Assembly (NCBI GenBank): GCA_963755045.1
Contig: CAVWIL010000007.1
Coordinates: 485,243-549,242 of the forward strand
From: Nitrospirota bacterium
GTDB taxonomy: Bacteria; Nitrospirota; UBA9217
Reading direction: 5' to 3'
Length of the DNA stretch: 64,000 nucleotides
Numbering within the stretch: position 1 is the first letter of the stretch; each line of letters opens with the position of its first letter. Both the position numbers and the translations under genes were made by a program. The notes below the pieces were generated by a model. The model did no database searches. It worked only from the letters and a program-made list of their open reading frames with translations, and was not told where the DNA came from. Shown in pieces: positions 1-64,000 of the stretch.

Positions 1-578
1 ATCCCCTTGCGGCATTTGAGGCGGACATCAAGCGCTACGCCACGGCAACCACGGAGACGCTCGAGAGCATACCCGACGGCAGGGAAGTGACCATCTGCGG
101 GGTCATCTCGGGACTCAAACCCAAGATGACAAAGAAGAACGAGAAAATGGCGATCCTGAATTTTGAAGACCTCTTTGGAACCATTGAGGTCATCATCTTC
201 CCTGACCTGTACAAAACCGCGCAGCATATGCTGCTGACCGACACACCGCTCATCGTGGCAGGCCAGCTCGATAAAAGCGAACAGGGCAACAAGATCAAGG
301 CCGTGCGCCTCCATCTCCTTGCGGACGTGAAGAAAAAAGGCACGACCAGGATGGATATCAATTTGAACGCAACAGGTCTGACGCAGGACGACCTCCTGAA
401 GATCAAGGATATCCTGCTCCGCTACCGGGGCTCCATCCCCGTCTATTTTCGCCTCCAGAACCCAGCCCGGAAGGAATCCCTCATCTCCGTGGGCCGGGAG
501 ATCCGGGTCAACCCCAACGAACAGCTCATTGCCGAGATCGAGTCCGTTCTCGGCGCCGGCGTCGTGTCGCTGGGATAG
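1..578 (+). CDS. dnaE: DNA polymerase III alpha subunit, C-terminal OB-fold/tail fragment (5' end lies outside window)
   Basis: ORF 87..578 is open to the window edge in the same frame. The translation (DLFGTIEVIIFPDLY ... LIVAGQLD) matches the C-terminal region of DnaE. Confidence 0.65.
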   Translation, partial: PLAAFEADIKRYATATTETLESIPDGREVTICGVISGLKPKMTKKNEKMAILNFEDLFGTIEVIIFPDLYKTAQHMLLTDTPLIVAGQLDKSEQGNKIKAVRLHLLADVKKKGTTRMDINLNATGLTQDDLLKIKDILLRYRGSIPVYFRLQNPARKESLISVGREIRVNPNEQLIAEIESVLGAGVVSLG

Positions 579-1475
579 AAGAGGGATAAAATGGGCGTGC
601 AAATGCTGGTGGATCGCTACCAGACGTTCCGATTGATTCCTTCCGCGGTGGTTCGCTGATCAGGTGATCACATATTTCGATCTAAGGTATGAATTATATG
701 ATCAAATTTCTAGCCAATAGTTTCTTCCTGTAACATTGGAGTTTCCTTTCTTCGCAACAATTCAAAGTTACATTCAGAAATTATCAGCGTCTCGCCTAAA
801 AATGCCCTGCCCTATACTGCCCGACCCCGGGGAATAAACCAACTATGTGACAGGTACACTGATTTCCCCTCCTCCAGTTCAGGCCAGATCATCGTTTTCC
901 CGATAGGTATTGTCAAAGATTGGTACCACTGTTATGTGTCGGCAAACTAGACATAATTTAATTAGTATAATGAACATTCTATTTCAGAATATTTCATAAT
1001 GTATCAATGGTACGCAAGAGCTTTACTATAACCGCCCAATTTCTTTCAGTATATTTATACAATATTCTCTGCAGTTTCTCTTCCAATAAATATCGGATAA
1101 TTTTACGGCTCAATCAAGTAGATAGCAAAATGCTTTTAATATCAATATCTTATGTTGGGGCACGATAATTGCTCAGTTATTTAGAGAATTATCAGGACCT
1201 AAAGAAGCATGAGTAAAAAGAGGGGACTATGGAAAGGCACAATACATTGCATGATTGTAGGTGGCCGATGGATCTGATATTTTCTAAACGAGGTGAAGGA
1301 TTATGGATGAAATGTTTGGTCGCCAATCTTTCCTGAAGTTCTTGCGGTTGCCATTCTTTGCAACATAGAAGGGATCAACCCAAATTCGTTAGCGTCGATC
1401 CTTAAAAAAACACCCTCTTGAGTTTTCTGGTAAATTTCGCTGGTTAGTATAAGTAGAATAGCCCGAAAGGGCGCC

Positions 1476-1676
1476 ATGATGAAACGCATAAGTTCGAGAA
1501 AATATAAAACAAGCGCGATCTGCAGCCGCTTCGATATCTCCCGCGCCACACTCGTTCGATGGGAGAGTGAAGGTTTGTTGACAGAGATTGAGCGTGACTG
1601 GCGTGGCTGGAGAGTCTACACCGAGTGCAATCTTAAAAAGATTGAAAAAATCATAAAGAGCAGGAGCGCCTTTTGA
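1476..1676 (+). CDS. small MerR-type helix-turn-helix DNA-binding protein (excisionase/MerR N-terminal-domain-like, 66 aa)
   Basis: MerR-like HTH pattern (ICSRFDISRATLVRWESEGLL ... RVYTECNLKKIEKI). It follows a 900-bp AT-rich non-coding stretch. Confidence 0.45.
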   Translation: MMKRISSRKYKTSAICSRFDISRATLVRWESEGLLTEIERDWRGWRVYTECNLKKIEKIIKSRSAF

Positions 1677-1837
1677 TAGGGCGTACAAGTGGATTAAAGA
1701 ACGATGATATTTACCAAGAAAACGGAGTCCACAAGACTGGACATAGGATCAACCTTCAGCAAGTTTTTCCAGTTGAACGGCTCTAATAAGAGTTCGAAAA
1801 GCAAGAGTCCCATAAAACCATAAAGACGGAGGTAACC

Positions 1838-2137
1838 TTGACAAAGGCAGAAATCATCTCAGAAGTTTTTGATAAGGTCGGTTTGCCAAAGCAGGCTGCT
1901 GACGAGATGGTGAAGATGATTCTAGATTCAATTAAGCAAAAGCTGAAGGAGGGAGAAAACGTAAAGCTTTCCGGCTTCGGGAACTTCGTCATTAGGAAGA
2001 AGAGCTCCCGGAAAGGCCGCAACCCCAGGACAGGCCAGGAGATCGATATCAGCTCGCGAAAAGTTGTCAGTTTCAAGCCGAGCATGATTTTCAAAGAACA
2101 TGTCATCGAAACTTCAACTAAAGTTACCAGCGAATAG
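1838..2137 (+). CDS. ihfA: integration host factor alpha subunit (HU/IHF family)
   Basis: TTG start at 1838 with a GGAGG RBS at 1828-1832. KLSGFGNF and RKGRNPRTG motifs are typical of IHF-alpha. Confidence 0.8.
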   Translation: MTKAEIISEVFDKVGLPKQAADEMVKMILDSIKQKLKEGENVKLSGFGNFVIRKKSSRKGRNPRTGQEIDISSRKVVSFKPSMIFKEHVIETSTKVTSE

Positions 2138-2275
2138 GTTTTTCGAGGTCCGTTCTCCAATAGTCTGTGCTTTAGTCCAAATATACACGTTTCAATTACA
2201 CGCACCTAAACATCTAAAATATTCCACGATAAAGCCAAACCCTTCGCGAGAGGGGGACGGAAAGCGGCGGATCAC

Positions 2276-2866
2276 ATGTGCACCCATCAGAAAATATCCA
2301 AAAAGAAAATCGGCGAACTCCTGATCGAGGCGAGTTATGTACAACCGCATCAAATCGATCACGGCTTAAAGCTCCAGCAAAAACTCGTGACCGCGGCTCT
2401 TGTTGCGGCGCTATCGATGGCGAACGTAGTCGGCGTCCAGGAGGCTTGCGCTGGGAGCTCCGCAGGCTCCGTAGCGAGCGCAAAAGTCACTATCAGCGCC
2501 AGGGTCCTTGAAAGCACGAGAATGCAAATACTCAACCAGGTTCAGGAATTGGTTGTTACCGACGCGGATATTATGCGCGGCTATGTGGAAGTTCCCTCGG
2601 CCTCCCGCGTTACGGTTAAGAGCAATAACCCTTCAGGATATTTGCTGTCATTCGAAGTCATGAGCGGGACCGATGCTATTTTTCATACAGTGAATGTGAT
2701 CGTAGGCGGCCGTGATGTTCAGCTGTCACCAGGCGGGAGTTGGATCCCCCAGCCGTACAACCGGGGTGGTGTAACGACGGATGTGAGTTATCGGTTTGCT
2801 CTGGGAAAGAGCGCTCGGCCGGGGACCTACAGCTGGCCGGTGATGGTCTCTGTCCAGTCGATGTAG
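2276..2866 (+). CDS. hypothetical exported or membrane-anchored protein with a MshEN-like N-terminal motif
   Basis: N-terminus KKIGELLIEASYVQPHQIDHGLKLQQK resembles the RLGxxLLxxGLIxxxxLxxxLxxQ c-di-GMP-binding MshEN motif. It is followed by a hydrophobic segment LVTAALVAALSMANVVGV and a beta-rich region. The start codon is uncertain. Confidence 0.3.
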   Translation: MCTHQKISKKKIGELLIEASYVQPHQIDHGLKLQQKLVTAALVAALSMANVVGVQEACAGSSAGSVASAKVTISARVLESTRMQILNQVQELVVTDADIMRGYVEVPSASRVTVKSNNPSGYLLSFEVMSGTDAIFHTVNVIVGGRDVQLSPGGSWIPQPYNRGGVTTDVSYRFALGKSARPGTYSWPVMVSVQSM

Positions 2867-3109
2867 ATAATCCGCTTGGTAATAACAGTAATAAAGCGCA
2901 AGAGCTCCTCGGTGAGGAGCTCATCAAGCTACAAGCTGTAACGGTGCTTGTATTTCACTGTCTACGCTTTAGTGCCCAGATTCACACCTCAAATTATAAC
3001 TTCAAGTTGACTCTATGAAATCCTGCGTGATACACTCCTTTAATTTGACCTTGGTAATTAGATAATGTATGATATAAAAAAATAGGGCACTAAACAGAGG
3101 AGGGCTATC

Positions 3110-3331
3110 GTGCCGAAACAGAATTGTTGGGAGTTCAAGAAATGCGGCCGCGAGGTTGGTGGAGTAAAAGAAAAGGAGCTCGGGACGTGTCCAGCAAACG
3201 TAACACGGGAATTGGATGGGACCCACGGCGGCAAGAACGCGGGCAGGGCTTGCTGGATAGTGTCGGGTACGATGTGCGGGTCGTCAAACAAGAGGAGGGC
3301 AACAAATACATTTTTGCCCCGTCTCTTCTGA
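3110..3331 (+). CDS. small cysteine/tryptophan-rich protein resembling the 'two-CW' sensory domain of deltaproteobacterial signalling proteins
   Basis: GTG start preceded by a GAGGAGG RBS. Two copies of a C-W-containing motif: NCWEFKKCGRE ... GTCPA ... GRACWIVSGTMCG. Lies immediately upstream of a PAS-GGDEF gene. The family assignment is from memory. Confidence 0.5.
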   Translation: MPKQNCWEFKKCGREVGGVKEKELGTCPANVTRELDGTHGGKNAGRACWIVSGTMCGSSNKRRATNTFLPRLF

Positions 3332-3495
3332 ACAAGGTACGTAAGGCGTAAGCAGCCTCTTGTACATAATACGGAGGATCAGATGGAAAATAAAATGTTT
3401 GCAAAAAAACTCTTTACAGTTTCTCTTATACTGTTTTTCCACGTTTGTGGCAGTGACGCTGGTTCCCTTTTGTTAGGAACATTAAAATAGCGGAG

Positions 3496-4392
3496 GTGGT
3501 CTTGTCCAGCAATCAAGAGTTGCAACTATTCCGTAAACTCATCCACAAAACAAATGACGCTATCTTTATAGCAGACGCAGAAACAGCACGCATTATCGAC
3601 GTCAATGACATGGCATGCACAAGCACGGGTTACAACCGGGAGGAACTTCTCTCCATGCATGTTATGGATATGGATGCAGTTACAATAACGCCTTCCCAGT
3701 GGAAAGAGCAGGTAAAGGCGTTCCGGGAAAAGGGGAATATTATTGAAGCTTCGCATAGGCGAAAAGACGGCACAACCTTCCCTGTTGAGATAAGTGTCAG
3801 CTATTATCCCCTTGATGACCATAATGGGTACATAATCGGCATCGCCCGTGACATAACCGATCGCAATAGGGCAAACGAGGAGCTGAAACGTCTACATGAG
3901 ATCCTTATACGTCAGGCATCAAGCGATCCTCTGACCGGAATATTCAACCGGACAAAATTCAATGAGGTCTTGGGGATAGAGATCGCTCGGTCTAAACGGT
4001 TCACACTACCTCTCTCGCTCATCATGATGGACATTGACCGTTTCAAGGAAATAAACGACACCTATGGACATAATGTCGGCGACAATGTTTTGCGGGAATT
4101 CGCTTCAAGAGTGTCAAAGTTCATTAGAAAGAATGATCTCTTCACAAGATGGGGCGGTGAAGAGTTTATGATTTTGGTCACTAATGTGACAAGAAGCGGC
4201 ACAGTGATATTTGCCGAGAAGCTCCGCCTTGAGATTGAAGCGTTCGACTTCTCGCCAGTTGGGCGTATAACCTGCAGTTTTGGCGTGACTGAATTCGAAA
4301 AAAACGACACTATCGATTCTTTCATAAAGAAAGCGGATATTGCCCTGTATCGTGCAAAATCTGCTGGAAGGAATCGGGTAGAATCGAGTTAA
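3496..4392 (+). CDS. PAS-domain diguanylate cyclase (GGDEF domain, GGEEF active site)
   Basis: PAS region followed by a GGDEF domain (RWGGEEF, DRFKEINDTYGH). Possible TTG start at 3502, 6 nt after a GGAGG RBS. Confidence 0.9.
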   Translation: MVLSSNQELQLFRKLIHKTNDAIFIADAETARIIDVNDMACTSTGYNREELLSMHVMDMDAVTITPSQWKEQVKAFREKGNIIEASHRRKDGTTFPVEISVSYYPLDDHNGYIIGIARDITDRNRANEELKRLHEILIRQASSDPLTGIFNRTKFNEVLGIEIARSKRFTLPLSLIMMDIDRFKEINDTYGHNVGDNVLREFASRVSKFIRKNDLFTRWGGEEFMILVTNVTRSGTVIFAEKLRLEIEAFDFSPVGRITCSFGVTEFEKNDTIDSFIKKADIALYRAKSAGRNRVESS

Positions 4393-4667
4393 CAATAAAT
4401 CACAAAACTGAATAGACAAAATCGCTTCGAGAGGGTCGCTGAAAAACGCGCACCTAAAGCGAAGCGTTCATGTGCGAGTTTCAATCGGTCATCGTGAATT
4501 CTACTGACCAATCGGAATTCCATAGTAGTAGGTGTAGGTGACGAAATCTATCTGCATGGCACGATACTGATTTACTGCTTGAAGTATGTACTGCCGCCCG
4601 GCGATAACAACATCCTTTACGAAAATAATTTGACGCATTAGCCTTTATTTTGTTTGGGAGTGTAACA

Positions 4668-5105
4668 ATGAACGATCTACTGTTAGAAGGCTATCCGATT
4701 GTAATAGAAATTCCCGTTGCCTGGGGCGAGATGGATTCATTCCAGCATGTGAACAACATCGTTTACTTCCGCTACTTCGAGAGTGCGCGCATTCTCTACT
4801 CCGAGAAGCTCGGACTGCACAGGATGAAAGACGAGACCGGCATCGGCCCCATCCTCGGTTCGACGAGCTGTTCGTACAAACTTCCCCTCACCTATCCCGA
4901 TACGGTCTCAGTAGGCACAAAGGTCACGGGCATCGAAGAAGACCGGTTCAAAATGAAATATGTGGTCGTGAGCCACCGTCACCAGAGGATCGCCGCTGAA
5001 GGCGACGGTGTGGTCGTGATGTACAATTATCGCGAAGGCAGGAAGGTTGCGGTCCCGGAAGAAATAAAGAAGCGGATCCTTGCCATGGAAAAAGGATCAG
5101 GTTAG
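4668..5105 (+). CDS. acyl-CoA thioesterase, 4HBT/YbgC-like hotdog fold
   Basis: ATG at 4668 after a GGGAG RBS. Hotdog-fold thioesterase pattern (VAWGEMDSFQHVNNIVYFRYFE). Confidence 0.7.
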   Translation: MNDLLLEGYPIVIEIPVAWGEMDSFQHVNNIVYFRYFESARILYSEKLGLHRMKDETGIGPILGSTSCSYKLPLTYPDTVSVGTKVTGIEEDRFKMKYVVVSHRHQRIAAEGDGVVVMYNYREGRKVAVPEEIKKRILAMEKGSG

Positions 5106-5298
5106 ACGAGTAATTGGATTGAATCGTATGGTAATGAGGTTTGAGCGGGTCTGAAAAAATAAATAGCGTAGCGAGTTATAAATCTCTTTACATAAGCCGT
5201 CATTCTGAGCGCAGCGAAGAATCTTGTATTTTCAGGCCGATGCCGGACCCTTCACTCTTCAGGGTGACAGCTTAAGAAAAGAAGTTACACCCACTTCA

Positions 5299-6739
5299 CT
5301 AGGTCGTATCTCTCGAAGGAATTTTAAGTTTTTGACCGACACGGAGGTGTTTTCCATGCTTGAGGTTGTTCGTCTCCACGATCCTCTGGATGCTTGTGCG
5401 ATATCGTATCGCGATCGTCGAAAGGGTTTCTCCCCTTCTCACCCGATGAACAACATATTTGACCTGCGGAGGAGACCATTTTGGCAGGGTATCGATTTTG
5501 GCAAGCAGCGCGTCTTTCATTCCAAAAGGGACCTTGAGGTCATATACCGTATTCGGCGTGGCCGCGTACCGCAGCTCGGCGTTCAGGTTCACCAGGTCAT
5601 CATATGAACAAGAGATATTTTCCGAGATTTTTGAGAGTTGCAAAGGCTTTTCAATGGCCACGACTTCATAGGGAATGCGTTTTTCCAGTTCATCAAAGGT
5701 GAAGCCGTACTTGGCCGGATCTTTGAGGATCGTGAGGACAGCGAGGAAGCGCGGATAGTACCGGGCTGTCTCGCGCGGAAGCCGCCCATAGAGGTCCCAG
5801 AAATTATCGAGGTAGTCGATCTTCTGCTGCCTGATGACCCGTAACACGTTCCCTTCCCCGCAATTGTACGCAGCGAGCACTGTTGCCCAGTCGCCGAACA
5901 TCTGGTGGAGCTCCTTGAGGTACGCTATGGCCGCAGCCGTGGACTTATCGGGATCGAGCCGTTCATCGACCCATGAGGTGCGTTTGAGACCGAACTTATA
6001 GCCCGTTGAAGGTATGAACTGCCAGAGGCCGAGGGCACGCGCCTTGGAATAGGGCCCTAACCTTGAACCCGCTCTCGATCAGGGGGAGCCACGTGATCTC
6101 CTCGGGAATCCCTGCTTCGTGAAAGGATTTTACCATCTCGTCCCGGTATCTGCCCGAGCGCTTATAGGATTCAATAAAATAATCCCGTTCGATGGTTTGG
6201 AAAGACTTGATCTCACGCTCCACATGTTCATTCATGACAAGGGGTATTTCCTTGTGCAGGCCGTTCACCGAAGTGAGGCGCGACGTATATATCTCCATGA
6301 GCCTCTTCGAGATCACGAACCGCAGATCATCCTTCTGCTGGCTGCTCTTTCCTTCAGCGTCCGCCGGCGTTTTCAGGATGAGTGCGTATGCATGGTCCAG
6401 GGCCTCGACAGCTTTCTCGGCATCTCCCGCCGCCCAGAGCTCATGTGAGGTCTCAGTAAGTTCAAGCGCTGTATCGAGGAGGCTCTCCTCTGCCGGCACA
6501 ACGTTCCCGTTCTTGGTATCTTCCTCGGGTGAATCTTCCTCGTCATCCCCCGCTTCTGCGTTTTGATCGGGTTGAGGGTTTGCCTGATCGAGCAGCACGC
6601 CGGCTGCGCCATTTTCGGCAACCGAGGACTGTAAGCTCGCGATGTGCTGAGCCGGCTTCTCCGGAGATGTGTGTGCGGCACAACCGATCAGAAGAAAAGA
6701 TGAGATGATTGCAGCGTATGATATACCGAGTGTTTTCAT
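5299..6739 (-). pseudogene. membrane-bound lytic murein transglycosylase (SLT domain plus C-terminal LysM; MltD-like lipoprotein), interrupted by a frameshift near 6045-6065
   Basis: N-terminal part (ORF 5996..6781, lipoprotein signal LLIGCAAH, IESGF) and C-terminal part (ORF 5299..5901, AYNCGEGNV and LysM) lie in different frames. The SLT motif SKARALGLWQFIPSTG is readable only after a 1-nt shift. Confidence 0.75.
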
Positions 6740-6875
6740 GTTCATGCAACGGATAGTACTCCATGTTGCACGCAAATGCAATTATTTTTTTATTGGATGT
6801 GGCTTGCCTTGCAAAACAGGATGAATAACGGTATAGTATGCGTGCTTTCTTTCCACTGTCCGGTGAACTAGGCCT

Positions 6876-7562
6876 ATGCTTACTGAATACCTCGAACAAT
6901 ACGCGCTCATCTCGCTCGAAAAACAGGACAAGCTGGAGCTTCTTCTCGGCGACCATACGTATGTTCTCGATCTCGATTCCGGGAAGATCCGGTTCAACGA
7001 CAATCTCGAATTTCCCTTTCAGGTTCTCGGCACAGAGTCAGATAATACCCTGATCTGGCTTTGGGCGTGGGCTGATGAGCAGACAGAGGAGGTCCCGGTG
7101 GAACTGGTGCAGGCATCCCGTGAACTCAGGGACTGGGGATTGCGAGAGCGCGTGCAAGAATTTACCCTTCCTTCCGTTGACCTGCACAGAGCCGATGGCT
7201 ATGTACTTTCGCTGATTGCCAGCGAGCTCTGCAAGGCGAGCTGCTATTTCCGGGATGCATACGAAGGCGGATCGGCATTTCTCCTTCTTTACGACAAATT
7301 GATAGACGCACAGCCCTTCTTTGACCTGTCACGCTTATCACGCAGGTTCCTTGACCTGATCTCCCGGTATGATATCAACCATCGAAAGGCGCTCCTCTCC
7401 TATTTCCGGTTAAGGAGTCTATCCCCTGCAGAGACGGGCCCCACCATCACCTGCGAACTCGACTCCGGAGAACGGTTAAGCGCTGAGTTTGATGATGCAA
7501 GGTCGTCTGACGCGGTTGAACGGAGAAGCGATTACCACATGATGTCGGTGAGATACCTTTAG
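6876..7562 (+). CDS. hypothetical protein (228 aa)
   Basis: Long ORF with ordinary composition and no family recognised. Confidence 0.4.
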   Translation: MLTEYLEQYALISLEKQDKLELLLGDHTYVLDLDSGKIRFNDNLEFPFQVLGTESDNTLIWLWAWADEQTEEVPVELVQASRELRDWGLRERVQEFTLPSVDLHRADGYVLSLIASELCKASCYFRDAYEGGSAFLLLYDKLIDAQPFFDLSRLSRRFLDLISRYDINHRKALLSYFRLRSLSPAETGPTITCELDSGERLSAEFDDARSSDAVERRSDYHMMSVRYL

Positions 7563-7625
7563 TAATTACGATAGGATCGAATTCTGCTCAACATGGAAAG
7601 AAAATCTAAAAACTATTTCACTACA

Positions 7626-7774
7626 GATTAACACGGAATGACACATCCTGCACTCGCGTTACCACTCGTAAACGCTGGGCGCAGGCTGATTGAAATAAAT
7701 AAGGACTCAATCTTGAATTCTTATCCGTGCTCATCGATGTACATCCGCGGTGAAAATGAATTTATTTATGGTTC
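7626..7774 (+). repeat. dispersed intergenic repeat family R1, copy a (carries a ~40-bp insertion relative to copy b)
   Basis: Shares GATTAACACGGAaTGACAC ... CTTGAATTCTTATCCGTGcTCATC ... ATGAATTTATTTATgGTTCCGG with 8656..8772. Contains an internal CACGGA/ATCCGTG inverted repeat. Confidence 0.8.
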
Positions 7775-7801
7775 CGGCTTGTCCAGGTCAGGGAGTTATT
7801 C

Positions 7802-8590
7802 ATGAACTTGCTTGAAAACCTCGAAAGAAAATTCCGGCGCTATGCCGTTCACAACGTGACCCTCTACCTTGTTCTCGGCCAGGTGCTCTTTTTTGTATTC
7901 GCCCTATCCGGCAGGTTCATCCTCGAGCGCGTAGTGCTTATCCCCGAGTATGTGCTTGCGGGTGAGTGGTGGCGGCTCATCACGTTCCTGTTCATCCCCC
8001 CAGTTACCAGCCCGATATTCGCATTTTTCGCCTGGTACCTGTTCTATCTCATGGGGAACGCACTCGAAGGCCACTGGGGGGCGTTCCGTTACAACCTCTT
8101 TCTTCTTGCCGGCTACACCATCACCGTGGCAGTATCGTTCATCATGCCCCAGTATCCGGCGACGAACGTGTTTATCGGCGGTTCCGTGTTCCTGGCCTTC
8201 GCCTTCCTGTATCCGGATTTTCAGCTGTATATCCTGTTTGTCCTCCCGGTAAAGATCAAGTGGCTGGCGCTGCTTACATGGATCGGCTATGCCTATGAGG
8301 TCCTGTTCGGCTCCTGGTCGACACGGCTGTTCGTGCTTGCCTCGATCAGCAACTTCCTTCTGTTCTTTGGAAACGATATTCTGTGGAGAATGAAGACCGG
8401 CAAACGGGTCATGGCAGCCCAGGCGAGACAGTTCTCGGGAAAAAAGGAGGCATTCCACACCTGCGCAACCTGCGGTATTACTGATCTATCTCATCCGCAG
8501 ATGGAATTTCGTTACTGCCCCGAATGCGGCGGGCTCGGGTACTGCAAGGACCATATCCTGAGCCATGTGCACAAACGTAAATCCGGATAG
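7802..8590 (+). CDS. rhomboid-like polytopic membrane protein with C-terminal zinc-ribbon (CxxC...CxxC)
   Basis: Six predicted TM helices, a GGS motif in TM4, and C-terminal CATCG ... CPECG. The His of the rhomboid dyad is not obvious, so it may be catalytically inactive. Confidence 0.45.
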   Translation: MNLLENLERKFRRYAVHNVTLYLVLGQVLFFVFALSGRFILERVVLIPEYVLAGEWWRLITFLFIPPVTSPIFAFFAWYLFYLMGNALEGHWGAFRYNLFLLAGYTITVAVSFIMPQYPATNVFIGGSVFLAFAFLYPDFQLYILFVLPVKIKWLALLTWIGYAYEVLFGSWSTRLFVLASISNFLLFFGNDILWRMKTGKRVMAAQARQFSGKKEAFHTCATCGITDLSHPQMEFRYCPECGGLGYCKDHILSHVHKRKSG

Positions 8591-8655
8591 ATTTCTTAGT
8601 TACGTACAAATATAAATTCTCAAAATGACAAAAAATCAATAGCTGTTTTACCAAG

Positions 8656-8772
8656 GATTAACACGGATTGACACTGATTGATAAAAATAAGAACTATATC
8701 TTGAATTCTTATCCGTGTTCATCAGTGTGCATCCGTGGCAAATATGAATTTATTTATCGTTCCGGTTTGTTT
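8656..8772 (+). repeat. dispersed intergenic repeat family R1, copy b
   Basis: About 85-90% identical to 7626..7774 outside the indel. Contains AACACGGAT ... ATCCGTGTT, a 9-bp stem. Confidence 0.8.
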
Positions 8773-8848
8773 TGGTTAGGATAAAGGCAGAAAGATGTGC
8801 GGGTGGTTGATGGTCGTAGCAGGATACTGAACATCTAGAATCAGGTTC

Positions 8849-9373
8849 TCATTTTCCGTCCTTCCTGTTTTTTGATAACAACGTTCCTATTTTCGCTTTC
8901 ATTTCCGGGGCATCCCATGGCCGATCGCCCAGAATCTTTTCTCTGATAATCCCATCCCGGTCGATGATATAGGTTGTTGGAAGACCAAGGACCGCATACC
9001 GATCGAAAAAAACCTGCTGGTCCTTGTCAATGAGCACGGTAAAAGTTATGCCTTTTGCCTTGATAAATGATTGGACGGGCTTTTCGGAATCGTCCGTGGA
9101 TACGGCCAACACAATGAGGCCGTCCTTCTTAAACGAAATGAAGAGATTGTTGAGAGAGGGCATTTCCTCTTTGCAGGGACCGCAAAATGTTGCCCAAAAA
9201 TTAAGGATGACCACTTTCCCCTTATACTCCGAGAGGCTGACTTTTTTCCCGTTGAGGTCAGTGAGCGCAAAATTCGGGGCAGGCTTTCCGATCTGGGGAA
9301 GTTCAAGACTGACCGCATTCCTGACGAAAAGGGTTAACCAGAGCATGATGATCGACGAAATAATTTTCCGCAT
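8849..9373 (-). CDS. thiol:disulfide oxidoreductase, TlpA/ResA family (thioredoxin fold, exported)
   Basis: Signal peptide, WATFCGPCKEEMP active site. Last gene of the heme/cytochrome cluster. Confidence 0.8.
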   Translation of the reverse strand: MRKIISSIIMLWLTLFVRNAVSLELPQIGKPAPNFALTDLNGKKVSLSEYKGKVVILNFWATFCGPCKEEMPSLNNLFISFKKDGLIVLAVSTDDSEKPVQSFIKAKGITFTVLIDKDQQVFFDRYAVLGLPTTYIIDRDGIIREKILGDRPWDAPEMKAKIGTLLSKNRKDGK

Positions 9374-9436
9374 AATGAACTTCCTTAATCGAAGGGGAAC
9401 CGTGAAGCCTGAGCCGTGAAGCGTGTAAAGTCTGTG

Positions 9437-10411
9437 CTATTTATTCAATAGCGCAGCAGCCTCCTTGGCGAAATACGTCAGGATCATGTCCGCGCCCGCT
9501 CGTTTGATCGCAATGAGCGACTCCATCATGGCGCGTTCGCCGTCGATCCATCCGAGCTTCGCCGCTGCTTTTATCATGGAGAACTCTCCGCTCACATTGT
9601 AGGCGGCAACAGGCAGGTTGAATTGCTGTTTCACCTGGTAGATGATGTCGAGATAGGCGAGCGCAGGCTTCACCATCACAATGTCCGCGCCTTCGTCGAT
9701 GTCCAGGGCGACCTCTCGCAGCGCCTCACGGCTGTTCGGAGCGTCCATTTGGTACGATCGACGATCGCCAAACTGCGGTGTCGATTCTGCCGCTTCGCGG
9801 AACGGGCCGTAGAAACTTGACGCATATTTCGCGGCATAGGACATGATCGGTATATCGTGAAAACCCTCGCCATCAAGCGACTCACGGATGGCGCCGACCC
9901 TGCCATCCATCATGTCCGATGGCGCGACCATGTCCGCGCCGGCCCTGGCATGGGAAACCGCTTCCCTGGCAAGCAACTCAAGCGTGGCGTCGTTTTGGAC
10001 CACCCCGTTCTTGATCAAGCCGCAGTGGCCGTGGCTCGTGTACTCGCAAAGACAGACGTCAGTGATCACGACAAGTTCGGGAAACTTGTTTTTGATCGCC
10101 TTGATCGCATGCTGGACAATACCCTCATCGGAGTAGGCCTCACTGCCGACCTCGTCCTTGTGCTCGGGTATGCCGAAGAGAAGCACGGCGGGAACTCCGA
10201 GGTTCTTCACCTCTTCACAATCCTTCACGATATTGTCAATGGACTGCTGATAGTTCCCGGGCATGGACCCGATCTCTTTCTTCATGCCCTTGCCGTGAGT
10301 GACAAAAAGCGGATAGATGAGATTATCGGGGGAAAGCGTTGTCTCCCGGACCATGCGACGTATGTTCTCGTTGGACCGAAGCCTTCTCGGCCGATATACC
10401 GGCTGAAACAT
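9437..10411 (-). CDS. hemB: porphobilinogen synthase (delta-aminolevulinic acid dehydratase)
   Basis: Full-length HemB similarity. Internal ATG at 10411 preceded by an AGGAG RBS gives the canonical N-terminus [12 protein letters not shown]. Confidence 0.9.
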
Positions 10412-10508
10412 GGGATCTCCTGAAATCTGCAGAGGGCATGGGGCATAGCGCTTGGTGTACAACCCTCTGCGCTTTGCTCTCTGCTCTATGCGATGCTAAA
10501 AAAATAAT

Positions 10509-10886
10509 TTAACTGCACCCGCAGCCGCCGGAGCCGCATCCCCCGCCGCTTTGTTTGGTCTCTTCGCCGCCGCAGCCGCAGCTCCCTCCGGACGGCGCAC
10601 CGTTCGGAAATCCGATCGCAAAGCCTTCGCCGCGCTCATCGCTGATGAAGCCAAGCTCCGCGCCTTCCAGCTTACTGGCAGTCGTGGCATCGACAAAAAC
10701 CCTGGCGCCGTTCTTCTCGACAACGGTGTCGCCGTCGCCTGTCTTATCATCGATCATGATCTCAAAAGACGGGCCGCAGCCGCATCCACCTCCGGCTGTT
10801 GCTACGCGCAATGCATGGTTGGGTACGCCTTCTGCCTTGAGTATTTCCTTTATCTTGTCCGCCGCAACTTCTGAAATGGTAATCAC
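10509..10886 (-). CDS. HesB/IscA-family iron-sulfur cluster insertion protein with Cys/Gly-rich C-terminal extension
   Basis: IscA core with GGGCGCGPSF and a SCGCG terminal motif. The extra tail is GGEETKQSGGGCGSGGCGCS. Confidence 0.75.
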   Translation of the reverse strand: MITISEVAADKIKEILKAEGVPNHALRVATAGGGCGCGPSFEIMIDDKTGDGDTVVEKNGARVFVDATTASKLEGAELGFISDERGEGFAIGFPNGAPSGGSCGCGGEETKQSGGGCGSGGCGCS

Positions 10887-10946
10887 CTTGTTCTCCTTAT
10901 TGATTATTTAATATCTTTGCCGCAGAGGTCAAAGAGTGACAAAACC

Positions 10947-12485
10947 TTATTTTTTCCTGAAAAACTCCACCATCGCATCGACGAGTGCCGGAATGGTATA
11001 TTCTTTCGGCATAATGTCTATCTTCATGCCGTATTCATTGGCGGTCTTTGCTGTTACCGGACCAATGCAGGCAACGGTCACACCCTCAATAAGTTTTATA
11101 TACCCTTTTTGACCGAGTATTTCAACAAAATTGTGCACGGTCGATGAGCTGGTAAAGGTCACTGCGGAGATCTTCTTCTCCTCAAGCAGTTTTTTGACCC
11201 GGTCCACATCCGATGTGGGCCGGACGTTCTCGTAAGCGGTCGCGACCGTCACCTCGGCACCCTGTTCCCTGAGCTTGTCCGGGATTATTTCACGTGCCAC
11301 CTTCGCCCGGGGGACCAGGAATTTCCGGCCCTTCACATTCACACCGCCGAGCGCGGCAACCACACCTTCCGCTTTGAACTCTGCGGGTATCAGGTCAGCC
11401 TTGAGTCCGTACTGCTCGAGCAGCTCCGCCGTCTTTGGACCGACCGTGCAGATGTTCACTCCCTTGAGCATGCGCAGGTCCTTCCCGAGTCCGCGAAGCC
11501 GGTCCATAAAATATTTGACCGCGTTCGCGCTCGTGAATATGATCCAGTGATATGTCTCGATCGCCTGGATGGCGCTGTCGAGCTCAGCCCAGCTCGCGGG
11601 AGGAACAACATCGATCGTCGGAAATTCAATGGTCGTTGCGCCGCGGTCGATGAGCATCTCGGCAAACACGCTTGCCTGATCGCGCGAACGCGTGATCACG
11701 ATCCGTTTTCCGAAAAGAGGCTTGGACTCGTACCAGTTCAGCTTTTCCCTGAGTTTCACCACCTCGCCGACGATGATGATGGCCGGCGGGCCGAGCCTGG
11801 CTTCTTTGACCCGGGGGATTATATCGTTCAGGGTTCCCGTTACTACTTTCTGGTCAGTGCGGGTACCCCACTGGACGACAGCTGTCGGCGTTTCCGGGTT
11901 TCTGCCGTGTGCAATAAGATTGTCAACGATATTCTGGATATTCTTCATGCCCATAAAGAACACCAGCGTGCCGATGCCGGTCGAGATCTTGTCCCAGTGC
12001 ACTTTGGATTCCGGTTTTGTAGGGTCTTCATGTCCGGTCACGAAGGCAACGCTTGCGGTAAAATCCCGATGGGTGAGCGGGATACCCGCATAGGTCGGCA
12101 CCGCGGTGGCAGCGGTCACGCCAGGTACGACTTCAAAGGGAATGCCGCTGTCAACCAGCTCCTCGGCCTCTTCCCCGCCCCTACCGAAGATGAAAGGATC
12201 GCCTCCTTTTAAACGGGCAATGAGCTTCCCTTCTTTCGCCTTCTTGACGATCAGGCTGTTGATCTCCTCCTGGGGCAGCGTGTGCCGGCCGCCTTGTTTG
12301 CCGACATAGATCAGCTCCGCATCAGGCCGCCGCTGATCGAGCAAACGCTCGTTAGCAAGATAGTCATAGATGATCACATCCGCCTTTTTCACGCACTCCA
12401 GGCCTTTGACCGTGATCAGACCCGGGTCACCCGGGCCGGCGCCGATAAGATATACTTTTCCGATTGATTGAGTCATGATTGCCAA
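10947..12485 (-). CDS. cobA: uroporphyrinogen-III C-methyltransferase / uroporphyrinogen-III synthase fusion protein
   Basis: N-terminal SUMT domain (VYLIGAGPGDPGLITVKG) plus C-terminal HemD domain. TTG at 12485 or ATG at 12476 could be the start. Confidence 0.9.
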   Translation of the reverse strand: MAIMTQSIGKVYLIGAGPGDPGLITVKGLECVKKADVIIYDYLANERLLDQRRPDAELIYVGKQGGRHTLPQEEINSLIVKKAKEGKLIARLKGGDPFIFGRGGEEAEELVDSGIPFEVVPGVTAATAVPTYAGIPLTHRDFTASVAFVTGHEDPTKPESKVHWDKISTGIGTLVFFMGMKNIQNIVDNLIAHGRNPETPTAVVQWGTRTDQKVVTGTLNDIIPRVKEARLGPPAIIIVGEVVKLREKLNWYESKPLFGKRIVITRSRDQASVFAEMLIDRGATTIEFPTIDVVPPASWAELDSAIQAIETYHWIIFTSANAVKYFMDRLRGLGKDLRMLKGVNICTVGPKTAELLEQYGLKADLIPAEFKAEGVVAALGGVNVKGRKFLVPRAKVAREIIPDKLREQGAEVTVATAYENVRPTSDVDRVKKLLEEKKISAVTFTSSSTVHNFVEILGQKGYIKLIEGVTVACIGPVTAKTANEYGMKIDIMPKEYTIPALVDAMVEFFRKK

Positions 12486-12595
12486 ATAAATTAACCGCGA
12501 AGACGCAAAGTACGCGAGGAAAATATCGGATTTTAAGAAGAAGAATCCACCCTTCGCGACCTTCGCGCCCTAGCGGTTCGAAGATTCAGGTTCTA

Positions 12596-13561
12596 TTACG
12601 AATTTTCCAAAAGGTTATTGCCGCTGAAGTCGGTCGTATTCCCGTACACTTCCCGAAGGATCACGTCCGCCCCCTGGGAGAGGAGCTTTTCCGCCAGGAC
12701 CACGCCAAGCTTCTCGGCCTTCTCCGGCTCTCCTTCAATGGAGTCCTTGACGATGCGCTTGCCGTCCACGCTGCCGACGAGACCGATAAGCATGAGCCTC
12801 CCGTTCTTCACCTGCCCATAGCAGGCGATGGGGACCTGGCAGCCTCCTTCAAGCCTTCTGAGGAGCGCCCGTTCGCCGGTAACGCAGGTGCGGCTGTCCG
12901 CATGGTTGAAGAACGCGATCATGTCATTGAGTTCCCGGTCATCCACCCGGCACTCAATGCCGAGCGCCCCCTGGCCGATGGCAGGCAGGCTGATCTCGGG
13001 TGAGAGGTATTCCGAGACATTCGCCTCAAGCCCGAGCCGCTTCACCCCTGCCGCGGCAAGGATGATGGCGTCGAACTTTCCTTCTTTCAATTTCTGCAGC
13101 CGCGTGCCCACATTGCCGCGCAGCTGATGGATCACAAAGTCCGGACGCAGGCTCATGAGCTGTGCCTGACGCCTCAAACTGCTCGTGCCCACATTCGCTC
13201 CCTTTGGCAGATCCTTGAACGCCACATTATTTCGCGAAAGCAGGGCGTCCCGCGCATCCTCCCGTTTCGTGATGCACGAAAGGTGGAGTCCGTCGGGGAA
13301 AAAGGTCGGCACGTCTTTCATGCTGTGCACGGCAATGTCGATCTCATTCTCCAGCATTGCCTCCTCGATCTCCTTGACGAACAACCCCTTGCCGCCGACC
13401 TTGGCGAGCGGCACATCAAGGATCTTGTCGCCGGTGGTCTTGATCTTCGTGAGCGTCACGGTCACGCCGGGATAGCGCTTCTCGAGCTCCGACTTAACCC
13501 ATTCCGCCTGCCAGAGCGCGAGTGCGCTGGCGCGTGTACCTATTCTGATCTGTTTTCGCAA
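12596..13561 (-). CDS. hemC: hydroxymethylbilane synthase (porphobilinogen deaminase)
   Basis: RIGTRASALALWQAEWV N-terminus and full-length HemC similarity. Confidence 0.9.
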   Translation of the reverse strand: MRKQIRIGTRASALALWQAEWVKSELEKRYPGVTVTLTKIKTTGDKILDVPLAKVGGKGLFVKEIEEAMLENEIDIAVHSMKDVPTFFPDGLHLSCITKREDARDALLSRNNVAFKDLPKGANVGTSSLRRQAQLMSLRPDFVIHQLRGNVGTRLQKLKEGKFDAIILAAAGVKRLGLEANVSEYLSPEISLPAIGQGALGIECRVDDRELNDMIAFFNHADSRTCVTGERALLRRLEGGCQVPIACYGQVKNGRLMLIGLVGSVDGKRIVKDSIEGEPEKAEKLGVVLAEKLLSQGADVILREVYGNTTDFSGNNLLENS

Positions 13562-13635
13562 TGAATGACTCCTTTGAATAACTCGTTCTAAAAATCAGTC
13601 CGGATCCGACCGATCCGACTGATCCGTCTGATTCA

Positions 13636-15000
13636 TCAGCAAATATTCTTTGATGTCTGGTGTTCCTGGTTCTGTTCGGAAGCTTCTTTATCCGGTGACG
13701 CTGCCCCCTTCGTGCGTTCCGGCCGCTTCAATTCCTTGTCCAGGTTGAACAATCTGCGCGCGATCGCGATGGTGGCGTCGCCCGTGTCAGGGGTTGACGC
13801 CGCCTGCTTCAGGACAACGAGGGGCGCGTGGAGCAGCTTGTTCACGATGGCTTGAGACATGGCATCCATCGCCCGCATCTGTTCGTCGGTGATGCCGTTC
13901 AATGAACCGATCGACTTCTCGAGTTCGCGTTTCCGGATGTCTTCCACTTTTTCCCGAAGGTCCACGATGGTCGGTACGGCATCAAGGGCGCGTTCCCACT
14001 GAAGGTACGTCTCAACCTCCAGGGTGATGAGTTCTTCGGCCTTTTCCGCTTCTTTTGCCCTGCCCCCGGTGTTCACGTCAACCTTGCTCTGAAGATCATC
14101 GATGTCATAAAGATAGACGTTGTCGACCTTGTCGACCTCGGGGTCGATGTTCCTCGGATTCGAAATGTCGATCATGAAGATCGGCTTATTGCGCCGTTCT
14201 TTGAGCGCCCGGCTGACCATGTCCCGGTTGACGACATACTGCGGCGCCCCGGTCGCACAGATGAGGATGTCCACCATAAGCAGGGCGTCCGGGAAATGTT
14301 CGAAACGGATGGCGTCGCCTTTGAACTCCTTGGCGAGCTCTTCAGCGCGTTCAAAGGTGCGGTTGGCCACCATGATATTCTTCACGCCATTGCCCAGGAG
14401 GTGCTGGGCGGCAAGCTCAGCCATCTCACCGGCGCCAAGGAGCATGACGTTCTTGCCCGCCAGTTCGCCAAAGATCTTCTTTGCCAATTCAACCGCTGCG
14501 GTGCTTATGGACACCGCTCCTTCGGCAAGTTTGGTCTCGGTGCGAACCCGTTTCGCAACGGAAATCGCCTTCTTGATCAGTTTATTGAGAATGGTGCTCG
14601 TGGTTTTGGCCTTGAGGGCGATGTCGAAGGCCTCCTTGAGCTGTCCCAGTATCTGCGCCTCGCCCAGCACCATGGAGTCGAGACTTGATGCAACGCGGAA
14701 TGTATGGCGAACGCCCTGGGCCTCGGGATACACATAGAGGGACTGCTCCAGGGCCTCACGGGAGAGTCCATGGTAATCGGAGATGAACTGTTTGATCCGT
14801 TCGATGCCGGACATGCTGTCCTGCACCGACGCGTATATCTCCACCCGGTTGCAGGTGGACAGGATAAGGCCCTCCCGGATCCCCTCGTAGTTCACCAGTT
14901 TCTTGAGCGCTTCAGGTACAGTCGCTTCAGGAAAGTTGAGCTTCTCGCGGACCTCGATAGGCGCTGTTTTATGACTGAGACCAACTACTATGATACTCAT
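13636..15000 (-). CDS. hemA: glutamyl-tRNA reductase
   Basis: MSIIVVGLSHKTAPIEVREK and CNRVEIY motifs. Full-length HemA. Confidence 0.9.
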   Translation of the reverse strand: MSIIVVGLSHKTAPIEVREKLNFPEATVPEALKKLVNYEGIREGLILSTCNRVEIYASVQDSMSGIERIKQFISDYHGLSREALEQSLYVYPEAQGVRHTFRVASSLDSMVLGEAQILGQLKEAFDIALKAKTTSTILNKLIKKAISVAKRVRTETKLAEGAVSISTAAVELAKKIFGELAGKNVMLLGAGEMAELAAQHLLGNGVKNIMVANRTFERAEELAKEFKGDAIRFEHFPDALLMVDILICATGAPQYVVNRDMVSRALKERRNKPIFMIDISNPRNIDPEVDKVDNVYLYDIDDLQSKVDVNTGGRAKEAEKAEELITLEVETYLQWERALDAVPTIVDLREKVEDIRKRELEKSIGSLNGITDEQMRAMDAMSQAIVNKLLHAPLVVLKQAASTPDTGDATIAIARRLFNLDKELKRPERTKGAASPDKEASEQNQEHQTSKNIC

Positions 15001-15038
15001 TCCGCTTTCACCTGACCCGGACTAGCCGGAACCAACTT

Positions 15039-15125
15039 TACCACGAAGACACGAAGGCTCGAAGAAATGCGTGATATATTTTAATAAAGTTAATGCCTAC
15101 TTTGTGTCTTGGTGCCTTCGTGGTA
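15039..15125. promoter_or_regulatory. long imperfect inverted repeat (about 20-bp arms) enclosing an AT-rich spacer with a TATA-like box, in the ccsA-hemA intergenic region
   Basis: TACCACGAAGACACGAAGGC ... (GATATATTTTAATAAAG) ... GTGTCTTGGTGCCTTCGTGGTA, seen directly in sequence. Confidence 0.3.
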
Positions 15126-15162
15126 GAACTATGTTCATTCCTTCTGTTGTTTATATTTTTTA

Positions 15163-15975
15163 CTAAAAGCTATGCTTTCCTATCCCTAAACGGCTTACCA
15201 CAAAAAAACTGACCAGGACAAAGAAAAATCCGACGATCGAAAGATAGGCCATTTTTCTCCCCCGCCATCCGATGGTGCGAAGATGCAGGAGCACCAGATA
15301 AACAACCCACGTAATAAGCGACCACGTCTCTTTGGGGTCCCAGCTCCAGTAGGTGCCCCATGCGCTGTTCGCCCAGATAGATCCGGAAAGCATGCCGAGT
15401 GTAAAGAGGGGCCAGCCTATGGTAAGCGCTTTGTACCCCAGCGTGTCCATGATATCAAGGGACGGCAACCGATGAAAGATCGCGCCCAGATTCTTGGCCT
15501 TGAGCTGGCGCTCCTGGATCAGATACATGATCGAAACGATGAAGGCGAAGGCAAAGGCAGAGTCTCCAAGAACCGTCAGGCTCGTATGCACGCCGAGCCA
15601 GCCGCTCTTGAGCACGGGGTTGAGTTCTTTGATCTCGCCGGAGAGGATGAGTGCAGGTGCCATGAGAACGATCACGAGCGGAAGCATGAACGAGCCGAGC
15701 GCCGGGATCTTGAAGCGGAATTCCATGATAAGAAAAACGAGCACGATGCCCATGCCGAGAAAATTCGCTGCCTCGAAAAAGCTCGTTATCGGGACGCGAC
15801 CTGATTCGATCCACCTGAAGAAAAAATAGGCTATTTGGAACAGGAACCCCGAGAAGGTAACCCAGAGCGATGCCGAAGAAGTCCACTTCCGCTCCGGCTT
15901 TAAGATATAGGTAATGTACCCTGCTGTTGCGAGCAGGTATAAACCCATTGCTATTTGAAAAAACAAGAGATTCAT
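15163..15975 (-). CDS. ccsA: cytochrome c-type biogenesis protein, CcsA/ResC (HemX-like) family, first gene of heme operon
   Basis: Polytopic membrane protein with a W-rich heme-handling motif WGTYWSWDPKETWSLITW. Confidence 0.8.
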   Translation of the reverse strand: MNLLFFQIAMGLYLLATAGYITYILKPERKWTSSASLWVTFSGFLFQIAYFFFRWIESGRVPITSFFEAANFLGMGIVLVFLIMEFRFKIPALGSFMLPLVIVLMAPALILSGEIKELNPVLKSGWLGVHTSLTVLGDSAFAFAFIVSIMYLIQERQLKAKNLGAIFHRLPSLDIMDTLGYKALTIGWPLFTLGMLSGSIWANSAWGTYWSWDPKETWSLITWVVYLVLLHLRTIGWRGRKMAYLSIVGFFFVLVSFFVVSRLGIGKHSF

Positions 15976-16253
15976 AAGGCGGTTTCCTGTAATGGTCTGA
16001 AGGACAACGGTTAATATTACTTTTTACGGCCTCTCTAAGTCAAGGGAAAAACAGGCAATGCGAGATACGACATTGTAAAATGCGAAAGTAACCAATGAGA
16101 GAAATAAACACTACGGGTGATGATCATAATTTTCTATTGATGCATTCTGAATAAATCGTCATACCCGCGACAGCGAGTATCCAGGACCAAGGTCAATGTT
16201 TTGAAAGCCTGGATTCCCGTTTTCACGGGAATGACTGAAATTGTTATCCTTCT

Positions 16254-16937
16254 TCATGCCTCCGGCATGAGCTTTCCCTCAGCCATCCTGAGCACCCGGT
16301 CAGCGCGGACCGCAAGTTTGTCGTTATGCGTCACGATCACGAAGGTTATGCCCTGTTGTTTGTTGATCCCGAGGAGGAGATCGTGGACCGATTCGCCTGT
16401 ATGCATATCAAGATTGCCGGTCGGTTCATCGGCAAGTACGACATCCGGTTTCAGCATCAATGCCCGCGCGACCGCGACACGCTGCTGTTCTCCGCCCGAG
16501 AGCTCTCCGGGCCGGTGATGGAGCCGCGCTCCGAGCCCGACATCGGACAGAATTCTCCCGGCCGCCGCAGCCGCATCTTCACGGTCCATCCTACGGATGA
16601 GCGCGGGGAGCATGACGTTCTCGATCGCTGTAAATTCAGGCAACAGATGGTGGAACTGGAACACGAACCCCACCCGCTCGTTGCGAAAACGCGAGAGCCG
16701 TCCATTATCGAGGCCGAAAACATCGATATCTCCGTAATAGACCTTGCCGGACGTCGGCCGGTCAAGTGCGCCCAGGATGTGGAGGAACGTGCTCTTCCCG
16801 ACACCCGATGCACCGACAACGGCGAGCATCTCTCCTGCCCGGATGTCGAGATCGATCCCGTCAAGGACGGGGAGCTCCACGGGACCGCTCAGGAACGTCT
16901 TGCGGAGCTGCTCAATATGGATAAGCGTGCGTGTTAT
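16254..16937 (-). CDS. lolD: lipoprotein-releasing system ATP-binding protein LolD; apparent non-canonical ATA start
   Basis: Walker A GASGVGKST, LSGGEQQRVAVARAL, Walker B. The conserved N-terminus (M)TRTLIHIEQLRKTFLSGPVE is in frame upstream of the first GTG (16880). The only codon after the GGGAG RBS is ATA (16935-16937). Confidence 0.8.
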   Translation of the reverse strand: MTRTLIHIEQLRKTFLSGPVELPVLDGIDLDIRAGEMLAVVGASGVGKSTFLHILGALDRPTSGKVYYGDIDVFGLDNGRLSRFRNERVGFVFQFHHLLPEFTAIENVMLPALIRRMDREDAAAAAGRILSDVGLGARLHHRPGELSGGEQQRVAVARALMLKPDVVLADEPTGNLDMHTGESVHDLLLGINKQQGITFVIVTHNDKLAVRADRVLRMAEGKLMPEA

Positions 16938-17206
16938 TACTTTTCTCCCGACGTTATAGCATCTTTCACTTTTTCAGCTTTCTTTTCGACTTTCTCTCCG
17001 GTCGACGTTACGGCTTCTTTTACCTTCTCCGCTTTCTTTTCGACCGACTTTGCGCCTTCCTCTATCTGTCCCTTGATGTTTTCCGCCTTGGTGCCTGCTG
17101 ATTTAAGCAGGTTACCGCCGCCCAGAAGAACAAATGCGACTGCGGCCAAAACCAGAAACACGATGATTAACAGGATCCTCTTCAATTTTCCGACTATTGG
17201 TGCCAT
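16937..17206 (-). CDS. small membrane-anchored protein with lysine-rich KxE repeats (YtxH/DUF948-like)
   Basis: ATG at 17206, 5 nt after an AAGGAGG RBS. N-terminal TM helix, then KKAEKVKEAV / KKAEKVKDAI repeats. Sits between lolC(E) and lolD. Confidence 0.5.
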   Translation of the reverse strand: MAPIVGKLKRILLIIVFLVLAAVAFVLLGGGNLLKSAGTKAENIKGQIEEGAKSVEKKAEKVKEAVTSTGEKVEKKAEKVKDAITSGEK

Positions 17207-17338
17207 GGAAACCTCCTTATAATTATGCGACGGACGCCGATGCTGCATGATGGACGATGGACGATCGCTTCGCTAGGACGACGGACGTAAAAGCTTTTGC
17301 GTCTATCGTCTCTCGTCTATCGTCCCTCATGACTCGAT

Positions 17339-18574
17339 TTATTCATATCTCAGCACTTCCACGGGATCCTGTTTTGCCGCCTGCCACGACGGATAGAGCG
17401 TGGCGATAAAGCTGATGCCGAGCGCGGTGAGCGTTATCGCAAGCATATCGAGGCCCGAGATCGAGAGCGGCAGGTGGCTTACCTGATACACGTCTTTCGG
17501 CAGCGATATGATGTCCGTCCTGGTGATGAGCGTCACGGCCCCGTAGCCGAGGATCGCTCCGATAATTGTTCCCACGAAACCGATAGCGAGTCCCGCGAAC
17601 ATGAATATCTTCATAATGCTCTGCGCCGGCGAACCCATGGACTTCAGGATGGCGATCTCCCTGCTCTTTTCCATAACGATCATCGTGAGGGTCCCGACGA
17701 TATTGAACGACGCCACAATGATGATGACGACAAGGATAAGCGACATGCCGATCTTTTCAAGCAGCAGGGCCGAAAAGAAGTTCTTGTTCATCTCCATCCA
17801 GTTGCGCGTGTAAAATGGATATCCAACAGACGCCTGGATCGACGAAGCGATCGCGCCGGCCTGGTAGATATCGTCCACCCGCACCTGCACTCCGCTCACG
17901 CGGCCGGGCATCTCGAAAAACTTCTGGGCCTCGGGCAGCGATATATAGACGAACCCCGTATTGTAATCATACATCCCGGCATCGAACAGGCCTGCGAGCA
18001 CGAACTTCCTCATTTTGGGTATCATGCCCATGGACGTTTCTTCACCGAGCGGGTTCACCATCGTGATCGTCTCTCCGACCGACACGCCGAGTTTTCTGGC
18101 AAGGTCTTCGCCGACGATGATGCGGGGCGGCTTCCCCTCCGCGCCTTCAAGGTCCGCGAGGCCGCCGACGGTCATGTTCTTCGCGAGGTCGGTCACCCTG
18201 CCCTCGTTTTTGGGGTCGATGCCCCGCACAACCACGCCCTGCATGCGGTCTCTGGTCGTCAGCATCGACTGACCATAGATGAATGGCGTCGTAGCCGTGA
18301 CATGAGCGACCTGTTCCACCTTCTTTTGAAGGTCGTTCTGGTCCTTGACGCCGGTGCCGGTGTACTCCATCACGACAATGTGCGGCATGGCCGACAGGAT
18401 CTTGTCTCGAAAATAACCCTGGAAACCCGTCATGACCGCAAGGGTGATAATGGAGGTGGTCACCCCGATGACCACGCCGGCGATGGAGATGAACGTATTG
18501 AGCGAGATAGTGCCGTAGCGCTTCTTGGTCCTCAGATAGCGGAGGCTGATGAATATTTCGTAGGGGAGTTTCAT
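17339..18574 (-). CDS. lolC: lipoprotein-releasing system permease (FtsX-like LolC/LolE family)
   Basis: LRYLRTKK N-terminus, four TM helices, large periplasmic domain. Adjacent to lolD. Confidence 0.85.
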   Translation of the reverse strand: MKLPYEIFISLRYLRTKKRYGTISLNTFISIAGVVIGVTTSIITLAVMTGFQGYFRDKILSAMPHIVVMEYTGTGVKDQNDLQKKVEQVAHVTATTPFIYGQSMLTTRDRMQGVVVRGIDPKNEGRVTDLAKNMTVGGLADLEGAEGKPPRIIVGEDLARKLGVSVGETITMVNPLGEETSMGMIPKMRKFVLAGLFDAGMYDYNTGFVYISLPEAQKFFEMPGRVSGVQVRVDDIYQAGAIASSIQASVGYPFYTRNWMEMNKNFFSALLLEKIGMSLILVVIIIVASFNIVGTLTMIVMEKSREIAILKSMGSPAQSIMKIFMFAGLAIGFVGTIIGAILGYGAVTLITRTDIISLPKDVYQVSHLPLSISGLDMLAITLTALGISFIATLYPSWQAAKQDPVEVLRYE

Positions 18575-18653
18575 ATATGAATTAGTCTCAGAGTCTCAGG
18601 TTTGAGTCTACGATGTTAGGATTCTCAGTTTCGGGTTCACATTGACTTGAGAC

Positions 18654-20160
18654 TCAGCAACTCGCAAACTCGATTAATTTACTCTTCTCCTTCTTCATCT
18701 GCGGGAACAGGATGACGTCACGGATGGAGCTGGCTCCCGTAAGGAGCATCACCAGGCGGTCGATGCCGATCCCCTCTCCGGCGGCCGGGGGCATGCCGTA
18801 CTCGAGTGCGCGTATGAAGTCTTCGTCCATCTGGTGGGCCTCTTCGTCCCCTGCCTCGCCTTCCGAAACCTGCTTAAGGAACCGCTCTTTCTGGTCCACC
18901 GGGTCGTTCAACTCGGAGAAGGCGTTCGCCAGTTCCCTCCCGACAACGAACAGCTCGAACCGCTCAACAAAATTCGGATTGTCGTCACATTTCTTCGACA
19001 GCGGCGATATGTCCGTCGGGTAGTCGGTAATAAAAGTGGGTTGAATAAGCTTGGGCTCGACAAGCGCCTCGAAGATCTCATTCAGTACCTTTCCCAAAGG
19101 TTCTCCGCCCGTAAGGTGCGCGCCGAGTTTTTTCGCATACTCCCGGGCCTTCACACCATCGGTCAGGACCTCGTCGGATACGCCTGCTTCGCGAAGCGCG
19201 TCGAGGTAGGTTGATCCGCTTCCAGGGCGGCGAAAGATTGATCAGGTGTCCCTCATATTCCACTTCGGTCTTGCCGAGGACATCCTGTGCTATGCTGCTG
19301 ATCATCTGCTCGGTCATGTCCATGAGGACGCGGTAATCAGCATAAGCCGTATAGAATTCGAGCATGGTGAACTCGGGATTATGGCGCGTGGAGATGCCTT
19401 CATTCCTGAAATTGCGGTTGATCTCGTAGACCCTTTCAAAACCGCCCACGAGGAGCCGCTTAAGGTACAGCTCCGGCGCGATGCGCAGGAAAAGGTCCAT
19501 GTCCAGGGCGTTATGGTGGGTCTTGAACGGCTTTGCCGTCGCCCCGCCTGGAATGGACTGCATCATCGGCGTCTCGACCTCGATGTACCCGCGTTCGTTC
19601 AGAAAGCCCCTGATCGCCTGGACGATCTTCGTGCGGAGCAGAAAAACCTTTCTGACATCCGGATTCACGATCAGGTCCAGATACCGCTGTCGGTAGCGGA
19701 GCTCGACATCCGTCAAGCCGTGCCATTTTTCGGGCAATGGGCGGAGCGATTTTGAGAGGAGCGTAAATTCCTCGATGTCGATCGTAAGTTCATTGGTCTT
19801 GGTACGGAACAGAAAACCCTTCACGCCCATGAAGTCGCCGATGTCGAGCTTTTTAAAGAAAGCGTATTTGTCCTCGCCAAGCGTGTTTTTCTGGAAATAG
19901 AACTGGATCCTTCCCGATCCGTCCTGGAGATGGCCGAAACCCGCCTTGCCGAAGCTCCTCATGGCAACGATACGTCCGGCAACAACGATATCAACCCGCG
20001 TTTTTTCAAGGTCTTCCTTGCTCGTTTGTCCATACTGGTCGATAAGGCCCTGTGCGGAAACAGACACGTCGAACCTTCCCGCATACGGACGAATGCCCAT
20101 CGCGCTGATCTCTTCACGCTTCTTAAAGCGCTGCTGGATCAACTCGTTGTGATCTTCCAT
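18654..20160 (-). pseudogene. lysS: lysine--tRNA ligase (class II), interrupted by a +1 frameshift near 19205-19215
   Basis: ORF 19078..20160 matches LysS until [12 protein letters not shown] and then goes out of frame. ORF 18654..19154 carries the C-terminal part. Removing one base in CGGATCAACCTAC restores ...[13 protein letters not shown]... Lys-RS is essential, so a sequencing error is likely. Confidence 0.85.
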
Positions 20161-20354
20161 GAAAATCCCCTTTACCGTGATGATAAACTCAATCGCCGAT
20201 TATACTGATTATATGCGGAATCGTCAAGGATAAACAAGCTTCATGAGCAGATTTGATGAGGAATTCCGCTCGCCGCAGGCCTCCTGATGTCCAGAATGGA
20301 AATCGTGCTAAAATTAAAGCAAAGAGTTATGTGCTATAAGACGGAGGCTTAAAA

Positions 20355-20780
20355 ATGAGCAATCAAACCCAGGAAAATAAACAAGTAGCCAAACGACTGG
20401 CAGAAGAGGTTTTCAGCAAGGGGAACATGGAGGTCTTTGACGAAATATTCGCGGACAGCTATGTAATGCACAACATGCCTGTTCCGAACATACCGGGGAC
20501 AAAAGAAGGGTTCAGGCAGCTGGTGCTCGCGACGAGAAACGCGTTCCCCGACGTAAAGGTTCACATCGATGATGTGATCGCGGAGGGTGACTTTGCTGTA
20601 TTTCATGACCACGTCGAGGCAACGAGCACGGGAGATTTTATGGGCGTCCCCCCGAGCAACAAGCGCATCGCGTGGACCGAGATCCACTTCCTCCGAATCG
20701 TAGGCGGCAAGATCATTGAACATTGGTCAAACTTTGACCAGTTGGGGATCCTGATGCAGCTCAGGGCCATTCCGTCGTGA
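20355..20780 (+). CDS. SnoaL-like polyketide cyclase / ester cyclase family protein (NTF2-like fold)
   Basis: KQVAKRLAEEVFSKGNMEVFDEIFADSYVMH ... IIEHW pattern. Confidence 0.6.
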   Translation: MSNQTQENKQVAKRLAEEVFSKGNMEVFDEIFADSYVMHNMPVPNIPGTKEGFRQLVLATRNAFPDVKVHIDDVIAEGDFAVFHDHVEATSTGDFMGVPPSNKRIAWTEIHFLRIVGGKIIEHWSNFDQLGILMQLRAIPS

Positions 20781-20889
20781 AGGCACCGCGGGAAACAACG
20801 TGTCCTCAGATGTATATGAACCACTCGACCACCCGGGATAATCAAGTGCATCCTGATACGCGCTGCTCTATCTGGGAAGGAGAACAATT

Positions 20890-21261
20890 ATGTCAGACGC
20901 AGGGGAAATCCTCAGGAAATTCTATGATGCTGTAACAAAAAAAGACATTGGAGAGGCCCGCCGCTATCTGAATGAGGACCTTGTGTTCGTCGGACTCTTT
21001 GAGACATATCCGAACGCTGAAGGCTACCTCAAAGCCCTAACAGGTCTTTTATCCATAACAGTGCGGCTGGACGTGATGAAGATCATCGCGGAAGGTAACG
21101 ACGCAGCGGTCTTTTTCGAGTTGGAGACCACAGCGCCTGCCGAGGCCACGACGCTGGTGGCAGAGTGGCATCAGATCAAAGGCGGGAAGATCTCCCATGT
21201 CCACTCGGCCTTTGATGGCCGGCCCTTCGCGGCCATGTTCGCAGGCGGGAAGCGGAGTTAA
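20890..21261 (+). CDS. NTF2-like / SnoaL-like domain protein
   Basis: Size and hydrophobic pattern of an NTF2-like fold. Paralogous arrangement with the preceding gene. Confidence 0.5.
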   Translation: MSDAGEILRKFYDAVTKKDIGEARRYLNEDLVFVGLFETYPNAEGYLKALTGLLSITVRLDVMKIIAEGNDAAVFFELETTAPAEATTLVAEWHQIKGGKISHVHSAFDGRPFAAMFAGGKRS

Positions 21262-21498
21262 TCCGTGGGAGCGACTATCTTTGAGGCTGTTTGGAAAGCA
21301 GAGGGTGTCTCTCTCGCCTTTCATTTAAATCCCCTCTTCAAAAGTTGAAAAATGCAACAAAAAAGTCTTTCCCTGATGACTCTTTTTTCATCGGTACATT
21401 CGGAAGGACTCCATCCTACTTGACATTACTATAAAATCGCGCTTTCCTTTAATTGTGAGATGATTCTTAACGCAGTCTGTTAAGAAAGGAGATTTATT

Positions 21499-22053
21499 AT
21501 GGCAAAGCGTGAAGATAAGAAACTTGACCTGAATGAGGTCATGGAGATATACAGGAAGGTCGGAACTCCGGGTGCTCCTCATAAACTGCTGTCAAAACTG
21601 GTGGGCAGTTGGAACACGAGATCCAGGGGGTGGGAGGAACCTGATAAGCCACCGAGAAAATCGCTCGGCACCTGTGAACAGACGCTGATCCTGGACGGCC
21701 ATTACCTGCGGCAGGAGTATACAGGCGACATGATGGGAGTGCCATTCACCGGTATCAACATCCTGGGGTATAACAACCATACGAAGAAGTATGAGTCGAT
21801 CTGGATCGATTCGCTGAACACAGCCATCTACTATTTCGTAGGTACTGCAAGCCCGGACGGCAGGATCATCACGCAGGAATGCAGCTATGACGACCCGGTG
21901 AGGGGTCCCAGTGTCTGGCGCAGTGTAACGAAGATCAAGGATGACAATACCCAGGAGTTCGAGATGTTCATTACTCCCAAAGGAGGCAAGGAAGAGAAGA
22001 TGATGGAGATGACGGTTACACCCAAAGTAGCCGACGTTCGCAAGGCAGCATAG
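21499..22053 (+). CDS. DUF1579 family protein
   Basis: LVGSWNT ... GTCEQTLILDGHYLRQEYTGDMMGVPFTGINILGYNN pattern recalled for DUF1579. Good RBS AAGGAG. Confidence 0.5.
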   Translation: MAKREDKKLDLNEVMEIYRKVGTPGAPHKLLSKLVGSWNTRSRGWEEPDKPPRKSLGTCEQTLILDGHYLRQEYTGDMMGVPFTGINILGYNNHTKKYESIWIDSLNTAIYYFVGTASPDGRIITQECSYDDPVRGPSVWRSVTKIKDDNTQEFEMFITPKGGKEEKMMEMTVTPKVADVRKAA

Positions 22054-22131
22054 GCAACATGCAATGTAATAGGCCGGAGAAAGGCTTCTTCTCCGGCTTT
22101 GATGTTCTCTGCTGACAAAGGGGGTGATCCC

Positions 22132-22659
22132 ATGAAAGCACTATTCATAAGCGCGGACACATATGAGGACTCGGAGCTTCTTGTTCCCTACTATCGGTTG
22201 CTTGAAGAAGGGCTCGAGGTGGACATCGCGTCCATGAAGAAACAGCCTATTAAAGGCAAACACGGCTATAAGGTCGAGGTGACCAAAACCCTGGCGGAGG
22301 TCAAGCCGGAGGACTATGACATTCTGGTGCTTCCCGGAGGCAAGGCACCTGAAGCGGTGCGAAAGGAGAGGAAAGCGGTGGAGATCGCGAAAGATTTCTT
22401 TATGAAGGGAAAGCCTGTCGCCGCCATCTGTCACGGACCGCAGACGCTTATCACAGCAGGCTTATTGAAAGGCAGGCACGCCACCTGTTACCGGACCGTC
22501 GTGGACGAATTGAAGGCAGCCGGTGCGATCTACGAGGACAAAGAGGTGGTTGTTGACGGCAATCTTGTAACCTCGCGTCAGCCCTCGGACCTTCCCGCAT
22601 TCATGCGGGAGACCATGAAGATGATATGCAGCATTGAGCAAAAGTCGAAAGCTGCATAA
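22132..22659 (+). CDS. DJ-1/PfpI family intracellular protease/glyoxalase
   Basis: ATG 22132 after an AAGGGGG RBS. Nucleophile elbow AICHGP, LPGG. Confidence 0.8.
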   Translation: MKALFISADTYEDSELLVPYYRLLEEGLEVDIASMKKQPIKGKHGYKVEVTKTLAEVKPEDYDILVLPGGKAPEAVRKERKAVEIAKDFFMKGKPVAAICHGPQTLITAGLLKGRHATCYRTVVDELKAAGAIYEDKEVVVDGNLVTSRQPSDLPAFMRETMKMICSIEQKSKAA

Positions 22660-22784
22660 TCATGTAGCCGCAGAAAGGCACACCCTGCACTTGCTGGTCC
22701 CGAGGCTTTGCAGTTTCATAACTCAACGCGTAACTCACGCACGCTTTGAGTTTTAGCTAGGAGCCATTCCCTAAGAATGAGATG

Positions 22785-23243
22785 TCAGAATGGCTCAACC
22801 TGGATACGATTTCCCTCAAGACGTACTTCGGACACTCCGGTTTCATCGTCATTCAAGTCGCGTGTGCTGACCTTGGCCACGCCCGAAAATTCGTTGTCTC
22901 CAGGCCGGGGAGTGATATGTATTCGAGTCTTGGTGCTTCCGATCCACTTTCTGTCTTGATCGAATCGAAACGCAATATAGGTGGCATCAAATTCCCTATC
23001 CCCGACCCGCTTCCAGGCACCATGCCCTCCACTGAGTACCGGATGCGTATCCCCGCTTCGAAAAAACGTTCCATCCGACGAAAATGTAAGGAGGTTCTTT
23101 CCCACACCAGACGGGCGACTGGCTGTCACGATCCACGCCCCGACCAATCCTCGGCTCGTTTCGCCAGGAGCACCAAGAGATGAGCAACCGGCAACGAGCA
23201 GTGTAATCATCGCGGTGAAAAGATTGTATTGGATCTTGATCAT
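22785..23243 (-). CDS. hypothetical lipoprotein
   Basis: Lipobox LLVAGCSS. No family recognised. Confidence 0.45.
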   Translation of the reverse strand: MIKIQYNLFTAMITLLVAGCSSLGAPGETSRGLVGAWIVTASRPSGVGKNLLTFSSDGTFFRSGDTHPVLSGGHGAWKRVGDREFDATYIAFRFDQDRKWIGSTKTRIHITPRPGDNEFSGVAKVSTRDLNDDETGVSEVRLEGNRIQVEPF

Positions 23244-23484
23244 GGTTATCTCCCTTTATTATGACTGCCCCAACCTCTATCAACCATCTTTGTTTCCCAC
23301 AGGCCCTTACCAGTTACCATACAATGTCTCACTATATGATTCCTCCATGGTAACGGGCAAGAGGTGTCTCCTATGCTGAGACTGCGGGAGGGTAAAGCTG
23401 TTCTGCCTTCGAACAAATCTTGTCGTAAACTTGTATTTGCAGTGCACAATCCGCAATCCGAAATTCGAAATCAACAATCGACAA

Positions 23485-24042
23485 TTACCTGCTTCCTACG
23501 GTCTCTACCCACGTCGCAAAGGCAAGCATAAACTTCCTGGCAAATTCACGGGTCGATTCATTGACAAGGCTGCCGTGCTCGTCGAAGAGATCCGCGGCTT
23601 GCCCGATGTAAGCTTCCGGCTGTTGCATGGCCGGCATATTCAGGAACACCATCGATTGTCTCAAATGGTGGTTCGCGCCAAAACCGCCGATGGCGCTGGG
23701 CGAAACACTGACTACGGCACCCGTTTTTCCATCCCACGCACTTTTGCCATAGGGACGGGAACCCACATCAAGAGCGTTCTTGAGCGCTCCAGGAACTGAA
23801 CGGTTGTATTCAGGCGTGACGAACAGGACACCGTCAACATTCCTTATGCGTTCACGGAACTCGGTCCAGGCGGCCGGCGGATTGTCTTCACTGTCCTGAT
23901 TGTAGAGCGGAAGACCTCCGATCTCGATGAGTTCGAGTTTGAGAGAACCGGGCGAAAGCTTCATCAGCTCCTTTGCCATTTTGCGAGTGAATGATTCCTT
24001 TCGAAGGCTTCCTACAAGAACAGCGATTATTTTCTGTGCCAT
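23485..24042 (-). CDS. NAD(P)H-dependent FMN reductase family protein
   Basis: IIAVLVGSLRKESF ... LFVTPEYN motifs of the flavodoxin-like FMN reductase family. Confidence 0.8.
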   Translation of the reverse strand: MAQKIIAVLVGSLRKESFTRKMAKELMKLSPGSLKLELIEIGGLPLYNQDSEDNPPAAWTEFRERIRNVDGVLFVTPEYNRSVPGALKNALDVGSRPYGKSAWDGKTGAVVSVSPSAIGGFGANHHLRQSMVFLNMPAMQQPEAYIGQAADLFDEHGSLVNESTREFARKFMLAFATWVETVGSR

Positions 24043-24078
24043 TGCATCCTCCCTGCCAACAGGAAAGCGATTCCTCCG

Positions 24079-24594
24079 CTACTTGTTCTGTCCTGCGCCT
24101 TGCTTCTTGGAGACTTCAAGACTGAGCGCTGCCGATATGGTTTGGTTTACGTTGAGACGACAGATTGCCAGGGCCGTGATTGATGGCCCCTTGACTTTGT
24201 TCGCCGGCATGCAATGGAGGTCGCGAAGGCTGTTCCCTTCCGCCGTGCATTTGCCTTCGCCGAGAATCGCCAGGCGGACCTTTTTGACGAGATCAATTGT
24301 TTTTTCATTCTTGGGGATTGCGTTCACGCGAAATTCGAGGCGGCGCAGCTGCTGGGCGATGTCACTATAAAAAGCCTGGTGCTTGCTGAAGGCGGCCTTA
24401 TTCGTCCCCGATTGCGTGAGCAGCGTTTCGATGAAGTCATCGGTTTTTTCTTGGATGGTCGTTAGGCTTTTGTCGGTCACCTCGTCATAGTCGGAAATCA
24501 GCTTGACTCCCGCGCACCCAGCCAGCAGGATTGCGCAAAGGATGGCGACCCAATACGTGGGAACCCGATTTCTCGATAAAGACACTTTATTCAT
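24079..24594 (-). CDS. hypothetical lipoprotein
   Basis: Signal peptide with lipobox LLAGCAG. No family recognised. Confidence 0.4.
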   Translation of the reverse strand: MNKVSLSRNRVPTYWVAILCAILLAGCAGVKLISDYDEVTDKSLTTIQEKTDDFIETLLTQSGTNKAAFSKHQAFYSDIAQQLRRLEFRVNAIPKNEKTIDLVKKVRLAILGEGKCTAEGNSLRDLHCMPANKVKGPSITALAICRLNVNQTISAALSLEVSKKQGAGQNK

Positions 24595-25138
24595 AATATC
24601 CTCCTGCACGCAACGGGTGAAATAACATCCGCAAAGTTTCTTGTCGGTGTTCTGTTCTCAATGTTCCGGCCATGGCATCCGCAAAGCATACTATCTCAAA
24701 TTTCAAGTTTTGGTCCTGTCCCTTCGTGCCAGGTCCCGTGTGATTAGGGAAGCGATGTCCTCCACGGCATGGGGGTACGGGGGTACTCACGTGCCGGCGA
24801 ACTTTGTCTCATGGTCTCTGTTCCTTTCTACGCTTTTGATCTGTCCGATTGATCAGGGACTTTTTCAAATGCATCTCAGGCGGCTTGTTATGAAGTATAC
24901 CATACATTCCCCTTATGTCCTTCGTTGAAGCTGCTCTTAAAATTTCGACCCACAACGGGTGCAACGGGGCTAGCACCCTTATAACGTTATCAGCATTTTT
25001 ACTGCCCACGCCGTGAGCCATTTTGGGGCTGGTTAATAACCATGAGACCTGAACAATCATTTGGACACGGCCTGGAACCGAAGATTTTCTGGTCCGTCAT
25101 AAGACGTAATGGGTCAATGGATCAATGTTGTACCATGC

Positions 25139-25315
25139 TGACCTTAATCCTGATGGGCGATCCCGCCATGGCGGGATAGAGACTGACACCGAAATCCCGC
25201 CAAGGCGGCACAATGGTACGGATGAAGATAACGGAAAGGCTCGACGAGAAACGTGCCGTTTCTCGCCACAAGATAGCTTTTCCCCTTGACGGTGCCCTTT
25301 AAATGGATGACCCTA
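25139..25315. repeat. structured inverted-repeat element, copy A (outer terminus TGACCTTAATCCTGATGGG); left boundary of the adhesin cassette
   Basis: About 85% identical to the reverse complement of 31491..31667. Three internal palindromes: CCCGCCATGGCGGG, CCGCCAAGGCGG, GAGAAACGtgcCGTTTCTC. Confidence 0.85.
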
Positions 25316-25544
25316 TCGCCTCCTTCCTTGATTTGTGCTTGGTTTCCCGTTTTCTTTTTCGAATCAAGCAATTGTTACTGTTTTATTTGTCTGGCCTATT
25401 TTGATGATTATGCCTTTTTTGATAATTTTTATCTCATTTTTATCATAGTAAATAACATGAACTTATGAGTACGTCAAAGGCGCCTCTGTGACTTTTTAAT
25501 TCTATAATAAGTTTCTTTTGCCTGCTCTTCGCCATTAAATAGTC

Positions 25545-25589
25545 AAAAAAAGGCCAGACATGACTGTCTGGCCTTCTCAAATTTTTTTA
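25545..25589 (-). terminator. intrinsic terminator downstream of the giant adhesin gene (A-tract, GGCCAGACA-loop-TGTCTGGCC, T-tract; potentially bidirectional)
   Basis: Perfect 9-bp GC-rich stem flanked by A7 and T7 runs, 14-30 nt after the stop codon at 25603. Confidence 0.8.
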
Positions 25590-25602
25590 ACTGCGCAGGA
25601 CA

Positions 25603-28600
25603 TCACTTGAAATATGCGTTGATGATGTGGTTCGCCATGATGTTCGTGAAGGTGAAGCTGGTTAGTGCACCCCTATTTGCACCGTCAACGATCACGCTCC
25701 GCACTTGCCGACCTGTATTCGGTGTGATCGTATAGGTCTGGCTGGCGCCTTTGTTCACCGTCGTTGTACCCGATGGTGTGATGCTTCCGTTGACGTCCGC
25801 TGCCGCTGTTATGATATAGACGTTCAGCATGAAGGAAGCACTGATCGTGTGGTTTCCCTGAACATTAGAGAAGGTGTACGAGGTCGGCGCCCCTACTGAT
25901 GCCCCGTCCACCTGAACGTCGGCCACGCGATAGCCCGCGGCAGCGGAGAATGTAAACTTCTGGCTTGCGCCACTCAGCACTGTCAACGTGCCAGGAGATA
26001 TGGTGCCGTTCGCTCCCGCGCTAGCCGTGATTGTGTACGACGGATTCGTTCCAAATGTCGCCGAAATCGTGTGGTTGCCAGTTAAGTTCGTAAAGGCATA
26101 CGTAGCCACGGCACCGACCGACGCTCCATCAACGAGGACATCCGTGATACGGTATCCTGCTGTAGGCGTGATGGTGTAGATCTGGCTGGCACCAATGTTC
26201 AAAGTGTTAGTGCCCAACGGCGATATGCTCCCCCCTGCTCCTGCACTGGCCGTAATGGTATAGGTAATGACCTTGAAATAGGCGTTGATGGCATGGTTCG
26301 CCGTAATGTTCGCAAAGGTGTAGCTGGTTATTGCACCCCAGTTCGCGCCGTCAACAAACACGCTCAGCACCTGATATCCTTGATTCGGCGCGATCGTATA
26401 GGTTTGGCTGTTTCCCTTGTTCACCGTTGTCACGCCCGACGGCGTTATGCTGCCGTTGACGTCGGCTGCAGCCGTAACGGTATAGACATCCAGGGTATAG
26501 GCTGCACTGATCGTGTGTGGCGTTTGGACGTTGTAGAAGGTGTACGAGGTTGGCGCTCCTACTGATACCCCGTCAACCAGAACGTCGGCCACGCGGTACC
26601 CCATATTCGGCGTGATGGTGTAAGTCTGGTTTGTGAACTCCGGCACGGATGCCGTGCCTGTCGGCGATATGCTGCCATTCGGCCCCCCACTGGCAGTGAT
26701 GTTGTAATACAGTATCAGGGTAAATGTCGCCGAGATGGAGTGGTCCTGTGTTATATTGGCAAAGGTATATGCCGTCAAGGGACCAGCAGATGTTCCGTCA
26801 ATGTTCACATCGACTATCCGGTACCCCGCATTTGGCGTGATGGTGAATGTCTTGTTGGTGCCGCCCAGCACTGACACGTTGCCCGACGGTGACAAGGTGC
26901 CGTTAGCTCCGGCGCTGGCCGTGATGGTGTATGATGGATTCGCTTCAAATGTCGCCGCAATCGTGTGGTTGGCCATTACGTTCGTGAAGGTATATGTGGT
27001 CGCCGCGCCGACTGACACCCCGTCGACCTGGACATCCAGGATATGATACCCGGCCGTGGGCGTTATGGTGTAGGTCTGGGTGGTACCAATGTTCAACGTG
27101 GTCGTGCCCAAGGGCCATGTTATGCTCCCCCCGCTCCCGCACTGACCGTGATGGTAAACGTCTTCACCTTGAAGTATGCGTTGATGGTGTGGTTCGCCGT
27201 AATGTTCGTAAAGGCGTAGCTGGTAATTGCACCCTTGCTTGAGCCGTCAACAACCACGTTCTGCACATCGTACCCTGCATCCGGGATGATCGTGTAGGTG
27301 GGGCTGTCCCCCTTGTTCACCGTTATCGTGCCCAACTGCGTTATGCTGCCGTTGACGTCGGCTGTAGCCGTAACGGTATAGACATCCAGGGTAAAGGTCG
27401 CGCTGATCGTGTGGTCCGTCTGGACGTTGGAGAACGTGTACGAGGTAAGCGCACCTACTGAGACCCCGTCAACCAGAACGTCAGCTACGCGGTACCCCGC
27501 ATTCGGCGTCATGGTGAATGTCTTCCTGGTGCCGCCCACCACAGACACGTTGCCCGACGGCGACAAGGTGCCGTTCGGTCCGGCGCTTGCCGTGATGGTA
27601 TACGATGGATTCGCTTCAAATGTCGCCGCAATCGTGTGGTTGCTCGTTACGTTCGTAACGGTATACGTGCTCACCGCGCCGACTGACACCCCATCGACCT
27701 GGACATCCAGGATATGGTACCCGGCCGTGGGCGTTATGGTGTAGGTCTGAGTGGTACCAATGTTCAACGTGGTCGTGCCCAAGGGCCATGTTATGCTCCC
27801 CGCTCCCGCACTGACCGTGATGGTAAACGTCTTCACCTTGAAGTACGCATTGATAGTGTGGTTCGCCGTAATGTTCGCAAAGGTGTAGCTGGTTATTGCA
27901 CCACTATTTGCACCATCAACGATCACGCTCCGCACATCGTAACCTGCATCCGGGATGATCGTGTAGGTGGGGCTGTCTCCCTTGTTCACCGTTGTCACGC
28001 CCGACGGCGTTATGCTGCCGTTGACGTCGGCTGCAGCCGTAACGGTATAGACATCCAGGGTAAAGGTCGCGCTGATCGTGTGGTCCGTCTGGACGTTGGA
28101 GAACGTGTACGAGGTAAGCGCACCTACTGAGACCCCATCAACCAGAACGTCAGCTACGCGGTACCCCGCATTCGGCGTCATGGTGAATGCTCCATTCCCC
28201 CCGGTGGGGACGGTCACAGCGCCTGACGGCCTGATGCTGCCGTTTGGTCCGGCTGTGGCAGTCAAAGTAGGAGCGGCCGTAGTCATGGTGAATATCTGAG
28301 TTCTTACGGTTTCGGCGTTCCCGGCATTATCAGTCGAGGCGAATCTCAGATCAGTTGATTTTAATATTGTAAAAGCCCCACGGTATAAGGTTGCCGGGGT
28401 ACAACCGGTGCCGAGGCAATAGTAGGTAGTGTTGCAGCCGGTCTCACCGCCGTCATTGCAGTTCAAAGTAATGCGCTGGGCAGCGCTATACGTCCCTCCT
28501 GCGGGTGATGCCGTTGTTATTGGCGGAGTGGTGTCTGATACCGGATTCGCTCCGAACGTTGCCGCTATGGTCATGTCGGCAGTGATGTTGCCTATGGTGT

Positions 28601-30577
28601 AGGAGGTGTAGGCACCTACTGAGCTCATACCTCCTGCTGCCGGTCCAGCTTTCACGTCTAAAACCTGAGACCCTATACCTGGCGTTATGATGCATTCTGA
28701 GCTCGAGTTGTAGCCCACCGAGGTTGGGACGCACGAGATACGGCCGGAGCCAAGTTTCAAATCCCCTAGCACAGTGGCCTGACCTTGATCATTGCGGCCC
28801 CAGGCGACCACGGTCCCGTCGCTCTGCAGGGCCGCGGTATGATACGCTCCTGCCGCCATTACGATAACCCTGTTTAGGCCAGCCGGCACGGTGCTCTCAC
28901 CGTACGTGTTATCGCCCCAAGCGACCACGGTCCCGTCGCTCCTAAGGGCAACGGTATGATATGTTCCTGAGGATATAGCAATGACACCTGCGATGCCCGC
29001 AGGCACGGCGCTCTCGCCATATAGGTTACCGCCCCAGGCGACCACGGTGCCGTCGCTCTTCAAGGCCACGGTATGATACGCCCCTGCCGCTATTGCGGTA
29101 ACACCGCTAAGGCCAATGGGCACGGCGCTCTCGCCGTAAGTGTTACCGCCCCAGGCGACTACGGTGCCGTCGCTCTTCAGGGCCACGGTATGATGCGCTC
29201 CTGCCGCTACTGCAGTAACATCGCTTAGGCCAACCGGCACGGCGCTCTCGCCGTAAGTGCTATCGCCCCAGGCGACTACGGTGCCATCGCTCTTCAGGGC
29301 CACGGTATGAGACCCTCCCGCCGCTATGTAGGCAACATTCGTCAGGCCCGCCGGCACAGTGGTCTGACCTTGATCATTCTTGCCCCAGGCCGCCACGGTC
29401 CCGTCGCTCCTAAGGGCCACGGTATGGCCCCCTCCCGCCGCTACCGCGGTAACACCGGTGAGACCGGGTGCCACGGCACTCTCACCGTACGAGTTATCGC
29501 CCCAGGCGACCACCGTCCCGTCGCTGTTCAGGGCTACAGTATGACTATCTCCTGCTGCTATGGCCGGTGTGTTTGTCGTTACGCGGTATCTGGTTATAAG
29601 GTTAAGGCCGGCAGGCGGAGTGCCCTCACCGTATGAGTTCCTTCCCCAGACCTCCACGGTGCCGTCGCTCTTCAAGGCCACCGAATGTTCTTTTCCTGCC
29701 ATTAGAGCAGTAACACCGATGAGATCAACAGGCACGATGCTCTCACTGTAAGTATTATCACCCCAAGCCGCGACGGTACCATCGCTCTTTAGAACTGCCG
29801 TATGATTCGTTCCGGGTGCGATAGCTACAACACCTGTAAGGCCCGCAGGCACATTGCACTGACCCTCCACGTTCCTGCCCCAGGTGACAATAGTCCCATC
29901 CGTCTTCAGAGCGACCGAATGATACCCCCGGCTGCGATACCGGCAACACCGGTAAGACCGGCAGGCACAGTGCTCTCACCGTTTGCGTTATAGCCCCAGG
30001 CCACCACTGTCCCGTCGCTCTTCAGGGCCAGCGTATGATACCCTGCTGCCGCTATTGCGATCACGTCAGTCAGACCGACAGGCACATTGCTCTGACCTTG
30101 ATCGTTATAGCCCCAGGCCACCACTGTCCCGTCGCTCTTCAGGGCCACGGTATGATAGGCACCAGCTGCTATGGCTGTAACGCCGGAAAGGTACGGAGGA
30201 ACCGAGATCTGACCGTAAAGGTTTTGGCCCCAGGCCACCACCGTCCCGTCATTCTTCAAGACTACTGAATGATATGCCCCTGCTGATACAGCGGTGACAC
30301 CAGTAAGGCCAGCAGGAACATCAGTTTGCCCATAATAGTCATAACCCCAGGCCGCCACCGTCCCGTCGCTCTTTAGGGCCACGGTATGATAAAAACCTAT
30401 TGCTATTGCAGGCTGTGTGAACAACATCGTGATTTCGGCCGATACCGGTCTTCCGATTAGCAAAAGAGCGATGGCAAGCGTCATGACCGGAAGCCATGCT
30501 TTTCTGCGTATCTCTTGTTTGAACCGCCTTGTGATATCGTTCTCTCTCGTTCCGCGCCGTGCGCCCCACTCCTCCAT
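25603..30577 (-). pseudogene. giant secreted/cell-surface repeat protein: N-terminal signal anchor, ~16 RCC1 repeats, then ~12 tandem near-identical divergent InlB B-repeat (Ig-like) modules. Split into three ORFs by two frameshifts in poly-G/C runs.
   Basis: ORFs 29906..30673, 27120..29870 and 25603..27111 continue one another. RCC1 repeats read ALKSDGTVVAWG. C-terminal modules read TYTITPNAGYRVADVLVDGVSVGA ... YTFSNVQTDHTISATF. The frame breaks sit at CCCCC 29925-29929 and CCCCCC 27127-27132. ATG 30577 has a GGGGAG RBS. Confidence 0.8.
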
Positions 30578-31016
30578 AGTGCTCTCCCCTCTCAAATATC
30601 TGTTTCGCCTGCAAGGCAATGCATCTTGTCCCGGCATAACGTTTTCAGCTCCCACCAAAAACATGAATATCATCCTAACAGTGATACTGGTTCTGAAGAC
30701 CGTTACATTCCCTGTAAGATTTCCTTTTTTTCAAGACAATCGGTCATCCGATGCCCGTCAGCAAAAAGAAAAAAATAAAGCAGCTTGGATGCCGATGAAC
30801 GCAATAGTACTGATTCGATTTTTTGAGATGAGTAAAAACCGGGATAGAATGCTTTGTTATGGATTTAAATGGGCAGAGTAAACAGATGCTTCAATAATAT
30901 TAAAATAGCATAGTAATGAAATTCATGTCAATACATATTTTATTTATAGCGGCCGCGATTAGCACTACGATTTCCCTGACCACCGGCAAGCTCTATCGGG
31001 CATGGGAGGCGTCCCG

Positions 31017-31056
31017 CTCTTGTGTCCAGGGTACCGGGTTCGCTACAACCAGTACT
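31017..31056 (+). repeat. 40-45-bp direct repeat (copy 1) in the AT-rich region upstream of the adhesin gene
   Basis: CTCTTGTGTCCAGGGTACCGGGTTCGCTACAACCAGTACT matches 31292..31336 (ATCTTGTGTCCACGGTATACCGGGTGCGCTACACGAGCGGGTACT). Confidence 0.6.
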
Positions 31057-31291
31057 ATCGCAGTTCTACTACAAGTATTAAGACTGACCGCACTAAATTA
31101 ATATACTTCTTCATATTATGCCGTATTTTCTGATTAATTCCTTAATAAAGCAAAATTTATACCAATAATTAGCATATTGAATTTATACATAATTTAATTT
31201 GTTTTTTTTGAATTATTATATAATGTAAGAAAATCCGACAATATTTGCACCCTCAATGAATCACTCCGCTGATGGCAGCCGTGTAAGTTTT

Positions 31292-31336
31292 ATCTTGTGT
31301 CCACGGTATACCGGGTGCGCTACACGAGCGGGTACT
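31292..31336 (+). repeat. 40-45-bp direct repeat (copy 2) upstream of the adhesin gene
   Basis: See copy 1. The two copies bracket about 230 bp of AT-rich DNA at under 30% GC. Confidence 0.6.
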
Positions 31337-31490
31337 AAATCGGCATAACCGTTAAGACGGTCCGCTCCTGGGACATGCGGGGTGGGGTGAGAAGCGAACC
31401 AACCTGCCGATTCCGGCGATGGGGGAAACACAAAAAGCATTGATCCTTTTCGCTTTCCAAAAGTTCCCAGGACCCGACAGGGGACCTGAC

Positions 31491-31667
31491 AGGGGCACCC
31501 ATTTAAAGGGCACCGTCAAGCGAAAAAAGCTATCTTGTGACGAGAAACGAAACGTTTCTCGTCGAGCCTTTTCGTTAGCCTCAGCCTTAGCATTGTCCCG
31601 CCTCGGCGGGATTTCGGTATCAGTCTCTATCCCGCCATGGCGGGATCACCCATCAGGATTAAGGTCA
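31491..31667. repeat. structured inverted-repeat element, copy B (inverted relative to copy A); right boundary of the adhesin cassette
   Basis: Reverse complement aligns to 25139..25315 over about 177 bp. Palindromes are preserved: CGACGAGAAACGaaaCGTTTCTCGTCG, CCCGCCtcGGCGGG, CCCGCCATGGCGGG. Confidence 0.85.
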
Positions 31668-31717
31668 TTGGTGAAGCGCTTTATCCATTGACACTTTCCG
31701 CCTTCTGGCGGACCATA

Positions 31718-31815
31718 GGCTTTTGGGGGACGTAGTGACCGAGATGAACTTATTCTTTTTCTGCAAGTGTTAAGTGCATTTAATCAACTTCGGTCATTAC
31801 GTCCCCTTTCGGTCC
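31718..31815 (+). repeat. dispersed repeat family R2, copy a (long hairpin GGGGACGTAGTGACCGAG ... CTTCGGTCAtTACGtCCCC)
   Basis: About 90% identical to 32721..32818. Overlaps the 3' end of the PilZ gene. Confidence 0.8.
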
Positions 31816-32511
31816 CGTGTCTTCGATATTTTTAACGCAGTCTATGAATCTTATAAGCAACGGCCTGCCCCGATCCGTCACTCCTGAGAATTCTACCCCT
31901 ATGTCGAAACTTGCATGCACCCTATCCTGCAGCATGCGACATGAAACGATTTTTCCCACAAAGCTTACAAGATCACAAGCGTCGAGTGACAACTCCAGGA
32001 AGACCAGGCCGTCTATCTTCATTTCATGATCAGTTTGAATAATTATACCCTTTGGGCTGATATCTTTTATGCTGAACTGCGTTGGCAGATTCAGAACTTT
32101 TCCGCTGGTCGTTGTGATGATAAACCGGATATCGCGATAGAACCAGTCAGTCTGCTCCGGCACTTGTGTTTTTTTGTTATTTTCAATTGAATCAAGAAAA
32201 TCCTTAACCGTACCTGTGAATTCATTTTTGAAAAACATACCTACCGAGTAAATAGTTATTTTTTCCCCATCAGCTCTTTCTTCAATTCCGCTTAATTCGG
32301 AACGAACCACTATTCCCTTTACATTAATATGTTTTCCCTCGTGTTCCAACATCATCAAACACTCTTTCCCTATATTGAGCTTCCTGTCAGCCTTTAACGC
32401 AACTCCGCCCAAGCTTATATCAACAATTTCTACTTTACCAACTAGGCTCATCTTGCTACTCAGATCGATTAAATCCAATTTGAATCTCTGGTGTTTCCTC
32501 ATATTCCGCAT
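31780..32511 (-). CDS. tandem PilZ-domain protein (c-di-GMP receptor)
   Basis: Two PilZ-like modules: RKHQRF ... DISLGGVAL, then a second beta-barrel region. Flanked by R2 repeats. Confidence 0.65.
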   Translation of the reverse strand: MRNMRKHQRFKLDLIDLSSKMSLVGKVEIVDISLGGVALKADRKLNIGKECLMMLEHEGKHINVKGIVVRSELSGIEERADGEKITIYSVGMFFKNEFTGTVKDFLDSIENNKKTQVPEQTDWFYRDIRFIITTTSGKVLNLPTQFSIKDISPKGIIIQTDHEMKIDGLVFLELSLDACDLVSFVGKIVSCRMLQDRVHASFDIGVEFSGVTDRGRPLLIRFIDCVKNIEDTGPKGDVMTEVD

Positions 32512-32720
32512 TATGTAACTCCAATTGCTATCGTCTCCGATTTCGTATTGATGACGAGGACGGGTACAACTTCAGGAAGGTCATCGCACATGTTTTAATA
32601 TTAACACTTCTATAGCGAATTGCAAGACTCAGACTATCTCATGTCAAGCTAAAATAATAATGTCCGGTTTTTAAGGAACAGTAATTGGCTGTTCCTGGTT
32701 TATTCGTTTTGGCTTATGCA

Positions 32721-32818
32721 GGCATTTGGGGGACGTAGTGACCGAGATGAACGTATTCTTTTTCTGTAAGTGTTAAGTGCATTTAATCCACTTCGGTCAC
32801 TACGGCCCCTTTCGGTCC
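32721..32818 (+). repeat. dispersed repeat family R2, copy b
   Basis: GGCaTTTGGGGGACGTAGTGACCGAGATGAAC.TATTCTTTTTCTG.AAGTGTTAAGTGCATTTAATC.ACTTCGGTCA.TACG.CCCCTTTCGGTCC is shared with copy a. Confidence 0.8.
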
Positions 32819-32927
32819 TTAACATCGAAGATCTGACTCCGATTGGTCCCCATATTCGATTCGAAGATGACGGGAGATAAACGACTGTATCACGAATAAA
32901 AAGAGAATGTCAAAAGGGCACTTGACC

Positions 32928-33251
32928 CTATTTGTTTGACTGCTGCTGAAGTCTTGGCATTCTCAGGATCCTTTCACTTCGCCAGATCCGAACAATACGC
33001 ACTTTGTTTTTATCATATCGATAAACAATGCGAAAAGGAGGGTAAATGATCTCTCGCAGATGTTCGACATGAAACTCAGGTACGACGCGACCGCTCAGCG
33101 GATGCGCGCCCAGCCGCTCAATCTTTGTAATGATCTCAGCAATAAGCCTTGTCCCCACATCATGCACACCTTCGCCCGCGTAGTAGGACTGCATGTCCTC
33201 AAGGTCCTTGATCGCCGAAGCAGCAAATGTTATCCGTGCCTGTTCAGCCAT
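32928..33251 (-). CDS. parE: type II toxin-antitoxin system toxin, ParE/RelE family
   Basis: ERLGAHPLSGRVVPEFHVEHLREIIYPPFRIVYRYDKNKVRIVRIWRSER matches the ParE fold. Overlaps the upstream antitoxin gene by about 22 nt. Confidence 0.7.
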   Translation of the reverse strand: MAEQARITFAASAIKDLEDMQSYYAGEGVHDVGTRLIAEIITKIERLGAHPLSGRVVPEFHVEHLREIIYPPFRIVYRYDKNKVRIVRIWRSERILRMPRLQQQSNK

Positions 33252-33526
33252 GGGATCACTTCAGACCAAGGCGCTTTTTCGCCTCGGAGAGCGGTGATCT
33301 CGCGGCCTTCTTCCAGGTCCATCAGCCCCTTCACGACTCCCTGCATAAAGGCGCGCTCTTCGGTCTCTTCCTCATAATCCTTGAGCGATCGGACCACGGC
33401 AACTCCGCGGCCCCTGCTCGTGAGTAAAATAGGCCGGTGCGTCTCTTGCGCGTGGGAAACCACCTTGCCGGGGTTCACCTTCAGGTCGCTGAGGGGGACG
33501 ATGTCTTCGGAAAACTTGGTACTCAT
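33230..33526 (-). CDS. type II antitoxin, Phd/YefM family
   Basis: SDLKVNPGKVV ... PILLTSRGRGVAVVRSLKDYE pattern. Directly upstream of the ParE gene. Confidence 0.7.
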   Translation of the reverse strand: MSTKFSEDIVPLSDLKVNPGKVVSHAQETHRPILLTSRGRGVAVVRSLKDYEEETEERAFMQGVVKGLMDLEEGREITALRGEKAPWSEVIPWLNRHG

Positions 33527-33747
33527 AATAGACCTCCTTAATGGTATTGTTAATAGGTCCTATTATAGCACTTATATACAGGTCTGTATATAAGTGCTTC
33601 TTAATGGAAGGTCAAGCCGCAAGACCCTATTGCCTTCTCATGCATGCCTTCTTCTTTTAAAAAAATCACCTTGTCGTATTGTTGCGCATATTGTAATATG
33701 TACCCGAACTCAAATCAACGGCCTGCGGCCAACTAAGGAGGATCGTA

Positions 33748-34134
33748 ATGGAACCAAAGAAATTTTTATTTGTCCTGTCCCATGCAACGTCAAATCCCAT
33801 GGAAGTGATCGTCATGCTTAAAATCGCCTCCAATATGAAGGCATTCGACGACACGGCAGAGGTGGCGGTTTTTCTTGTCGGTGAAGGCGTCCAGCTTGCC
33901 AAAAAAGGAGTGGGAAAAACCATATCCATGGAATTGGAAGGCAGTCAAGTCAATGTCGGTGAGCTGATGGATATGACCGTCGATCTTGGTATTAAGTTTT
34001 ATGTATGCCACGCCTTCATGACTGGCTTCGGCGTTCTCAAGGAAGAATTTATCGAAAATGCGGAAATGAAATCGAGTTCCTACCTCGGCGAGCTGCTCCT
34101 GGCCGGCTACACTCCCTTTCCAATGGCGATGTAG
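33748..34134 (+). CDS. DsrE/DsrF-like (TusD-like sulfur-relay fold) family protein
   Basis: KFLFVLSH ... AEVAVFLVGEGVQLAKKG pattern. Good RBS AAGGAGG. Confidence 0.5.
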   Translation: MEPKKFLFVLSHATSNPMEVIVMLKIASNMKAFDDTAEVAVFLVGEGVQLAKKGVGKTISMELEGSQVNVGELMDMTVDLGIKFYVCHAFMTGFGVLKEEFIENAEMKSSSYLGELLLAGYTPFPMAM

Positions 34135-34252
34135 CTGCGATTCGGACTCAGGTAATGAAAGAATCTCAGGGGACATCCCATATTTATTCTTGACAGAATC
34201 AATATAGGATGTCCCTTTTCATTTCCCCTTTGAGCAGGTCACCTGCAGCGGG

Positions 34253-35164
34253 TCAGATACGATGAGCAGTTCCCCGCTCTTCCAGAAATTGCCGCACTTC
34301 CGCAAGCCGTGGAATGCCCGCCCGTCCGCCGAGCTTCCTGCACTTCATAGCAGCAACAGCCGACGCAAAGCGGATCGTGTCTTTGAGCGGCCACTTTTGA
34401 AGAAGGCCGTAGAGGTAGCCGCCGTGAAATACATCTCCGGCGCCGGTTGTGTCCACGATCTCGACGGAAAATGCGGGACAGGAAATCACCACATCATCCG
34501 CAAAGGTAACGCTTCCCCGGTTGCCAAGGGTGATGGTCGTGATACCGAAGCCAAGCTTCCTGACCTCCTGTCTGAACGATCCCGGATCATCCTTCCACCC
34601 CAGTTCCCTGGCGAACTCTTCGGATCCGACCACATAATCGCAGATGCGGGCAAGCTCAAGCATTCCGTCCCGGACACGGCCTGCGTCAAGCATCACGGGA
34701 ACGCCGGCTTTCCTGGCCTCCCGCGCGCTGAAAAGCGAAACGTCCTTCATGAGACCATCAAGGAGGAGAAACTCGGCATTGCTCAGGAAATCCTTCGGGA
34801 GTTCTTCCATTGCTAGCGAATCGCCGGTTGGCCGTTTCCAGAAGATCGTACGAGTTCCCATGGATTTATCGATGGCAATGAATGCAGTCTGGGACGAAGC
34901 GTTCGTTCGCTTGACCAGCCCTGCGACAGCGACTCCCTCTTCTATCAGAGACTTCCGGATTGCTGCGCCTTCCCGGTCATCTCCAATAACACCGTAGAAT
35001 TGGCAGGGCGCACCAAGACGCGACAACGCGGCCAACGCCGTCGCGACCGGTCCCCCTCCCTGTTCTTCCCACACAAGCACTTCTTTTTTGGTATCAGTCT
35101 GCGGAAAGCGATCGACAACCGCGAGCATATCCCAGGCACACTGCCCGATCCCCACAACAGCCAT
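34253..35164 (-). CDS. PfkB-family carbohydrate/nucleoside kinase (ribokinase-like)
   Basis: ATG 35164 after an AGGAGG RBS. Ribokinase signatures GGGPVATA and DTTGAGDVFHGG. Confidence 0.8.
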   Translation of the reverse strand: MAVVGIGQCAWDMLAVVDRFPQTDTKKEVLVWEEQGGGPVATALAALSRLGAPCQFYGVIGDDREGAAIRKSLIEEGVAVAGLVKRTNASSQTAFIAIDKSMGTRTIFWKRPTGDSLAMEELPKDFLSNAEFLLLDGLMKDVSLFSAREARKAGVPVMLDAGRVRDGMLELARICDYVVGSEEFARELGWKDDPGSFRQEVRKLGFGITTITLGNRGSVTFADDVVISCPAFSVEIVDTTGAGDVFHGGYLYGLLQKWPLKDTIRFASAVAAMKCRKLGGRAGIPRLAEVRQFLEERGTAHRI

Positions 35165-35595
35165 AATGAACCTCCTGAGAAACAAGGAAGAATTAAGAAG
35201 GTAGATGTAAAATTTATTAAATAGCTCAACTCTTACTTGCTTTCTTCTTAATTCTTAATTATTCCTTCTTACTGGACCTACCCTATCGTACCAGAAAACT
35301 CAGAGAACAGGAAGCAAGATGCGGATAGAATTAGCCTTGTCCTAAGGCCCCTCTCTTTCAAGGAGACGGACCGGGTGAGGATGGGTTCGTCTTATCGGGG
35401 ATTTAGTGGAGATAAGGTTAGAGAATAAACTAGAGAGAGAAGTTTAATATAGCAGTTGAAAATTCGGCAAAAATGTCAAAACGCAAGACCTGATTCTATG
35501 ATGTTCTCAACTATATGGAAAATGCAAAGGCATAGACGTTATTATAAGATGTTCCTAAGATGTTCGAGGAAGCAAGATGTGCGCCGTTTCACTGG

Positions 35596-36910
35596 AACTT
35601 GTAAAGAGTTTTGTGTAAATGACCTTTCGGTTTAGGGTGGCGGCATTCTTGTCTCGAAGATAATCGTAAACTGATTCAGAGCCGACTTCCAGTCATGGAT
35701 CGGCATGGTCCATTTCTTCGAGACGTTCATCATGGCCAAGTATAGCAGTTTCGTCATGGCTTCGTCGTTTGGGAAGGAGCCTCGGTTCTTCGTTACCTTC
35801 CGGAGCGACATGTTCATTGATTCGATGGCGTTGGTCGTGTAGATGGCCTTCCTGATTTCCGGCGGATAGCCAAAGAGCGGAATGATCCGCTCCCAGTTGT
35901 TCCGCCAGGATTTGGAGATCGTCGGATGACTCGCATCCCATTTATTGGCGAAGGCAATTAAGTTGGCGTCTGCCTGATCGACCGTGGGCGCGTGATAGAT
36001 ACCCTTAAGGTCTGCAGCTACTTCCTTGCGCTGCTTCCAGGAAACATAGCGCAGGCTGTTGCGGACCATATGGACGATGCACAGCTGAACCTGAGTATCC
36101 GGAAATACCGCTTCTATCGCTTCGGGAAAGCCTTTGAGGCCGTCTACACAGGCGATGAAGATGTCCTTGACGCCCCGGTTCTTGAGTTCCGTTATTATTT
36201 GGAGCCAGAATTTAGCTCCCTCGGTCTCAGCGATCCACATGCCGAGGATGTCTTTTGTTCCGTCCCAGGTCACGCCGATAGCAAGGTAGACAGCCTTATT
36301 GATCACCGAGCCATTGTGCCGCACCTTAACCCGGACCGCGTCCAGGTACATGATAGGGTAGACCTCTTCGAGGGGACGGTTCTGCCACAGCGTGATTTCC
36401 TCGGTAATTGCATCGGTGACTTGAGAGACAAGCGCGGGCGATATTTCGACCCCGTACATTTCATGAAGATGCGCCTGGATGTCTCGGGTGGTCATCCCGC
36501 GAGCGTACATCGAGATGATCTTGTCGTCAAAGCCGGCGAATCGTGTCTCCCCTTTGGGAATGATCACCGGTTCGAAGGTCGAGTTCCGGTCCCGGGGGAC
36601 GGCGATTTCCATGTTGCCGAACTCGCCTTTGATGGTTTTCTTTGACTTGCCGTTCCGGGAATTGCCGCTCTTCTTTCCGGCCGGATCATGCTTATCATAG
36701 CCAAGATGAGCGGTCATCTCCGCTTTCATGGCTCTTTCCACAAGTGCTTTGGTTAGTTGCTTCAGAAGTCCGTTATCTCCTATGAGATCTTCGGGCTTCC
36801 TGTAGTTCTTCATTAAATCGTCGAGCAGTTCGTCTGTCGTGGCCATTGGTTCCTCCAGTTCGGTTGATTATACCGACTCTGGCCACTTACACAAATTATT
36901 TTACAGGCTC
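35596..36910 (-). mobile_element. IS256-family insertion sequence (about 1.3 kb), apparently intact, with imperfect ~30-bp terminal IRs and a 9-bp target-site duplication TTTCACTGG
   Basis: TTTCACTGG occurs at 35587-35595 and 36911-36919. Ends share TTTGTGTAA(A/G)TG(A/G)CC. A single Mutator-type transposase ORF lies inside. Confidence 0.85.
35632..36846 (-). CDS. IS256 family transposase (Mutator-like DDE)
   Basis: Full-length 404 aa with canonical IS256 motifs (YLDAVRVKVR, CVDGLKGFPEAI, YTTNAIESMN). Confidence 0.95.
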   Translation of the reverse strand: MATTDELLDDLMKNYRKPEDLIGDNGLLKQLTKALVERAMKAEMTAHLGYDKHDPAGKKSGNSRNGKSKKTIKGEFGNMEIAVPRDRNSTFEPVIIPKGETRFAGFDDKIISMYARGMTTRDIQAHLHEMYGVEISPALVSQVTDAITEEITLWQNRPLEEVYPIMYLDAVRVKVRHNGSVINKAVYLAIGVTWDGTKDILGMWIAETEGAKFWLQIITELKNRGVKDIFIACVDGLKGFPEAIEAVFPDTQVQLCIVHMVRNSLRYVSWKQRKEVAADLKGIYHAPTVDQADANLIAFANKWDASHPTISKSWRNNWERIIPLFGYPPEIRKAIYTTNAIESMNMSLRKVTKNRGSFPNDEAMTKLLYLAMMNVSKKWTMPIHDWKSALNQFTIIFETRMPPP

Positions 36911-37124
36911 TTTCACTGGCCCCTTGCTCGAGGCTAAATCTTATTTTTTTGATCTGAACTCGAAATGTTCTTAAATCTTGCTTTTTACTTCGAATGAGCT
37001 CTTCACCTCATGGTCCTTCTTCTGCTGCATTTCATGCACATGCTTCATTGTTATCTGTTTCTGGTGCTTATCTTTGTTCTTCTTCCCGCCTTGGGTACTG
37101 CTTTGTGCTTTGGGGACGTTGTTT

Positions 37125-37628
37125 CTATCTATGCTTTCCTGCCGTTCTCCTTACTGCCTTCCGCTTTCTCTCCGCTTCTGTCTTAGCCGCCTTTTTTTTT
37201 GTTATCTTCTTCTTCGCCTTTTTCTTTGGTGCATGCCAGTTGCGCGGGATGGGCTGCAGCATGCTGACGCGGTTGCCCTCAGGATCAACGAACGAGACAT
37301 AGCGTCCAACACCGGGTATCTCCATCGGCTCGCCGAGCACGGTTCCGCCCGCCTTGACTACCTTCCCGGCCGCTTTCTTGATATCGTTGACCGCGATGAC
37401 GATGGACGGATATTGCGCGGGCCAATCGGGTTTTTTCGGGTAAAATCCGCCGTTGATCGCACCGGGTCTTATGGGCCCCTTCTCGTTGGTTTCGACGGTT
37501 GTCGCGAGGACATAGTAGCCCATCTCCTCGCCAAACATCTGTGTCTGCCAGCCGAAAGCGGACTTATAGAACTTCGCCATGCGCAGACTGTCTTCGTACG
37601 GCATCTCAAAGTGAACAACGGGATCCAT
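37125..37628 (-). CDS. VOC (glyoxalase/bleomycin-resistance fold) family protein with a C-terminal poly-lysine tail
   Basis: HFEMPYEDSLRMAKFYKSAFGW VOC N-terminus. The tail reads PKKKAKKKITKKKAAKTEAERKRKAVRR. Confidence 0.6.
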   Translation of the reverse strand: MDPVVHFEMPYEDSLRMAKFYKSAFGWQTQMFGEEMGYYVLATTVETNEKGPIRPGAINGGFYPKKPDWPAQYPSIVIAVNDIKKAAGKVVKAGGTVLGEPMEIPGVGRYVSFVDPEGNRVSMLQPIPRNWHAPKKKAKKKITKKKAAKTEAERKRKAVRRTAGKHR

Positions 37629-37921
37629 AGTGTGTCCTCCTTGTCATTAGGAATTTTGAGTTACGAGTTTTGAGTTGTAAGTTTCGGGTTGAACGATTAT
37701 ACGAATGAGGCAAGCGTACTCTTTTTTGTTGAAAACGACAAGGAATTTTTCTAATGCGGAATGCGGAGGAGTAAAGACGTAATCAAGCTTTCTGCGCACG
37801 GATGGCTGAGAAGTTCTGACTGGGTGCCACTCTAATTACGAACATTGCACCTCTCCCTTTTCATCACCTTACATCAAAGGTGATAGATCGATCTCTTACC
37901 TTGGACCGCAGCCGCAACAGA

Positions 37922-38110
37922 TCACGCGGCCTTTTTCAGTTTCTCGAGAACGTTCTTCAGAACCTCTTCGTCTAGTTTCAGTTCTTCACGGCTTTCCAGC
38001 CGCATTCCCGAGGCAACCAACTCCCTGATCTGCGGAATCGTGGTCTCCTCCAGTTCCTGAACGAGCAGGTCCCGTTCCCTCTTCTCCAGGTTGACGATCA
38101 TACGACTCAC
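37922..38110 (-). CDS. small hypothetical protein (62 aa, charged helical)
   Basis: Short ORF with no family recognised. Confidence 0.25.
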   Translation of the reverse strand: MSRMIVNLEKRERDLLVQELEETTIPQIRELVASGMRLESREELKLDEEVLKNVLEKLKKAA

Positions 38111-38633
38111 CTCTTTTCCTTTGTAACGACTGGCCTTGATACTTTAAGTATATCACCGGACGAGAGATGAAGGGACCTATGCGGTTACATAGAGGCGATT
38201 GGACGATGTGGAAGACGTGCGGACTCCGACATGGAAAGTAATGAGAAAAAAGTTATGCCTTGAGTTTTGAGTATTTTGCGAGGCTGGTTCCAAAGTAGTT
38301 GCCTCAGCAGATGCTTCAGGCTACCCTCTCTGCTGCTGGTGAGGGCTTGCACACGGCATGATGCATGAAGGCATTTCGTATACTTACGGTACCTCTCCCC
38401 TCAAAACCCAAGGCAATCGAAGACGATTTATTCAAGAACCATGAAGAAAGTATAGCACGGATTTTCAAATTCGCAAGTTTCCGCTGTCTGATCCTTCTAG
38501 CGACATCTTCACCCCGGATTACCGCAACTTAACAATCAATTAGACCAACTTTGGGGCGGCTGATACTTACGGCGTATTTCAAGTTCCTGATTGATAATCA
38601 TCCTGCCCTGCTCGTCGTATGCCCATCTTCCCT

Positions 38634-39464
38634 TCACCTGTCCCTTACAAGCCTGCTCAACACATCGAGGTTCACTGACGTAGGATGGAACGCGCCCATC
38701 CATCGCATGCAGCGGTTCGCATCCAGGGGAATTCCCACCACGGGGATGTCCAAGCCCATGCACAGTCGCATGCCGCGGAAAAGCTCCGGGACGCAGGCCA
38801 CGCCCAGCACACCGATGCTTCCTTCCTTGTCCCTCAGTTCTCTGAGCAGCGATTTAAGGCTCGCGTTCATCCACAGGTAGGGCTCGACCCGTGCCTCTCT
38901 GAGGATCGCGCTCACGCGGTTGACGTAGCAGTCCTTCGAGCACCCCTTGCAGATAGTGTCGAGTTCACCAGGGCCGGACCGGCAGGTCGCGCTCAGATCG
39001 CGGAGACAGTAGGGAAGAAAGGCTATCCTGCGTTTGGCCCGCCTGAACGCTTCTCCCCAGGCCCGGTTGGCGAGCTCGATCAGGAGCATGTAAAGATGGT
39101 ACTGCTCCTCGGAGGTGAAGAGCGTGCCGTCCCACCGCTTGAGGAACGAGAGCTCTTTTAGATGAGCATCGACCAGGGCGGTATGGGGAGCGAGCAGGTC
39201 CCGTGCCGAGGTAACGGCGAGATGGATGAGACCGCTTTTTGACGGTCCGGACACGCGAAGCTGTTTTTTCAGGAACCGCTTTTTTCTGCTTGCCTGTTCC
39301 AGTGTCCTGATGAGGTCAAGGATATCGGGCTTAAGCTCCAGCAGGCGATCTGCAAGCGCACCGATCCTCCGATAATACTCCGCGGTCGCGGGCCCGTTCC
39401 CGAATAGGGAGTAGGTTTTACCCGCGACGCCGAGCGTCGATTCTGTTTTTTCTCTCGTAGCCAC
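38634..39464 (-). CDS. DUF116 domain-containing protein
   Basis: Conserved-Cys pattern LPYCLRDLSATC ... CKGCSKDCYV ... GVACVPE ... RCMRWMG, recalled as DUF116. Confidence 0.5.
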   Translation of the reverse strand: MATREKTESTLGVAGKTYSLFGNGPATAEYYRRIGALADRLLELKPDILDLIRTLEQASRKKRFLKKQLRVSGPSKSGLIHLAVTSARDLLAPHTALVDAHLKELSFLKRWDGTLFTSEEQYHLYMLLIELANRAWGEAFRRAKRRIAFLPYCLRDLSATCRSGPGELDTICKGCSKDCYVNRVSAILREARVEPYLWMNASLKSLLRELRDKEGSIGVLGVACVPELFRGMRLCMGLDIPVVGIPLDANRCMRWMGAFHPTSVNLDVLSRLVRDR

Positions 39465-39825
39465 AAGGCATTATCCCTCTTTTCAGCCAATAATGCACCA
39501 CCACTGAGATGAGCGGGAAGGTAGAATTTAATGCCACTAAGCGTTGAAGTTCCTGATTGACAGTGGTAGTCTAATTTCGCTGATGCGATCAAAATAAACA
39601 ACTCAAAATGACGACGTTGTTATCAGCACAGTCGGCAAGCATACGTATTTCCAATCGATTTTATTTATATCAAAAGGCATTCGTCTTGCATGATATATGA
39701 TTCGGAAAATATTTTGCGTTTGACGTACTCAAGAAGCGATGCTGCACTTTGAAACGACTGTGGCGAGAGTACGAACCGGGAAACGGCAACGTTTGCCGGT
39801 GCTTTTATCTTATCCGGGGCCATAA

Positions 39826-40395
39826 ATGTTCATTAAGGAACATGACATCACTGAACATAAAGAGCACACTGATATGTCCCATCATACCGCCCATACCCTC
39901 CTGGAACCGGCTGAATCTCTTCGTCAGGTAAAGACCCATTTACGTGCAGGCAGACAGGGTGAAGCTTTCGCATTAGTGAAAGAATCACTGGCTCTTTTCC
40001 CGAACGAGCCGGTTTTTCTTTCTTATTACGGGTACCTTATGGTGCTCGAGAAAAGGATGTACCGCAGGGGCATTGAGGCCTGTCAGAAGGCGATCAAAAC
40101 GCTTCAGATAAATGGCTCCTTTGATGAAGAAACGCTCTACCCGGTGTTCTATTATAACCTCAGCAAAGCATATTCAGCGGCAGGCAAAAAAAAAGAAGCC
40201 CGGGAAACTCTCAGGAGAGGACTCTCCTATTCCCCGGGGAACAACCACATGATGAAAGAGCTGCGGAGCCTGGGGATGAGAAGCGATAAACCTGCGCTCC
40301 CCTTCCTCCGAAGATCGAATCCGCTGAACAAATATATCGGGATCATGTTGCACAAGGGGGAAAAGCTTCGAAAGAGAAAAAGTGGGTTACCGTGA
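39826..40395 (+). CDS. TPR-repeat protein, hypothetical
   Basis: TPR-like helical repeats (EAFALVKESLALFPNEPVFLSYYGYLMV ...). Confidence 0.4.
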   Translation: MFIKEHDITEHKEHTDMSHHTAHTLLEPAESLRQVKTHLRAGRQGEAFALVKESLALFPNEPVFLSYYGYLMVLEKRMYRRGIEACQKAIKTLQINGSFDEETLYPVFYYNLSKAYSAAGKKKEARETLRRGLSYSPGNNHMMKELRSLGMRSDKPALPFLRRSNPLNKYIGIMLHKGEKLRKRKSGLP

Positions 40396-40545
40396 GCTAA
40401 GCATATCGACTAAGGGCAGATTGCTTTTACCAGCTATTGCAAGGTGAAGTAGAAGGTTGCGCCTCCGTCCTCGATAAATCATTCCATTTCGAAACTCAAA
40501 TGCTCTGTCTTCATATCGGTCTTGCTTCCCCTTTACGATATTCTC

Positions 40546-41298
40546 CTATTGCTTTTTCCGCGACGCGGTCGGCTTGCCCTTTACGGCCTCATTGAGGAAA
40601 AGGTTGAACGGGACCATAACCTTGAAAATATTCACGCAGTACGAAGCAAAATCGTCCGAGAGGATCTTTTTATCGTCCAGCGAATGGACAAGCGTCAGGT
40701 CCTTATACTTCAAATATTCTGCCATCGGGTCTTCCTTGTCGAAGCCCTGCGGGACCCTCACGAGTCTTTCCCCTTCTATTGTGAATGTTTTCCTGAAGTT
40801 CCTGTCACCGATAATTTTCAGGAACTTCTTCCCCTCAGCGCTGATTCTCGCGCGGATCGCTTTCATGTTTTTCGGTTCGGTCATGTGCACGCCGCCCGCG
40901 AGAAAGGCATTGCCCGGCTCCAGATGCAGGTAATACCCCGCGAGAAAGCCTTTTCCTCTTCCCGTCAGCACCGCGCCGAAATGCGTCTTGTACGGCGATT
41001 TGTCTTTTGAAAAACGTATGTCCCGGTAGATGCGAAACACGGCATCTTTCGCGACGATCCCTGCGGACGATTTGTCAAACTTCGCCGTCTCGTCGATCAG
41101 CGTTTGAACGAACCGGGTGAAGTTTTCATTGGCCGCAACGAACCTGTCCTTGTTTTTATTGAACCAGGCGCGCTCGTTGTTCTTTTTCAGCTCTCTGAGA
41201 AAGTGAAGGGTCTCTTTTTCAATAATAGATTTCACGAGTACCACCTCCTTCTCATAGTATATCCCAACAGGATCGAGGCTAAACAGCCGGATCGGCAT
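40546..41298 (-). CDS. DUF2461 (TIGR02453) family protein
   Basis: FLRELKKNNERAWF ... FRIYRDIRFSKDKSPYKTHF matches DUF2461 motifs. The true start is probably about 20 codons downstream of the first ATG. Confidence 0.65.
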   Translation of the reverse strand: MPIRLFSLDPVGIYYEKEVVLVKSIIEKETLHFLRELKKNNERAWFNKNKDRFVAANENFTRFVQTLIDETAKFDKSSAGIVAKDAVFRIYRDIRFSKDKSPYKTHFGAVLTGRGKGFLAGYYLHLEPGNAFLAGGVHMTEPKNMKAIRARISAEGKKFLKIIGDRNFRKTFTIEGERLVRVPQGFDKEDPMAEYLKYKDLTLVHSLDDKKILSDDFASYCVNIFKVMVPFNLFLNEAVKGKPTASRKKQ

Positions 41299-41437
41299 TG
41301 CGCCCGAGGTTATGGACCTTTGCTTCGGATTCCAATATGACGTCGTGGCCCAGGACTCCGAACTTGTTCATTTCTGCCAATCTGATGATCACTCTTCCGA
41401 AAGGAGCGTCCGCGATCCATTCGCCATTCACATTCTT

Positions 41438-42102
41438 TTATTTCTCCTTTTTAAGCCGTTTGCGACGGGCAAGCTCAGCCTCGCTGGGGGCCTCAAGCGC
41501 GAACGATCCTGTCTTGACCTCTCCCGAGCGTACATATGACGCAACGATGACACCGCTTGGCGAGGTCCCGCTTTCAATCAATTTGAATCCGGCCGGAATT
41601 GTGCCTTCGGCAAACAAGCGCTTTCCCCTGCCGAGCGTGATAGGGAATATTTTCAGCCAAAGCTCGTCAACCAGGTCGTGCTTCAACAGCGTTTGAATAA
41701 GAACGCCGCTGCCGTGTACTTGCAATTCGGGCCCGTCCTGCTCCTTTAGTTTTTTAACTCCCTTCGCGACATTCCCCTTGATGAGTTCGGAGTTCCAGTC
41801 GAGCTTCCTCAGCGTCTTTGAAACCACGTATTTTCTCGCCTTATTAATTCCGGTCGCAATGGGATCTCCATCGATCTTCGCATACGGCCAGTACGCCGCG
41901 AAAATCTCATAGGTTTTTCTGCCGAGCAACAAATCAAAGGGTTTGCTCATTTGCTTGTCCATCACGTTGCCAAGGAATCATCAAAATAGCCCGCAACCCA
42001 CCCGCCGTGCTTGAACCCACCGGTGGGATCTTCTTCAGGCCCGCCGGGGGCCTGCATCACGCCGTCAAGGGTTATGAAAGACAGAACAATAAGTTTTCTC
42101 AT
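41438..42102 (-). pseudogene. RibD C-terminal-domain / dihydrofolate-reductase-like family protein, interrupted by a frameshift near 41960-41985
   Basis: N-terminal 46 codons (MRKLIVLSFITLDGVMQAPGGPEED ...) have an AAGGGG RBS and ATG 42102 but run into TGA. The C-terminal part (KPFDLLLGRKTYEIFAAYWP ...) continues in the +2 frame. Confidence 0.65.
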
Positions 42103-42104
42103 TA

Positions 42105-42569
42105 TTATTCCCCTTTGTATGCCCGTTTGAGGGCTGCAATGTCAAACTTTTTCATCTTGAGAAACGCTTCGGTGACCCTCGCCAATTTCTTCTTGTCTTT
42201 ATCTTTCATCATCTTGTCCATTACAGTTGGGACGATCTGCCATGAAAGGCCGAACTTGTCCTTAAGCCAGCCGCACTGTTCCGCTTCCGGCACTGCGGAG
42301 AGTTTTTTCCAGTAGTAGTCTATTTCTTCCTGGGTATCGCAGTTGACGATGAAGGAGATCGCTTCGTTGAACTTAAAGAGAGGACCGGCTGAGATCATCA
42401 TGAATTCCTGTCCGAAAAGCTCGATAGTAACGACATCCACCGTGCCGGAAGGGGTGTCCCGGAGCGTCATAGTGTTCTTGATCTTTGATTTGGGGAAAAC
42501 GGATGTGTAGAATTTCGCCGCCTTCTTCGCTTCCTTGTCGAACCATAAATGGGGTGTGATTTTTTGCAT
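42105..42569 (-). CDS. VOC family protein (PhnB / 3-demethylubiquinone-9 methyltransferase-domain-like)
   Basis: ATG 42569 after an AAGGAGG RBS. MQKITPHLWFDKEAKKAAKFYTSVF is a typical PhnB-like N-terminus. Confidence 0.7.
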   Translation of the reverse strand: MQKITPHLWFDKEAKKAAKFYTSVFPKSKIKNTMTLRDTPSGTVDVVTIELFGQEFMMISAGPLFKFNEAISFIVNCDTQEEIDYYWKKLSAVPEAEQCGWLKDKFGLSWQIVPTVMDKMMKDKDKKKLARVTEAFLKMKKFDIAALKRAYKGE

Positions 42570-42766
42570 ATGTGCCTCCTTGTCTGTTGATGGTTTTGGC
42601 CGCAGCCGAGTAACGTTCAACGGTTACGATGCCCGTTTCGTGGTTTGGTAATCGGTTGCATCTTAACAACCACGAAAGACGAACCACGTGACCGAAACGG
42701 GCATCGTTACCATTACCGAACGATAAAAAAGATTCGCGCGAACGCGTGAAATCCCGCGAAGAAATA

Positions 42767-43117
42767 CTATATATCAACGAGGACCTTGAAACCGCCATAC
42801 ACCATGCGTTTCATGTCGAAGGGCATCTCCTTCGGGCTCATCTTTTCCATCTCTTTCATCACCTTTGCATTGACGCGGTCGCGGTGCGCCCGGGACTTGT
42901 AAACAATCCAGGAGAAAACCACGGTCTCGCCCGGCTTCAATTTCATCATTCGTAAAAAAGTCGTCCCCCACTTGTTCTCCAAGTCGTCTCCGACGCACTC
43001 CTTATAATCGATCGCGCCGTGCTTCATCCACATCTCTTTTCCCATCCTGGCCATTCGGACGTAGACTTTCAGGTTTTTCTTCGGTACCGGTATCACAAAT
43101 CCATCGACGTAATGCAT
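42767..43117 (-). CDS. DUF1428 family protein
   Basis: MHYVDGFVIPVPKKNLKVY matches the characteristic DUF1428 N-terminus. Confidence 0.65.
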   Translation of the reverse strand: MHYVDGFVIPVPKKNLKVYVRMARMGKEMWMKHGAIDYKECVGDDLENKWGTTFLRMMKLKPGETVVFSWIVYKSRAHRDRVNAKVMKEMEKMSPKEMPFDMKRMVYGGFKVLVDI

Positions 43118-43239
43118 AAGAATCTCCTTTCCCGTTCTTTATTATGGTTTGCGGCAGATTAACATCCTTCCTCTTATTCGCCTCTCTGTTTCTCATCCTT
43201 AGTATCAATCGTCCATTTCAGGGAAACAGCAGGGAAACA

Positions 43240-43262
43240 GGGACGTAGTGACCGACATGGAC
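43240..43262 (+). repeat. partial third copy of repeat family R2 (GGGACGTAGTGACCGAcATGgAC)
   Basis: 22/23-nt match to the left arm of the R2 hairpin. Confidence 0.5.
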
Positions 43263-43300
43263 TTTCGTTGTTCCACTTGATCTTTTATATCCTCGCCTGT

Positions 43301-44245
43301 TTAATCTCCCGCGTGAGCCCTCTCCACAAGCGGCATAGCAAGAATCAACCGTGCCACCTCGTCAGGCTCATCCATTTGAACATAGTGCCGGGCGCCGGGC
43401 AGAAGAAACAGCTCGGAGGTTGGAAAGAACTGGTGAAAGCTCCGGGCCACTCCTATGTTCAGGTAAGGGTCGGCATCACCGAAAATGATCCGCACAGGAC
43501 GTTTAAACTCTCTCAGCATTGGAATCATCTTTGTTCTCGATCGTACTGTCGGCAGCAAGTCTTCGTTCAACCTGAAGAACGCGGGACGAGCGCCTGGTAT
43601 GGCTTCGAATTGCCGATATAACACCGGGAGAAATTCGTCTCTGACCGCTGCATCACGGAAGAATCTCCCGACTTGCCACAGAAACATGCGATGGAAGATG
43701 AAATCACCAAACATCTGCGATACAGGCCGTGCGATGCTTCTCACCAGAGGTGTTGAGAAAAGCAAAATCGCCTCTGGAGGCCGGAGCGTCGGCATTTTAC
43801 AATAGTATGTGTTCAGCAGCACGAGCCCTGCGACGCGCCCGGCATGGGCAAGCGCCCAGTCAATCGCCGGCGGCCCGGAAGCGTCGTGTGCTACAAGGAC
43901 AACGCGCTGAAGCTTCAGTTGTTCGACAACGGCGGCCAACTCCAGCACCTGGTTCGCGGCGGTGTAGGGATAACCGGCAGGCTTATCGGAAGCCCCCCAC
44001 CCAAGAAAATCAAACGTGACTGTTCGTCGTAGCGGTGAGAGGTGGGGAACAAGGCGGTCATACAGGTGCAGATTATCGGGAAATCCGTGCATCAGTATAA
44101 TCGTCGGTTCTTCGCCCGGGTACTCTCGAACATAAATCCGATGTTGATTCAGTTGTACAAATTTCTCTTCGTAGTTCATCACTTCACCCAGAGAGGTTGT
44201 GCGTATGAAGTTCATAGCTCGCCCTTGCCGGCCATTGTTGCTCAA
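43301..44245 (-). CDS. alpha/beta-fold hydrolase (haloalkane-dehalogenase-like)
   Basis: HGFPDN ... VLVAHDASG nucleophile elbow. Typical length. Confidence 0.7.
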   Translation of the reverse strand: MSNNGRQGRAMNFIRTTSLGEVMNYEEKFVQLNQHRIYVREYPGEEPTIILMHGFPDNLHLYDRLVPHLSPLRRTVTFDFLGWGASDKPAGYPYTAANQVLELAAVVEQLKLQRVVLVAHDASGPPAIDWALAHAGRVAGLVLLNTYYCKMPTLRPPEAILLFSTPLVRSIARPVSQMFGDFIFHRMFLWQVGRFFRDAAVRDEFLPVLYRQFEAIPGARPAFFRLNEDLLPTVRSRTKMIPMLREFKRPVRIIFGDADPYLNIGVARSFHQFFPTSELFLLPGARHYVQMDEPDEVARLILAMPLVERAHAGD

Positions 44246-44248
44246 GAA

Positions 44249-45208
44249 TCAATTCTTGCCACTGTCTTTGGCCTTCATCGGATCGGCCCAGCTGCCTGCG
44301 CCGCTTTTCCCGTCTAGAAACGGAATCGCGGCTTCGGTCAATTTCGGCGATAAGAACATCTCGTAGTGAGTGAGATCCGGCAGTATTGCAAGGCGGTTTT
44401 TCGACATATATTCGCGCTTCCAGCCGGCATCCTTCAGCCCCCCGCCGAGAAGCTGGTAGAACTTTACAATGTGCTCGGGACGAATCATGTCGCTGTCGCC
44501 GTAGATCAACATAACCGGCATGGCAAGTTTCTTGACATCTTCCGACCAATCGTATGGTTTGCGCATCATCTCGCCCATTCGGTCCAAAAGCTTCGGGAAA
44601 TCCTCCGGGTGTGGAGCAATCGCGATGTATGACTTATACATCGGCGTCTCTTTCATGAACTCTGCCATCGCGGCGCCGACTTGCGCCTGCTGCGGCAGCA
44701 TCTCGTGATAAAATCCGTCCTGCGCATACGGAGTCGAAACCAGGACCAGGCGCCGTACCATCTCTGGATGCTGCACCGCAAACCGGAGAGCGACTCCGCC
44801 GCCCATGGAGTAATCGAGGACATCTACCTATCCATATCCGAGATTCTTGAGGATGACTGTCATGTCGTTGCCCATGTCAATGAGGCTGATCGGTCGATCT
44901 CCCAGCGTGGTGCGGCCGTGGCCATGGAGGTCTACGGCTACAACCTGCCGATTTTCCACAAGCGCGGGGAGCGCCGGCCCAAACATCTCGATCTGGCCCA
45001 GTCCGCCGTGCAAGAGAAGCAATGGTTCCCCCCGCCCCCGGATTTCGTAGTAATAATTCACACCGTTTGCGGCGACATATCCGCTCTTAACAACATGCGC
45101 CTTATCAGCGCGCATCCCGTTTTTGACGAAGTATGATATCCCGATCCAGGCCACTGCGGCGAGAACGACCACCATAATGATCGCTATGGCAACGTTTCTC
45201 TTGTTCAT
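44249..45208 (-). pseudogene. alpha/beta-fold hydrolase with an in-frame TAG stop (44828..44830) just upstream of the nucleophile elbow
   Basis: ORF 44828..45208 (signal/TM, HGGLG) and ORF 44249..44806 are in the same frame. The junction reads ...NLGYG-TAG-VDVLDYSMGGGVA... Confidence 0.7.
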
Positions 45209-45397
45209 GCTATTCTCCTTACTCTATCGGTTATGGTTCGGTTACCCGACGAAGATTGCTGTCTCTTGCGGACCTGGTGCAGGCGCGACAACACACCTGT
45301 TGTTACCTCATCCTCCGCGGTGATTTCGCGCCTTCGATTAGAGAACGATTGACGGCAATTTATGCACATTCCAATAAAGAACAAGAAAACTATCAAT

Positions 45398-45421
45398 TTA
45401 TTAATAGCGCGCGATTAATAA
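45398..45421. promoter_or_regulatory. perfect palindrome TTATTAAT-AGCGCGCG-ATTAATAA, candidate operator about 190 bp upstream of the hydrolase gene
   Basis: Seen directly in sequence. 8-bp AT arms around a GC core. Confidence 0.3.
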
Positions 45422-45839
45422 TTGTCAACTGGATAAAAGTATCAATCTCGCGATTCAGCAGGACCTGCTCTACTTTTATCTTCATGGAACAGGGTCACTT
45501 CTCTTGAAGCCCAGTATAGCTTTTATCTCGCGATGACCATCGTCACTTTCTTGTTTGCCTTCATGGCCTTTCCATATAGTCTCTGAATTGACAATCTTCT
45601 TGCCGGACGGGAGCACACTGAAGCTGTTGAATCAAGCTGTTTTTGCGCTACGGACGTGCCGTTTATCTATGGTGTAAATAGCCGACTGAGTATTATTGAC
45701 GTAACGGATGTATTTGCGCGCATGCGGAAGATTCGCAGGCCACGGATCGCTCAACATGGTTACGCTGCATGTCGAAGTTGTCTCGGATGGGAAAATCTGC
45801 CGGTAAATGATCGCCTGTTCGCCTGTGTGAATTCTCTAT

Positions 45840-45869
45840 AAAAAAGGCGCCCTTACAGGCGCCTTTTTA
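45840..45869. terminator. bidirectional intrinsic terminator (AAAAAGGCGCC-CTTAC-AGGCGCCTTTTT) downstream of the GDYXXLXY gene
   Basis: Perfect GC-rich stem with an A-run and a T-run on either side. Lies 48 nt after the stop at 45917. Confidence 0.75.
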
Positions 45870-45916
45870 TAATTCCTTTACCAACAACGTTGATTTCGAT
45901 TCGGCAACCATCCCCC

Positions 45917-46933
45917 TCAATCAATGTTCCCCCGGCCATGGAATGCGCGTGACGGCAGACGGCCGTGCCATATGAGTGCGGCGTCCTTGAGAGCTGCCGA
46001 TGCTTCGGTCGAGGGTGGTCTGTATACGATGCGAAACCGTTCGTTCCATTCGAGCGTGCCGGTTTCAACAAGGGTGTTATTCCTGAGCACCTGCCACTGC
46101 TGCTCGGCAAGGTCGATATCGTAATAACGCGCCTCCTCGGGCTGGAGCACCAGGATATCATTGTCCGTGACAGTCAGGCTGCTGCACTGGGGCCGGTCCG
46201 GGACCTTTGTGTTCAGTCCCGGCGACACAGGATCGAGTGAGAGCGAACAGAAACCGGGAAGATTCACGAGGGCCATGGGTTTTTGCGAGGTGTTCTTTAG
46301 TGTAAGCCGGAGCCGCGCGCTCTTCCGGCCTGCTGGATCGTTCTGTCTCGGGCTTTCGATCATTTCCAGCCCTATACCGATGGGACTCCATTGGTAGCCG
46401 CGGATCACGGCCGTGCCGTCACCTCCCACGGCGACCTCCATTTCAAGCGGCGTCTGGATCGTGGCGCGCGTCCCCTGCTGTTTTTCGATCTCGATCCCTT
46501 TCCCTTGCTGAACGTAGTAGGACTCGATGCCGTACTCAACAGCCGCCGCGTTCCGAAATGCGATCCCGAACTGCCACGGCTGCGCGAGGCGGCCCTTGAG
46601 AAAGATCCCCGATTCAGGCCTGATCGTCGAGAGGCCCGTTACTTCGGCCAGGCCGCCCTCTCCATTGGCAAGTGAGGCGTATACCGTGTCTCCGGATGAC
46701 GCTTGTTTTTTGATCTGCTCCGCAATGTCGGCCGACGCCCGGGCGAGGGGAACGATCGATGCTTCATACCGGAGCCGGACATAATCGCCCCGGAACAGGT
46801 CACGGGGATCGATGGGCGCGGTGCGGAGGTGTACCATGGTCCCGGTAGCGGCAACGTACTCGCGCTTTCCGGCCATGAAGACCAGGACAAGGACCTGCAG
46901 GACGATCGCGATGATAAGAAGTGCCCGCCTCAT
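45917..46933 (-). CDS. GDYXXLXY-domain protein (membrane-anchored, periplasmic)
   Basis: N-terminal TM helix and the FRGDYVRLRY motif. Confidence 0.75.
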   Translation of the reverse strand: MRRALLIIAIVLQVLVLVFMAGKREYVAATGTMVHLRTAPIDPRDLFRGDYVRLRYEASIVPLARASADIAEQIKKQASSGDTVYASLANGEGGLAEVTGLSTIRPESGIFLKGRLAQPWQFGIAFRNAAAVEYGIESYYVQQGKGIEIEKQQGTRATIQTPLEMEVAVGGDGTAVIRGYQWSPIGIGLEMIESPRQNDPAGRKSARLRLTLKNTSQKPMALVNLPGFCSLSLDPVSPGLNTKVPDRPQCSSLTVTDNDILVLQPEEARYYDIDLAEQQWQVLRNNTLVETGTLEWNERFRIVYRPPSTEASAALKDAALIWHGRLPSRAFHGRGNID

Positions 46934-48219
46934 GGTGCGGCCTCCTTGCGCGCCCTGCGAACGCGCGCGAAAAAGACCCCTATGCCGAGCATCATCCCGC
47001 CGACCACAAGAAAGACCGCGGCCCGGGCGAGCAGGCTGTGGAACAAGTCAACATACCGCGCTATGGCAAGCGCGGTCAGGAGCAGGCTGCCCATGATCGC
47101 CGAGCGGAGTTGGAGGGTCTGAAAACCGCGCAGCATCAGCATGACGGCCGAAAAGAGGATCAGCAGGTTATACGGCGCCGTGGAGAGCGCTCCCTGCAGT
47201 TTGAGTACTCCGAAGAACTGGAGGCTGTACAGGATGAGCGCCAGGGGAACGGCAAGGTGATCGATGCGCAGACCTTCGTTGATCCGTTCTTTGATGTCGG
47301 TGAACGGCCGGAGCGCGAATATCCAGAGCCCCAGGGCGATCGCGAGAAAGAGCGTGAACCACAGGTCGGCGGCGTTCTCGTGCGGCCGGTACGAAAAGGT
47401 CTCGCGGGCTTCACGGAACGTGAGGACAAAGAGCATGAAGAAGTAAAGAAGGTCTCCGAAGAAGAAACAAACAGGCGCGAGTTCCGGAACGTCGCTCGAT
47501 CGTTTGAGAAGAAGTCCAAGAGCAATGAGAGACGCGGCAACGGCGAAGAAGGCCGGCATCAGGATATACCCGTTCAACCGCTCGAGCATGGTGAAAAGGA
47601 CAAAGAGAAACGCAGCCAGGCCGGCGGATGCGAGCACCCGGGAACTGAGCACCCGGGCGAGCGGAAGGATGCCGAGCAGGATCAGCGCGGGCGCGGCATA
47701 CACCGGGTTGTGAAAAGTGAACGCCTCGGCCCCATTCCACAGGACCAGGAGCGCCGTGGCCAGGAGAGCCTGGGCGAGCGACGGCAGGACCCAGGCAAGA
47801 GACAATGCGCCCAGGCCCCAGACCAAGAAGGCGGTAGGATAATGCTCGTTGATATGGTAGATCTGGGCAACGAGCCAGATGCCCGCGCCAAAGAACATGG
47901 TGCCCAGGACATGAAGGGTCTCCTGCGTTACGCGGCGCTTCACAAATAAGCCCGCGCCGTGGACCGATATGAGGGCCGCGAACACGACGCCCAGCTTTGC
48001 GAACTTGTGCATCTTTTCCCAGTTGTAGGCAAAGAGCAGGATTACGCCCAGCCCGATCAGCAATGCCCCGGCAACAGCGAAGGCAACACGCCCCCACGTA
48101 CCCGCCTGTTCGTCGGTGGGGTAGCGGCCGCGGATTGCGCCGGCCTGGACATCGTCGATCAGCCCTTCCTGCACCCAGAGATCAAGTTCCTTCAGCAGCC
48201 AGTTGATGTGCCTTTTCAT
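46930..48219 (-). CDS. DUF2157 (with DUF4401-like region) polytopic membrane protein
   Basis: N-terminal LLKELDLWVQEGLIDDVQAGAIRGRY (DUF2157-like) and about 10 TM helices. Overlaps the downstream GDYXXLXY gene by 4 nt. Confidence 0.65.
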   Translation of the reverse strand: MKRHINWLLKELDLWVQEGLIDDVQAGAIRGRYPTDEQAGTWGRVAFAVAGALLIGLGVILLFAYNWEKMHKFAKLGVVFAALISVHGAGLFVKRRVTQETLHVLGTMFFGAGIWLVAQIYHINEHYPTAFLVWGLGALSLAWVLPSLAQALLATALLVLWNGAEAFTFHNPVYAAPALILLGILPLARVLSSRVLASAGLAAFLFVLFTMLERLNGYILMPAFFAVAASLIALGLLLKRSSDVPELAPVCFFFGDLLYFFMLFVLTFREARETFSYRPHENAADLWFTLFLAIALGLWIFALRPFTDIKERINEGLRIDHLAVPLALILYSLQFFGVLKLQGALSTAPYNLLILFSAVMLMLRGFQTLQLRSAIMGSLLLTALAIARYVDLFHSLLARAAVFLVVGGMMLGIGVFFARVRRARKEAAP

Positions 48220-48262
48220 AATTGGATGGACCTGCAGGGAGCTCCAAGGGTCCCGTTCCCGC

Positions 48263-48586
48263 TCATTTTCGATACTTAATAACCGTGCCCTTCACTGTCG
48301 TAACGTATCCGTTCAATACGTAGGCCCAGAACCAGTGCTCCGATATTTCAGGATTCAGGAGCGCATCCCCTCCCTTGCTGATAACGGCATTATGATACGC
48401 TTCCAGGAATCTTTCATTTTGCCCGATCGGTATAAAGTTGAACAGCATGATCCCCGTTGAACTGCCTTCACCTTCTCCCAGCACATCGTATCCCGAACTT
48501 GCCATATCCGTGGGGATCTTGAGCGGCGCGGAATGGCATCCGGCAACGAACACAAATAAGACATATGCCAATAAGATTCTTTTCAT
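48263..48586 (-). CDS. small lipoprotein (TRL-like family?), first gene of the DUF2157/GDYXXLXY operon
   Basis: Lipobox VAGCHS. The family assignment is tentative. Confidence 0.4.
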   Translation of the reverse strand: MKRILLAYVLFVFVAGCHSAPLKIPTDMASSGYDVLGEGEGSSTGIMLFNFIPIGQNERFLEAYHNAVISKGGDALLNPEISEHWFWAYVLNGYVTTVKGTVIKYRK

Positions 48587-49464
48587 TTGACAACCTCCTT
48601 AAGGTAAATAGTGTGGGTATCTTTTCGCGCAGACTCAGAAAACCTCTTAGGGCCTGGTCTTTCTCCGGAAACATACAGGACGTTGATAATGCACAGCACA
48701 GTGCAAAAAAACCTTGTCTTCATTGGCAACTGTTTTTAATGCACAAATTTGCCGGGGGTGGATAGGGGGTCAGATGATGCTGACCGATTATATTACACAG
48801 CCTGTTTTTGTCAAGGATTTCATTACAAGAAACGTGTTGTTTGAATGCAGATTTGAACCAGCGTATAATCCCAGAAACCTGATTGGGGTCTGTCATGAAT
48901 CATCTGTTCTCAGAAGGTTGTCTAAGCTGGCACTGATCCATGTGTGCATTGGTTTTTTGGGCAGCTCATCACTCGGCCACGCAGCATGCCGGAAATTTAC
49001 AGTATCTGCGCGCTGATATGCAGGTCTCGCATCACTCCACCCGCGCCCTTTTAAAAAGGGCGCGGCCGTGTCTGCCTTGTCTTGTTCTCGTAAGTACGAT
49101 CTGTGCAGCATTGCTATGCGTGTCTTTCGCTCAGAGCTACCCGGCGCAGGGAACGGCAGAACTTAAAAGGCTTACCCCACTCAGTGGCGAATTAACCTCT
49201 ACGGGGTTTGGGGAGAGACTTATATCTTTGCCTTTCCAGAAGCCCCTGCATCCCATGAACAGGTAAACCCAGCTTTGGGACTTATCTTCTTCAGGTCCAT
49301 GAATCACTCATTATGTATACACATTATACTGAGTTGCGGCTACATTGTCAGGGTTTTCGGCACGGCAGGTGGTTCATTTTGTAATGGGTGAGATAAGGTC
49401 ACGGGGTTAAATCTTCATTCGTTTCATTCACTCGCACCTGAGGTCTTGCGGCTTGACATCCCCC

Positions 49465-49791
49465 CTACGCGGCAGCCTGATGCGCTTCCACGCGAAGCTT
49501 TACGCACTCGTGGGTCTGAAGGATCTTGATGATCTCAATGATGTTTTCGGCGCGGGGATTGCCGTTTGGACCGAGCATGCGATGCACGCTCTTGTCCGAT
49601 TTCTTGAGTTTCTTGGCCAACTGCTGGAACGTGATCGTTGCGTTGATGTAGTCGCGAAGCATCGCTTTGCCAACCGTAAGATCTCCCGCCAGGAGTTCGT
49701 TCACAGCCTCGGTCAGCAACTGCCGGCGAAATGTTGGATCGGCTTCGGCTCGCGATAGAATTGTTGCGCGAAATTTGCGTGTAATAGGCAT
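49465..49791 (-). CDS. higA: addiction-module antidote protein, HigA family (HTH)
   Basis: LTEAVNELLAGDLTVGKAMLRDYINATITFQQLAKK pattern of the TIGR02684-type antidote. Follows the killer gene. Confidence 0.65.
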   Translation of the reverse strand: MPITRKFRATILSRAEADPTFRRQLLTEAVNELLAGDLTVGKAMLRDYINATITFQQLAKKLKKSDKSVHRMLGPNGNPRAENIIEIIKILQTHECVKLRVEAHQAAA

Positions 49792-49800
49792 CCTGTCCCC

Positions 49801-50133
49801 TCACTTCTTTTTTGTCTTCTCTTTTTTATATTCGGCCCACAGCATCTGTGCGGTCATGATGTCTTTTCCTTGAGTCTTTTTACTGCCTCCGCCGAGCAGA
49901 ATGACGATTTCGTTGCCTTCCTGCCCGAAATATATCCTGTATCCCGGACCGAAGTCGATCTTATATTCAAAGATCCCCCTGCCGAGTGATTTTACGTTTG
50001 GAAAATTGCCTTGTTCCAGACGATAGAGCGCTGTGGCAACCTTCGCCGCCGCATGCCCATCCAGTTCGGTGAACCACATTACAAAGGGCGAATTGCCGTT
50101 ATGGATATATTCAACAACTTTGCGGACAACCAA
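49801..50133 (-). CDS. higB: addiction-module killer protein, HigB/RelE-like (TIGR02683-type)
   Basis: GNFPNVKSLGRGIFEYKIDFGPGYRIYFGQEGNEIVILLGGGSKKTQGKDIMTAQ pattern. Confidence 0.7.
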   Translation of the reverse strand: MVVRKVVEYIHNGNSPFVMWFTELDGHAAAKVATALYRLEQGNFPNVKSLGRGIFEYKIDFGPGYRIYFGQEGNEIVILLGGGSKKTQGKDIMTAQMLWAEYKKEKTKKK

Positions 50134-50150
50134 TTATCGTCTCCGCATAA

Positions 50151-50168
50151 GGTAACTTATTTGTTACC
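50151..50168. promoter_or_regulatory. GGTAAC-TTATTT-GTTACC palindrome immediately upstream of higB; likely HigBA autoregulatory operator
   Basis: 6-bp perfect arms. Lies 18-35 nt upstream of the higB start codon. Confidence 0.45.
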
Positions 50169-50214
50169 AATTGTCAATCTGTATTTTTTTAGAGATTATG
50201 GACTTAAATCCGTC

Positions 50215-50787
50215 CTAACCCACGATCAATTCATCAAGCGAACGCTTGGGTACATGGTGGACGCCCTGAGCGTCCCTCCAGTATTTGATGTCGCCGGAAG
50301 GGCCGATCGGTTCGATCACAACGGTTTCTTTGGGCTTGCCGAGCGCGATCACCAGGAGGACCTCGAAATGGTCCGGTATCGCCAGCGCCTGGCTCAGGGA
50401 CGGCTTCTGGATCGTTGCTATGATACAGCCGCCCAGATCCTTCTCCGCGGCGCCCAGCAGAATGCTCTGCGCCACGATGCCATGATCGCAGCCGAAGGAT
50501 GTCTTTATTCTCTTGTCCCCCAGTATGATAATGTACGCGGAGGGCCGCTCGCCTTCCGCGGGCCCGGCCCAGTCCTTCAGATAGGCTGCCCACCCCAGCT
50601 GCGGGAAGATCAAGGCATTCCGGGAAGCATCACAGGACACCATGAACTTCAACGGCTGCATATTGCCGCCGGTCGCGGAAAGCCTGGCGAGATCAACCAG
50701 TTCCTTCAGGGTCTCGATGCTCACGCTTTCACTCTGATGGAACCTCCGGTAGCTCCTGTTTTTCAAGACAAGCTCTTTCATCATCAT
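50215..50787 (-). CDS. nitroreductase family protein
   Basis: RSYRRF ... SATGGNMQPLKF N-terminal nitroreductase motifs. Confidence 0.75.
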   Translation of the reverse strand: MMMKELVLKNRSYRRFHQSESVSIETLKELVDLARLSATGGNMQPLKFMVSCDASRNALIFPQLGWAAYLKDWAGPAEGERPSAYIIILGDKRIKTSFGCDHGIVAQSILLGAAEKDLGGCIIATIQKPSLSQALAIPDHFEVLLVIALGKPKETVVIEPIGPSGDIKYWRDAQGVHHVPKRSLDELIVG

Positions 50788-50822
50788 GGCAACCCTCCTC
50801 TAGCACTGTATTGTCAAACTTT

Positions 50823-50941
50823 AACCACAGAGCACTCAGAGAATACCTTGAATGAATGGAACTATAACCACAGAGATCGCAGAGTTTTTTTAATATCTTA
50901 AAGACTTTTCTCAGTGTTCTCTGTGGTAAAAGTCTGTGGTT
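50823..50941. promoter_or_regulatory. cluster of four CCACAGAG/CTCTGTGG octamers (two direct, two inverted) in the purC-nitroreductase intergenic region
   Basis: AACCACAGAG at 50823 and 50866; CTCTGTGGT at 50918; TCTGTGGTT at 50933 followed by TTTTT. Confidence 0.35.
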
Positions 50942-50953
50942 TTTTGTATTGTC

Positions 50954-51838
50954 TTATTTTGTAAGCATCTTCAGCACTTCGAGATACTTTTCGCTCGTTT
51001 TTTGGACAACGTCATCGGGGAGTACAGGCGCGGGTGGCTTTTGGTCCCAGGTAAGGGAAAGGAGATAATCTCTGACAAACTGCTTGTCAAAACTCTTCTG
51101 CACAACCCCTTCCCGGTAATCGTTCTTGGGCCAGAAACGGGACGAGTCAGGTGTGAGCACTTCGTCGATCAGCATGACCTCCTTGTTCAGGATGCCGAAT
51201 TCGAGCTTCGTATCAGCGATTATGATCCCTTTGGGTTCAGCAAGTTCGCACGCACGCCGATAAATGGCGAGCGTATATTTCTTTATCTTTTCCGCAGCGT
51301 TAGCCCCAACAAGCTTAACCACTTCTTTATAATCAACATTTACATCATGTTCTCCTATCTCTGCCTTTGTGGAGGGTGTGAATATCGGTTCGGGCAGACG
51401 CGACGCCTCGGTCAGGCCTTTCGGCAGCTTGATGCCGCTTACCGAGCCCGTTGCCTTGTACTCCTTCAGTCCGGATCCGGAAAGGTATCCCCGTACGATG
51501 CATTCCACCGGCAGCGGCTGAGTCTTCTTCACGAGCATGCTTCTGCCTTTAAGGATATCCGCATGCGGCTTGCATTCAACGGGATAATCCCGGACATCCA
51601 GGGATATGAGATGGTTGGGCACGATGTCCTCGGTATGCGAGAACCAGAATTGCGATATTTCGGTCAGCACCCTGCCCTTTTCAGGGACCGCGTTCGGCAA
51701 AACCACATCGAACGCGGAAATCCTGTCTGTTGCTACGATGAGAAGCATATCACCGAGGTCATAGATGTCCCTGACCTTGCCCCGTTTCGGCGGTTTGAGC
51801 CCTGCGAGATTAGTCTCCAGTATCAGCGGCGTCTTCAT
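50954..51838 (-). CDS. purC: phosphoribosylaminoimidazole-succinocarboxamide synthase (SAICAR synthetase)
   Basis: GKVRDIYD ... ATDRISAFD motifs. ATG 51838 gives MKTPLIL. Confidence 0.9.
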
Positions 51839-53150
51839 GTTCCCCTCTCCCCTGGTCATCCTCTGTATATTTGAGCACCCGGATGCGCGATATCCGGTTC
51901 TTCCTCAGCCGAAGCACGGTAAACAGGACGTTCTGGTGTTTGATCTGGTCGCCCTCGGCGGGCAATCGCCCGAAGAGCCCGAGCAGAAAACCGCCGATCG
52001 TCTCGAATTCGTCTTCCGGCAGCCTGATCCCCAGTTTATCATTCACCTTGCCGATGTCGGTCTTCCCGTCAACGATGTACCGGTTTGCGGCGATCTCATT
52101 GATCTCCTGCAGTACCTTCTCCTGCTCATCCCTGATGTCTCCGATGATCTCTTCGATAAGATCTTCCATGGTCACCAGGCCGTCGGTGCCTCCGTATTCA
52201 TCGCCCACCAGGGCCAGGTGGATGCGTTTTTCACGCATCTCTTTTAACAGGACGCTGACATTCTTATTGGGAGGTACGATATACGGCTTCCGGAGTATCT
52301 GGTTGAGACTGACTTCCTTCTCTAAAAGGTGAAGCGGTAAAATGTCCTTGAGATAAACGACACCGATGATGTTGTCGATGGTCTCGGAATATACCGGCAG
52401 CCGGGAGAACCCCTTCTCATTCATGGTATGAAGGATCGAATCGACGTCGCTCTCCGCTTCGACTGCCACGATCTCGGTCCGGGGGACCATCACCTCTTTT
52501 ACGACGGTGTCGGTGAACCGGAACACGCTGTGGATGAGGTCCTCTTCCGACGGTTCGAACACCCCGCTCTTTCGTCCCTCCCGGATGAGATATTTGACCT
52601 CGTCTTCCGACACCAGAGACGGCTCGTGCTCATGCGAGGAAACAAACAGACCAATGATGAAATTACTCGATGCGGTCAGCATTCGCAGCACCCGGCGAAA
52701 GGTCCGGGAAAGAACATCGACGGATGTCGATGTGAAAAATGCGATCTTTTCAGCATTGCGGATCGCAAACGACTTGGGGACCAGCTCTCCGAACACCAGC
52801 GTCAGATACGTTATCACGCTGACGACGATACCGACTGCGATCGGCTCGGCAGCTCTCTGGAGGAATTCCATCGGCAGGGAAGCAAAAAAAGGTTTGATGC
52901 GCTCAATGGCTATTACACCGCCGAACGTGGCCGCCAGCGTCCCGATGAGCGTAATGCCGACCTGAATGGTGGCGAGAAAACGCTCCGGTTCCTCCTGGAG
53001 CTTCTGGATCCGTATTGCTTTCCTGTTCCCGCTTTTTACAAGATGCCGCACGCGACTTTTGCGAAGCGAGATCAATGAAATTTCGGCCGCTGCAAAAAAA
53101 CCGTTCAGGAGGATGAGAAGTATGATTGAGAGAAGCGTAAGAAAAAGCAT
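51810..53150 (-). CDS. hemolysin/CorC-family transporter-associated protein (CNNM/DUF21 TM domain, two CBS domains, CorC_HlyC domain)
   Basis: Domain order recognisable from sequence. Overlaps purC by about 30 nt. Confidence 0.8.
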
Positions 53151-53162
53151 AGATATTTACTA

Positions 53163-53288
53163 TTGCGGATTTCGGATTTTAGATTTGGGATTTTTCAATA
53201 CAACAGCATCTCCCTACATTCATTTCCTGGATAAAACTGCCGCTCTCTCCGTTCCGCAATCCGCAATCGGCAATCTAAAATCCGTATT
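53163..53288. repeat. intergenic inverted/tandem heptamer repeats (ATTGCGG/CCGCAAT and GATTT units) between the CorC-like gene and the UbiD-family gene
   Basis: TTGCGGATTTCGGATTTTAGATTTGGGATTT ... CCGCAATCCGCAATCGGCAATCTAAAATCCG. The arms AATCTAAAATCCG and CGGATTTTAGATT are complementary. Confidence 0.45.
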
Positions 53289-54744
53289 CCTTCCAGCGTT
53301 TCTCGACCAACGCCTGGACCTCCGGTGACATCTTGATCTCATCCGGCCATGAACGCGTGAATCCCTCACCGGGTCCTTTGCGCGTGGCATCGATTCCCAT
53401 CTTGCCGCCGAACCCGATCTGCGGACAGGAATGATCAAGGATGTCGAGCGGCCCGTCGGTGATGATCACATCGCGCTGCGGGTCGACATGGTTCATGACC
53501 TTCCAGGTAACTTCGGAGTAATCGTGGATATTGACGTCCTCGTCGCAGACAATGACGAACTTGGAGAGCATGAGCATGCCCGTGCCCCAGATCGTGTTGA
53601 TCACCTTCTTGCCGTGGCCGGGATAGCGCTTCTTGATCCTGACGATCACATTATTATGGAACACGCCTTCAACGGGCATGTCCATGTCGAGGATATCGGG
53701 AGCGACCATCTGGAGAAGCGGGAGAAATATCCGTTCCGTGGCCTTGCCGAGATAAGCGTCTTCCTGCGGCGGCCGGCCGACCAGTGTGGCCGGATAGATA
53801 GCGTTCCGGCGGTGCGTAATGGCGGTAATATGGAATACCGGGTACTCGTCTGCCTCGGAGTAGTAGCCCGTATGGTCGCCGAAGGGTCCTTCCACCCGCC
53901 GTTCGTGGGGATCGACGAATCCTTCAAGGACGAACTCCGCCTCCGCCGGTACCCGAACGTCGACGGTCTTGCACTGGACGACCTCGAGAGGCTTCTTTCT
54001 GAGAAAGCCCGCAAAGATGAACTCACCGATGGCCGGCGGGAGCGGCGCGGTGGCTGAATATATGATGGAGGGATCGCCGCCGATGGCAACCGCAACCTCC
54101 ATGCGCCTGCTGGACGCCTCGTACTGCTGATACTGCCTGGCGCCGTCCTTGTGCTTGTGCCAGTGCATGCCCGTGGTCTGATGGTCAAAGACCTGCATGC
54201 GGTACATGCCGACGTTCGTGATCTTCGTCAGGGGATCGATTGAGCATACCATCGGAAGCGTGATAAACCGTCCGCCGTCGGCAGGCCAGCACTTAAGCAC
54301 CGGAATTTTTGAAAGGTCTACATGGTCTCCCGTCAGAACGACGTCCTGACACGGGGCTTTTTTGACGGTCTTGGGAAAAAATTTGGCGAGTTCGGCAAGT
54401 TTCGGCAGTACTCCCAGCTTGTCCAGGAACCCGGCGCCCGGACCCGGGAACAGGTTCGTGGGATCGACGAGTTCCTTGATCCGTTGGCCGATCTCATCCA
54501 GGCTCTCGACCTCGAGCGCGAGGCAGATCCGGTTCATGGAACCGAATGCATTGGTCAGGACCGGGAAGGCCGACCCAATGACGCGCTCGAACAGAAGCGC
54601 CGTATTCGCCGCGCCCTTTTCTTTTGATACCCGGTCGGTGATTTCCGCGATCTCAAGGTCGGCGTCCACTTCAGCCTTGACCCTGACCAGTTCGTTGTTT
54701 TTTTCGAGAACCGCGATAAAATCTCTTAATGTATCGTATGCCAT
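53275..54744 (-). CDS. UbiD-family (prenylated-FMN-dependent) decarboxylase
   Basis: Full-length (489 aa) UbiD-family similarity: MAYDTLRDFIAVLEKNNELVRV, GGDP. Confidence 0.85.
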   Translation of the reverse strand: MAYDTLRDFIAVLEKNNELVRVKAEVDADLEIAEITDRVSKEKGAANTALLFERVIGSAFPVLTNAFGSMNRICLALEVESLDEIGQRIKELVDPTNLFPGPGAGFLDKLGVLPKLAELAKFFPKTVKKAPCQDVVLTGDHVDLSKIPVLKCWPADGGRFITLPMVCSIDPLTKITNVGMYRMQVFDHQTTGMHWHKHKDGARQYQQYEASSRRMEVAVAIGGDPSIIYSATAPLPPAIGEFIFAGFLRKKPLEVVQCKTVDVRVPAEAEFVLEGFVDPHERRVEGPFGDHTGYYSEADEYPVFHITAITHRRNAIYPATLVGRPPQEDAYLGKATERIFLPLLQMVAPDILDMDMPVEGVFHNNVIVRIKKRYPGHGKKVINTIWGTGMLMLSKFVIVCDEDVNIHDYSEVTWKVMNHVDPQRDVIITDGPLDILDHSCPQIGFGGKMGIDATRKGPGEGFTRSWPDEIKMSPEVQALVEKRWKEYGF

Positions 54745-54810
54745 GGGAATTGGATTGTATCGGAATCACTGGAGATTTGCAATCAAAAACTCCAAAAACA
54801 CCGTTGTCGT

Positions 54811-56184
54811 CTAGGAGTCGCCGTACTTTTGCAGCCGGTGCCGGAAGGATCGGAAGGTCAGGCCGAGCAGTTTTGCCGCATCTGTCTTGACCCCTCCTGT
54901 TTTCTCGAGCGCTTTCCGGAGAAACGTTCTTTCCGTTTTTTCCAGCAGGGCCTCGAGGTCCATCCCAGTGTCGGGGATTTCGAGCGTGAACTGGTCGGAA
55001 AAGGGCGAGGGGTTTTTCACCGTATCCGGCACCTGATCGAGGCGAATAACGTTCTCCGGGGTCATGATCATCATTCGCTCTATTGTGTTCTCCAGTTCAC
55101 GAACGTTCCCCGGCCAATGATACGCCATCAGCGCCTGCATTGCCTCAGCGTCGATCAATTTGACCTGCGCCCGCTCGACCTCCTTGCGCACGACTTTCTT
55201 GAGAAAATATTCCGCAAGAAGCGGGATATCGTCCTTTCGTTCCCTGAGCGGAGGCAGGTGGATGGGGATCACGTTCAAGCGGTAGTACAGGTCCTCCCGG
55301 AACGCGCCCTTCGCAATTTCCGCCAGCAGGTCCTGGTTGCTTGCGGCGATGACATGCACATCAACCGTGACTCCGGCGGTCCCGCCTACCCGGATGAACT
55401 CCCGTTCCTGGAGCACCCGCAGGAGCTTGATCTGGAGCGCCGGCGTTGTCGCACTGATCTCATCGAGAAAAATGGTCCCCTTGTTGGCTGCTTCGAAGAG
55501 TCCCTGCTTGTTCGACGATGCGCCGGTAAAGGCGCCCTTCATATATCCGAACAATTCGCTTTCCAGAAGGGTCTCGGGCAAGGCCCCGCAGTTGACCGTC
55601 ACGAACGGCCCGTTCTTCCGGGGGCTGTTGAAATGAACGGCCTTTGCCACGAGCTCTTTGCCGGTCCCGCTCTCGCCTGTTATCAGGACGGTGCTGGTCG
55701 TATCCGCAACTTGACGGATAAGGGAAAAGACCTTTTGCATCGGCTCGCTTTTCCCGATAAAATTGGCGAATCCCGTCTTCGACTCGATCTCGCGTTTGAG
55801 AAGGATATTCTCCTTTCTCAGATAGCGCTTTTCGAGAGAGTTGTAAATGATCAACTTCAGTTCATCTACCTTGAAGGGCTTGGTGATGTAATCATACGCC
55901 CCGATCTTCATGGCCTCGACCGCAGTCTCGGTGGTTGCGAAGGCGGTGATCATGATCACGACGGTCTCCGGTGATATTTCCTTGACCGACTTGAGCACTT
56001 CCATACCGTCGGCCCCGGGCATCTTCACATCGGTGATCACCAGGTCGAAGATCTCGGCCTGGACCGCCTTGATTGCGTCTGCGCCGTTCTTTGCCGTCAC
56101 GACTTCGTGACCTTCCTTGGTGAGCAGGATCGCGAGAAAGTCCCGCATGCTCTGTTCGTCGTCGACAACGAGTATTTTACTCAT
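54811..56184 (-). CDS. pilR: sigma-54-dependent response regulator of the type IV pilus locus (NtrC family: REC, AAA+ sigma54 activation and Fis HTH domains)
   Basis: ATG 56184 (MSKILVVDDE). GAFTGA motif, ESELFGY, C-terminal HTH. Its start overlaps the pilS stop (ATGA). Confidence 0.85.
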   Translation of the reverse strand: MSKILVVDDEQSMRDFLAILLTKEGHEVVTAKNGADAIKAVQAEIFDLVITDVKMPGADGMEVLKSVKEISPETVVIMITAFATTETAVEAMKIGAYDYITKPFKVDELKLIIYNSLEKRYLRKENILLKREIESKTGFANFIGKSEPMQKVFSLIRQVADTTSTVLITGESGTGKELVAKAVHFNSPRKNGPFVTVNCGALPETLLESELFGYMKGAFTGASSNKQGLFEAANKGTIFLDEISATTPALQIKLLRVLQEREFIRVGGTAGVTVDVHVIAASNQDLLAEIAKGAFREDLYYRLNVIPIHLPPLRERKDDIPLLAEYFLKKVVRKEVERAQVKLIDAEAMQALMAYHWPGNVRELENTIERMMIMTPENVIRLDQVPDTVKNPSPFSDQFTLEIPDTGMDLEALLEKTERTFLRKALEKTGGVKTDAAKLLGLTFRSFRHRLQKYGDS

Positions 56185-56185
56185 A

Positions 56186-57886
56186 TCAATTCCGCCTCTT
56201 CTGCGCCTGCCCGGTATTGTTCTTGGGCAGTGAGTAAACCGGTTCCTCGCGGATCGGGAGCCGGATGATGAATTGCGTCCCTTTGCCTGGCGCACTGTCC
56301 ACGGTGATCGTACCCTGATGGTCCTCGATGATCCGGTAGACGATCGACAGTCCCAGACCGGTGCCCCCTGTCTTTGTGGTAAAAAAGGGGTTGAATATCC
56401 TGTCACGATCTTCCTTCGCGATTCCCTGACCCGAATCCTTTATGATGATCACGCACCAATCAAGGTCATCTTTTGCCCGGGAAGACACCCTCGCGGTGAC
56501 CGTTATCTCGCCGCCCTGCGGCATTGCCTGGCAGGCGTTAATGAGCAGGTTCCAGAAAACCTGGCGGATCCGCTGGGAGTCCCCTTTTATCACGGCGCGC
56601 GGATCAACCTGCTGGGTGATGCGGATGTTGCCTGAATACTCCTTGCAATTCTTCAAAAGCATGATCGTCTCGTCAAGGACGGGCGAAAGCTCGATATAGT
56701 CGTTCTGGGCGTTCTTGAGGCGGGCATATTCCAGAAATTCCATGATGATCGTGTTGAGCCGGTCTGTCTCGCGAACAACGATATCCATAAGGTGTTTGTT
56801 GTCTCCCTGCAGGGCGAGTTCTCCCTGAAGCACCTGGATGGAACCGCTGAGCGATGCGAGCGGGTTCCGGATCTCATGGGCGATGCCAGCGGCAAGGCTC
56901 CCGACGGTTGCCAGCCGCTCCTTCGTCCGTACCTGGTCCTCCATCTCCATCAGCTTGGTTATATCCTGGAAGATAAGGATGAACCCGCGAACCGTGTTGG
57001 CATCGTCCTTGAGCAGAGAGGCGGTCATCCCGAGCAGCGCAATACTGCCGTCCTTTTTCATGATCTGTCCGTTGAAACGGAACGGGTGTGATTTCAGCGA
57101 ATCGGTATGGCCGAAGACTCCCTTGATGCTGTCCCCGAACACCTGCTGCCAGCGGCTTTTGATCTCGTCGTACGGGTACCCCGTGATCTGTTCCGCGGCG
57201 GGGTTCCACGATGCGATGTTGCCCTGCAGGTCCATCGTCACGATCCCGCTTCCCACGCTCCGCAGGATGTGCTCCTGCAGGACGCGGAGGTCTTGCAGGT
57301 CCATGCTTTTCTCGCGCAGTTCCTTGCGCGTTTTCCTGAGACGCTCAGAAAGGTAGCCGCTCAAAAGACCGACGATGTAGAACGAAAGGATATTGATGAA
57401 CACCTGAAAGAGCACCTGGACTGCCGTAAAGTTCTGACTCCTGACGAAACCGGGAACGTTATAATACTGCATGTCCAGCATTGCGCCGTAGAGAATGCTC
57501 GAGAGAGAAGCCGAAAGATACCCTCCCCGGCGGTAGAGAATAATACTTGACGATATAATGGTAAGATGGTAGAGGAGTGAAAAACCGCTGTCGATGCCTC
57601 CGGTAAGGTACGTGAGGGCGGTGACGAGAAGAATATCGACCGACGTCTGAAGATAGGCGAGGAGGGAAAGAGGCTGTATTCTTTTAAGAAGGTACCAGTA
57701 AACAACGGTCAGGCAATAGACGGAGAGAAGAAAATAGTATACATACGCGGTCTTGAACGGATAAATCGTATAGCGCTGTTGAATAAAAACAAGGGTCCCG
57801 ACCAGAAAGGTCGCGAGCACCACCCTGCTCCAGATAAGCCACTTTATGCGAATTGTGTATTCTTCTTTTGAATACTCTTGTGTCAC
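56186..57886 (-). CDS. pilS: sensor histidine kinase (membrane N-terminus, PAS, HisKA, HATPase_c)
   Basis: H-box AAGIAHEIRNPL and GTGLGLSIV. Positioned between pilC and pilR. Confidence 0.8.
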   Translation of the reverse strand: MTQEYSKEEYTIRIKWLIWSRVVLATFLVGTLVFIQQRYTIYPFKTAYVYYFLLSVYCLTVVYWYLLKRIQPLSLLAYLQTSVDILLVTALTYLTGGIDSGFSLLYHLTIISSSIILYRRGGYLSASLSSILYGAMLDMQYYNVPGFVRSQNFTAVQVLFQVFINILSFYIVGLLSGYLSERLRKTRKELREKSMDLQDLRVLQEHILRSVGSGIVTMDLQGNIASWNPAAEQITGYPYDEIKSRWQQVFGDSIKGVFGHTDSLKSHPFRFNGQIMKKDGSIALLGMTASLLKDDANTVRGFILIFQDITKLMEMEDQVRTKERLATVGSLAAGIAHEIRNPLASLSGSIQVLQGELALQGDNKHLMDIVVRETDRLNTIIMEFLEYARLKNAQNDYIELSPVLDETIMLLKNCKEYSGNIRITQQVDPRAVIKGDSQRIRQVFWNLLINACQAMPQGGEITVTARVSSRAKDDLDWCVIIIKDSGQGIAKEDRDRIFNPFFTTKTGGTGLGLSIVYRIIEDHQGTITVDSAPGKGTQFIIRLPIREEPVYSLPKNNTGQAQKRRN

Positions 57887-57894
57887 GTGAGTCG

Positions 57895-59107
57895 CTAACC
57901 CGCCGCCGCGCCCATCTGGAATATCGGCATGTACATGGCCACGATCACAAAGCCGACCACGACGCCCAGAAAGATCATGAGCATGGGCTCCAGCATGGAG
58001 GTGAGCGCCGCCACCGCGGAATCCACCTCATCATCGTAGAAGTCCGCGATCTTATTCAGCATGTTGTCGAGCGCGCCCGTCGCCTCACCGACCGAGATCA
58101 TCTGAGACGACCATGGCGGGGAATATTTTTGCCCTTCCCAGCGGATCAGCAAGCGTTTTTCCTTCGCTCACGCTCTGCCGGGTGGCGAGGATCGCCTCTT
58201 CCACGACCTTGTTGCCTGCGGTCCTGGAAACGATCAGCAACCCTTCAAGGATGGGGACCCCGCTGGTAAGCAGCGTGCCGAGGGTGCGCGTAAACTTGGC
58301 AACCGCCACCCTCTGGATCAGCGATCCCGCAACGGGTACTTTTAACGCTATCGCATCGGTCGTTCTCAGCCCGTTTTCTGTTTTCCTGAATTGTTTGAGA
58401 CCAACAAAGAAACCAATAATGACGAAGAGAAGGCTCAGTCCGCCCCAGCCTTTCAAAAAATTGCTGATTGCCATGACAATGCGGGTTGGGAAAGGCAGCT
58501 GCATTTTCGCTTCAACAAAAATGGCGGCCAGCATGGGGACGACGACGACCAGCAGCAGGGAGACCACGGCAACTGCGACGAACAGAATGATCGCGGGATA
58601 TATCATCGCCGATTTGATCTGACCTTTGATCTTTGCGAACTTTTCCATAAACGCGGCGAGCCGCCCGAGAATGGTATCCAGAATACCGCCAGCCTCTCCG
58701 GCGGCAACCATATTGCAATAAAGAGCGTCAAAGATCTTGGGGTGTTTTTTCAGGGCATCGGCAAACGTTGCGCCGCTCTCCACATCGGACCTCACCTGGT
58801 TTACGGTCTTTTGAAGCGTTTTGTTTTCCGTCTGGGTGCCGAGGATATCAAGACACTGCACGAGCGGCAATCCTGCATCGATCATGGTCGCCAACTGCCG
58901 GGTAAAGATCACGATATCTTTATCCTTGACCTTTGGAGCGCCGAAGCTCAACTTGATATCTTTCGGCTTGGCGGTTACATTGATGGGCTGAATATTCTGT
59001 TTCCGAAGGAGCGCGAGCACATCCTCTTTGCTGTTTGCAGCGATCTCGCCCTTCTGGACCGCTCCCTGTCGTGTTTTGCCTTCCCATGTAAATACGCTTG
59101 TTGCCAT
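57895..59107 (-). pseudogene. pilC: type IV pilus assembly platform protein PilC (GspF family), frameshift near 58100-58112
   Basis: ORF 58085..59107 (N-terminal and middle parts) and ORF 57895..58152 (C-terminal QMISVGEATGALD ... VAMYMPIF) are in different frames. One extra base in GTCGTCTCAGATG. Confidence 0.8.
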
Positions 59108-59145
59108 TTTTCACCTCGTCGTTATTGGACCGGCATCCGGACGTC

Positions 59146-60250
59146 TCAGCGGTATTCCTTCCGGACATTCTGCGTCCCTGCAAGGCCGGAGCGCCCAAGC
59201 ATTTGAATAAGTTCGTCGGGATTCGACGACCGGCCGATACAGTCCTCATATGAAATAAATTTTTTGGTATAGAGTTCATACAGCGACTGGTTGAGCGTCA
59301 TCATGCCGAATTTTGACTGGCCGGTCTGCATAATCGAATAGATCTGATGGATCTTGTCCTCCCTGATGAGATTCCGGATAGCGACATTCGGGATCATGAC
59401 CTCAAGAGCGAGCATTCTGCCGCCGCCTATCTTCGGAATGAGCGTCTGGGACATGACGCCCTCGAGAACGAACGACAGCTGTGCCCTGACCTGGGATTGC
59501 TGGTGGGGCGGAAAGACATCGATGATACGATTCATCGTTTGCGCAGCGGAGTTCGTATGGAGTGTCGCAAACGTCAGATGTCCTGTTTCCGCTATGGTCA
59601 GTGCCGCTTCAATGGTTTCGAGATCGCGCATTTCACCGACGAGCACGACATCGGGGTCTTGCCGGAGAATGTATTTCAATGCGTCCTTGAACGACTTGGT
59701 ATCGGCGTTGACTTCCCGCTGGTTTACCAGGCATTTTTTATGCGGGTGGAGATACTCAATCGGGTCTTCGATGGTGATGATATGTTCCTGCCGCTCGCTG
59801 TTGATCTTGTCGATCATCGAGGCCAGTGTTGTCGATTTGCCGCTGCCCGTGGGCCCGGTGACGAGAACGAGTCCTCTCGGCTTCTTGCAGAGGTCGGATA
59901 CGATTTCCGGCAGTCCCAGTTCGTGGAATGTTTTGATCTTAAAGGGGATGGTCCTGACCGCAGCAGCAACAGCGCCGCGCTGCACGAACATGTTCGCGCG
60001 AAAGCGGGACAGGTTCTTTAACGCCGAAGGAGAGGTCAAGTTCGCTGTTCTCTTCAAACTTGTGTTTCTGGGCATCGGTGAGGATGCTGTAACAGAGGTC
60101 CTTGGTCTGCGTGGCGGAAAGGGGTTCCAGTCCAGGGATCAATTTTATCTTGCCGTCAACGCGGATCGATGGTGGGATTCCCGTGGTTATATGCAGGTCG
60201 GATGCACCTTTTTCTATCATGAATTTGAGCAAATCGTGCAGGTTGGCCAT
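59146..60250 (-). pseudogene. pilT: twitching-motility ATPase PilT, frameshift near 60020-60030
   Basis: N-terminal 103-aa ORF (ASDLHITTGIPPSIRVDG) and 309-aa ORF (Walker A GPTGSGKST etc.) are in different frames. One extra G in TTCGGCG. Confidence 0.8.
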
Positions 60251-60305
60251 TATGATGAACCCCTTTTATTGAATACCCGGTTGTACTTCACGCCCGCTGG
60301 TGTCG

Positions 60306-62140
60306 CTAATTCTTATCAGGGAATGTATTCTCAACCACTTCTTCCAGCGAAGTCAATCCCGCCTTCACCTTCAACAGTCCGCTCGCCCGAAGCGTCTTCA
60401 TTCCCCCGCTGACAGCCGCTTTTTTGAGCTCGAAGACCGATGCGCCCTGCAGAACGAGTTCCTTGATGTCGTCCCTGAGCGGCATGACCTCGTAGAGGGC
60501 TACCCTGCCTTTGTACCCGGTCTGGTTGCAGATATCACAGCCTTCCCCCTTGTAGCTCACGATGGTCTTGGCCTCTTCCGGATCGAACCCCGCCTCGATA
60601 AAGGTCTCAACCGGCAGTTTTTGAGGCTTCTTGCATTTCTGGCAGGCCTTCCGTACAAGCCGCTGCGCCACGATCAGGATCACTGCCGAGGATACCAGGA
60701 ACGGTTCAACACCCATGTTAAGCAGACGGTTGATGGTGCTTGGGGCATCATTGGTATGGAGTGTGGAGAGCACCAGGTGGCCGGTGAGCGCGGCCTTGAC
60801 CCCGATCTCCGCGGTTTCATAATCACGGGTCTCTCCCACCATGATGATATCCGGGTCCTGACGGAGAAAGGAGCGGAGCGCCGCGGCAAAGTTGAGCCCG
60901 ATCTCGTCCTTCATCTGGACCTGATTGATACCCATAAGGTTGAATTCCACCGGGTCCTCGGCGGTCATAATGTTTTCGGAATCGGTGTTCAGTTCGCTCA
61001 GCGCCGAGTAGAGGGTTGTGGTCTTGCCGCTTCCTGTCGGGCCTGTCACCAACACCATGCCGAACGGTTTCCCGAGGGCATCCTTGAAATCCGCCAGCTG
61101 GTCCTCATCAAAGCCAAGCTTGGTCATGTCGAGCTGAAGATTCGACTTGTCAAGCAGGCGCATGACGATCTTTTCGCCGAACAGGGTCGGAAGAACGGAA
61201 ACACGAAAGTCCATCACCTTGTTCTTGCTCATCTTGAGCTTGATCCTGCCGTCCTGCGGAAGTCTCCGCTCGGCGATGTCAAGGGATGACATGATCTTTA
61301 TGCGGGAGATGATCGCATTCCTGATCTTGAGCGGAAGACCCATGACCGTTTTCAGAACTCCGTCAAGCCGGTACCGCACCCTGAACTTTTTCTCGTAGGG
61401 CTCGATGTGGATATCGCTCACGCCCGCCTTTGCCGCACGGAGCAGAATGCCGTTCACGAGTTTCACGATCGGCGCTTCAACCTCTTCCGACAACGCGTCC
61501 AGCTTGTCATCTTCAATCACTTCGAGTTCATCGACCGCGCCGTGGACAAGGTTGTCGAAATCATCGACGTCCACCTCTCCGCCGGTATCGATATCATCCA
61601 CAAAGCCGCCGTCATCAGCAGTATCATCCATCGCATAATCTTTGGCATCCAGGGAGATCTTTTTCTCTTCCCGTGGGCGTCCGCTTTGGCCGAAACGAGT
61701 GCCTTGGTGGCACCGCCATAATATTTTTTGACCGCTTCAACAATTGCGCCTTCGGTTGCCACAACAGCTTCAACATTATAGCCGGTCATGAATTTGATGT
61801 CGTCGATGGCGAATATATTGGAGGGGTCGACCATGGCGATGGTGATCGTGGCACCGGCGCGATTGATCGGCATGATGCGGTATTTCTGCGCTACATCCGA
61901 AGGAATATGTTTTATGACAACAGGATTGATCTCGAATTTGCCCAGGTCGACATACGGGACGCCGTACTGTTTACTCAGAAACGTCATCAGCTTGTCTTCC
62001 TGCACGAACCCCATTTTGACCAGGATAGAGCCGAGCCTGCCGCCTTCGTTTTTCTGCGCGGCAAGCGCTTTTTGCAGCTGATCTTCCGTGATCAGACCCG
62101 ACGAAACAAGCATCGCGCCGAGTCTTCCAGACATCGCCAT
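60306..62140 (-). pseudogene. pilB: type IV pilus assembly ATPase PilB (GspE family), frameshift at an A5 run near 61655-61665
   Basis: N-terminal MshEN/T2SSE_N domain in ORF 61517..62140 (LGAMLVSSGLITEDQLQKALAAQ). ATPase core in ORF 60306..61631 (GPTGSGKTT, zinc CxxC...CxxC). Confidence 0.8.
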
Positions 62141-62400
62141 AAGAACTCCCGTACGTCTAATAGTAACTACGTTACTTCACCGTTCACGGTTCGAGTTTGA
62201 AAACCATGAAGATCGAACGATTTGAAGCGTCGAAATCGCAGAATAAATCTCAAACATGATGGGAGATCGGTTCACGTTCCAGCGTAGTTTATGCCAAAAC
62301 CTTGAACCGTGAACCTGATAACCCGAATGACTACTATATTACTTGAATAATGAATACATGTCAAGACAGCACACGTACTTTCCCCCGATTTTATAATGCG

Positions 62401-63249
62401 TTATCGAATCTGCTTGGAAAGCGCGTTCTTCATGACGAGAACCGGCGCTTTTTCTCCCGTCCATATTTCGAACGCGATAACACCTTGGTATAAAAGCATG
62501 CCGAGTCCGGATAGTCTTTTGGCGCCCCGCTTTTTCGCCATCTTCAAGAGTGCAGTCTCCGGCGGGTTATAGACAAGATCATACACGAGATGTTTTCTCC
62601 CGACGAGCTCCGCGGGCATCGGCAGGGGGTCGGTTATCCTGAGACCAATCGGAGAGGCGTTTATCAGACAATCTGCATCAGCCGCATACTCAGGGAGCAT
62701 CTCCTGTCCTATGGCCATTGACGGCACACCGGTCTTTTCCCGGATATCATTCGCCAGGAGAGCCGCCTTTCGGGCATCAAGGTCCCGGAAGACGATCACA
62801 GAGGCACCGGCAAGCGCCAGACTAAAGCTCACCGCACGGGCCGCACCGCCCGAACCGATGAAGAGAAATTTTTTTCCTTTTGGATCCAGCCCCCCACGCT
62901 CCCTGAGAGACCGCAGGAACCCTCTGCCGTCGGTATTGTGGCCGATCAGCCGCCCCTTCCGGACCTCGATCGTATTCACCGCGCCTATCAGCCGCGCTTC
63001 CTCAGAAAGTTCGTCGAGATAGGCAAGCACCCGTTCTTTGTGCGGGACCGTAACGTTCAGTCCGCGGAGACCGAGGGGGACCACCGCCCGCACGGCATCT
63101 TCCAGAGACCCAGGAGGGACCGCAAAGGGTACGTAGCAGGCATCCATCCCGAGTTTTTTGAACGCGCTATTATGCATCCCCGGTGAAAAGGTATGTTCAA
63201 CAGGGTGTCCGAATATTCCGTAGATCATCGTCTTTCCCGAAATCATCAT
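62401..63249 (-). CDS. aroE: shikimate 5-dehydrogenase
   Basis: IYGIFGHPVEHTFSPGMHN ... GAVNT ... NTDG ... GSGGAARA motifs. Confidence 0.85.
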   Translation of the reverse strand: MMISGKTMIYGIFGHPVEHTFSPGMHNSAFKKLGMDACYVPFAVPPGSLEDAVRAVVPLGLRGLNVTVPHKERVLAYLDELSEEARLIGAVNTIEVRKGRLIGHNTDGRGFLRSLRERGGLDPKGKKFLFIGSGGAARAVSFSLALAGASVIVFRDLDARKAALLANDIREKTGVPSMAIGQEMLPEYAADADCLINASPIGLRITDPLPMPAELVGRKHLVYDLVYNPPETALLKMAKKRGAKRLSGLGMLLYQGVIAFEIWTGEKAPVLVMKNALSKQIR

Positions 63250-64000
63250 GAGCGCCTCCCTTCACCACGCAACATGGTCACCAATTCACTGAATGTATCC
63301 GCCTTCCGTACCTTGACGGAGAGCGCCTGCTCCAGTTGTTCGAGGCGCATGTTGTCGAGGAACAGATCTTCATCTTCCTTCAGCGTGCCGGAGGGTATCA
63401 CGACCAGCTCTCCCAAACGCTTGCCTTTGAGAGCCCGGAGGATATCCTGTCCTGTCAAGAGCCCTGCAACCGTCACCGAAGAGCCGAAAAAATAGTTCTG
63501 TGCTATCACCAGCCTGATGCTTGGTCCGTCAACCGTTTTCAACCGCTCCAGGGAGCGCTTGAGGATATTGCCGAACGATACCCCGGTAACCAGGGTCACC
63601 TGTATCGGCGCCGCCTTTTTCGGGATCCGGGTACGCGAAACATCTCGCAGGAATTCGGACACCATGCCCACGCCGTTCTCTTTCTGGGGCAGGTCCTCGT
63701 AAAAAGAAAGTGGTGGGAATGGTTCTCGCGCCTTGATAAAGAATTCATCAGAAGCAAACACAAGTCGTGTCCCGAGGTTTCGTTTGAACCGCGACCCGAG
63801 CCGGGTAACGAGTTCGATCACCGCGCGCGCCTCGGAACGGGTAAATGACCTGAGAGGGAATAGCTTTTTTCTGAATGACGTTAAGCCCACCGGGACCACC
63901 GCTATGGAAGCAACAGCCGGGAAAAGACCGGACAGGTCGTCCAGCGTCTTTTGCAAGTGATCGCCGTCGTTGATCCCGGGGCACAGTACGATCTGCGTGT
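63246..64000 (-). CDS. C-terminal part of a DUF512-like (putative radical-SAM-associated) protein; start lies beyond window end
   Basis: ORF open to the window edge on the minus strand. The family assignment is tentative. Confidence 0.35.
   Translation of the reverse strand, partial: TQIVLCPGINDGDHLQKTLDDLSGLFPAVASIAVVPVGLTSFRKKLFPLRSFTRSEARAVIELVTRLGSRFKRNLGTRLVFASDEFFIKAREPFPPLSFYEDLPQKENGVGMVSEFLRDVSRTRIPKKAAPIQVTLVTGVSFGNILKRSLERLKTVDGPSIRLVIAQNYFFGSSVTVAGLLTGQDILRALKGKRLGELVVIPSGTLKEDEDLFLDNMRLEQLEQALSVKVRKADTFSELVTMLRGEGRRS

Follow-up and report, generated by a model that had tools for sequence, protein, structure and literature searches.

Three open reading frames on the forward strand, here called g1, g2 and g3, occupy positions 2276 to 4392 of the window (the whole 64,000-nucleotide stretch of DNA that was analysed), and the interval is probably no co-evolved module but a mosaic: three signalling genes placed there independently, two of which are degraded. 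A check of the open reading frames recovers all three at the coordinates given in Table 1. An earlier note had joined them into a single three-gene c-di-GMP module, and as a unit this is not borne out: g1 and g2 are damaged and the gene order is repeated only in contig L009, which is about 97.5% identical to the window. Because two of the genes are damaged and the arrangement is not conserved elsewhere, the interval does not look like a working three-gene module.

Table 1. Features of the g1-g2-g3 interval, in window coordinates.
Feature	Position	Strand	Description
g1	2276..2866	+	196-aa ORF; 3′ remnant of a gene for a protein of ~372 aa (three MshEN domains, TM segment, periplasmic beta-sandwich)
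MshEN-type motif	2306..2377	+	Single 24-residue motif KIGELLIEASYVQPHQIDHGLKLQ, g1 residues 11-34; fits the relaxed motif of PMC5013675
Hydrophobic TM segment of g1	2381..2437	+	KLVTAALVAALSMANVVGV; followed by a periplasmic beta domain, residues ~80-196
Hairpin	2902..2922	+	Perfect 9-bp stem with 3-nt loop (GAGCTCCTC-GGT-GAGGAGCTC); read directly from the sequence
Promoter-like site	3045..3073	+	TTGACC-17-TATGAT (10/12), 37 nt upstream of g2; promoter scan
g2	3110..3331	+	73-aa ORF; two-CW gene, truncated and with a frameshift
Junction of the 64-nt deletion	3277..3279	+	CGG microhomology; position ambiguous within 3 nt
Rest of the ancestral g2 frame	3277..3351	+	Now out of frame; codes for RVVKQEEGNKYIFAPSLLNKVRKA*, which is the C-terminal helix where a two-CW protein is intact
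35-aa ORF	3384..3491	+	MENKMFAKKLFTVSLILFFHVCGSDAGSLLLGTLK; lies between g2 and g3, has a GGAGG ribosome-binding site and is unlikely to be a gene
g3	3496..4392	+	298-aa ORF; PAS-GGDEF diguanylate cyclase, apparently intact
I-site and active site of g3	4126..4167	+	RKND (RxxD)-LFTRW-GGEEF, g3 residues 211-224; regular-expression match on the translation

The central gene is a genuine but broken member of the two-CW family. Its product reads MPKQNCWEFKKCGRE..GTCPA..GRACWIVSGTMCG and contains the two C-W dipeptides that the earlier note had pointed out, and the HMM comparison proposed there to establish a two-CW domain is positive, with NCBIfam model NF045718 (two_CW_domain) scoring 79.6 bits (E 1.6e-22) against a curated cutoff of 35 bits. 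A Pfam search with g2 gives no match; the two-CW family is without a Pfam model. Only positions 1-63 of the 80 in the NF045718 profile are matched, so that g2 falls short of a full-length domain, and a local HMM made from alignment A2 finds its positions 2-59 in the g2 frame and its positions 78-100 in another frame. Residues 1-58 are accordingly authentic and residues 59-73 (SSNKRRATNTFLPRLF) are an out-of-frame tail. The authentic part retains the conserved residues N5, C6, W7, C12, R14, C27, H39, G45, R46, C48 and W49, while the family-conserved Q61, G62, K67, C71, C74 and E84 are missing from the product; of the six conserved cysteines, C6, C12, C27 and C48 are present and C71 and C74 are deleted (P0002 numbering).

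The cause is a 64-nt internal deletion, with a frameshift, relative to every close relative of g2, and the C-terminal helix is lost with it. The closest intact relatives are P0002 (101 aa, 93% identity) and then P0003-P0008, and all close relatives (68-95% identity) are 95-128 aa long. The missing stretch is evident when L011, GATGTG[CGGCGGG...TTTTAC]CGGGTCGTC, is set against the window, GATGTGCGGGTCGTC, and likewise in alignment A1 with L009; the 64 nt are present in L009, L010, L011 and L012, and all four of these related loci break at 3279/3277. Translation in the other frame matches P0002 ...FYRVVKQEEGSKYIFAPALLNKIRKA, and the ancestral C-terminus can be read through to the ancestral stop at 3351. 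A deletion between the CGG microhomologies would thus remove the QG..K...C..C segment and throw the C-terminal helix out of frame. L009 has a separate lesion in its own g2, a +1 frameshift caused by a single extra A in an A-run. Judged by these alignments, the 73-aa protein described earlier is a truncated two-CW product, and one that is most likely non-functional.

An alternative is that the g2 lesion, and possibly others, is an assembly or consensus artefact, and that the real genome has an intact 101-aa two-CW gene beside the PAS-GGDEF gene, a further ordinary stand-alone member of the family. We consider this possible although unlikely. Frameshifts split at least three further genes of core function in the window (an MltD-like gene at ~6045, PilB at ~61,600 and PilT at ~60,020), so the assembly may carry indel errors, and these split genes are a warning as to its quality; three more pairs of ORFs in the window look suspicious, the L009 lesion is one extra base in a homopolymer, and the out-of-frame 3′ part of g2 has not decayed before its ancestral stop. 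However, a clean 64-nt deletion with CGG microhomology is typical of real slippage deletions and unlike homopolymer miscalls, and a loss of this size would be uncommon as a sequencing error. Moreover, the truncated form of g1 is common to the window and to L009, which is an independent assembly, and at least part of the decay is therefore real.

Alignment with its full-length relatives indicates that g1 is a 5′-truncated remnant, the C-terminal 196 residues of a protein of about 372 aa. These relatives include P0297 (372 aa, in the same 90% cluster), P0123 (315 aa, 75% identity), P0130, P0137 and P0140, and they carry four to six MshEN-type motifs, that is, two or three complete 53-residue MshEN domains. 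The contig L095 (94% identity) aligns with g1 from window position 2283 onward only, placing the breakpoint at ~2283. Model NF053729 scores 104-125 bits on the full-length relatives P0123, P0130, P0137, P0140 and P0141, and only 19.1 bits on g1, below its cutoff of 38 and restricted to profile positions 24-51 of 53. There is one motif in g1, with only 10 residues before it, where a complete domain has two in tandem; it corresponds to the final quarter of the MshEN region of full-length relatives. The earlier description of an MshEN motif followed by a TM segment is correct for both elements, and what is left is, by its sequence, half of one predicted c-di-GMP site in a truncated remnant, and from the known MshEN mechanism such a lone half-site could not enclose a c-di-GMP molecule.

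The AF2 model of g1 has a long helix (residues 24-57) and a beta-sandwich (residues 81-195) with pLDDT of about 77-95 per 10-residue block, mostly above 89, and Foldseek returns weak matches to chaperone-usher pilins (CfaB at 6.7e-4; FimF/G and CsuE) with TM values of 0.3-0.45. The family profile of the g1 relatives matches the N-domains of PilF, MshE and PilB in the PDB. In the intact form there are three cytoplasmic MshEN c-di-GMP-binding domains, a single TM helix and a periplasmic beta-sandwich of weakly pilin-like look. Intact relatives sit in SCPU-type chaperone-usher loci, flanked by SCPU, PapD_N and Usher genes, and a rather improbable reading would make them inner-membrane parts of archaic chaperone-usher pili that are gated by c-di-GMP. 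The window itself is free of usher, chaperone and SCPU genes.

The third gene is the one that looks intact. The earlier identification of g3 as a PAS-GGDEF cyclase is supported by matches above the Pfam and TIGRFAM cutoffs to GGDEF (4e-44; PF00990, 150.6 bits), PAS_9 (8e-16) and TIGR00254 (162.8 bits). Translation probably starts from the TTG at 3502, for a product of 296 aa, and close homologues of equal length are known (P0303, 98% identity and 296 aa; P0304, 90%; P0305, 86%). It has neither a receiver domain nor a TM segment. Comparison with L009 yields pN/pS values of 0.21 for g3 and 0.82 for g1, both from very small substitution counts. Its features are those expected of an ordinary cytoplasmic PAS-GGDEF diguanylate cyclase with intact A-site and I-site, and from what is known of the family it would make c-di-GMP in response to a PAS-sensed signal, under product inhibition. 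It would not depend on the neighbouring genes for this.

The spacing of the genes is also not that of a compact operon. The intergenic gaps are 243 nt between g1 and g2 and 164 nt between g2 and g3, so that neither tight spacing nor translational coupling is seen, and the first gap also contains a hairpin and a promoter-like site. The hairpin lies 36 nt past the g1 stop, has no T-run after it and is not called in a terminator scan. The promoter-like site falls within the block conserved with L011 (window 2980-3404); such sites are no more numerous in the region than in shuffled sequences, and this one is suggestive only. The gaps, the hairpin and the promoter-like site make it plausible that g1, g2 and g3 are transcribed separately.

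Little else was found in or around the interval. The 35-aa ORF in the g2-g3 spacer was considered as a hidden gene and rejected, as it is not conserved in L009, which lacks 49 nt inside it, or in L011, which is fully divergent past window position 3404. Rfam (at gathering thresholds) and ARAGORN give no match in the whole window, and no c-di-GMP riboswitch was detected there. Neither the two-CW nor the GGDEF gene has another copy in the window, and a search near the breakpoints showed no repeats and no ends of mobile elements. The GC content of g2-g3 is 0.43-0.48 against a window mean of 0.52, which is mildly lower and not diagnostic.

Outside L009 the order g1-g2-g3 is absent from L011, L095, L001-L008 and all 80 of the genome loci. 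L095 has another flank downstream of its g1 with no two-CW gene, and L011 (95% identity over g2) diverges from the window at 2980 and 3404 and has another ORF downstream, although these 94-95% identical sequences are short metagenome contigs and could be paralogous copies. Two relatives with 88% identity to g2 lie in other settings, P0008 after MCP and CheW genes and P0006 between CBS genes and a glycosylase gene. A GGDEF gene adjoins the two-CW gene at none of the 80 genomic loci, and among 827 crude genes within 5 kb of them there are five with GGDEF; conversely, not one of the 120 best g3 homologues contains a two-CW domain. In these genomes the pairing of two-CW with GGDEF is not conserved.

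We also considered whether a two-CW-PAS-GGDEF gene that broke recently could have left g2 and g3 as its halves, and rejected this on three counts. First, the reading frames of the g2 clade (P0002-P0008) close with a stop codon of their own after about 101-108 aa, which argues against a recent fission. Second, the close g3 homologues are 295-313 aa long and have no two-CW domain. Third, g3 is only 32% identical to the corresponding part of the fused protein P0161.

The two-CW family at large has a different character from that first supposed. Homologues of g2 number 438 at E<=1e-3 in a word-indexed search and 1797 representative clusters in an exhaustive one, a family of about 1,800 clusters at 50% identity. 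By the taxonomy of these homologues the family is centred on Nitrospirota/Thermodesulfovibrionia and not on Geobacter or Syntrophus, and the taxonomy of homologues suggests that the window, too, comes from a Nitrospirota/Thermodesulfovibrionia-like MAG. The earlier statement that the domain is normally fused to kinases and cyclases holds in so far as there are signalling fusions, the partners being PAS-GGDEF (P0161), PAS-HK, adenylate cyclase, cNMP-Ser/Thr kinase and MCP. But stand-alone proteins are the majority form, mostly in Nitrospirota, with lengths of 150 aa or less in 91 of the 150 best representative clusters and of 97-159 aa in 85 of 87 genomic copies. An intact stand-alone protein has about 101 aa, six conserved cysteines and one conserved histidine. 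The likely operon partners of stand-alone genes, on the same strand, are mostly signalling proteins; the counts among 45 include HAMP (8), PAS (7), REC (7), HD_5 (6) and HK (5), with HD-GYP-type enzymes among them. The AlphaFold model is confident, and searches of the PDB by sequence and by fold return nothing meaningful, so that the fold has no counterpart there; a search for two-CW in the literature found no published study in the library used.

Two-CW thus has the traits of a Cys-rich, cytoplasmic module that provides the input to signal-transduction proteins, probably as a sensor of metal, Fe-S or redox type. Copies that stand alone may act in trans on the signalling enzymes encoded next to them. 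A more specific proposal is that they are trans-acting Cys6/His metal, Fe-S or redox subunits, of a fold absent from the PDB, that dock onto PAS-GGDEF, HD-GYP, HAMP/HK and MCP neighbours, with g2-g3 as a genuine example recently inactivated or mis-assembled; this seems to us rather improbable.

Less probable again is the working module, in which g3 makes c-di-GMP, the two-CW protein serves it as a separate redox or metal sensor subunit and g1 is the local c-di-GMP receptor. Several observations do count for a link among the three genes: they share a strand, their order is repeated in L009, the Rosetta-stone fusion P0161 exists, and signalling proteins predominate among the probable operon partners of stand-alone two-CW genes. 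In addition, g2 is a true family member, intact g1 relatives have true MshEN domains, and a former functional link between g2 and g3 is possible. Nonetheless, the frameshifted g2 has lost two of its six conserved cysteines, g1 keeps half of one MshEN domain below the family cutoff, and the gaps, hairpin and separate promoter-like site speak against a common unit, as do the missing adjacency in the 94-95% identical contigs and at all 80 genomic loci, the distance between g3 and P0161, and the lack of two-CW fusions among the closest g3 homologues. Taken together, these make a functioning module very unlikely. Finally, the earlier note was prepared to abandon the 73-aa ORF as spurious should it lack an HMM match and conservation, and its small size and missing Pfam match would fit chance cysteines and tryptophans, but the NF045718 score and the many homologues refute this, and it has practically no likelihood.

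With the mosaic of independently placed genes as the preferred reading, the locus itself adds little: a broken member of a family already catalogued, a receptor gene that is truncated and a cyclase of the routine kind. Its relatives are of wider interest. Two-CW occurs joined to nearly all classes of bacterial signalling output and is a reasonable target for a new sensory cofactor site, and the intact g1 relatives suggest that c-di-GMP is connected, in a way not yet described, with SCPU-type chaperone-usher pilus loci.

Comparison with known systems places each gene separately. Residues 1-58 of g2 resemble positions 1-63 of the NF045718 profile, including both C-W dipeptides, and its small stand-alone form is the commonest in that family; it differs in having no counterpart of positions 64-80 or of the C-terminal helix. 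In an MshEN domain, which spans 53 residues, a spacer of 5 residues separates two motifs of 24, and either motif contacts one half of the ligand (PMC5013675). The g1 motif fits the relaxed consensus for this domain (V. cholerae MshE, PDB 5HTL; Wang et al. 2016, PMC5013675), although g1 has a single motif, and its output is a TM helix and periplasmic beta-sandwich instead of an ATPase or glycosyltransferase. Closer to g1 are the MshEN-TM-periplasmic proteins of SCPU-type (archaic) chaperone-usher loci, P0130 (L014) and P0135 (L013), whose C-terminal 196 aa are homologous at 47-58% identity (75-92% in its nearer relatives); these have two or three complete MshEN domains and SCPU, PapD_N and Usher flanks, whereas g1 in the window has neither. 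The PAS-GGDEF architecture of g3 is common to thousands of homologues, and its catalytic domain is of the PleD/WspR type, with GGEEF and an RxxD five residues upstream. P0161, a metagenomic protein of 388 aa, has the same domain order as g2 followed by g3, but it is a single polypeptide with the A-site SGDEF, and its PAS-GGDEF part is the distant relative of g3 noted above.

There is no three-gene module at g1-g2-g3, although an earlier note had proposed one acting in c-di-GMP signalling and all three ORFs are present on the forward strand where it placed them (see the table of features). First, the g1-g2-g3 order recurs only in L009, the nearest contig, which comes from an independent assembly, and both g1 and g2 are degraded. 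Second, relatives of these genes keep other company: L095 has another flank after g1 and no two-CW gene, L011 is 95% identical to the window over 2980-3404 but departs from it at either end, with a downstream ORF unrelated to g3, and the genes for the g2 homologues P0008 and P0006 (each with 88% identity) come after MCP and CheW genes and between CBS genes and a glycosylase gene, respectively. Third, a genomic scan using one genome per species yielded 502 two-CW relatives, and none of the 80 loci of the best 80 has an adjacent GGDEF gene; GGDEF accounts for 5 of the 827 crude genes within 5 kb. The proposed pairing with a GGDEF gene is therefore not conserved.

The spacers are 243 nt (g1-g2) and 164 nt (g2-g3). 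The second contains a 35-aa ORF with a hydrophobic core and a strong ribosome-binding site (GGAGG). This ORF is unlikely to be a gene: L009 lacks 49 nt within it, and L011 diverges from 3404. A recombination or rearrangement breakpoint seems to lie at 3404. Similarity to L009 begins abruptly at 2179 (L009:1301), 97 nt upstream of g1, beyond which IHF-alpha and a MerR-like gene lie in the window and a DUF4382 gene in L009; the block 2179-3964, over which the two are about 97.5% identical, thus lies in different contexts.

Features of the window and of compared loci
Feature	Position	Strand	Remark
g1	2276-2866	+	196-aa ORF, MshEN-like
Perfect 9-bp hairpin	2902-2922		g1-g2 gap
Promoter-like site	3045-3073		TTGACC-17-TATGAT, g1-g2 gap
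g2	3110-3331	+	73-aa ORF, two-CW family
35-aa ORF	3384-3491	+	g2-g3 spacer
g3	3496-4392	+	298-aa ORF, PAS-GGDEF
MltD-like lytic transglycosylase (LysM + SLT)	5299-6781	-	frameshift, two ORFs
Suspected split gene	18654-20160	-	ORF pair
Suspected split gene	48714-49266	+	ORF pair
Suspected split gene	57895-59107	-	ORF pair
Type IV pilus ATPases PilT and PilB	59146-62140	-	each frameshift-split
Archaic chaperone-usher loci	L013:4423-10265; L014:126-6939		full-length g1 relatives
Two-CW gene between selB and selA	~5001-5300 in L016, L036, L044, L046, L047, L060, L065, L068, L069, L075, L082, L083, L087 and others	opposite	stand-alone

The recognition of g2 as a two-CW protein was correct. Its product (MPKQNCWEFKKCGRE...GTCPA...GRACWIVSGTMCG) matches the NCBIfam profile NF045718, 'two-CW domain-containing protein', with 79.6 bits (E 1.6e-22) against a cutoff of 35 bits; a Pfam search of g2 found no model for the domain. 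The match ends at profile position 63 of 80. A protein search found 438 homologues, the best 120 of which are small (68-128 aa, all but one at least 95 aa) and for the most part match no more of the query than its first ~58 residues. The nearest intact relative, P0002 (101 aa, 93% identity), reads on after GTMCG as GNVQGTFAKKYDNCEKCDFYRVVKQEEGSKYIFAPALLNKIRKA, and the window keeps RVVKQEEGNKYIFAPSLLNKVRKA in another frame than g2, followed by a stop at 3351. DNA alignments of L009, L010, L011 and L012 all break at 3277-3279, and the sequence missing from g2 is 64 nt (CGGCGGG...TTTTAC) with CGG microhomology at its bounds. L009 retains the 64 nt, but its copy of g2 is independently frameshifted, by +1 within an A-run, and gives a 68-aa product. 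Residues invariant in a 26-member family alignment include C6, W7, C12, C27, H39, C48, W49, Q61, G62, K67, C71, C74 and E84, and in a 119-member alignment these are invariant or >90% conserved; the g2 product has lost everything from Q61 on, and with it the third pair of Cys residues and the helix at the C-terminus. Judged from its sequence, g2 is a deleted, frameshifted allele, and its product is most likely inactive, since two conserved Cys ligands and the terminal helix are gone.

The lesion in g2 could instead be an assembly artefact or a minority allele, as frameshifts split no fewer than three other genes of the window and three further ORF pairs are suspicious (same strand, 68-77 nt overlap, different frames). 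The MltD-like gene has a 1-nt insertion (extra T) near 6045-6050 (CTATTCC), and the canonical ...SKARALGLWQFIPSTG... motif is regained in the shifted frame; the frameshifts in PilT and PilB lie near 60,020 and 61,600-61,660. Such a pattern points to indel errors left in the assembly or to pseudogenes being widespread, and on its account we give an artefactual g2 lesion an appreciable but distinctly minor likelihood. A clean 64-nt deletion with microhomology at its bounds is not a typical miscall, and the truncation of g1 is common to two independent assemblies. The synteny result and the ordinariness of stand-alone two-CW proteins would hold even if g2 were intact. PilB has a good MshEN domain (RLGAMLVSSGLITEDQLQKALAAQ-kneGG-RLGSILVKMGFVQEDKLMTFLSKQ) at its N-terminus.

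An MshEN domain consists of two 24-residue motifs and a 5-residue spacer, each motif binding half of c-di-GMP (PMC5013675). With this definition and the relaxed motif from the same source, one motif fits g1, at residues 11-34; the MshEN-type motif noted earlier is thus real, but the full domain is not there (19.1 bits on the MshEN profile NF053729, cutoff 38). Relatives of g1 are longer (P0297, 372 aa, in the same 90% cluster; P0123, 315 aa, 75% identity; P0130, P0137 and P0140), with two or three complete MshEN domains (104-125 bits), then a TM helix and a conserved periplasmic domain (alignment A6). L095 (94% identical) aligns to the window only from 2283 and shows the upstream coding sequence (...RFRLGEILVATEQITRKQLEDVLA) lost from g1; the truncation is also present in L009 and so cannot be put down to one assembly alone. 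On these alignments g1 is a 5′-truncated remnant. Its AF2 model has a confident beta-sandwich at residues 81-195, with a weak Foldseek resemblance to chaperone-usher pilins (CfaB 6.7e-4, TM 0.3-0.45). Intact relatives sit within SCPU/PapD_N/Usher loci (L013, L014), and none of these genes occurs in the 64-kb window; since it keeps half of the binding site and has no pilus genes as partners, g1 most likely does not function as a receptor for c-di-GMP. The full-length proteins of L013 and L014, whose periplasmic domain is weakly pilin-like, might take part in chaperone-usher pilus assembly as a c-di-GMP-responsive component, and a full-text literature search for MshEN plus chaperone-usher found no paper describing such a protein. 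The L014 locus adjoins a PAS-GerE regulator.

The downstream gene, g3, is a standard PAS-GGDEF protein, as had been recognized (Pfam GGDEF 4e-44, PAS_9 8e-16; TIGR00254 162.8 bits; RKND-x5-GGEEF at residues 211-224). Close homologues are 295-313 aa long, with no two-CW domain among the best 120, and the PAS-GGDEF part of P0161, a metagenomic two-CW-PAS-GGDEF fusion, shares 32% identity with g3. The g3 protein would work by itself, as a diguanylate cyclase regulated through its PAS domain and inhibited by its product.

The two-CW domain itself is a signalling input domain, in agreement with the sensory role first suggested for it, as indicated by its neighbors and fusion partners. The best 80 of the 502 relatives are almost all from Nitrospirota/Thermodesulfovibrionia MAGs, a single genome often having several copies, and 85 of 87 two-CW ORFs in their loci are 97-159 aa. 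Signalling domains predominate among same-strand neighbors within 150 nt (n=45): HAMP (8), PAS (7), REC (7), HD_5 of the HD-GYP type (6), HisKA/HATPase (5), GAF (3), sigma-54 activators (2) and MCP (2). An exhaustive representative search gave 1797 clusters at E<=1e-3; among the best 150, 91 are <=150 aa, so that the stand-alone form, previously thought unusual, is the norm, and the domain is N-terminal in a longer protein in 31 and C-terminal in 25. Fusions besides P0161 include two-CW-PAS-HK, two-CW-REC-PAS-HK, two-CW-adenylate cyclase, two-CW-cNMP-Ser/Thr kinase with or without PP2C, and NIT-MCP-two-CW. The metagenomic proteins P0147 (265 aa) and P0148 (187 aa) have two tandem two-CW domains, and adjacent paralogue pairs or triplets occur in L056, L063, L078, L079, L084 and L089. 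One stand-alone orthogroup lies between selB and selA in 14-16 Thermodesulfovibrionia MAGs.

An AF2 model of P0002, the intact homologue of window 3110-3351, is confident (pLDDT 89, pTM 0.80); it matches no PDB fold by Foldseek (best E 5.2, TM 0.22), a PDB sequence search gave no match, and a literature search found no paper naming the domain. The intact domain may be a cytoplasmic metal, Fe-S or redox-sensing module, and its action on signalling enzymes would be in cis or in trans. This is suggested by its six conserved Cys and single conserved His, by the absence of a signal peptide and of a TM segment, by the breadth of fusion partners and by a predominance in anaerobic lineages. The only leads worth following are the uncharacterised two-CW fold and the MshEN proteins of chaperone-usher loci, and neither depends on the g1-g2-g3 locus.

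Follow-up and report, generated by a model that had tools for sequence, protein, structure and literature searches.

Frame breaks in a 64-kb Nitrospirota contig window probably reflect consensus indel error rather than gene loss

The frameshifts that interrupt conserved genes in the 64-kb stretch of DNA analysed here, referred to as the window, appear to be indel errors of the sequencing or assembly consensus and not real gene loss, a reading to which a probability of about 0.8 is assigned on the basis of sequence comparison, and in the organism itself the broken genes are very probably intact. This artefact reading is favoured because the one-base slips are shared by no related genome. Nine frame-breaking indels in eight genes were delineated from open reading frames (ORFs), Pfam matches of the gene halves and base-level alignment to contigs of 97-98% identity, and together with one nonsense codon they affect nine of the approximately 58 genes in the window. 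These comprise the essential lysS, pil genes and accessory genes, with some clustering in the pil operon within the 64 kb covered. Pseudogene, split-gene and "missing pathway" calls from this assembly, for instance that type IV pili or LysRS have been lost, are to be treated as provisional, and gene counts and completeness estimates derived from it will be distorted.

Frame breaks and their repair

Five of the lesions are +1 insertions. In the mltD-like lytic transglycosylase gene (SLT and LysM domains; 5299-6745, minus strand), an extra T on the plus strand at 6050 yields CT[A]TTCC on the coding strand, as compared to CTTTCC in relatives; the gene is intact with 481 aa in three same-species contigs (L004, L005 and L006), and without base 6050 the window likewise encodes 481 aa, at 98.3% identity. 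The DUF6882 gene (6876-7562, plus strand) carries an extra G at 7497, which alters the final ~15 codons and shifts the stop from 7540-7542 to 7560-7562, while removal of this base gives 221 aa, the same length as in relatives. In lysS, encoding the class II lysyl-tRNA synthetase (18654-20160, minus strand), the coding strand at 19213 reads GGAT[C]AACC vs GGATAACC in relatives, and the tRNA-synt_2 catalytic core is divided into profile positions 2-164 and 185-308. Intact proteins of 492-499 aa are the closest database entries (98% identity), the intact gene of the short-read contigs encodes 493 aa, and the repaired ORF comprises 501 aa at 98.4% identity. The remaining two insertions are located in pilC (two T2SSF domains; 57895-59107, minus strand), where the coding strand at 58103 reads GTCTC[A]GATG vs GTCTCGATG in relatives, and in pilT (59146-60250, minus strand), where GTTAAA[G]AACC at 60016 corresponds to GTTAAAAACC. 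The additional base of pilC is absent from 27 relatives, and the repaired ORFs encode 403 aa at 98.3% identity and 367 aa at 99.2% identity, respectively.

In each of the other four lesions, one base is missing (-1) from a short run of G, C or T. Two of them break the gene of a giant RCC1-repeat/InlB-B-repeat surface protein (25603-30673, minus strand), hereafter the adhesin, into three ORFs: a coding-strand G5 run at 29925-29929 requires G6, and a G6 run at 27127-27132 requires G7. Addition of one G to each run produces a single ORF of 1690 aa. Three orthologues (P0241, P0243 and P0244; 1627-1659 aa, 78-82% identity) are in frame, with junction 2 reading IAAGGYHSVALK and, in P0243, junction 1 reading AGAGGSITWPLG, and the paralogous repeats carry G4, G6 and G6 at the break position. 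In the RibD_C-like (dihydrofolate-reductase-like) gene (41438-42102, minus strand), the base is missing at ~41976-41977, where the coding strand reads GATTCC vs GAYTTCC or GATTACG in relatives. This gene is intact in ten relatives with ~221 aa; the repaired ORF likewise comprises 221 aa and shares 92.8% identity with that of contig L167, while identity is at most 85% among the GTDB-representative matches listed. The frame break of pilB (MshEN and T2SSE; 60306-62140, minus strand) is situated at 61673-61685 in a hypervariable linker, in which L007 exceeds the window by 13 nt, and L008 and L026 exceed it by 19 nt. The net 13-nt deletion equals an in-frame length difference of 12 nt plus one missing base, and restoring one base gives 611 aa with 98.5% identity to a relative of 615 aa.

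As a consequence of these shifts, the SLT, T2SSF, T2SSE/MshEN and RibD_C domains are each divided between two frames. The first-pass annotation had reported frame breaks at all of these sites apart from 7497 in DUF6882, which it overlooked, and ORFs, Pfam halves and alignments recovered every reported break as real, either at the given position or only a few bases away from it. Its description of a single inserted base in every case applies to 6050, 19213, 58103 and 60016; the four other reported events are -1, and the pilB shift, which had been put at ~61660, is a genuine frame break that lies inside the net 13-nt deletion and is not a clean one-base event. The further statement that insertions often occur in short homopolymers did not hold either, as none of the five +1 events extends a homopolymer and only the -1 events have such a setting. 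In all five insertions the inserted base is unlike either neighbour, two of them splitting a T run, and duplication of a neighbouring base, which simulation of random insertion predicts in 43% of cases, was observed in none. No shared sequence or methylation motif was consistent across the five insertion contexts when these were compared by eye. A GATC site is gained at one insertion site and lost at another. Rfam and tRNA scans detected no RNA genes in the window.

Related genomes and the signature of selection

Comparison at the species level relied on three independent short-read assemblies (L004, L005 and L006; MEGAHIT and JGI contigs) with 97-98% nucleotide identity to the window, supplemented by L007 at the same level of identity. 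The sites at 6050, 7497, 19213, 58103, 60016 and 61673-61685 are intact in the comparable contigs of this set, with L007 covering the pil genes, while for the RibD_C and adhesin sites the comparison was confined to relatives at 78-92% identity. Moreover, the insertions in lysS, pilC and pilT are missing from 10-30 further relatives, down to ~75% identity. Over the ~24 kb of coding sequence shared with a relative, six frame-breaking indels fall on the branch of the window vs none on that of the relative. Among the matches listed, the closest GTDB genomes in the clade are MFD MAGs assembled from long reads, whose contigs bear Flye-style names.

One edit per site is sufficient to obtain an ORF of the relatives' length with 93-99% amino acid identity, and the indel-broken genes show one lesion per break and no further decay once repaired. 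Each lesion can be located and repaired by comparison with same-species short-read contigs. Substitutions polarised with an outgroup amount to 25 nonsynonymous (N) and 96 synonymous (S) changes for the window vs 38 N and 114 S for the relative, and on the window branch the broken genes (10 N : 37 S) can be set beside the intact genes (15 N : 59 S). This shows normal purifying selection, with relaxed selection not detected on the window branch.

Origin of the frame breaks

The first-pass annotation had attributed the shifts to indel-type consensus error and not to mass pseudogenisation, which is supported by the private nature of the lesions, the one-edit repairs, the normal N:S ratio and the presence of lysS among the broken genes. 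We infer that the lesions originated in sequencing or consensus-building and not in the cell, a mechanism that is provable only with reads. According to the proposed scenario, the sequence would come from an uncultured Nitrospirota bacterium, Thermodesulfovibrionia/Ca. Sulfobium-like, whose assembly consensus would be right for substitutions, yet would retain one-base indels, roughly one for every 6 kb of coding sequence (~Q37). Two types of error would be involved, namely under-calling of G, C or T homopolymers, giving rise to the four -1 events, and addition of a spurious non-templated base, giving rise to the five +1 events, and each error would leave two ORFs in place of a gene that is otherwise functional. 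Such a profile would match metagenome assemblies from long reads (nanopore or PacBio CLR) that had received little polishing or had low coverage, although the long-read platform itself is a guess. Exact repeats in the window reach 102 bp at most; an argument for long-read origin from repeat content was dropped, since a short-read assembler could also resolve a repeat of this length.

Residual errors of nanopore sequencing are dominated by indels, which inflate pseudogene counts, all the more at low coverage (PMC8103633; PMC8011154), and most systematic nanopore errors are homopolymer indels (PMC8011154). As in the window, one-base indels of nanopore and PacBio CLR assemblies of microbes and metagenomes divide conserved genes into adjacent out-of-frame ORFs, substitution accuracy is high, homopolymers are under-called, the apparent pseudogene fraction is inflated, and the breaks can be corrected via close homologues (PMC8103633; Homopolish, PMC8011154; Kastor, PMC12007338). 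On the other hand, five of the nine events in the window insert a base unlike its neighbours, which these studies describe less frequently than homopolymer indels (PMC8103633; PMC8011154; PMC12007338). Insertions of one base outside homopolymers differ from the classic nanopore error and stand against consensus error.

A variant of assembly error that could account for the insertions, but is considered unlikely, is a mixed-strain consensus in which both alleles of a polymorphic third-codon position were kept in tandem. Several closely related strains of the species co-occur in public metagenomes, and four of the five insertions pair synonymous codons (CTA/CTT in mltD, ATC/ATA in lysS, TCA/TCG in pilC and AAA/AAG in pilT). 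However, 44% of random insertions into the coding sequences of relatives fit this pattern in simulation, so that four of five corresponds to p = 0.12. Moreover, none of the available relatives carries the alternative allele at the four codons, and the -1 homopolymer events are left unexplained.

Less probable still are real mutations, in the form of recent inactivation of type IV pili (pilB, pilT and pilC), phase switching of the adhesin through poly-G tracts and decay of accessory genes. In favour of this possibility, and against consensus error, the three consecutive pil genes of one operon are each broken once within 3.6 kb, where a uniform rate predicts ~0.5 breaks, a clustering that would also fit decay of one pathway. 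Likewise, both adhesin lesions reside in poly-G tracts (G5 and G6, with G4 and G6 at the equivalent position of paralogous repeats), for which real slipped-strand variation is conceivable, and the adhesin resembles phase-variable loci in being a large repetitive surface protein in a strain-variable island. Its tracts of 5-7 bases are short, whereas classical contingency loci possess longer ones, and similar short-run -1 events occur in the non-surface RibD_C gene and probably in pilB. The window also shares with host-restricted or decaying genomes the many genes interrupted by frameshifts or stops and a nearby IS element, as an intact IS256-family transposase is encoded in the window.

In contrast to decaying genomes, though, the window exhibits exactly one lesion per gene in sequences that are otherwise 98-99% identical to their relatives, the hydrolase described below excepted; it displays no nonsynonymous excess, same-species relatives are intact, and the essential aminoacyl-tRNA synthetase gene lysS is broken with no second copy visible in the window. 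Natural slippage insertions nearly always duplicate a neighbouring base, whereas the inserted bases here are non-templated and do not represent slippage products. In addition, ~15% of the genes would be freshly broken and none by older lesions, a combination that is not typical of decaying genomes. It is very improbable that all frameshifts are real and fixed in this strain. In that case, a free-living Nitrospirota lineage would just have lost its type IV pili and giant adhesin, and a second lysS or efficient frameshift suppression would allow it to live with a class II LysRS that is split or frameshifted. Inactivation of an essential synthetase and recent loss of function in a pilus operon would be notable if true, but the evidence points away from them.

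Expression despite the shifts, by programmed ribosomal frameshifting or transcriptional slippage, has a negligible probability: only the pilT site (AAA-G) resembles a slippery Lys site and transcriptional slippage is possible in principle at the short homopolymers of the -1 events, but no motif is common to the nine sites, corrections in both directions (+1 and -1) would be required, and the sites are unique to the window sequence and unshifted in every relative examined. Programmed frameshift sites are normally conserved among relatives, and programmed frameshifting was rejected for want of a common slippery site and of conservation of the shifts. As regards stimulatory elements, the Rfam scan yielded no match in the window.

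Nonsense codon and alternative start

Apart from consensus indel error, which remains the preferred reading of the frameshifts, two further irregularities concern codons. The first-pass annotation had correctly noted an in-frame TAG, which lies at 44828-44830 in an alpha/beta-hydrolase gene (44252-45208, minus strand) and replaces the CAG (Gln) of relatives (Q119*). Its attribution to sequencing error is less secure for this gene, which also displays a G124D exchange in the GXSXG nucleophile elbow (GGT to GAT, 44813-44815), a P160H exchange and an N:S ratio of 23:24 relative to L167. Judged from its sequence, with a nonsense codon and two radical missense changes that resemble real decay and stand against consensus error at this locus, the hydrolase gene may be a genuine pseudogene.

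The ATA start codon that had been recorded along with the frameshifts is likewise present, at 53154-53156 in the gene of a CNNM/CorC-type transporter (51810-53156, minus strand), where it occupies the ATG position of the relative L007. It proved harmless and does not constitute a lesion, because an ATG two codons downstream (53148-53150) gives a product of 446 aa, the length called in L002 and L003.

Disrupted genes and their intact relatives

The window has a GC content of ~52% and carries ~58 recognisable genes, with no tRNA or Rfam-recognised RNA genes found by tRNA and Rfam scans of its 64 kb, and the Pfam matches of genes that are unaffected by the frame breaks are almost all full-length. 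Each gene that the first-pass annotation had named as broken is indeed present as adjacent same-strand ORFs in different frames, which match complementary halves of the family profile according to ORF listing and Pfam. The lysS ORFs cover tRNA-synt_2 profile positions 2-164 and 185-308, the SLT match of the SLT/LysM (mltD-like) gene begins at profile position 32, and pilC comprises a full T2SSF copy followed by T2SSF 54-125. Similarly, pilT and pilB are split (T2SSE and MshEN), the RibD_C match begins at profile position 33 and is preceded by a 46-aa N-terminal ORF, while the giant RCC1/Flg_new_2 protein (adhesin) is divided into three pieces.

The reconstructed lysyl-tRNA synthetase shares 98% identity with metagenome proteins, and its close matches with a named source are nearly all Nitrospirota or Nitrospirae. 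For a neighbouring gene, the best GTDB matches among those listed are Nitrospirota/Thermodesulfovibrionia MAGs, including Ca. Sulfobium (PMC5812927) and several long-read MFD MAGs. Comparator contigs were recovered by exact-protein and pattern searches. The same-species set, with 97-98% nucleotide identity, consists of independent short-read assemblies: L001 and L004 (ENA MEGAHIT) together with L005 and L006 (JGI) span window positions 5298-20265, and L007 (JGI) spans 50952-64000. L167 covers 41.4-45.4 kb at 90-92% nucleotide identity, while L002/L003 (88%) and L008/L026 served as outgroups. In all of the comparators lysS (493 aa), SLT/LysM (481 aa), DUF6882 (221 aa), RibD_C (221 aa), PilB (615 aa), PilT (367 aa) and PilC (403 aa) are intact.

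When one base is removed or added at each site, the reading frames are restored to 481, 221, 501, 221, 403, 367 and 611 aa, with 93-99% identity to the relatives, whose lengths they equal except for natural variation at the C-terminus (lysS) and in the linker (pilB). In the adhesin, one additional G per tract produces an ORF of 1690 aa; its intact orthologues, which share 78-82% identity and measure 1627-1659 aa, read "IAAGGYHSVALKTDGT", and one of them, P0243, additionally reads "AGAGGSITWPLG" uninterrupted over the other junction.

Anatomy of the lesions

Gap-by-gap comparison with relatives combined with frame analysis separates two classes of lesions. The first comprises five +1 insertions at 6050 (mltD-like), 7497 (DUF6882, a frameshift absent from the first-pass list), 19213 (lysS), 58103 (pilC) and 60016 (pilT). 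In none of the five does the extra base match the base on either side; the ones at 6050 and 60016 each interrupt a T-run on the plus strand. The added base is missing from all relatives, and for lysS, pilC and pilT these extend to 10-30 that are more distant. The second class consists of four -1 events in short runs: two in the adhesin (29925-29, G5 where G6 is needed; 27127-32, G6 where G7 is needed), one in RibD_C at about 41976 (TT versus TTT in closer relatives), and one in pilB (61673-85), in a linker that also shows in-frame variation between relatives and in which the window lacks 13 nt compared with L007. The earlier description, in which every shift is one added base and often lies within a homopolymer, is thus only half right: no insertion lies in a homopolymer, and the events that do are deletions. 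None of the five insertions extends a homopolymer, as opposed to 43% expected even for random insertions; this spectrum is not that of slippage. In shared coding sequence, six frame-breaking indels fall on the window branch versus none on the relative's.

Origin of the frame breaks

Substitutions in 15 genes (17 kb) were polarised by outgroup. The window branch carries 25 nonsynonymous and 96 synonymous changes, compared to 38 and 114 on the short-read relative's branch, and on the window branch the ratio is 10:37 in disrupted genes (lysS, pilB, pilT, pilC) and 15:59 in intact ones. Hence, constraint is not relaxed, and no excess of substitutions is found on the window branch across these genes; the window sequence is reliable with respect to substitutions, with indels as its weak point.

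Consensus indel error, with a frequency of about one event in every 6 kb of coding DNA, most simply explains six facts together: private lesions, one lesion per break, a normal selection signature, an essential synthetase among the genes hit, a non-slippage insertion spectrum and under-called homopolymers. The breaks resemble a well-documented error type of long-read assemblies, in which indels dominate, raise pseudogene counts and worsen at low coverage (PMC8103633; PMC8011154; Kastor PMC12007338). The sequencing platform behind the window is something we infer; repeat content, considered as a clue to it, was uninformative (longest exact repeat, 102 bp). A mixed-strain mechanism that retains both alleles at insertion sites fits four of the five insertions, a share that chance alone could give (p = 0.12). 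Real pseudogenisation draws support only from the three hits clustered in the pil operon, the position of the adhesin breaks in poly-G and the state of an alpha/beta-hydrolase, and is disfavoured by the broken lysS, the one-lesion pattern and the selection test. Programmed frameshifting across the sites fails on both motif and conservation. The first-pass reading as indel error instead of mass pseudogenisation is supported by the private single lesions, the selection signature and the disrupted lysS, and with the corrections described its observation is confirmed: the evidence supports an artefact of assembly quality that holds little biological interest, with the exception of one gene that is possibly a true pseudogene.

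This candidate is the alpha/beta-hydrolase, a gene of another kind than those broken by indels. Its previously reported TAG is present at 44828-30. The site is Gln in the five closest homologues, encoded by CAG in L167, and further changes at invariant positions comprise P-to-H and, in the GXSXG nucleophile elbow, G-to-D. Relative to L167, nonsynonymous and synonymous changes number 23:24, and the gene is possibly a genuine pseudogene. The ATA start, likewise present (53154-56, in place of ATG in L007), is harmless because an ATG two codons downstream yields a 446-aa product, as called in L002/L003.

Variable segments and further observations

The segment bearing the adhesin gene (24700-31700) appears to be a strain-variable island; it is absent from same-species L001, where the flanks (~24716 and ~31717) lie ~60 nt apart. 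The gene contains a tandem duplication of ~700 nt (26819-28189, 92.7% identity), and at the corresponding poly-G position (27812, 27143, 26247) its paralogous copies read G4, G6 and G6, so that tract length varies even inside one gene. That the adhesin truly varies at its poly-G tracts has a low probability. Another strain-variable patch is 48883-50207, since L007 carries different, unmatched sequence between the same flanks and Pfam matches are lacking there. Next to it, a 190-aa ORF (50215-50787) is intact, while its homologue at L007:18154-18926 is shortened by ~136 additional nt, which may represent a small insertion on the side of the relative and not of the window.

A 404-aa IS256-family transposase (Transposase_mut) at 35632-36846 appears intact, with a match to profile positions 11-377 of 379, and no recognisable genes were found in the flanking 36.9-38.6 kb. 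Upstream of the second alpha/beta-hydrolase, an intergenic 11-nt tandem duplication (CAGGGAAACAG twice, 43219-43240) is single-copy in L167. Positions 1-3400 are low in GC (~46%) and contain only short ORFs, with no Pfam matches. An AhpC/thioredoxin-like gene is called as 87 aa in L002:20488-20751 and L003:20489-20752, which bear Flye-style contig names, versus 174 aa in the window and short-read contigs; therefore, these public long-read MAGs may also suffer from gene-truncating problems. Finally, the TP_methylase/HEM4 fusion gene does not align with L004 in its N-terminal region (12481-12601), and the fusion measures 534 aa in L004, 509 aa in L005/L006 and ~512 aa in the window; the start of this gene appears to vary naturally in length.

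What the first reader, a model, noticed from the sequence alone, without database searches (positions are those of the whole stretch)
25139..31667. 6.5-kb cassette bounded by ~177-bp structured terminal inverted repeats, carrying only a giant repeat adhesin with its own promoter region and terminator
Two copies of a 177-bp element (about 85% identity) sit in inverted orientation. Their identical outward-facing termini read TGACCTTAATCCTGATGGG. Each copy keeps three internal palindromic hairpins, with sequence changes that preserve pairing.

Between them lie, in order: an intrinsic terminator, one about 5-kb surface-protein gene, and a very AT-rich upstream region with its own direct repeats. 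There is no transposase inside.

This is the architecture of a non-autonomous, IR-bounded mobile or recombination cassette. The alternative is a pair of MITE-like elements that happen to bracket a horizontally acquired adhesin. I do not recognise the IR sequence as a known IS end.
Basis: seen in the sequence. Interest (0 to 1): 0.8.

Follow-up and report, generated by a model that had tools for sequence, protein, structure and literature searches.

The report
Decayed insertion-sequence tails flanking an adhesin gene
The two inverted repeats are not the ends of a mobile cassette: they are transposase-less leftovers of the guide-RNA tail of an ordinary IS1111-type (IS110 family) insertion sequence common in Nitrospirota, sitting on either side of a strain-variable surface-protein gene.

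Summary
The inverted repeat is real, but it is longer than reported: about 228 nt at 85% identity, 25090-25317 against 31488-31715.

In 14 loci a ~340-aa IS110-family RNA-guided transposase lies immediately upstream of the element.

The complete element is a 1.51-1.54 kb IS1111-type insertion sequence. It has subterminal inverted repeats, a ~410-nt 3' non-coding region with covarying hairpins (the expected seekRNA/bridge-RNA region), and ends that would form a promoter when joined.

The window's left copy (24975-25314) matches IS positions 1202-1536. The right copy (31491-31720, minus strand) matches positions 1314-1536. Both lack the transposase and the left end. Both true IS right ends point inward at the adhesin, and the outer edges are truncations.

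Copies in other genomes are solitary in all but one block, and about half are likewise truncated. Each window copy has a closer relative in a different context.

Four related contigs carry an "empty site", with PilZ and the lipoprotein gene 70 nt apart. So 24712-31716 is a strain-variable islet, with no target duplication.

Verdict: IS relics, ordinary, low novelty.

The parts
24975..25314 (+). Left IS relic. It is the 3' non-coding (seekRNA-type) region plus right end of an IS1111-type insertion sequence (profile positions 1202-1536 of 1536). No transposase and no left end. The right end faces the adhesin's 3' end.
   Evidence: nhmmer with a profile of the full-length IS, E = 8.7e-72. blastn to 20+ Nitrospirota loci at 72-88% identity, always starting at 24974-24981. 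Alignment to full-length copies.
31491..31720 (-). Right IS relic, a shorter fragment of the same region (profile positions 1314-1536). Its right end (near 31491-31496) faces the adhesin's upstream region. Its truncated outer edge abuts the 99-bp repeat R3a.
   Evidence: nhmmer E = 3e-44. 85% identical to the left relic. 97-98% identical to a copy in a different context, L034.
25139..25157 (+). It is an internal block of the IS non-coding region and is nearly invariant. The second copy is at 31649-31667 on the minus strand.
   Evidence: Nearly invariant columns in the 26-sequence alignment. Exact matches in 30 genome blocks, 25 of them with IS homology.
25291..25305 (+). Right-hand subterminal inverted repeat of the IS (GGTGCCCTTTAAATG). 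Its partner in the right relic is at 31500-31514. TTGACG, just upstream, is the -35 half of the promoter inferred to form when the IS ends join.
   Evidence: Left end versus reverse-complemented right end in full-length copies matches 15 of 16 positions. Joining the ends gives TTGACA-17/18-GATAAT. TAAAGGGCACC occurs only at these two places in the window.
25095..25267 (+). Structured part of the relic. Hairpin 1 is at 25095-25106. The lineage-specific CCCGCC palindromes (25159-25177 and 25194-25208) replace the 5' half of canonical hairpin 2. Hairpin 3 plus a T-rich tail is at 25242-25267.
   Evidence: Per-copy folds. Covariation count on alignment A3. The variant block is shared only by winL, winR, L001, L033 and L034.
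25603..30673 (-). Large surface-protein ('adhesin') gene. It encodes an N-terminal hydrophobic segment, about 13 or more RCC1 repeats, a chitobiase C-terminal-like domain and many InlB B-repeats. It is read in three frames because of two 1-nt shifts in G5/G6 runs.
   Evidence: ORFs and translations. Pfam RCC1_2 4.5e-90, Flg_new_2 8e-27, CHB_HEX_C_1 3e-06. Frameshift contexts.
25541..25573 (-). Intrinsic-terminator-like hairpin plus T7, downstream of the adhesin stop codon.
   Evidence: Read directly from the sequence.
30674..31490 (-). AT-rich (about 42% GC) upstream region of the adhesin, with sigma-70-like matches such as TTGACA-18-TATTTT at 30931-30902.
   Evidence: Composition. Promoter scan found 7 sites against 2.5 expected.
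24712..31716 (.). Strain-variable 7,005-bp segment: 263 nt of unknown origin, the left relic, the adhesin and the right relic. In four related metagenome contigs it is replaced by 70 unrelated nt.
   Evidence: L036 137-1175 matches window 32728-31717 (94%) and L036 1246-1872 matches window 24711-24085 (97%). L035, L037 and L038 give the same result.
31717..31815 (.). 99-bp repeat R3a, with 17-nt inverted arms. A second copy, R3b, lies at 32720-32818, so the two bracket the PilZ gene. R3a abuts the truncated edge of the right relic, and R3 copies coincide with synteny breakpoints.
   Evidence: Self-blast at 94%. Alignment. Breakpoints at 31717 and 32728 against L035-L038.

Best explanation
**What the repeats are.** The two repeat arms are decayed fragments of an IS1111-type member of the IS110 family of RNA-guided insertion sequences. 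This IS is widespread in Nitrospirota.

**The intact element (1.51-1.54 kb)** consists of:
- a left end, TGATAAT followed by CATATAAAGGGCACC;
- a ~340-aa DEDD transposase;
- a ~410-nt 3' non-coding region that folds into conserved hairpins and, by analogy with studied IS1111 members, encodes the seekRNA/bridge RNA that guides the transposase to its target;
- a right end, GGTGCCCTTTAAATG followed by GGTG.

**What the window holds.** Only the distal 340 nt (left copy) and 226 nt (right copy) of that tail survive. Each runs to the true right end, and each has lost the transposase and the left end.

**How the arrangement arose.**
- Shown: the two relics are convergent, with their right ends facing the adhesin gene between them.
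- Inferred: two separate insertions of related IS variants landed beside the adhesin locus in a recombination-prone region. That region also holds an IS256 transposase, a toxin-antitoxin pair and small R3 repeats. Both IS copies then lost their outer parts by deletion or rearrangement.
- Inferred: the 7-kb block is present or absent among close relatives because of homologous exchange through the conserved PilZ and lipoprotein flanks, not because the repeats act as transposon ends.

**Mobility.** Lacking a left end, the relics cannot be excised by the IS1111 left-end/right-end circle mechanism. At most they are substrates for rare homologous inversion.
For: **The transposase neighbour.** In 14 loci a 325-356 aa ORF ends 70-97 nt upstream of the region homologous to window 24974-25316. 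That ORF hits PF01548 DEDD_Tnp_IS110 at 7e-19 and PF02371 at 1.3e-11. It also hits NCBIfam NF033542 'IS110 family RNA-guided transposase' at 170 bits, above the 140-bit cut-off.

**IS boundaries.** Pairs of copies in one genome define the boundaries: L013/L027 are 99.8% identical over 1524 bp, and L016/L020 are similar.

**Family hallmarks.**
- The subterminal inverted repeat matches at 15 of 16 positions, with 7 nt outside it on the left and 3-4 nt on the right.
- The long non-coding region lies downstream of the transposase.
- Joining the ends gives TTGACA-17/18-GATAAT.
- These match the IS1111 description in PMC11187229.

**Profile mapping of the window copies.** They map to IS positions 1202-1535 and 1314-1536. 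There is no transposase remnant (tblastn) and no left end.

**Structure.** Three hairpins covary across 26 copies.

**A guide-like match.** The variable segment CCTAAAGAA in L013 equals its own left flank, CCCCTAAAGAAG|TGATAAT.

**Distribution.** The 19-mer hits 30 blocks, 25 of which show IS homology. All but one hold a single copy. About 12 are transposase-less or internally deleted copies that keep the right end.

**Independent histories.** The right copy is 98% identical to L034, which sits next to a methyltransferase. The left-type copy sits beside a lipoprotein homologue in L033. Left versus right is only 85%.

**Empty site.** Present in four contigs.
Against: - The two window copies share a derived block, the CCCGCC palindromes that replace half of canonical hairpin 2. 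Only L033 and L034 also carry it, and no transposase-bearing copy of this variant was found. So the active parent has not been seen, and mobilisation of transposase-less modules in trans cannot be excluded.
- The right edge of the 7-kb indel coincides exactly with the outer edge of the right relic. That is a coincidence under simple decay.
- A left-type relic lies next to the lipoprotein gene in an 88%-diverged relative, yet its flanks on both sides are unrelated to the window's. This is not explained.
- The rest of this organism's genome was not available, so copy number and pairing within it are unknown.
- The probe 19-mer lies in the retained part of the IS. The excess of right-end-retaining fragments is therefore partly an ascertainment effect.
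Confidence: 0.85

Rival explanations
1. Mobilisable solo guide-RNA modules. Under this reading the transposase-less copies are MITE-like elements carrying the seekRNA region and right end. They hitch-hike on a transposase supplied in trans, as proposed for ssr9/MITEPpu9 of ISPpu9, and two of them landed on either side of the adhesin.
For: - About half of the recovered copies lack the transposase but keep an intact right end.
- The CCCGCC-palindrome variant occurs in at least three different contexts, never with a transposase.
- The left relic begins at a motif (CACCCTTATAACGTTATCA) that resembles an inverted left end. Two other truncations, in L009 and L012, fall within 22 nt of it.
- There is a precedent in PMC12288879.
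Against: - The left boundaries are heterogeneous: profile positions 879, 955, 989, 1076, 1202, 1224, 1264, 1288, 1300, 1314, 1358, 1365 and 1400. A defined mobile module would share one boundary.
- No left-end-like box in the correct orientation is present at any boundary.
- The probe biases recovery toward right-end fragments.
- The right relic's boundary is simply where repeat R3a starts.
Confidence: 0.08
2. The inverted repeats are the terminal inverted repeats of a non-autonomous cassette that moves or recombines as one unit and carries the adhesin as cargo.
For: - Relatives lack the adhesin and both repeats together.
- One indel edge coincides with the outer edge of the right repeat.
Against: - The repeats are IS tails whose real ends point inward.
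- The outer edges are unequal truncations.
- The left indel edge lies 263 nt outside the left repeat.
- There is no target duplication, and 70 unrelated nt occupy the empty site, so the difference is a replacement rather than an insertion.
- The only block from another genome that holds two copies has them in direct orientation, so no inverted pair was seen.
- The arms are 15% diverged, and each has a closer relative elsewhere.
Confidence: 0.03
3. Inversion switch. The inverted relics serve as recombination sites, either for RecA or for a trans-acting IS110/Piv-type recombinase guided by the relic-encoded RNA. Recombination flips the 6.2-kb adhesin segment for phase variation.
For: - The relics are in inverted orientation around a surface-protein gene.
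- Piv invertases belong to the same DEDD family (stated in PMC11187229).
- The right relic's outward-reading end points the same way as the adhesin gene.
Against: - The whole gene, with its own AT-rich upstream region and terminator, lies inside the segment, so flipping would not obviously change expression.
- The only other strain sampled (L001) has the same orientation.
- The arms are 85% identical, and the longest perfect run is 28 nt.
- No recombinase gene of this family is in the window.
- No -10-like hexamer follows the TTGACG at the right relic's junction (sequence).
Confidence: 0.03

Closest known systems
IS1111-group insertion sequences of the IS110 family (IS1111, ISEc11, ISPa11, ISKpn4, IS4321/IS5075) and their seekRNA/bridge RNA (Siddiquee et al. 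2024, PMC11187229)
   Same: The full-length relatives have a DEDD transposase with the Transposase_20 domain. They also have subterminal inverted repeats with a 7-nt left and a 3-4-nt right extension, a long structured non-coding region downstream of the transposase, and a -35/-10 pair split between the right and left ends. No target duplication is evident.
   Different: The window copies are fragments: no transposase, no left end, only the distal tail and right end. The family here is from Nitrospirota MAGs. It has no hit in Rfam or in the plasmid collection, and only weak similarity (E about 1e-5) to the solved IS621 and ISCro4 recombinases. RNA binding and guided targeting were not tested.
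ssr9 / MITEPpu9 modules of ISPpu9 in Pseudomonas putida (Pares-Guillen et al. 2025, PMC12288879)
   Same: Transposase-less copies of the small-RNA-bearing downstream module of an IS110-family element are scattered in the genome. Some are linked to a fragment of the transposase 3' end, as in L034 here.
   Different: MITEPpu9 is flanked by A' and B' boxes that copy both IS ends, and it forms its own circles. The copies here keep only the right end and have variable 5' boundaries.
Composite transposons and MITE pairs bracketing cargo
   Same: Two related repeats lie in inverted orientation around a single cargo gene that is missing from relatives.
   Different: In a composite transposon the functional ends face outward and a target duplication flanks the unit. 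Here the functional ends face inward, the outer edges are broken, and there is no duplication.
Piv-type invertible segments (Moraxella pilin inversion)
   Same: The recombinase superfamily is the same as that of IS110 transposases, and inverted sites flank a surface-protein locus.
   Different: There is no recombinase nearby. The complete gene with its own control regions lies inside the segment, and no second orientation was observed.

Membership tests
IS1111 group / IS110 family insertion sequence | DEDD (RuvC-like) transposase with the IS110 C-terminal domain | tested here: met
   Met for the family. The ORF next to the element in 14 loci hits PF01548 (7e-19), PF02371 (1.3e-11) and NF033542 (170 bits against a 140-bit cut-off). 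Not present in the window itself (tblastn), so the window copies are relics, not functional members.
IS1111 group / IS110 family insertion sequence | Subterminal inverted repeats with short asymmetric extensions (7 nt left, 3 nt right) | tested here: met
   The left end TGATAAT|CATATAAAGGGCACC compared with the reverse-complemented right end matches 15 of 16 positions. Extensions are 7 nt and 3-4 nt in L013, L016 and L023. The window holds only the right-end half, twice.
IS1111 group / IS110 family insertion sequence | Long non-coding region downstream of the transposase gene | tested here: met
   About 400-410 nt lie between the stop codon and the right end in full-length copies. The window copies map to its distal 340 and 226 nt.
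IS1111 group / IS110 family insertion sequence | The non-coding region encodes a structured RNA (seekRNA/bridge RNA) with segments matching the target | tested here: inconclusive
   Three hairpins covary: 14 of 25 pairs changed on both sides, 0 of 500 shuffles as high. One 9-nt match links a variable segment to the left flank in L013, and 7 nt in L027. Transcription, processing and transposase binding cannot be tested with these tools.
IS1111 group / IS110 family insertion sequence | Site-specific insertion without target duplication; promoter formed at the circle junction | tested here: inconclusive
   No duplication is seen at the L013/L027 flanks, and both left flanks end in TAAAGAAG. Joined ends give TTGACA-17/18-GATAAT only if one terminal TG is shared, which is an inference. 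Circles were not observed.
MITE-like solo module (MITEPpu9 type) | Copies of both IS end boxes flank the module, with a shared left boundary among copies | tested here: not met
   No left-end-like sequence is present in the window. The 5' boundaries are scattered between profile positions 879 and 1400.
IR-bounded mobile cassette / composite transposon | Functional ends at the outer edges, flanked by a target-site duplication, with the unit recurring elsewhere | tested here: not met
   The real IS ends face inward. There are no direct repeats at 24974/31716 or at 25138/31668. No second instance of the pair was found in 25 related loci or in the metagenome scan.

The most novel reading that the evidence does not exclude
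The transposase-less tails are not dead. On this reading the CCCGCC-palindrome variant is a naturally reprogrammed orphan guide-RNA module. Two of its segments were replaced by perfectly complementary 8-mers, and it was found in at least three contexts, never with a transposase. It would be maintained or spread in trans by a transposase encoded elsewhere. Two such modules in inverted orientation could let an RNA-guided recombinase invert or exchange the adhesin islet.
Probability: 0.06. Interest if true: 0.7.

Novelty: new member of a known kind. Interest (0 to 1): 0.22.

Why it matters
It removes a candidate "new mobile cassette". What looked like structured terminal repeats is the guide-RNA tail of a known class of RNA-guided insertion sequence.

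Three by-products are modestly useful:
- an apparently undescribed IS1111-type family in Nitrospirota, with defined ends and a covariation-supported 3' RNA region that is absent from Rfam;
- the observation that many of its copies survive only as right-end/guide-RNA fragments;
- a documented presence/absence polymorphism of a large RCC1/InlB-repeat surface protein between close relatives.

If the orphan tails proved active in trans, they would be natural examples of guide-RNA-only satellites of bridge recombinases. Nothing here shows that.

Tried and rejected
- **Rfam.** The whole window at gathering thresholds gave nothing. The relic and a full IS at E up to 1 gave only a sub-threshold sroE hit of 20.5 bits against a 51-bit cut-off.
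- **Viral contig scans** with two element patterns gave 0 hits. The plasmid collection gave no match.
- **RNAalifold** on the raw MAFFT alignment gave a poor consensus. I replaced it with a hand-defined three-hairpin structure and counted pairs.
- **Antisense ORFs across the relics.** The 75-aa, 83-aa and 90-aa ORFs in the window cluster with antisense ORFs in other loci. I rejected them as coding. They cluster only because the DNA is homologous, they lie in different frames, and the alignment carries many indels that are not multiples of three.
- **An IS256-derived MITE.** A Mutator-family transposase lies at 35632-36846. It is unrelated to the repeats, which belong to the IS110 family.
- **Recent inverted duplication of one arm.** Rejected. 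The arms are 85% identical, their 5' parts resemble different sublineages, and each has a closer relative elsewhere.
- **Linking contigs L001 and L002**, from the same metagenome, to reconstruct an alternative arrangement. They share no sequence.
- **Exact-protein look-ups** for the lipoprotein and the adhesin N-terminus added no new contexts.
- **The consensus terminator scan** missed the obvious hairpin plus T7. I read it by eye instead.


Full report
**1. Observation**

The inverted repeat exists and is far beyond chance. The repeat finder reports arms 25139-25281 / 31525-31667 (143 nt, 91%), with flanking pieces 25278-25317 / 31488-31527 and 25090-25125 / 31680-31715. blastn merges them into one 228-230 nt match at 85% identity, E = 2e-69. 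There are no further copies in the 64-kb window.

TGACCTTAATCCTGATGGG is internal, not terminal.

Between the arms lie:
- a hairpin plus T7 terminator at 25573-25541 on the minus strand;
- a minus-strand gene of about 5 kb encoding RCC1 repeats, a chitobiase C-terminal-like domain and InlB B-repeats;
- an upstream region of about 800 nt at 42% GC.

The gene reads in three frames. Both shifts fall in G5/G6 runs, which is typical of long-read homopolymer errors. No transposase lies inside.

**2. What the repeat is**

One scan of 185,579 species-representative genomes with the 19-mer returned 30 eight-kb blocks.
- Twenty-five blocks show extended homology. Almost all come from Nitrospirota/Thermodesulfovibrionales MAGs.
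- Five blocks, from unrelated phyla, show none. That matches the roughly four chance hits I estimate for a 19-mer in 596 Gb.

Homology to the window's left copy always starts at 24974-24981 and ends at 25309-25316, at 72-88% identity. In 14 loci a 325-356 aa ORF on the same strand ends 70-97 nt upstream. That ORF is an IS110-family RNA-guided transposase:
- PF01548 at 7e-19 and PF02371 at 1.3e-11;
- NF033542 at 170 bits, above its 140-bit cut-off;
- only weak similarity to the solved IS621 and ISCro4 recombinases.

Copies within one genome (L013/L027, 99.8% over 1524 bp; L016/L020) delimit an element of 1512-1536 bp. Its features:
- The left end reads TGATAAT|CATATAAAGGGCACC and the right end GGTGCCCTTTAAATG|GGTG. 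This is a 15-of-16 subterminal inverted repeat with 7 nt outside it on the left and 3-4 nt on the right.
- The non-coding region downstream of the transposase is about 410 nt.
- If the ends are joined sharing one TG, they give TTGACA-17/18-GATAAT. This step is an inference.

These are the diagnostic features of the IS1111 group as described by Siddiquee et al. 2024 (PMC11187229). In that group the downstream non-coding region yields the seekRNA that guides target choice.

**3. Structure**

In a 26-copy alignment three hairpins show clear covariation: 25 pairs, 89% paired, 14 pairs with changes on both sides, and 42 such cells. None of 500 shuffles reached these values, and all slid controls were far lower.

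A variable segment of L013 (CCTAAAGAA) equals its own left flank, and 7 nt of it match the flank of its sister copy L027. That is what a target guide would look like. Rfam has no family for this region.

**4. Anatomy of the window copies**

A profile of the full IS maps the copies as follows:
- the left copy to positions 1202-1535 (24975-25308, plus strand);
- the right copy to positions 1314-1536 (31720-31496, minus strand).

There is no transposase remnant and no left end. Both true right ends therefore face the adhesin, and the outer edges are breakpoints. The right copy's breakpoint abuts a 99-bp repeat, R3a at 31717-31815, whose twin lies on the other side of the PilZ gene.

Both window copies share a derived block in which the 5' half of canonical hairpin 2 and a downstream variable segment are replaced by CCCGCC palindromes. 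A metagenome scan with a 28-mer from that block found only two more copies, both without a transposase:
- L034 maps to profile positions 1076-1536, is 97-98% identical to the right copy, and sits next to a methyltransferase.
- L033 maps to positions 1300-1536 and lies 219 nt from an 88%-identical homologue of the lipoprotein gene, with otherwise unrelated flanks.

Left versus right is 85%. Their 5' parts resemble different sublineages: the left resembles L019 and the right resembles L006/L016. The two arms are therefore not recent copies of each other.

**5. Pairing and decay elsewhere**

Of the copies recovered:
- about nine have intact transposase genes;
- two have disrupted transposase genes;
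- three run off the ends of their blocks;
- about twelve are 5'-truncated or internally deleted but keep the right end. Their profile starts are 879, 955, 989, 1223, 1224, 1264, 1288, 1288, 1353, 1358, 1365 and 1400.

Only one block holds two copies, and those are in direct orientation.

Two caveats apply. The probe lies at about position 1367, so fragments retaining only the left end could not be found. And an 8-kb block cannot show partners further away.

**6. Empty site**

PilZ homologues at 95% amino-acid identity lie on four contigs from four assemblies (L035-L038). There, PilZ plus R3 is followed after 70 nt by the lipoprotein gene.
- L036 137-1175 matches window 32728-31717 at 94%.
- L036 1246-1872 matches window 24711-24085 at 97%.

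So window 24712-31716 (7,005 bp) is absent from these relatives. The 70 nt found in its place are unrelated to anything in the window, and there is no target duplication. The difference is a replacement, not a clean insertion. Its left edge lies 263 nt outside the left relic.

Other relatives differ again:
- L002 is 99.6% identical over 21430-24827 and then diverges on both sides.
- L001 follows the window from 34265 to 29078, through the right relic and the adhesin's 5' part, and then diverges.

The neighbourhood also holds an IS256-type transposase, a ParE/PhdYeFM toxin-antitoxin pair and a 70-nt third relic of this IS at 48822-48891. This is a plasticity zone.

**7. Mechanism**

- Shown: the repeats are IS1111-type tails, they are convergent, and they lack what the IS needs to move.
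- Inferred: two related IS copies inserted independently beside the adhesin locus and then lost their transposase halves.
- Inferred: the islet is gained or lost by homologous exchange through the conserved flanks.

Rivals considered:
- Trans-mobilised guide-RNA modules, like MITEPpu9 of ISPpu9 (PMC12288879). This is not excluded, but the heterogeneous boundaries and the absence of any left-end box argue against it.
- A cassette with the repeats as termini. The inward-facing ends, the lack of a duplication and the absence of recurrence contradict it.
- An inversion switch. It has no support: the orientation is the same in L001, and the gene carries its own control regions.

**8. Verdict**

This is a known kind of element, probably a new member family of the IS1111 group, present here as relics. 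Interest is low. The only intriguing residue is the shared palindromic variant that has never been seen with a transposase.

Noticed in passing
window 31717-31815 and 32720-32818 (partial third copy at 43240-43264): A 99-bp repeat (R3, 94% identical) with 17-nt inverted arms brackets the PilZ gene as direct repeats. Its copies coincide with synteny breakpoints against related contigs (31717 and 32728). A short R3-like stretch (ACACGGGACC...GGGAC) also sits at the left edge of the 7-kb indel, around 24712-24745; I saw this last point by eye only.
   Followed up: partly
window 7686-7782 and 8674-8770: A second, unrelated 97-bp direct repeat (84.5% identical) brackets a 262-aa ORF (7802-8590) that has no Pfam hit. 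The architecture mirrors R3 around PilZ.
   Followed up: no
window 48822-48891 (minus strand): A 70-nt fragment matches profile positions 69-151 of the same IS (the 5' untranslated region and the first codons of the transposase), nhmmer E = 9.7e-5. It is a third, tiny relic.
   Followed up: no
window 29925-29929 and 27127-27132: Both frame breaks in the adhesin gene lie in G5/G6 homopolymers. The related contig L001 has its frame break at a different place (around window 30025). These are probably sequencing errors, but slipped-strand variation is not excluded.
   Followed up: partly
window 21430-24827 versus L002: A 3.4-kb block (DUF1579, DJ-1/PfpI, a 152-aa ORF, FMN reductase and the lipoprotein gene) is 99.6% identical to a metagenome contig whose flanks on both sides are unrelated to the window. 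This suggests recent exchange or rearrangement of the block.
   Followed up: partly
L035 638-3089 (relatives of the window, upstream of PilZ): Where the window has the ParE/PhdYeFM pair, the related contig L035 has a Y1 (IS200/IS605-type) transposase and a different 430-aa IS110-family transposase directly upstream of the R3-PilZ module.
   Followed up: no
L035-L038 versus window 23485-24609: The relatives carry a 509-aa PAS-HisKA histidine kinase between the lipoprotein and FMN-reductase genes, and TTHB210-like plus NmrA genes after the reductase. The window lacks all three.
   Followed up: no
IS profile positions ~1126-1222 (e.g. L013 1690-1790; alignment): The first ~100 nt after the transposase stop codon are highly conserved (GGGACGG...CCGTCCC stem). 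They end in a motif resembling an inverted copy of the left end (CACCCTTTTATATCGTTATCA). The window's left relic starts exactly there, which may hint at a modular IS structure.
   Followed up: partly
window 35632-36846 (minus strand): An intact-looking Mutator/IS256-family transposase (PF00872, 6.5e-127) lies about 4 kb from the right relic. The related contig L001 ends near it.
   Followed up: no

Follow-up and report, generated by a model that had tools for sequence, protein, structure and literature searches.

A large exported RCC1-propeller protein of Nitrospirota whose gene is very probably split by two homopolymer errors in a long-read assembly

Results and Discussion

One gene read as three open reading frames

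The window, by which we mean the whole 64,000-nt stretch of a Nitrospirota contig that was analyzed, carries on its minus strand a single gene that appears as three serial open reading frames (30673..29906, 29870..27120, and 27111..25603). The two breaks between them are very probably homopolymer errors in the consensus of a long-read (Nanopore-type) assembly. Each break would be a one-base undercall in a coding-strand run of G, with G6 read as G5 at one junction and G7 read as G6 at the other. When one G is added to each run, a single ORF of 1,690 codons results, which encodes 1,658 aa counted from the ATG at 30577. Most likely, then, the organism carries an intact gene for an exported multidomain protein of that length. 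As exported repeat proteins go, the gene product is large but ordinary, with two RCC1 propellers and a stalk that comprises 13 small beta modules. An earlier, sequence-only reading of this DNA had placed the gene at 25603-30577 on the minus strand; that location was borne out, and the three ORFs form one gene. Its features, and those at its borders, are as follows.

25603..30577, minus strand: whole gene, encoding a 1,658-aa exported repeat protein after addition of one G at each of two G-runs
25603-25605 and 30575-30577, minus strand: stop codon and conserved ATG, the start being shared with the orthologues L002 and L003 (MEE[WS]...)
30437..30577, minus strand: N-terminal export signal, aa 1-47, read from the sequence and from alignment with L002 and L003
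29592..30409, minus strand: first RCC1-like propeller, blades 1-7 of 39 aa each, from motif spacing, tandem period, and Pfam
28746..29564, minus strand: second RCC1-like propeller, blades 8-14 of 39 aa each, from motif spacing, tandem repeats, and Pfam
28554..28745, minus strand: divergent module, aa 612-675, aligning with the C-terminal two-thirds of the canonical modules
28287..28553, minus strand: CHB_HEX_C_1 domain (chitobiase/beta-hexosaminidase C-terminal type), aa 676-764, from Pfam (PF13290)
25609..28286, minus strand: 12 Flg_new_2 modules of 74-75 aa, from Pfam, alignment, and an AF2 model of one module
29925..29929, no strand assigned: junction 1, C5 on the plus strand (G5 coding), one base below the G6 of every homologue
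27127..27132, no strand assigned: junction 2, C6 on the plus strand (G6 coding), in module 6, one base below the G7 or AG6 of homologues
30902..30931, minus strand: promoter-like site (TTGACA, 18 nt, TG, TATTTT; 10/12 matches), a consensus match only

The repaired ORF is collinear with intact orthologues from related Nitrospirota MAGs (85.5% aa identity). Against L002 the collinearity extends from end to end, with 4 gap columns in 1,689; L003 is collinear too, and a third relative, L087, holds an ORF of 1,662 codons. The repaired junctions read ...IAAGGYHSVALKTDG... and ...SAGAGGSITWPLG..., and the alignment places the same residues in the intact L002 orthologue. No further stops interrupt the repaired gene, and both the synonymous/nonsynonymous ratio and the third-codon-position bias are unchanged from before to after the breaks. 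The promoter-like site lies ~325 nt upstream of the ATG, within an upstream stretch conserved with L002 (conservation reaches 30943). Rfam returned 0 matches at gathering level across the whole window; around the gene, the only match was an insignificant one to MicC.

Domain architecture of the repaired protein

The N-terminus consists of a charged n-region, a hydrophobic core (AWLPVMTLAIALLLIG), and then RPVSA/E, and resembles a cleavable Sec signal peptide. A TRRFK motif raised the possibility of a Tat signal, but the RR pair is not conserved in L003, and the signal is thus probably not Tat. At its C-terminus the protein showed neither an anchor nor a sorting domain, and LPXTG and GW anchors are absent.

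The RCC1 array recognized in the sequence-only reading was confirmed by Pfam, both as RCC1_2 (14 stretches, E 1.6e-137, 444.9 bits against a cut-off of 22) and as WD40_RLD (451.3 bits against a cut-off of 150). Its size had been put at ~16 repeats, however, whereas there are exactly 14 blades of 39 aa. The 14 H-x-x-A-L-K-x-DG...WG motifs are spaced by 39 aa, with one spacing of 48 aa between blades 7 and 8, where a 9-aa insert separates blade 7 from the second propeller and gives a 7+7 arrangement. Within the first propeller the 39-aa spacing recurs six times and the DNA has a tandem period of 117 nt; junction 1 falls in blade 5 of this propeller. Judged by these motifs the blades come in sevens, a number that could close a propeller in three dimensions. 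Pfam matches of the full protein to MlaC and MlaD, with 0 qualifying stretches, were set aside as summed weak repeat noise.

Beyond the propellers lies the divergent module, which when scanned alone against Pfam gave no match, and then the CHB_HEX_C_1 domain (E 2.2e-08, 34.4 bits against a cut-off of 22, profile positions 1-66 of 67), which the earlier reading had overlooked. The array that follows had been assigned to Flg_new_2, the divergent InlB B-repeat, and Pfam agrees: PF18998 matches the whole protein with 131.4 bits in 8 stretches (cut-off 23.6) and one module alone with 27.6 bits. The modules are of three types, in the order (A-B-C)(A-B-C)A(A-B-C)(A-B). The A-B-C super-repeat measures 669-672 nt and is 88% identical at the DNA level, with stretches of 40-50 nt at 100%. 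A count of about 12 modules had been proposed and stands, as 12 canonical modules plus 1 divergent one, but the modules are not near-identical, since their protein identity to a reference module ranges from 42 to 86%. Nor do several of them exceed 95% DNA identity, as had been suggested; the best values between same-type whole modules are 94%, 89%, and 83%. The pair offered as an example (27775-27840 and 27110-27180) is identical across 60 nt but differs in run length by 2 nt.

The AF2 model of one module (pLDDT 97.2) has seven strands and is helix-free, that is, all-beta, and a Foldseek search of this model against PDB chains gave no significant match (best E 0.048). The Ig-like fold named earlier thus stays putative; both 'Ig-like' and 'adhesin' are interpretive labels for this protein.

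Run lengths at the two junctions

How do the runs at the two breaks compare with those of homologues? As the sequence-only reading had stated, the breaks fall exactly in the C5 and C6 runs, at codon 217 (junction 1) and codon 1149 (junction 2). Junction 1 is a G6, encoding Gly-Gly as GGG GGG, in 6/6 homologues: the orthologues L002 and L003, a strain-level contig that is 97.7% identical (L082), and three JGI metagenome contigs (L085, L086, and L087, the last with a GCG codon before the two glycine codons). At junction 2-type sites a G7 is present in L002 (two sites), L086 (one site), and L087 (two sites), and L003 has AG6. Every other copy is in frame, in 6/6 cases at junction 1 and 6/6 at junction 2-type sites, and the window is the only sequence one base short, at the first junction as at the second. 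The paralogous junction 2 site in module 3 (near 27800) is a G4, also in frame, and its 3-nt in-frame gap relative to G7 is the sole natural length difference found. A metagenome scan with the junction 1 pattern returned three contigs; the same kind of scan with the junction 2 flanks found no contigs.

The repaired gene contains five runs of at least 6 nt, which together cover 31 of its 5,073 nt, and the breaks lie in the sole G7 and in one of the four G6 runs. Under uniform placement, the probability that both would fall in such runs is ~(31/5073)^2, or ~4e-5, and the link between breaks and homopolymers is thus beyond chance. In-vivo slippage likewise prefers homopolymers, which counts against the error reading to this extent: location in a tract, taken alone, does not tell an error from a real mutation.

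Other defects in the window and in related assemblies

Homopolymer sequencing error was the first of three causes that the sequence-only reading had listed with no preference among them, and it is supported both by the run lengths of the homologues and by other indels in the window. An essential gene (lysS) and an SLT/LysM gene are each hit by 1-nt indels within the same 64 kb, and the window sequence is therefore demonstrably error-prone. The two halves of lysS match tRNA-synt_2 positions 2-164 and 185-308; removal of one A at 19211-19212 gives a 501-aa product that matches TIGR00499 over positions 2-495 of 496 (679 bits). This repair rests on profile coverage, because an exact look-up of the lysS-adjacent gene, through which a strain-level copy of lysS was sought, found nothing. 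In the SLT/LysM gene there is an extra base at 6050, by comparison with an intact 481-aa gene in a 98%-identical contig (L084).

Unlike the deletions in the G-runs, the defects of lysS and the SLT gene consist of inserted bases and lie away from long homopolymers, a difference in kind that weighs against the error reading. A hydrolase gene of the window is affected in another way and has an in-frame TAG at 44828-44830.

The related contigs show defects of their own. An alignment of the window with L082 has 17 gap openings (18 gapped positions) in 5.2 kb, and a private indel at window position 30031 splits the L082 copy of the RCC1/Flg_new_2 gene itself. The comparison of 1-nt indels with another relative, L083, gave 12 in 6 kb; in that contig an Fe-S biogenesis gene is truncated, and in L081 moeA is split. 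The nearest relatives are MFD MAGs, assembled from Nanopore reads only, by Flye followed by a single Medaka round (PMC12313526), and frameshifting homopolymer indels are documented for Nanopore-only assemblies, notably at coverage below ~40x (PMC9262707). The window's exact proteins are also found on a contig whose size class, 0.2-1 Mb, is one that long-read assemblies typically yield. These relatives and the error pattern suggest that the window sequence itself may come from an unpolished Nanopore-type assembly.

Compared with known Nanopore homopolymer artefacts, the breaks share the single-base errors in run length, the splitting of genes into serial ORFs, and the private indels between relatives. 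They differ in hitting short runs, of true length 6 and 7, which current chemistries would usually resolve at good coverage. R10.4-type data reportedly resolve most homopolymers <11 nt at adequate coverage (PMC9262707), and errors at G6 and G7 therefore imply low coverage or an older chemistry. The case carries a caution, in that unpolished long-read MAGs easily split long repeat-protein genes with G/C-runs, and the fragments can be mistaken for pseudogenes or phase-variable loci; correction of the frame against orthologues recovers the real protein.

Alternative explanations of the breaks

Could the frameshifts be real and fixed, making the gene a recent pseudogene of this strain that arose through slippage at two G-runs? 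We regard this as unlikely. The 97.7%-identical strain keeps its frame at junction 1, lysS and the SLT gene are hit by 1-nt indels elsewhere in the window, and two independent breaks would be unusual in a gene that otherwise shows no decay, with codon-position bias kept downstream and no other stops. In favor of a pseudogene, loss or inactivation is common among surface-protein genes, mutations naturally concentrate in homopolymers and the gene's longest runs are where both breaks are found, and the in-frame TAG of the hydrolase gene is atypical as a homopolymer error.

Slipped-strand phase variation had also been proposed. The two G-tracts would then turn a surface adhesin ON and OFF reversibly, and the assembly would have caught it OFF/OFF. 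We consider this highly improbable. As in the contingency loci of Neisseria, Campylobacter, and Gardnerella, the homopolymers consist of G/C and lie in the coding region of a surface-type gene, here one for an exported repeat protein, with the frame set by tract length. In Gardnerella, homopolymer tracts are associated with genes for InlB-B-repeat surface proteins, and variation in tract length has been demonstrated in a GA-module gene (PMC11287997). The G4 of module 3, set against G7, shows that the motif has slipped on an evolutionary time scale. The in-frame tracts, however, are only 6 and 7 nt long (5 and 6 nt in the window), under the working threshold of at least 8 bp (PMC11287997). They simply encode Gly-Gly and are conserved at the coding level, one of them interrupted in L003 (AG6 at junction 2), and the number of out-of-frame copies is 0/6 at junction 1 and 0/6 at junction 2-type sites. 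The second tract also lies deep in the gene, far from the 5' end, where it would bring no gain over a switch at codon 217. The unrelated background indels of the window, in lysS and the SLT gene, explain the breaks with no need of a switch, and the related contigs carry private indels of their own.

A bolder form of the same idea takes the unusually short 6-7-nt coding tracts to be genuine switches; a related one places the gene and its conserved promoter in a variable locus, bracketed by structured inverted repeats of ~180-230 nt, as a cassette that would be moved or inverted. This, too, is highly improbable. Phase variation of an adhesin in a free-living Nitrospirota from soil or sediment would, if true, be of moderate interest; the evidence points against it.

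Collapse or mis-joining of repeats by the assembler, the remaining suggestion, would account for the breaks and leave the array miscounted, and could draw on the long, partly perfect super-repeats of the array and on matches of L081 and L082 that end near or within the gene, but it was rejected as very improbable: each break is a clean 1-nt difference with otherwise identical flanks, and the collinearity of the repaired protein with L002 and L003, together with the L087 ORF, means that blade and module counts agree with independent assemblies. Had L081 and L082 joined each other, they would have pointed to a sister strain that truly lacks the gene; they do not join, and the L081 flank is unrelated high-GC DNA, so that it is those contigs that are fragmentary or chimeric.

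Known relatives and proposed function

With homopolymer errors as the preferred explanation of the breaks, how does the repaired protein relate to known families? It shares with the InlB B-repeat/Flg_new_2 surface proteins its modules of ~75 aa that score above the Pfam threshold, their tandem array, and an exported protein as their carrier. The predicted module is seven-stranded, helix-free, and lacks a significant PDB match, so that structural equivalence to the Listeria InlB B-repeat stays putative. The host is different, being an environmental diderm as opposed to a Gram-positive pathogen, and the LPXTG/GW anchors are absent here.

Going by this architecture, the protein would probably be exported via Sec. 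The double propeller would probably serve as a ligand-binding head, and CHB_HEX_C_1 with the chain of small all-beta modules would probably form an extended spacer or a glycan-contacting stalk. The Ran-GEF function of eukaryotic RCC1 is unexpected in an exported protein.

Among the bacterial surface proteins with RCC1 propellers (RCC1_2, PF13540; WD40_RLD, PF25390), a very large class that JGI annotates as 'alpha-tubulin suppressor-like RCC1 family protein', the protein is a further uncharacterized member. Similar large RCC1-repeat proteins number in the thousands, in Verrucomicrobiota, Planctomycetota, and others. The full architecture, with CHB_HEX_C_1 and 12 Flg_new_2 modules, occurs only in a small Nitrospirota-centered group (P0001-P0010, L002, L003, and L087), for which we found no experimentally characterized member. 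Common to this protein and its bacterial relatives are the short 39-aa RCC1_2 blades, the two seven-blade units, and a repeat tail of extracellular type, whereas in most homologues the propellers are joined instead to Ig, Calx-beta, FN3, or choice-of-anchor domains.

Reading frame and protein architecture

How is the RCC1/Flg_new_2 repeat-protein gene arranged, and what does it encode once its frame is restored? ORF and run mapping showed that the sequence-only reading had placed the gene and its breaks exactly. Three consecutive head-to-tail ORFs are separated by two junctions:

30673..29906, minus strand: ORF 1
29925-29929: junction 1, a C5 run on the plus strand (G-run on the coding strand)
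29870..27120, minus strand: ORF 2
27127-27132: junction 2, a C6 run on the plus strand (G-run on the coding strand)
27111..25603, minus strand: ORF 3

Adding one G to each coding-strand G-run yields a single 1,690-codon ORF without internal stop, and the repaired protein has 1,658 aa from the ATG at 30577, a start kept in orthologues. Its N terminus, in which a 16-residue hydrophobic core lies between a charged region and a VSA|E site, is a probable cleavable Sec signal. Pfam matched both families proposed earlier, RCC1_2 (14 stretches, E 1.6e-137) and Flg_new_2 (8 stretches, 131 bits), along with WD40_RLD. By motif spacing there are exactly 14 RCC1 blades, not the roughly 16 first estimated, each of 39 aa (a 117-nt period in the DNA) and ordered as seven, one 48-aa spacing, and seven again (i.e., two seven-blade units). 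The propellers are followed by a divergent module (aa 612-675), a CHB_HEX_C_1 domain (aa 676-764; 34.4 bits vs. a cut-off of 22) that the sequence-only reading overlooked, and 12 canonical modules of 74-75 aa each; the earlier count of about 12 modules holds for the canonical ones and leaves out the divergent one. The C terminus lies directly after the last module, with no anchor or sorting domain detected in the protein.

The array contains three module types in the order (A-B-C)(A-B-C)A(A-B-C)(A-B). Described at first as near-identical (>95%), modules reach that level only over local stretches (the example offered is identical over 60 nt except for run length); whole modules peak at 94% DNA identity (module 3 vs. 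6), followed by 89% (2 vs. 5) and 83% (1 vs. 4). The A-B-C super-repeat has 88% DNA identity, and modules of different type about 62-68%. An AF2 model of one module (pLDDT 97.2) has seven strands and no helix. Foldseek found no significant match to it in the PDB (best E 0.048); thus, the "Ig-like" label given to the modules is unproven.

Cause of the frame breaks

Do the breaks belong to the organism or to the assembly? The nearest relatives belong to the MFD series of Nitrospirota MAGs, and two orthologue loci in related MAGs, L002 and L003 (88% and 84.5% DNA identity to the window gene), each carry the gene as one uninterrupted ORF. The repaired protein is 85.5% identical to that of L002, with 4 gap columns over 1,689 residues, and both repaired junctions read the same as L002; each break is thus a one-base deficit. 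At junction 1 the window has G5, and G6 is found in L002, L003, the strain-level contig L082 (97.7% identical), and the JGI metagenome contigs L085 and L086; a third JGI contig, L087, has the same GGG GGG codons preceded by a GCG codon. For the junction 2 type, the window has G6, with G7 in L002 (two sites), L086, and L087 (two sites), and AG6 in L003. Both tracts are ordinary Gly-Gly codons, and among the copies compared only the window is out of frame at either site.

We consider it very probable that both breaks are assembly errors. Homopolymer sequencing error is the best supported of the three causes that the sequence-only reading put forward, as all other copies are in frame and the window is error-prone. 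The breaks sit in the longest homopolymers of the gene—the only G7 and one of four G6—and the chance of both doing so is roughly 4e-5, far from random; this location is expected from basecalling errors and in vivo slippage alike. Three other genes in the window are also interrupted:

18654-20199, minus strand: lysS (essential lysyl-tRNA synthetase), broken at 19211-19212 by one extra A (ATCAACC for ATCACC)
5299-6781, minus strand: SLT/LysM lytic transglycosylase gene, split by a 1-nt insertion at 6050
44249-45223, minus strand: alpha/beta-hydrolase gene with an in-frame TAG at 44828-44830 (...LGYG*VDVLDYSMGGG...)

The lysS halves cover tRNA-synt_2 positions 2-164 and 185-308, and removing one A at 19211-19212 gives 501 aa that match the TIGR00499 equivalog model end to end (679 bits vs. 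a cut-off of 428). Contig L084, at 98% identity, carries an unbroken SLT/LysM gene of 481 aa. The two hydrolase parts cover consecutive Abhydrolase_1 profile positions, and the TAG reflects either an erroneous substitution or a genuine nonsense mutation. Related contigs have indels of their own: L082 breaks the same RCC1 gene elsewhere, at window position 30031, a Fe-S biogenesis gene is truncated in L083, and moeA is split in L081. Near-identical strains differ by ~1 indel per 300-500 bp.

The window's platform appears to be Nanopore-type. MFD MAGs are Nanopore-only, assembled with Flye and one Medaka round, and their authors acknowledge errors associated with Nanopore data as well as effects of homopolymers (PMC12313526). 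Frameshifts are a common result of homopolymer indels in Nanopore consensus sequences, and polishing is still needed for bins below ~40x (PMC9262707). The exact proteins of the window are also present on a contig of the 0.2-1 Mb class, a size consistent with long-read assembly.

Real, fixed frameshifts are an unlikely source of the breaks: codon-position bias and the synonymous/nonsynonymous ratio do not differ among the three segments, which thus show no sign of decay. Phase variation, the third cause suggested earlier, is less likely still. Slippage in vivo would account for the location of the breaks, but unrelated indels are present elsewhere in the window, one of them in an essential gene, and every other copy examined is in frame. 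Moreover, the tracts are short (6-7 nt vs. a working criterion of 8 or more; PMC11287997), that of junction 2 is interrupted in L003, and a switch at the second tract, at codon 1149, would be redundant. Repeat misassembly, which includes the collapsed repeats suggested earlier, has a negligible chance of being the cause, as the near gap-free alignment with the intact L002 and its identical repaired junctions exclude collapse.

The 64 kb of the window hold no G/C run longer than 6 (47 runs of 5 and 12 of 6), and related loci, though shorter, hold several of 7-8—a weak hint that G/C homopolymers are systematically compressed in this assembly. Two strain-level contigs of another assembly (ENA ERZ25039502), L081 (99.5%; window 21430-24838) and L082 (97.7%; window 29078-34265), match the window and then diverge abruptly, L082 at 29078 within the second propeller; the divergent flank of L081 carries frameshifted, high-GC PD40-type fragments. 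The two do not join each other, and both look fragmentary or chimeric.

Family, function, and genomic setting

The RCC1/Flg_new_2 protein is ordinary and uncharacterized, and belongs to a known class of exported repeat proteins. Thousands of large proteins in bacteria have the propeller part with different extracellular repeats as their tails, and the full architecture is shared by a small Nitrospirota-centred group. Judging from this architecture, it is probably a Sec-exported binding protein in which the double RCC1-like propeller would bind the ligand, and CHB_HEX_C_1 with the 13 small beta modules would serve as an elongated stalk or as a region in contact with glycans. Several homologues (P0005-P0008 among them) have about 1,424-1,451 aa, approximately one 224-aa super-repeat fewer than the window protein; these lengths, the only feature compared, suggest that the family varies in copy number of whole A-B-C units. 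One MAG, MFD05942.bin.1.431, contains at least three paralogues (L003, L004, and L008).

The adjacent genes—a PilZ protein, a ParE/Phd pair, a lipoprotein, and an FMN reductase—provide no functional clue. The conserved segment, window 25545-30943 (the gene with ~370 bp upstream and ~60 bp downstream), has 84-88% DNA identity in L002 and L003, whose flanking genes are entirely different; thus, the locus is not syntenic. Two repeat pairs lie nearby:

25139-25317 and 31488-31667: inverted element (BLAST extends to 25090-25317 and 31488-31715)
31717-31815 and 32720-32818: 99-nt direct repeat, 94% identity
31780-32511, minus strand: PilZ-domain gene

The inverted pair (about 180-230 nt, 85-91% identity) brackets the whole RCC1/Flg_new_2 gene and is present in L082 and absent from the L002 and L003 flanks. 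With an MFE of -93 kcal/mol (z = -6.0) and several perfect hairpins, the element is strongly structured; it has no Rfam match and may represent a MITE-like or repetitive extragenic element, or else an ncRNA. The direct repeats stand on either side of the PilZ-domain gene, whose last codons fall within the first copy.
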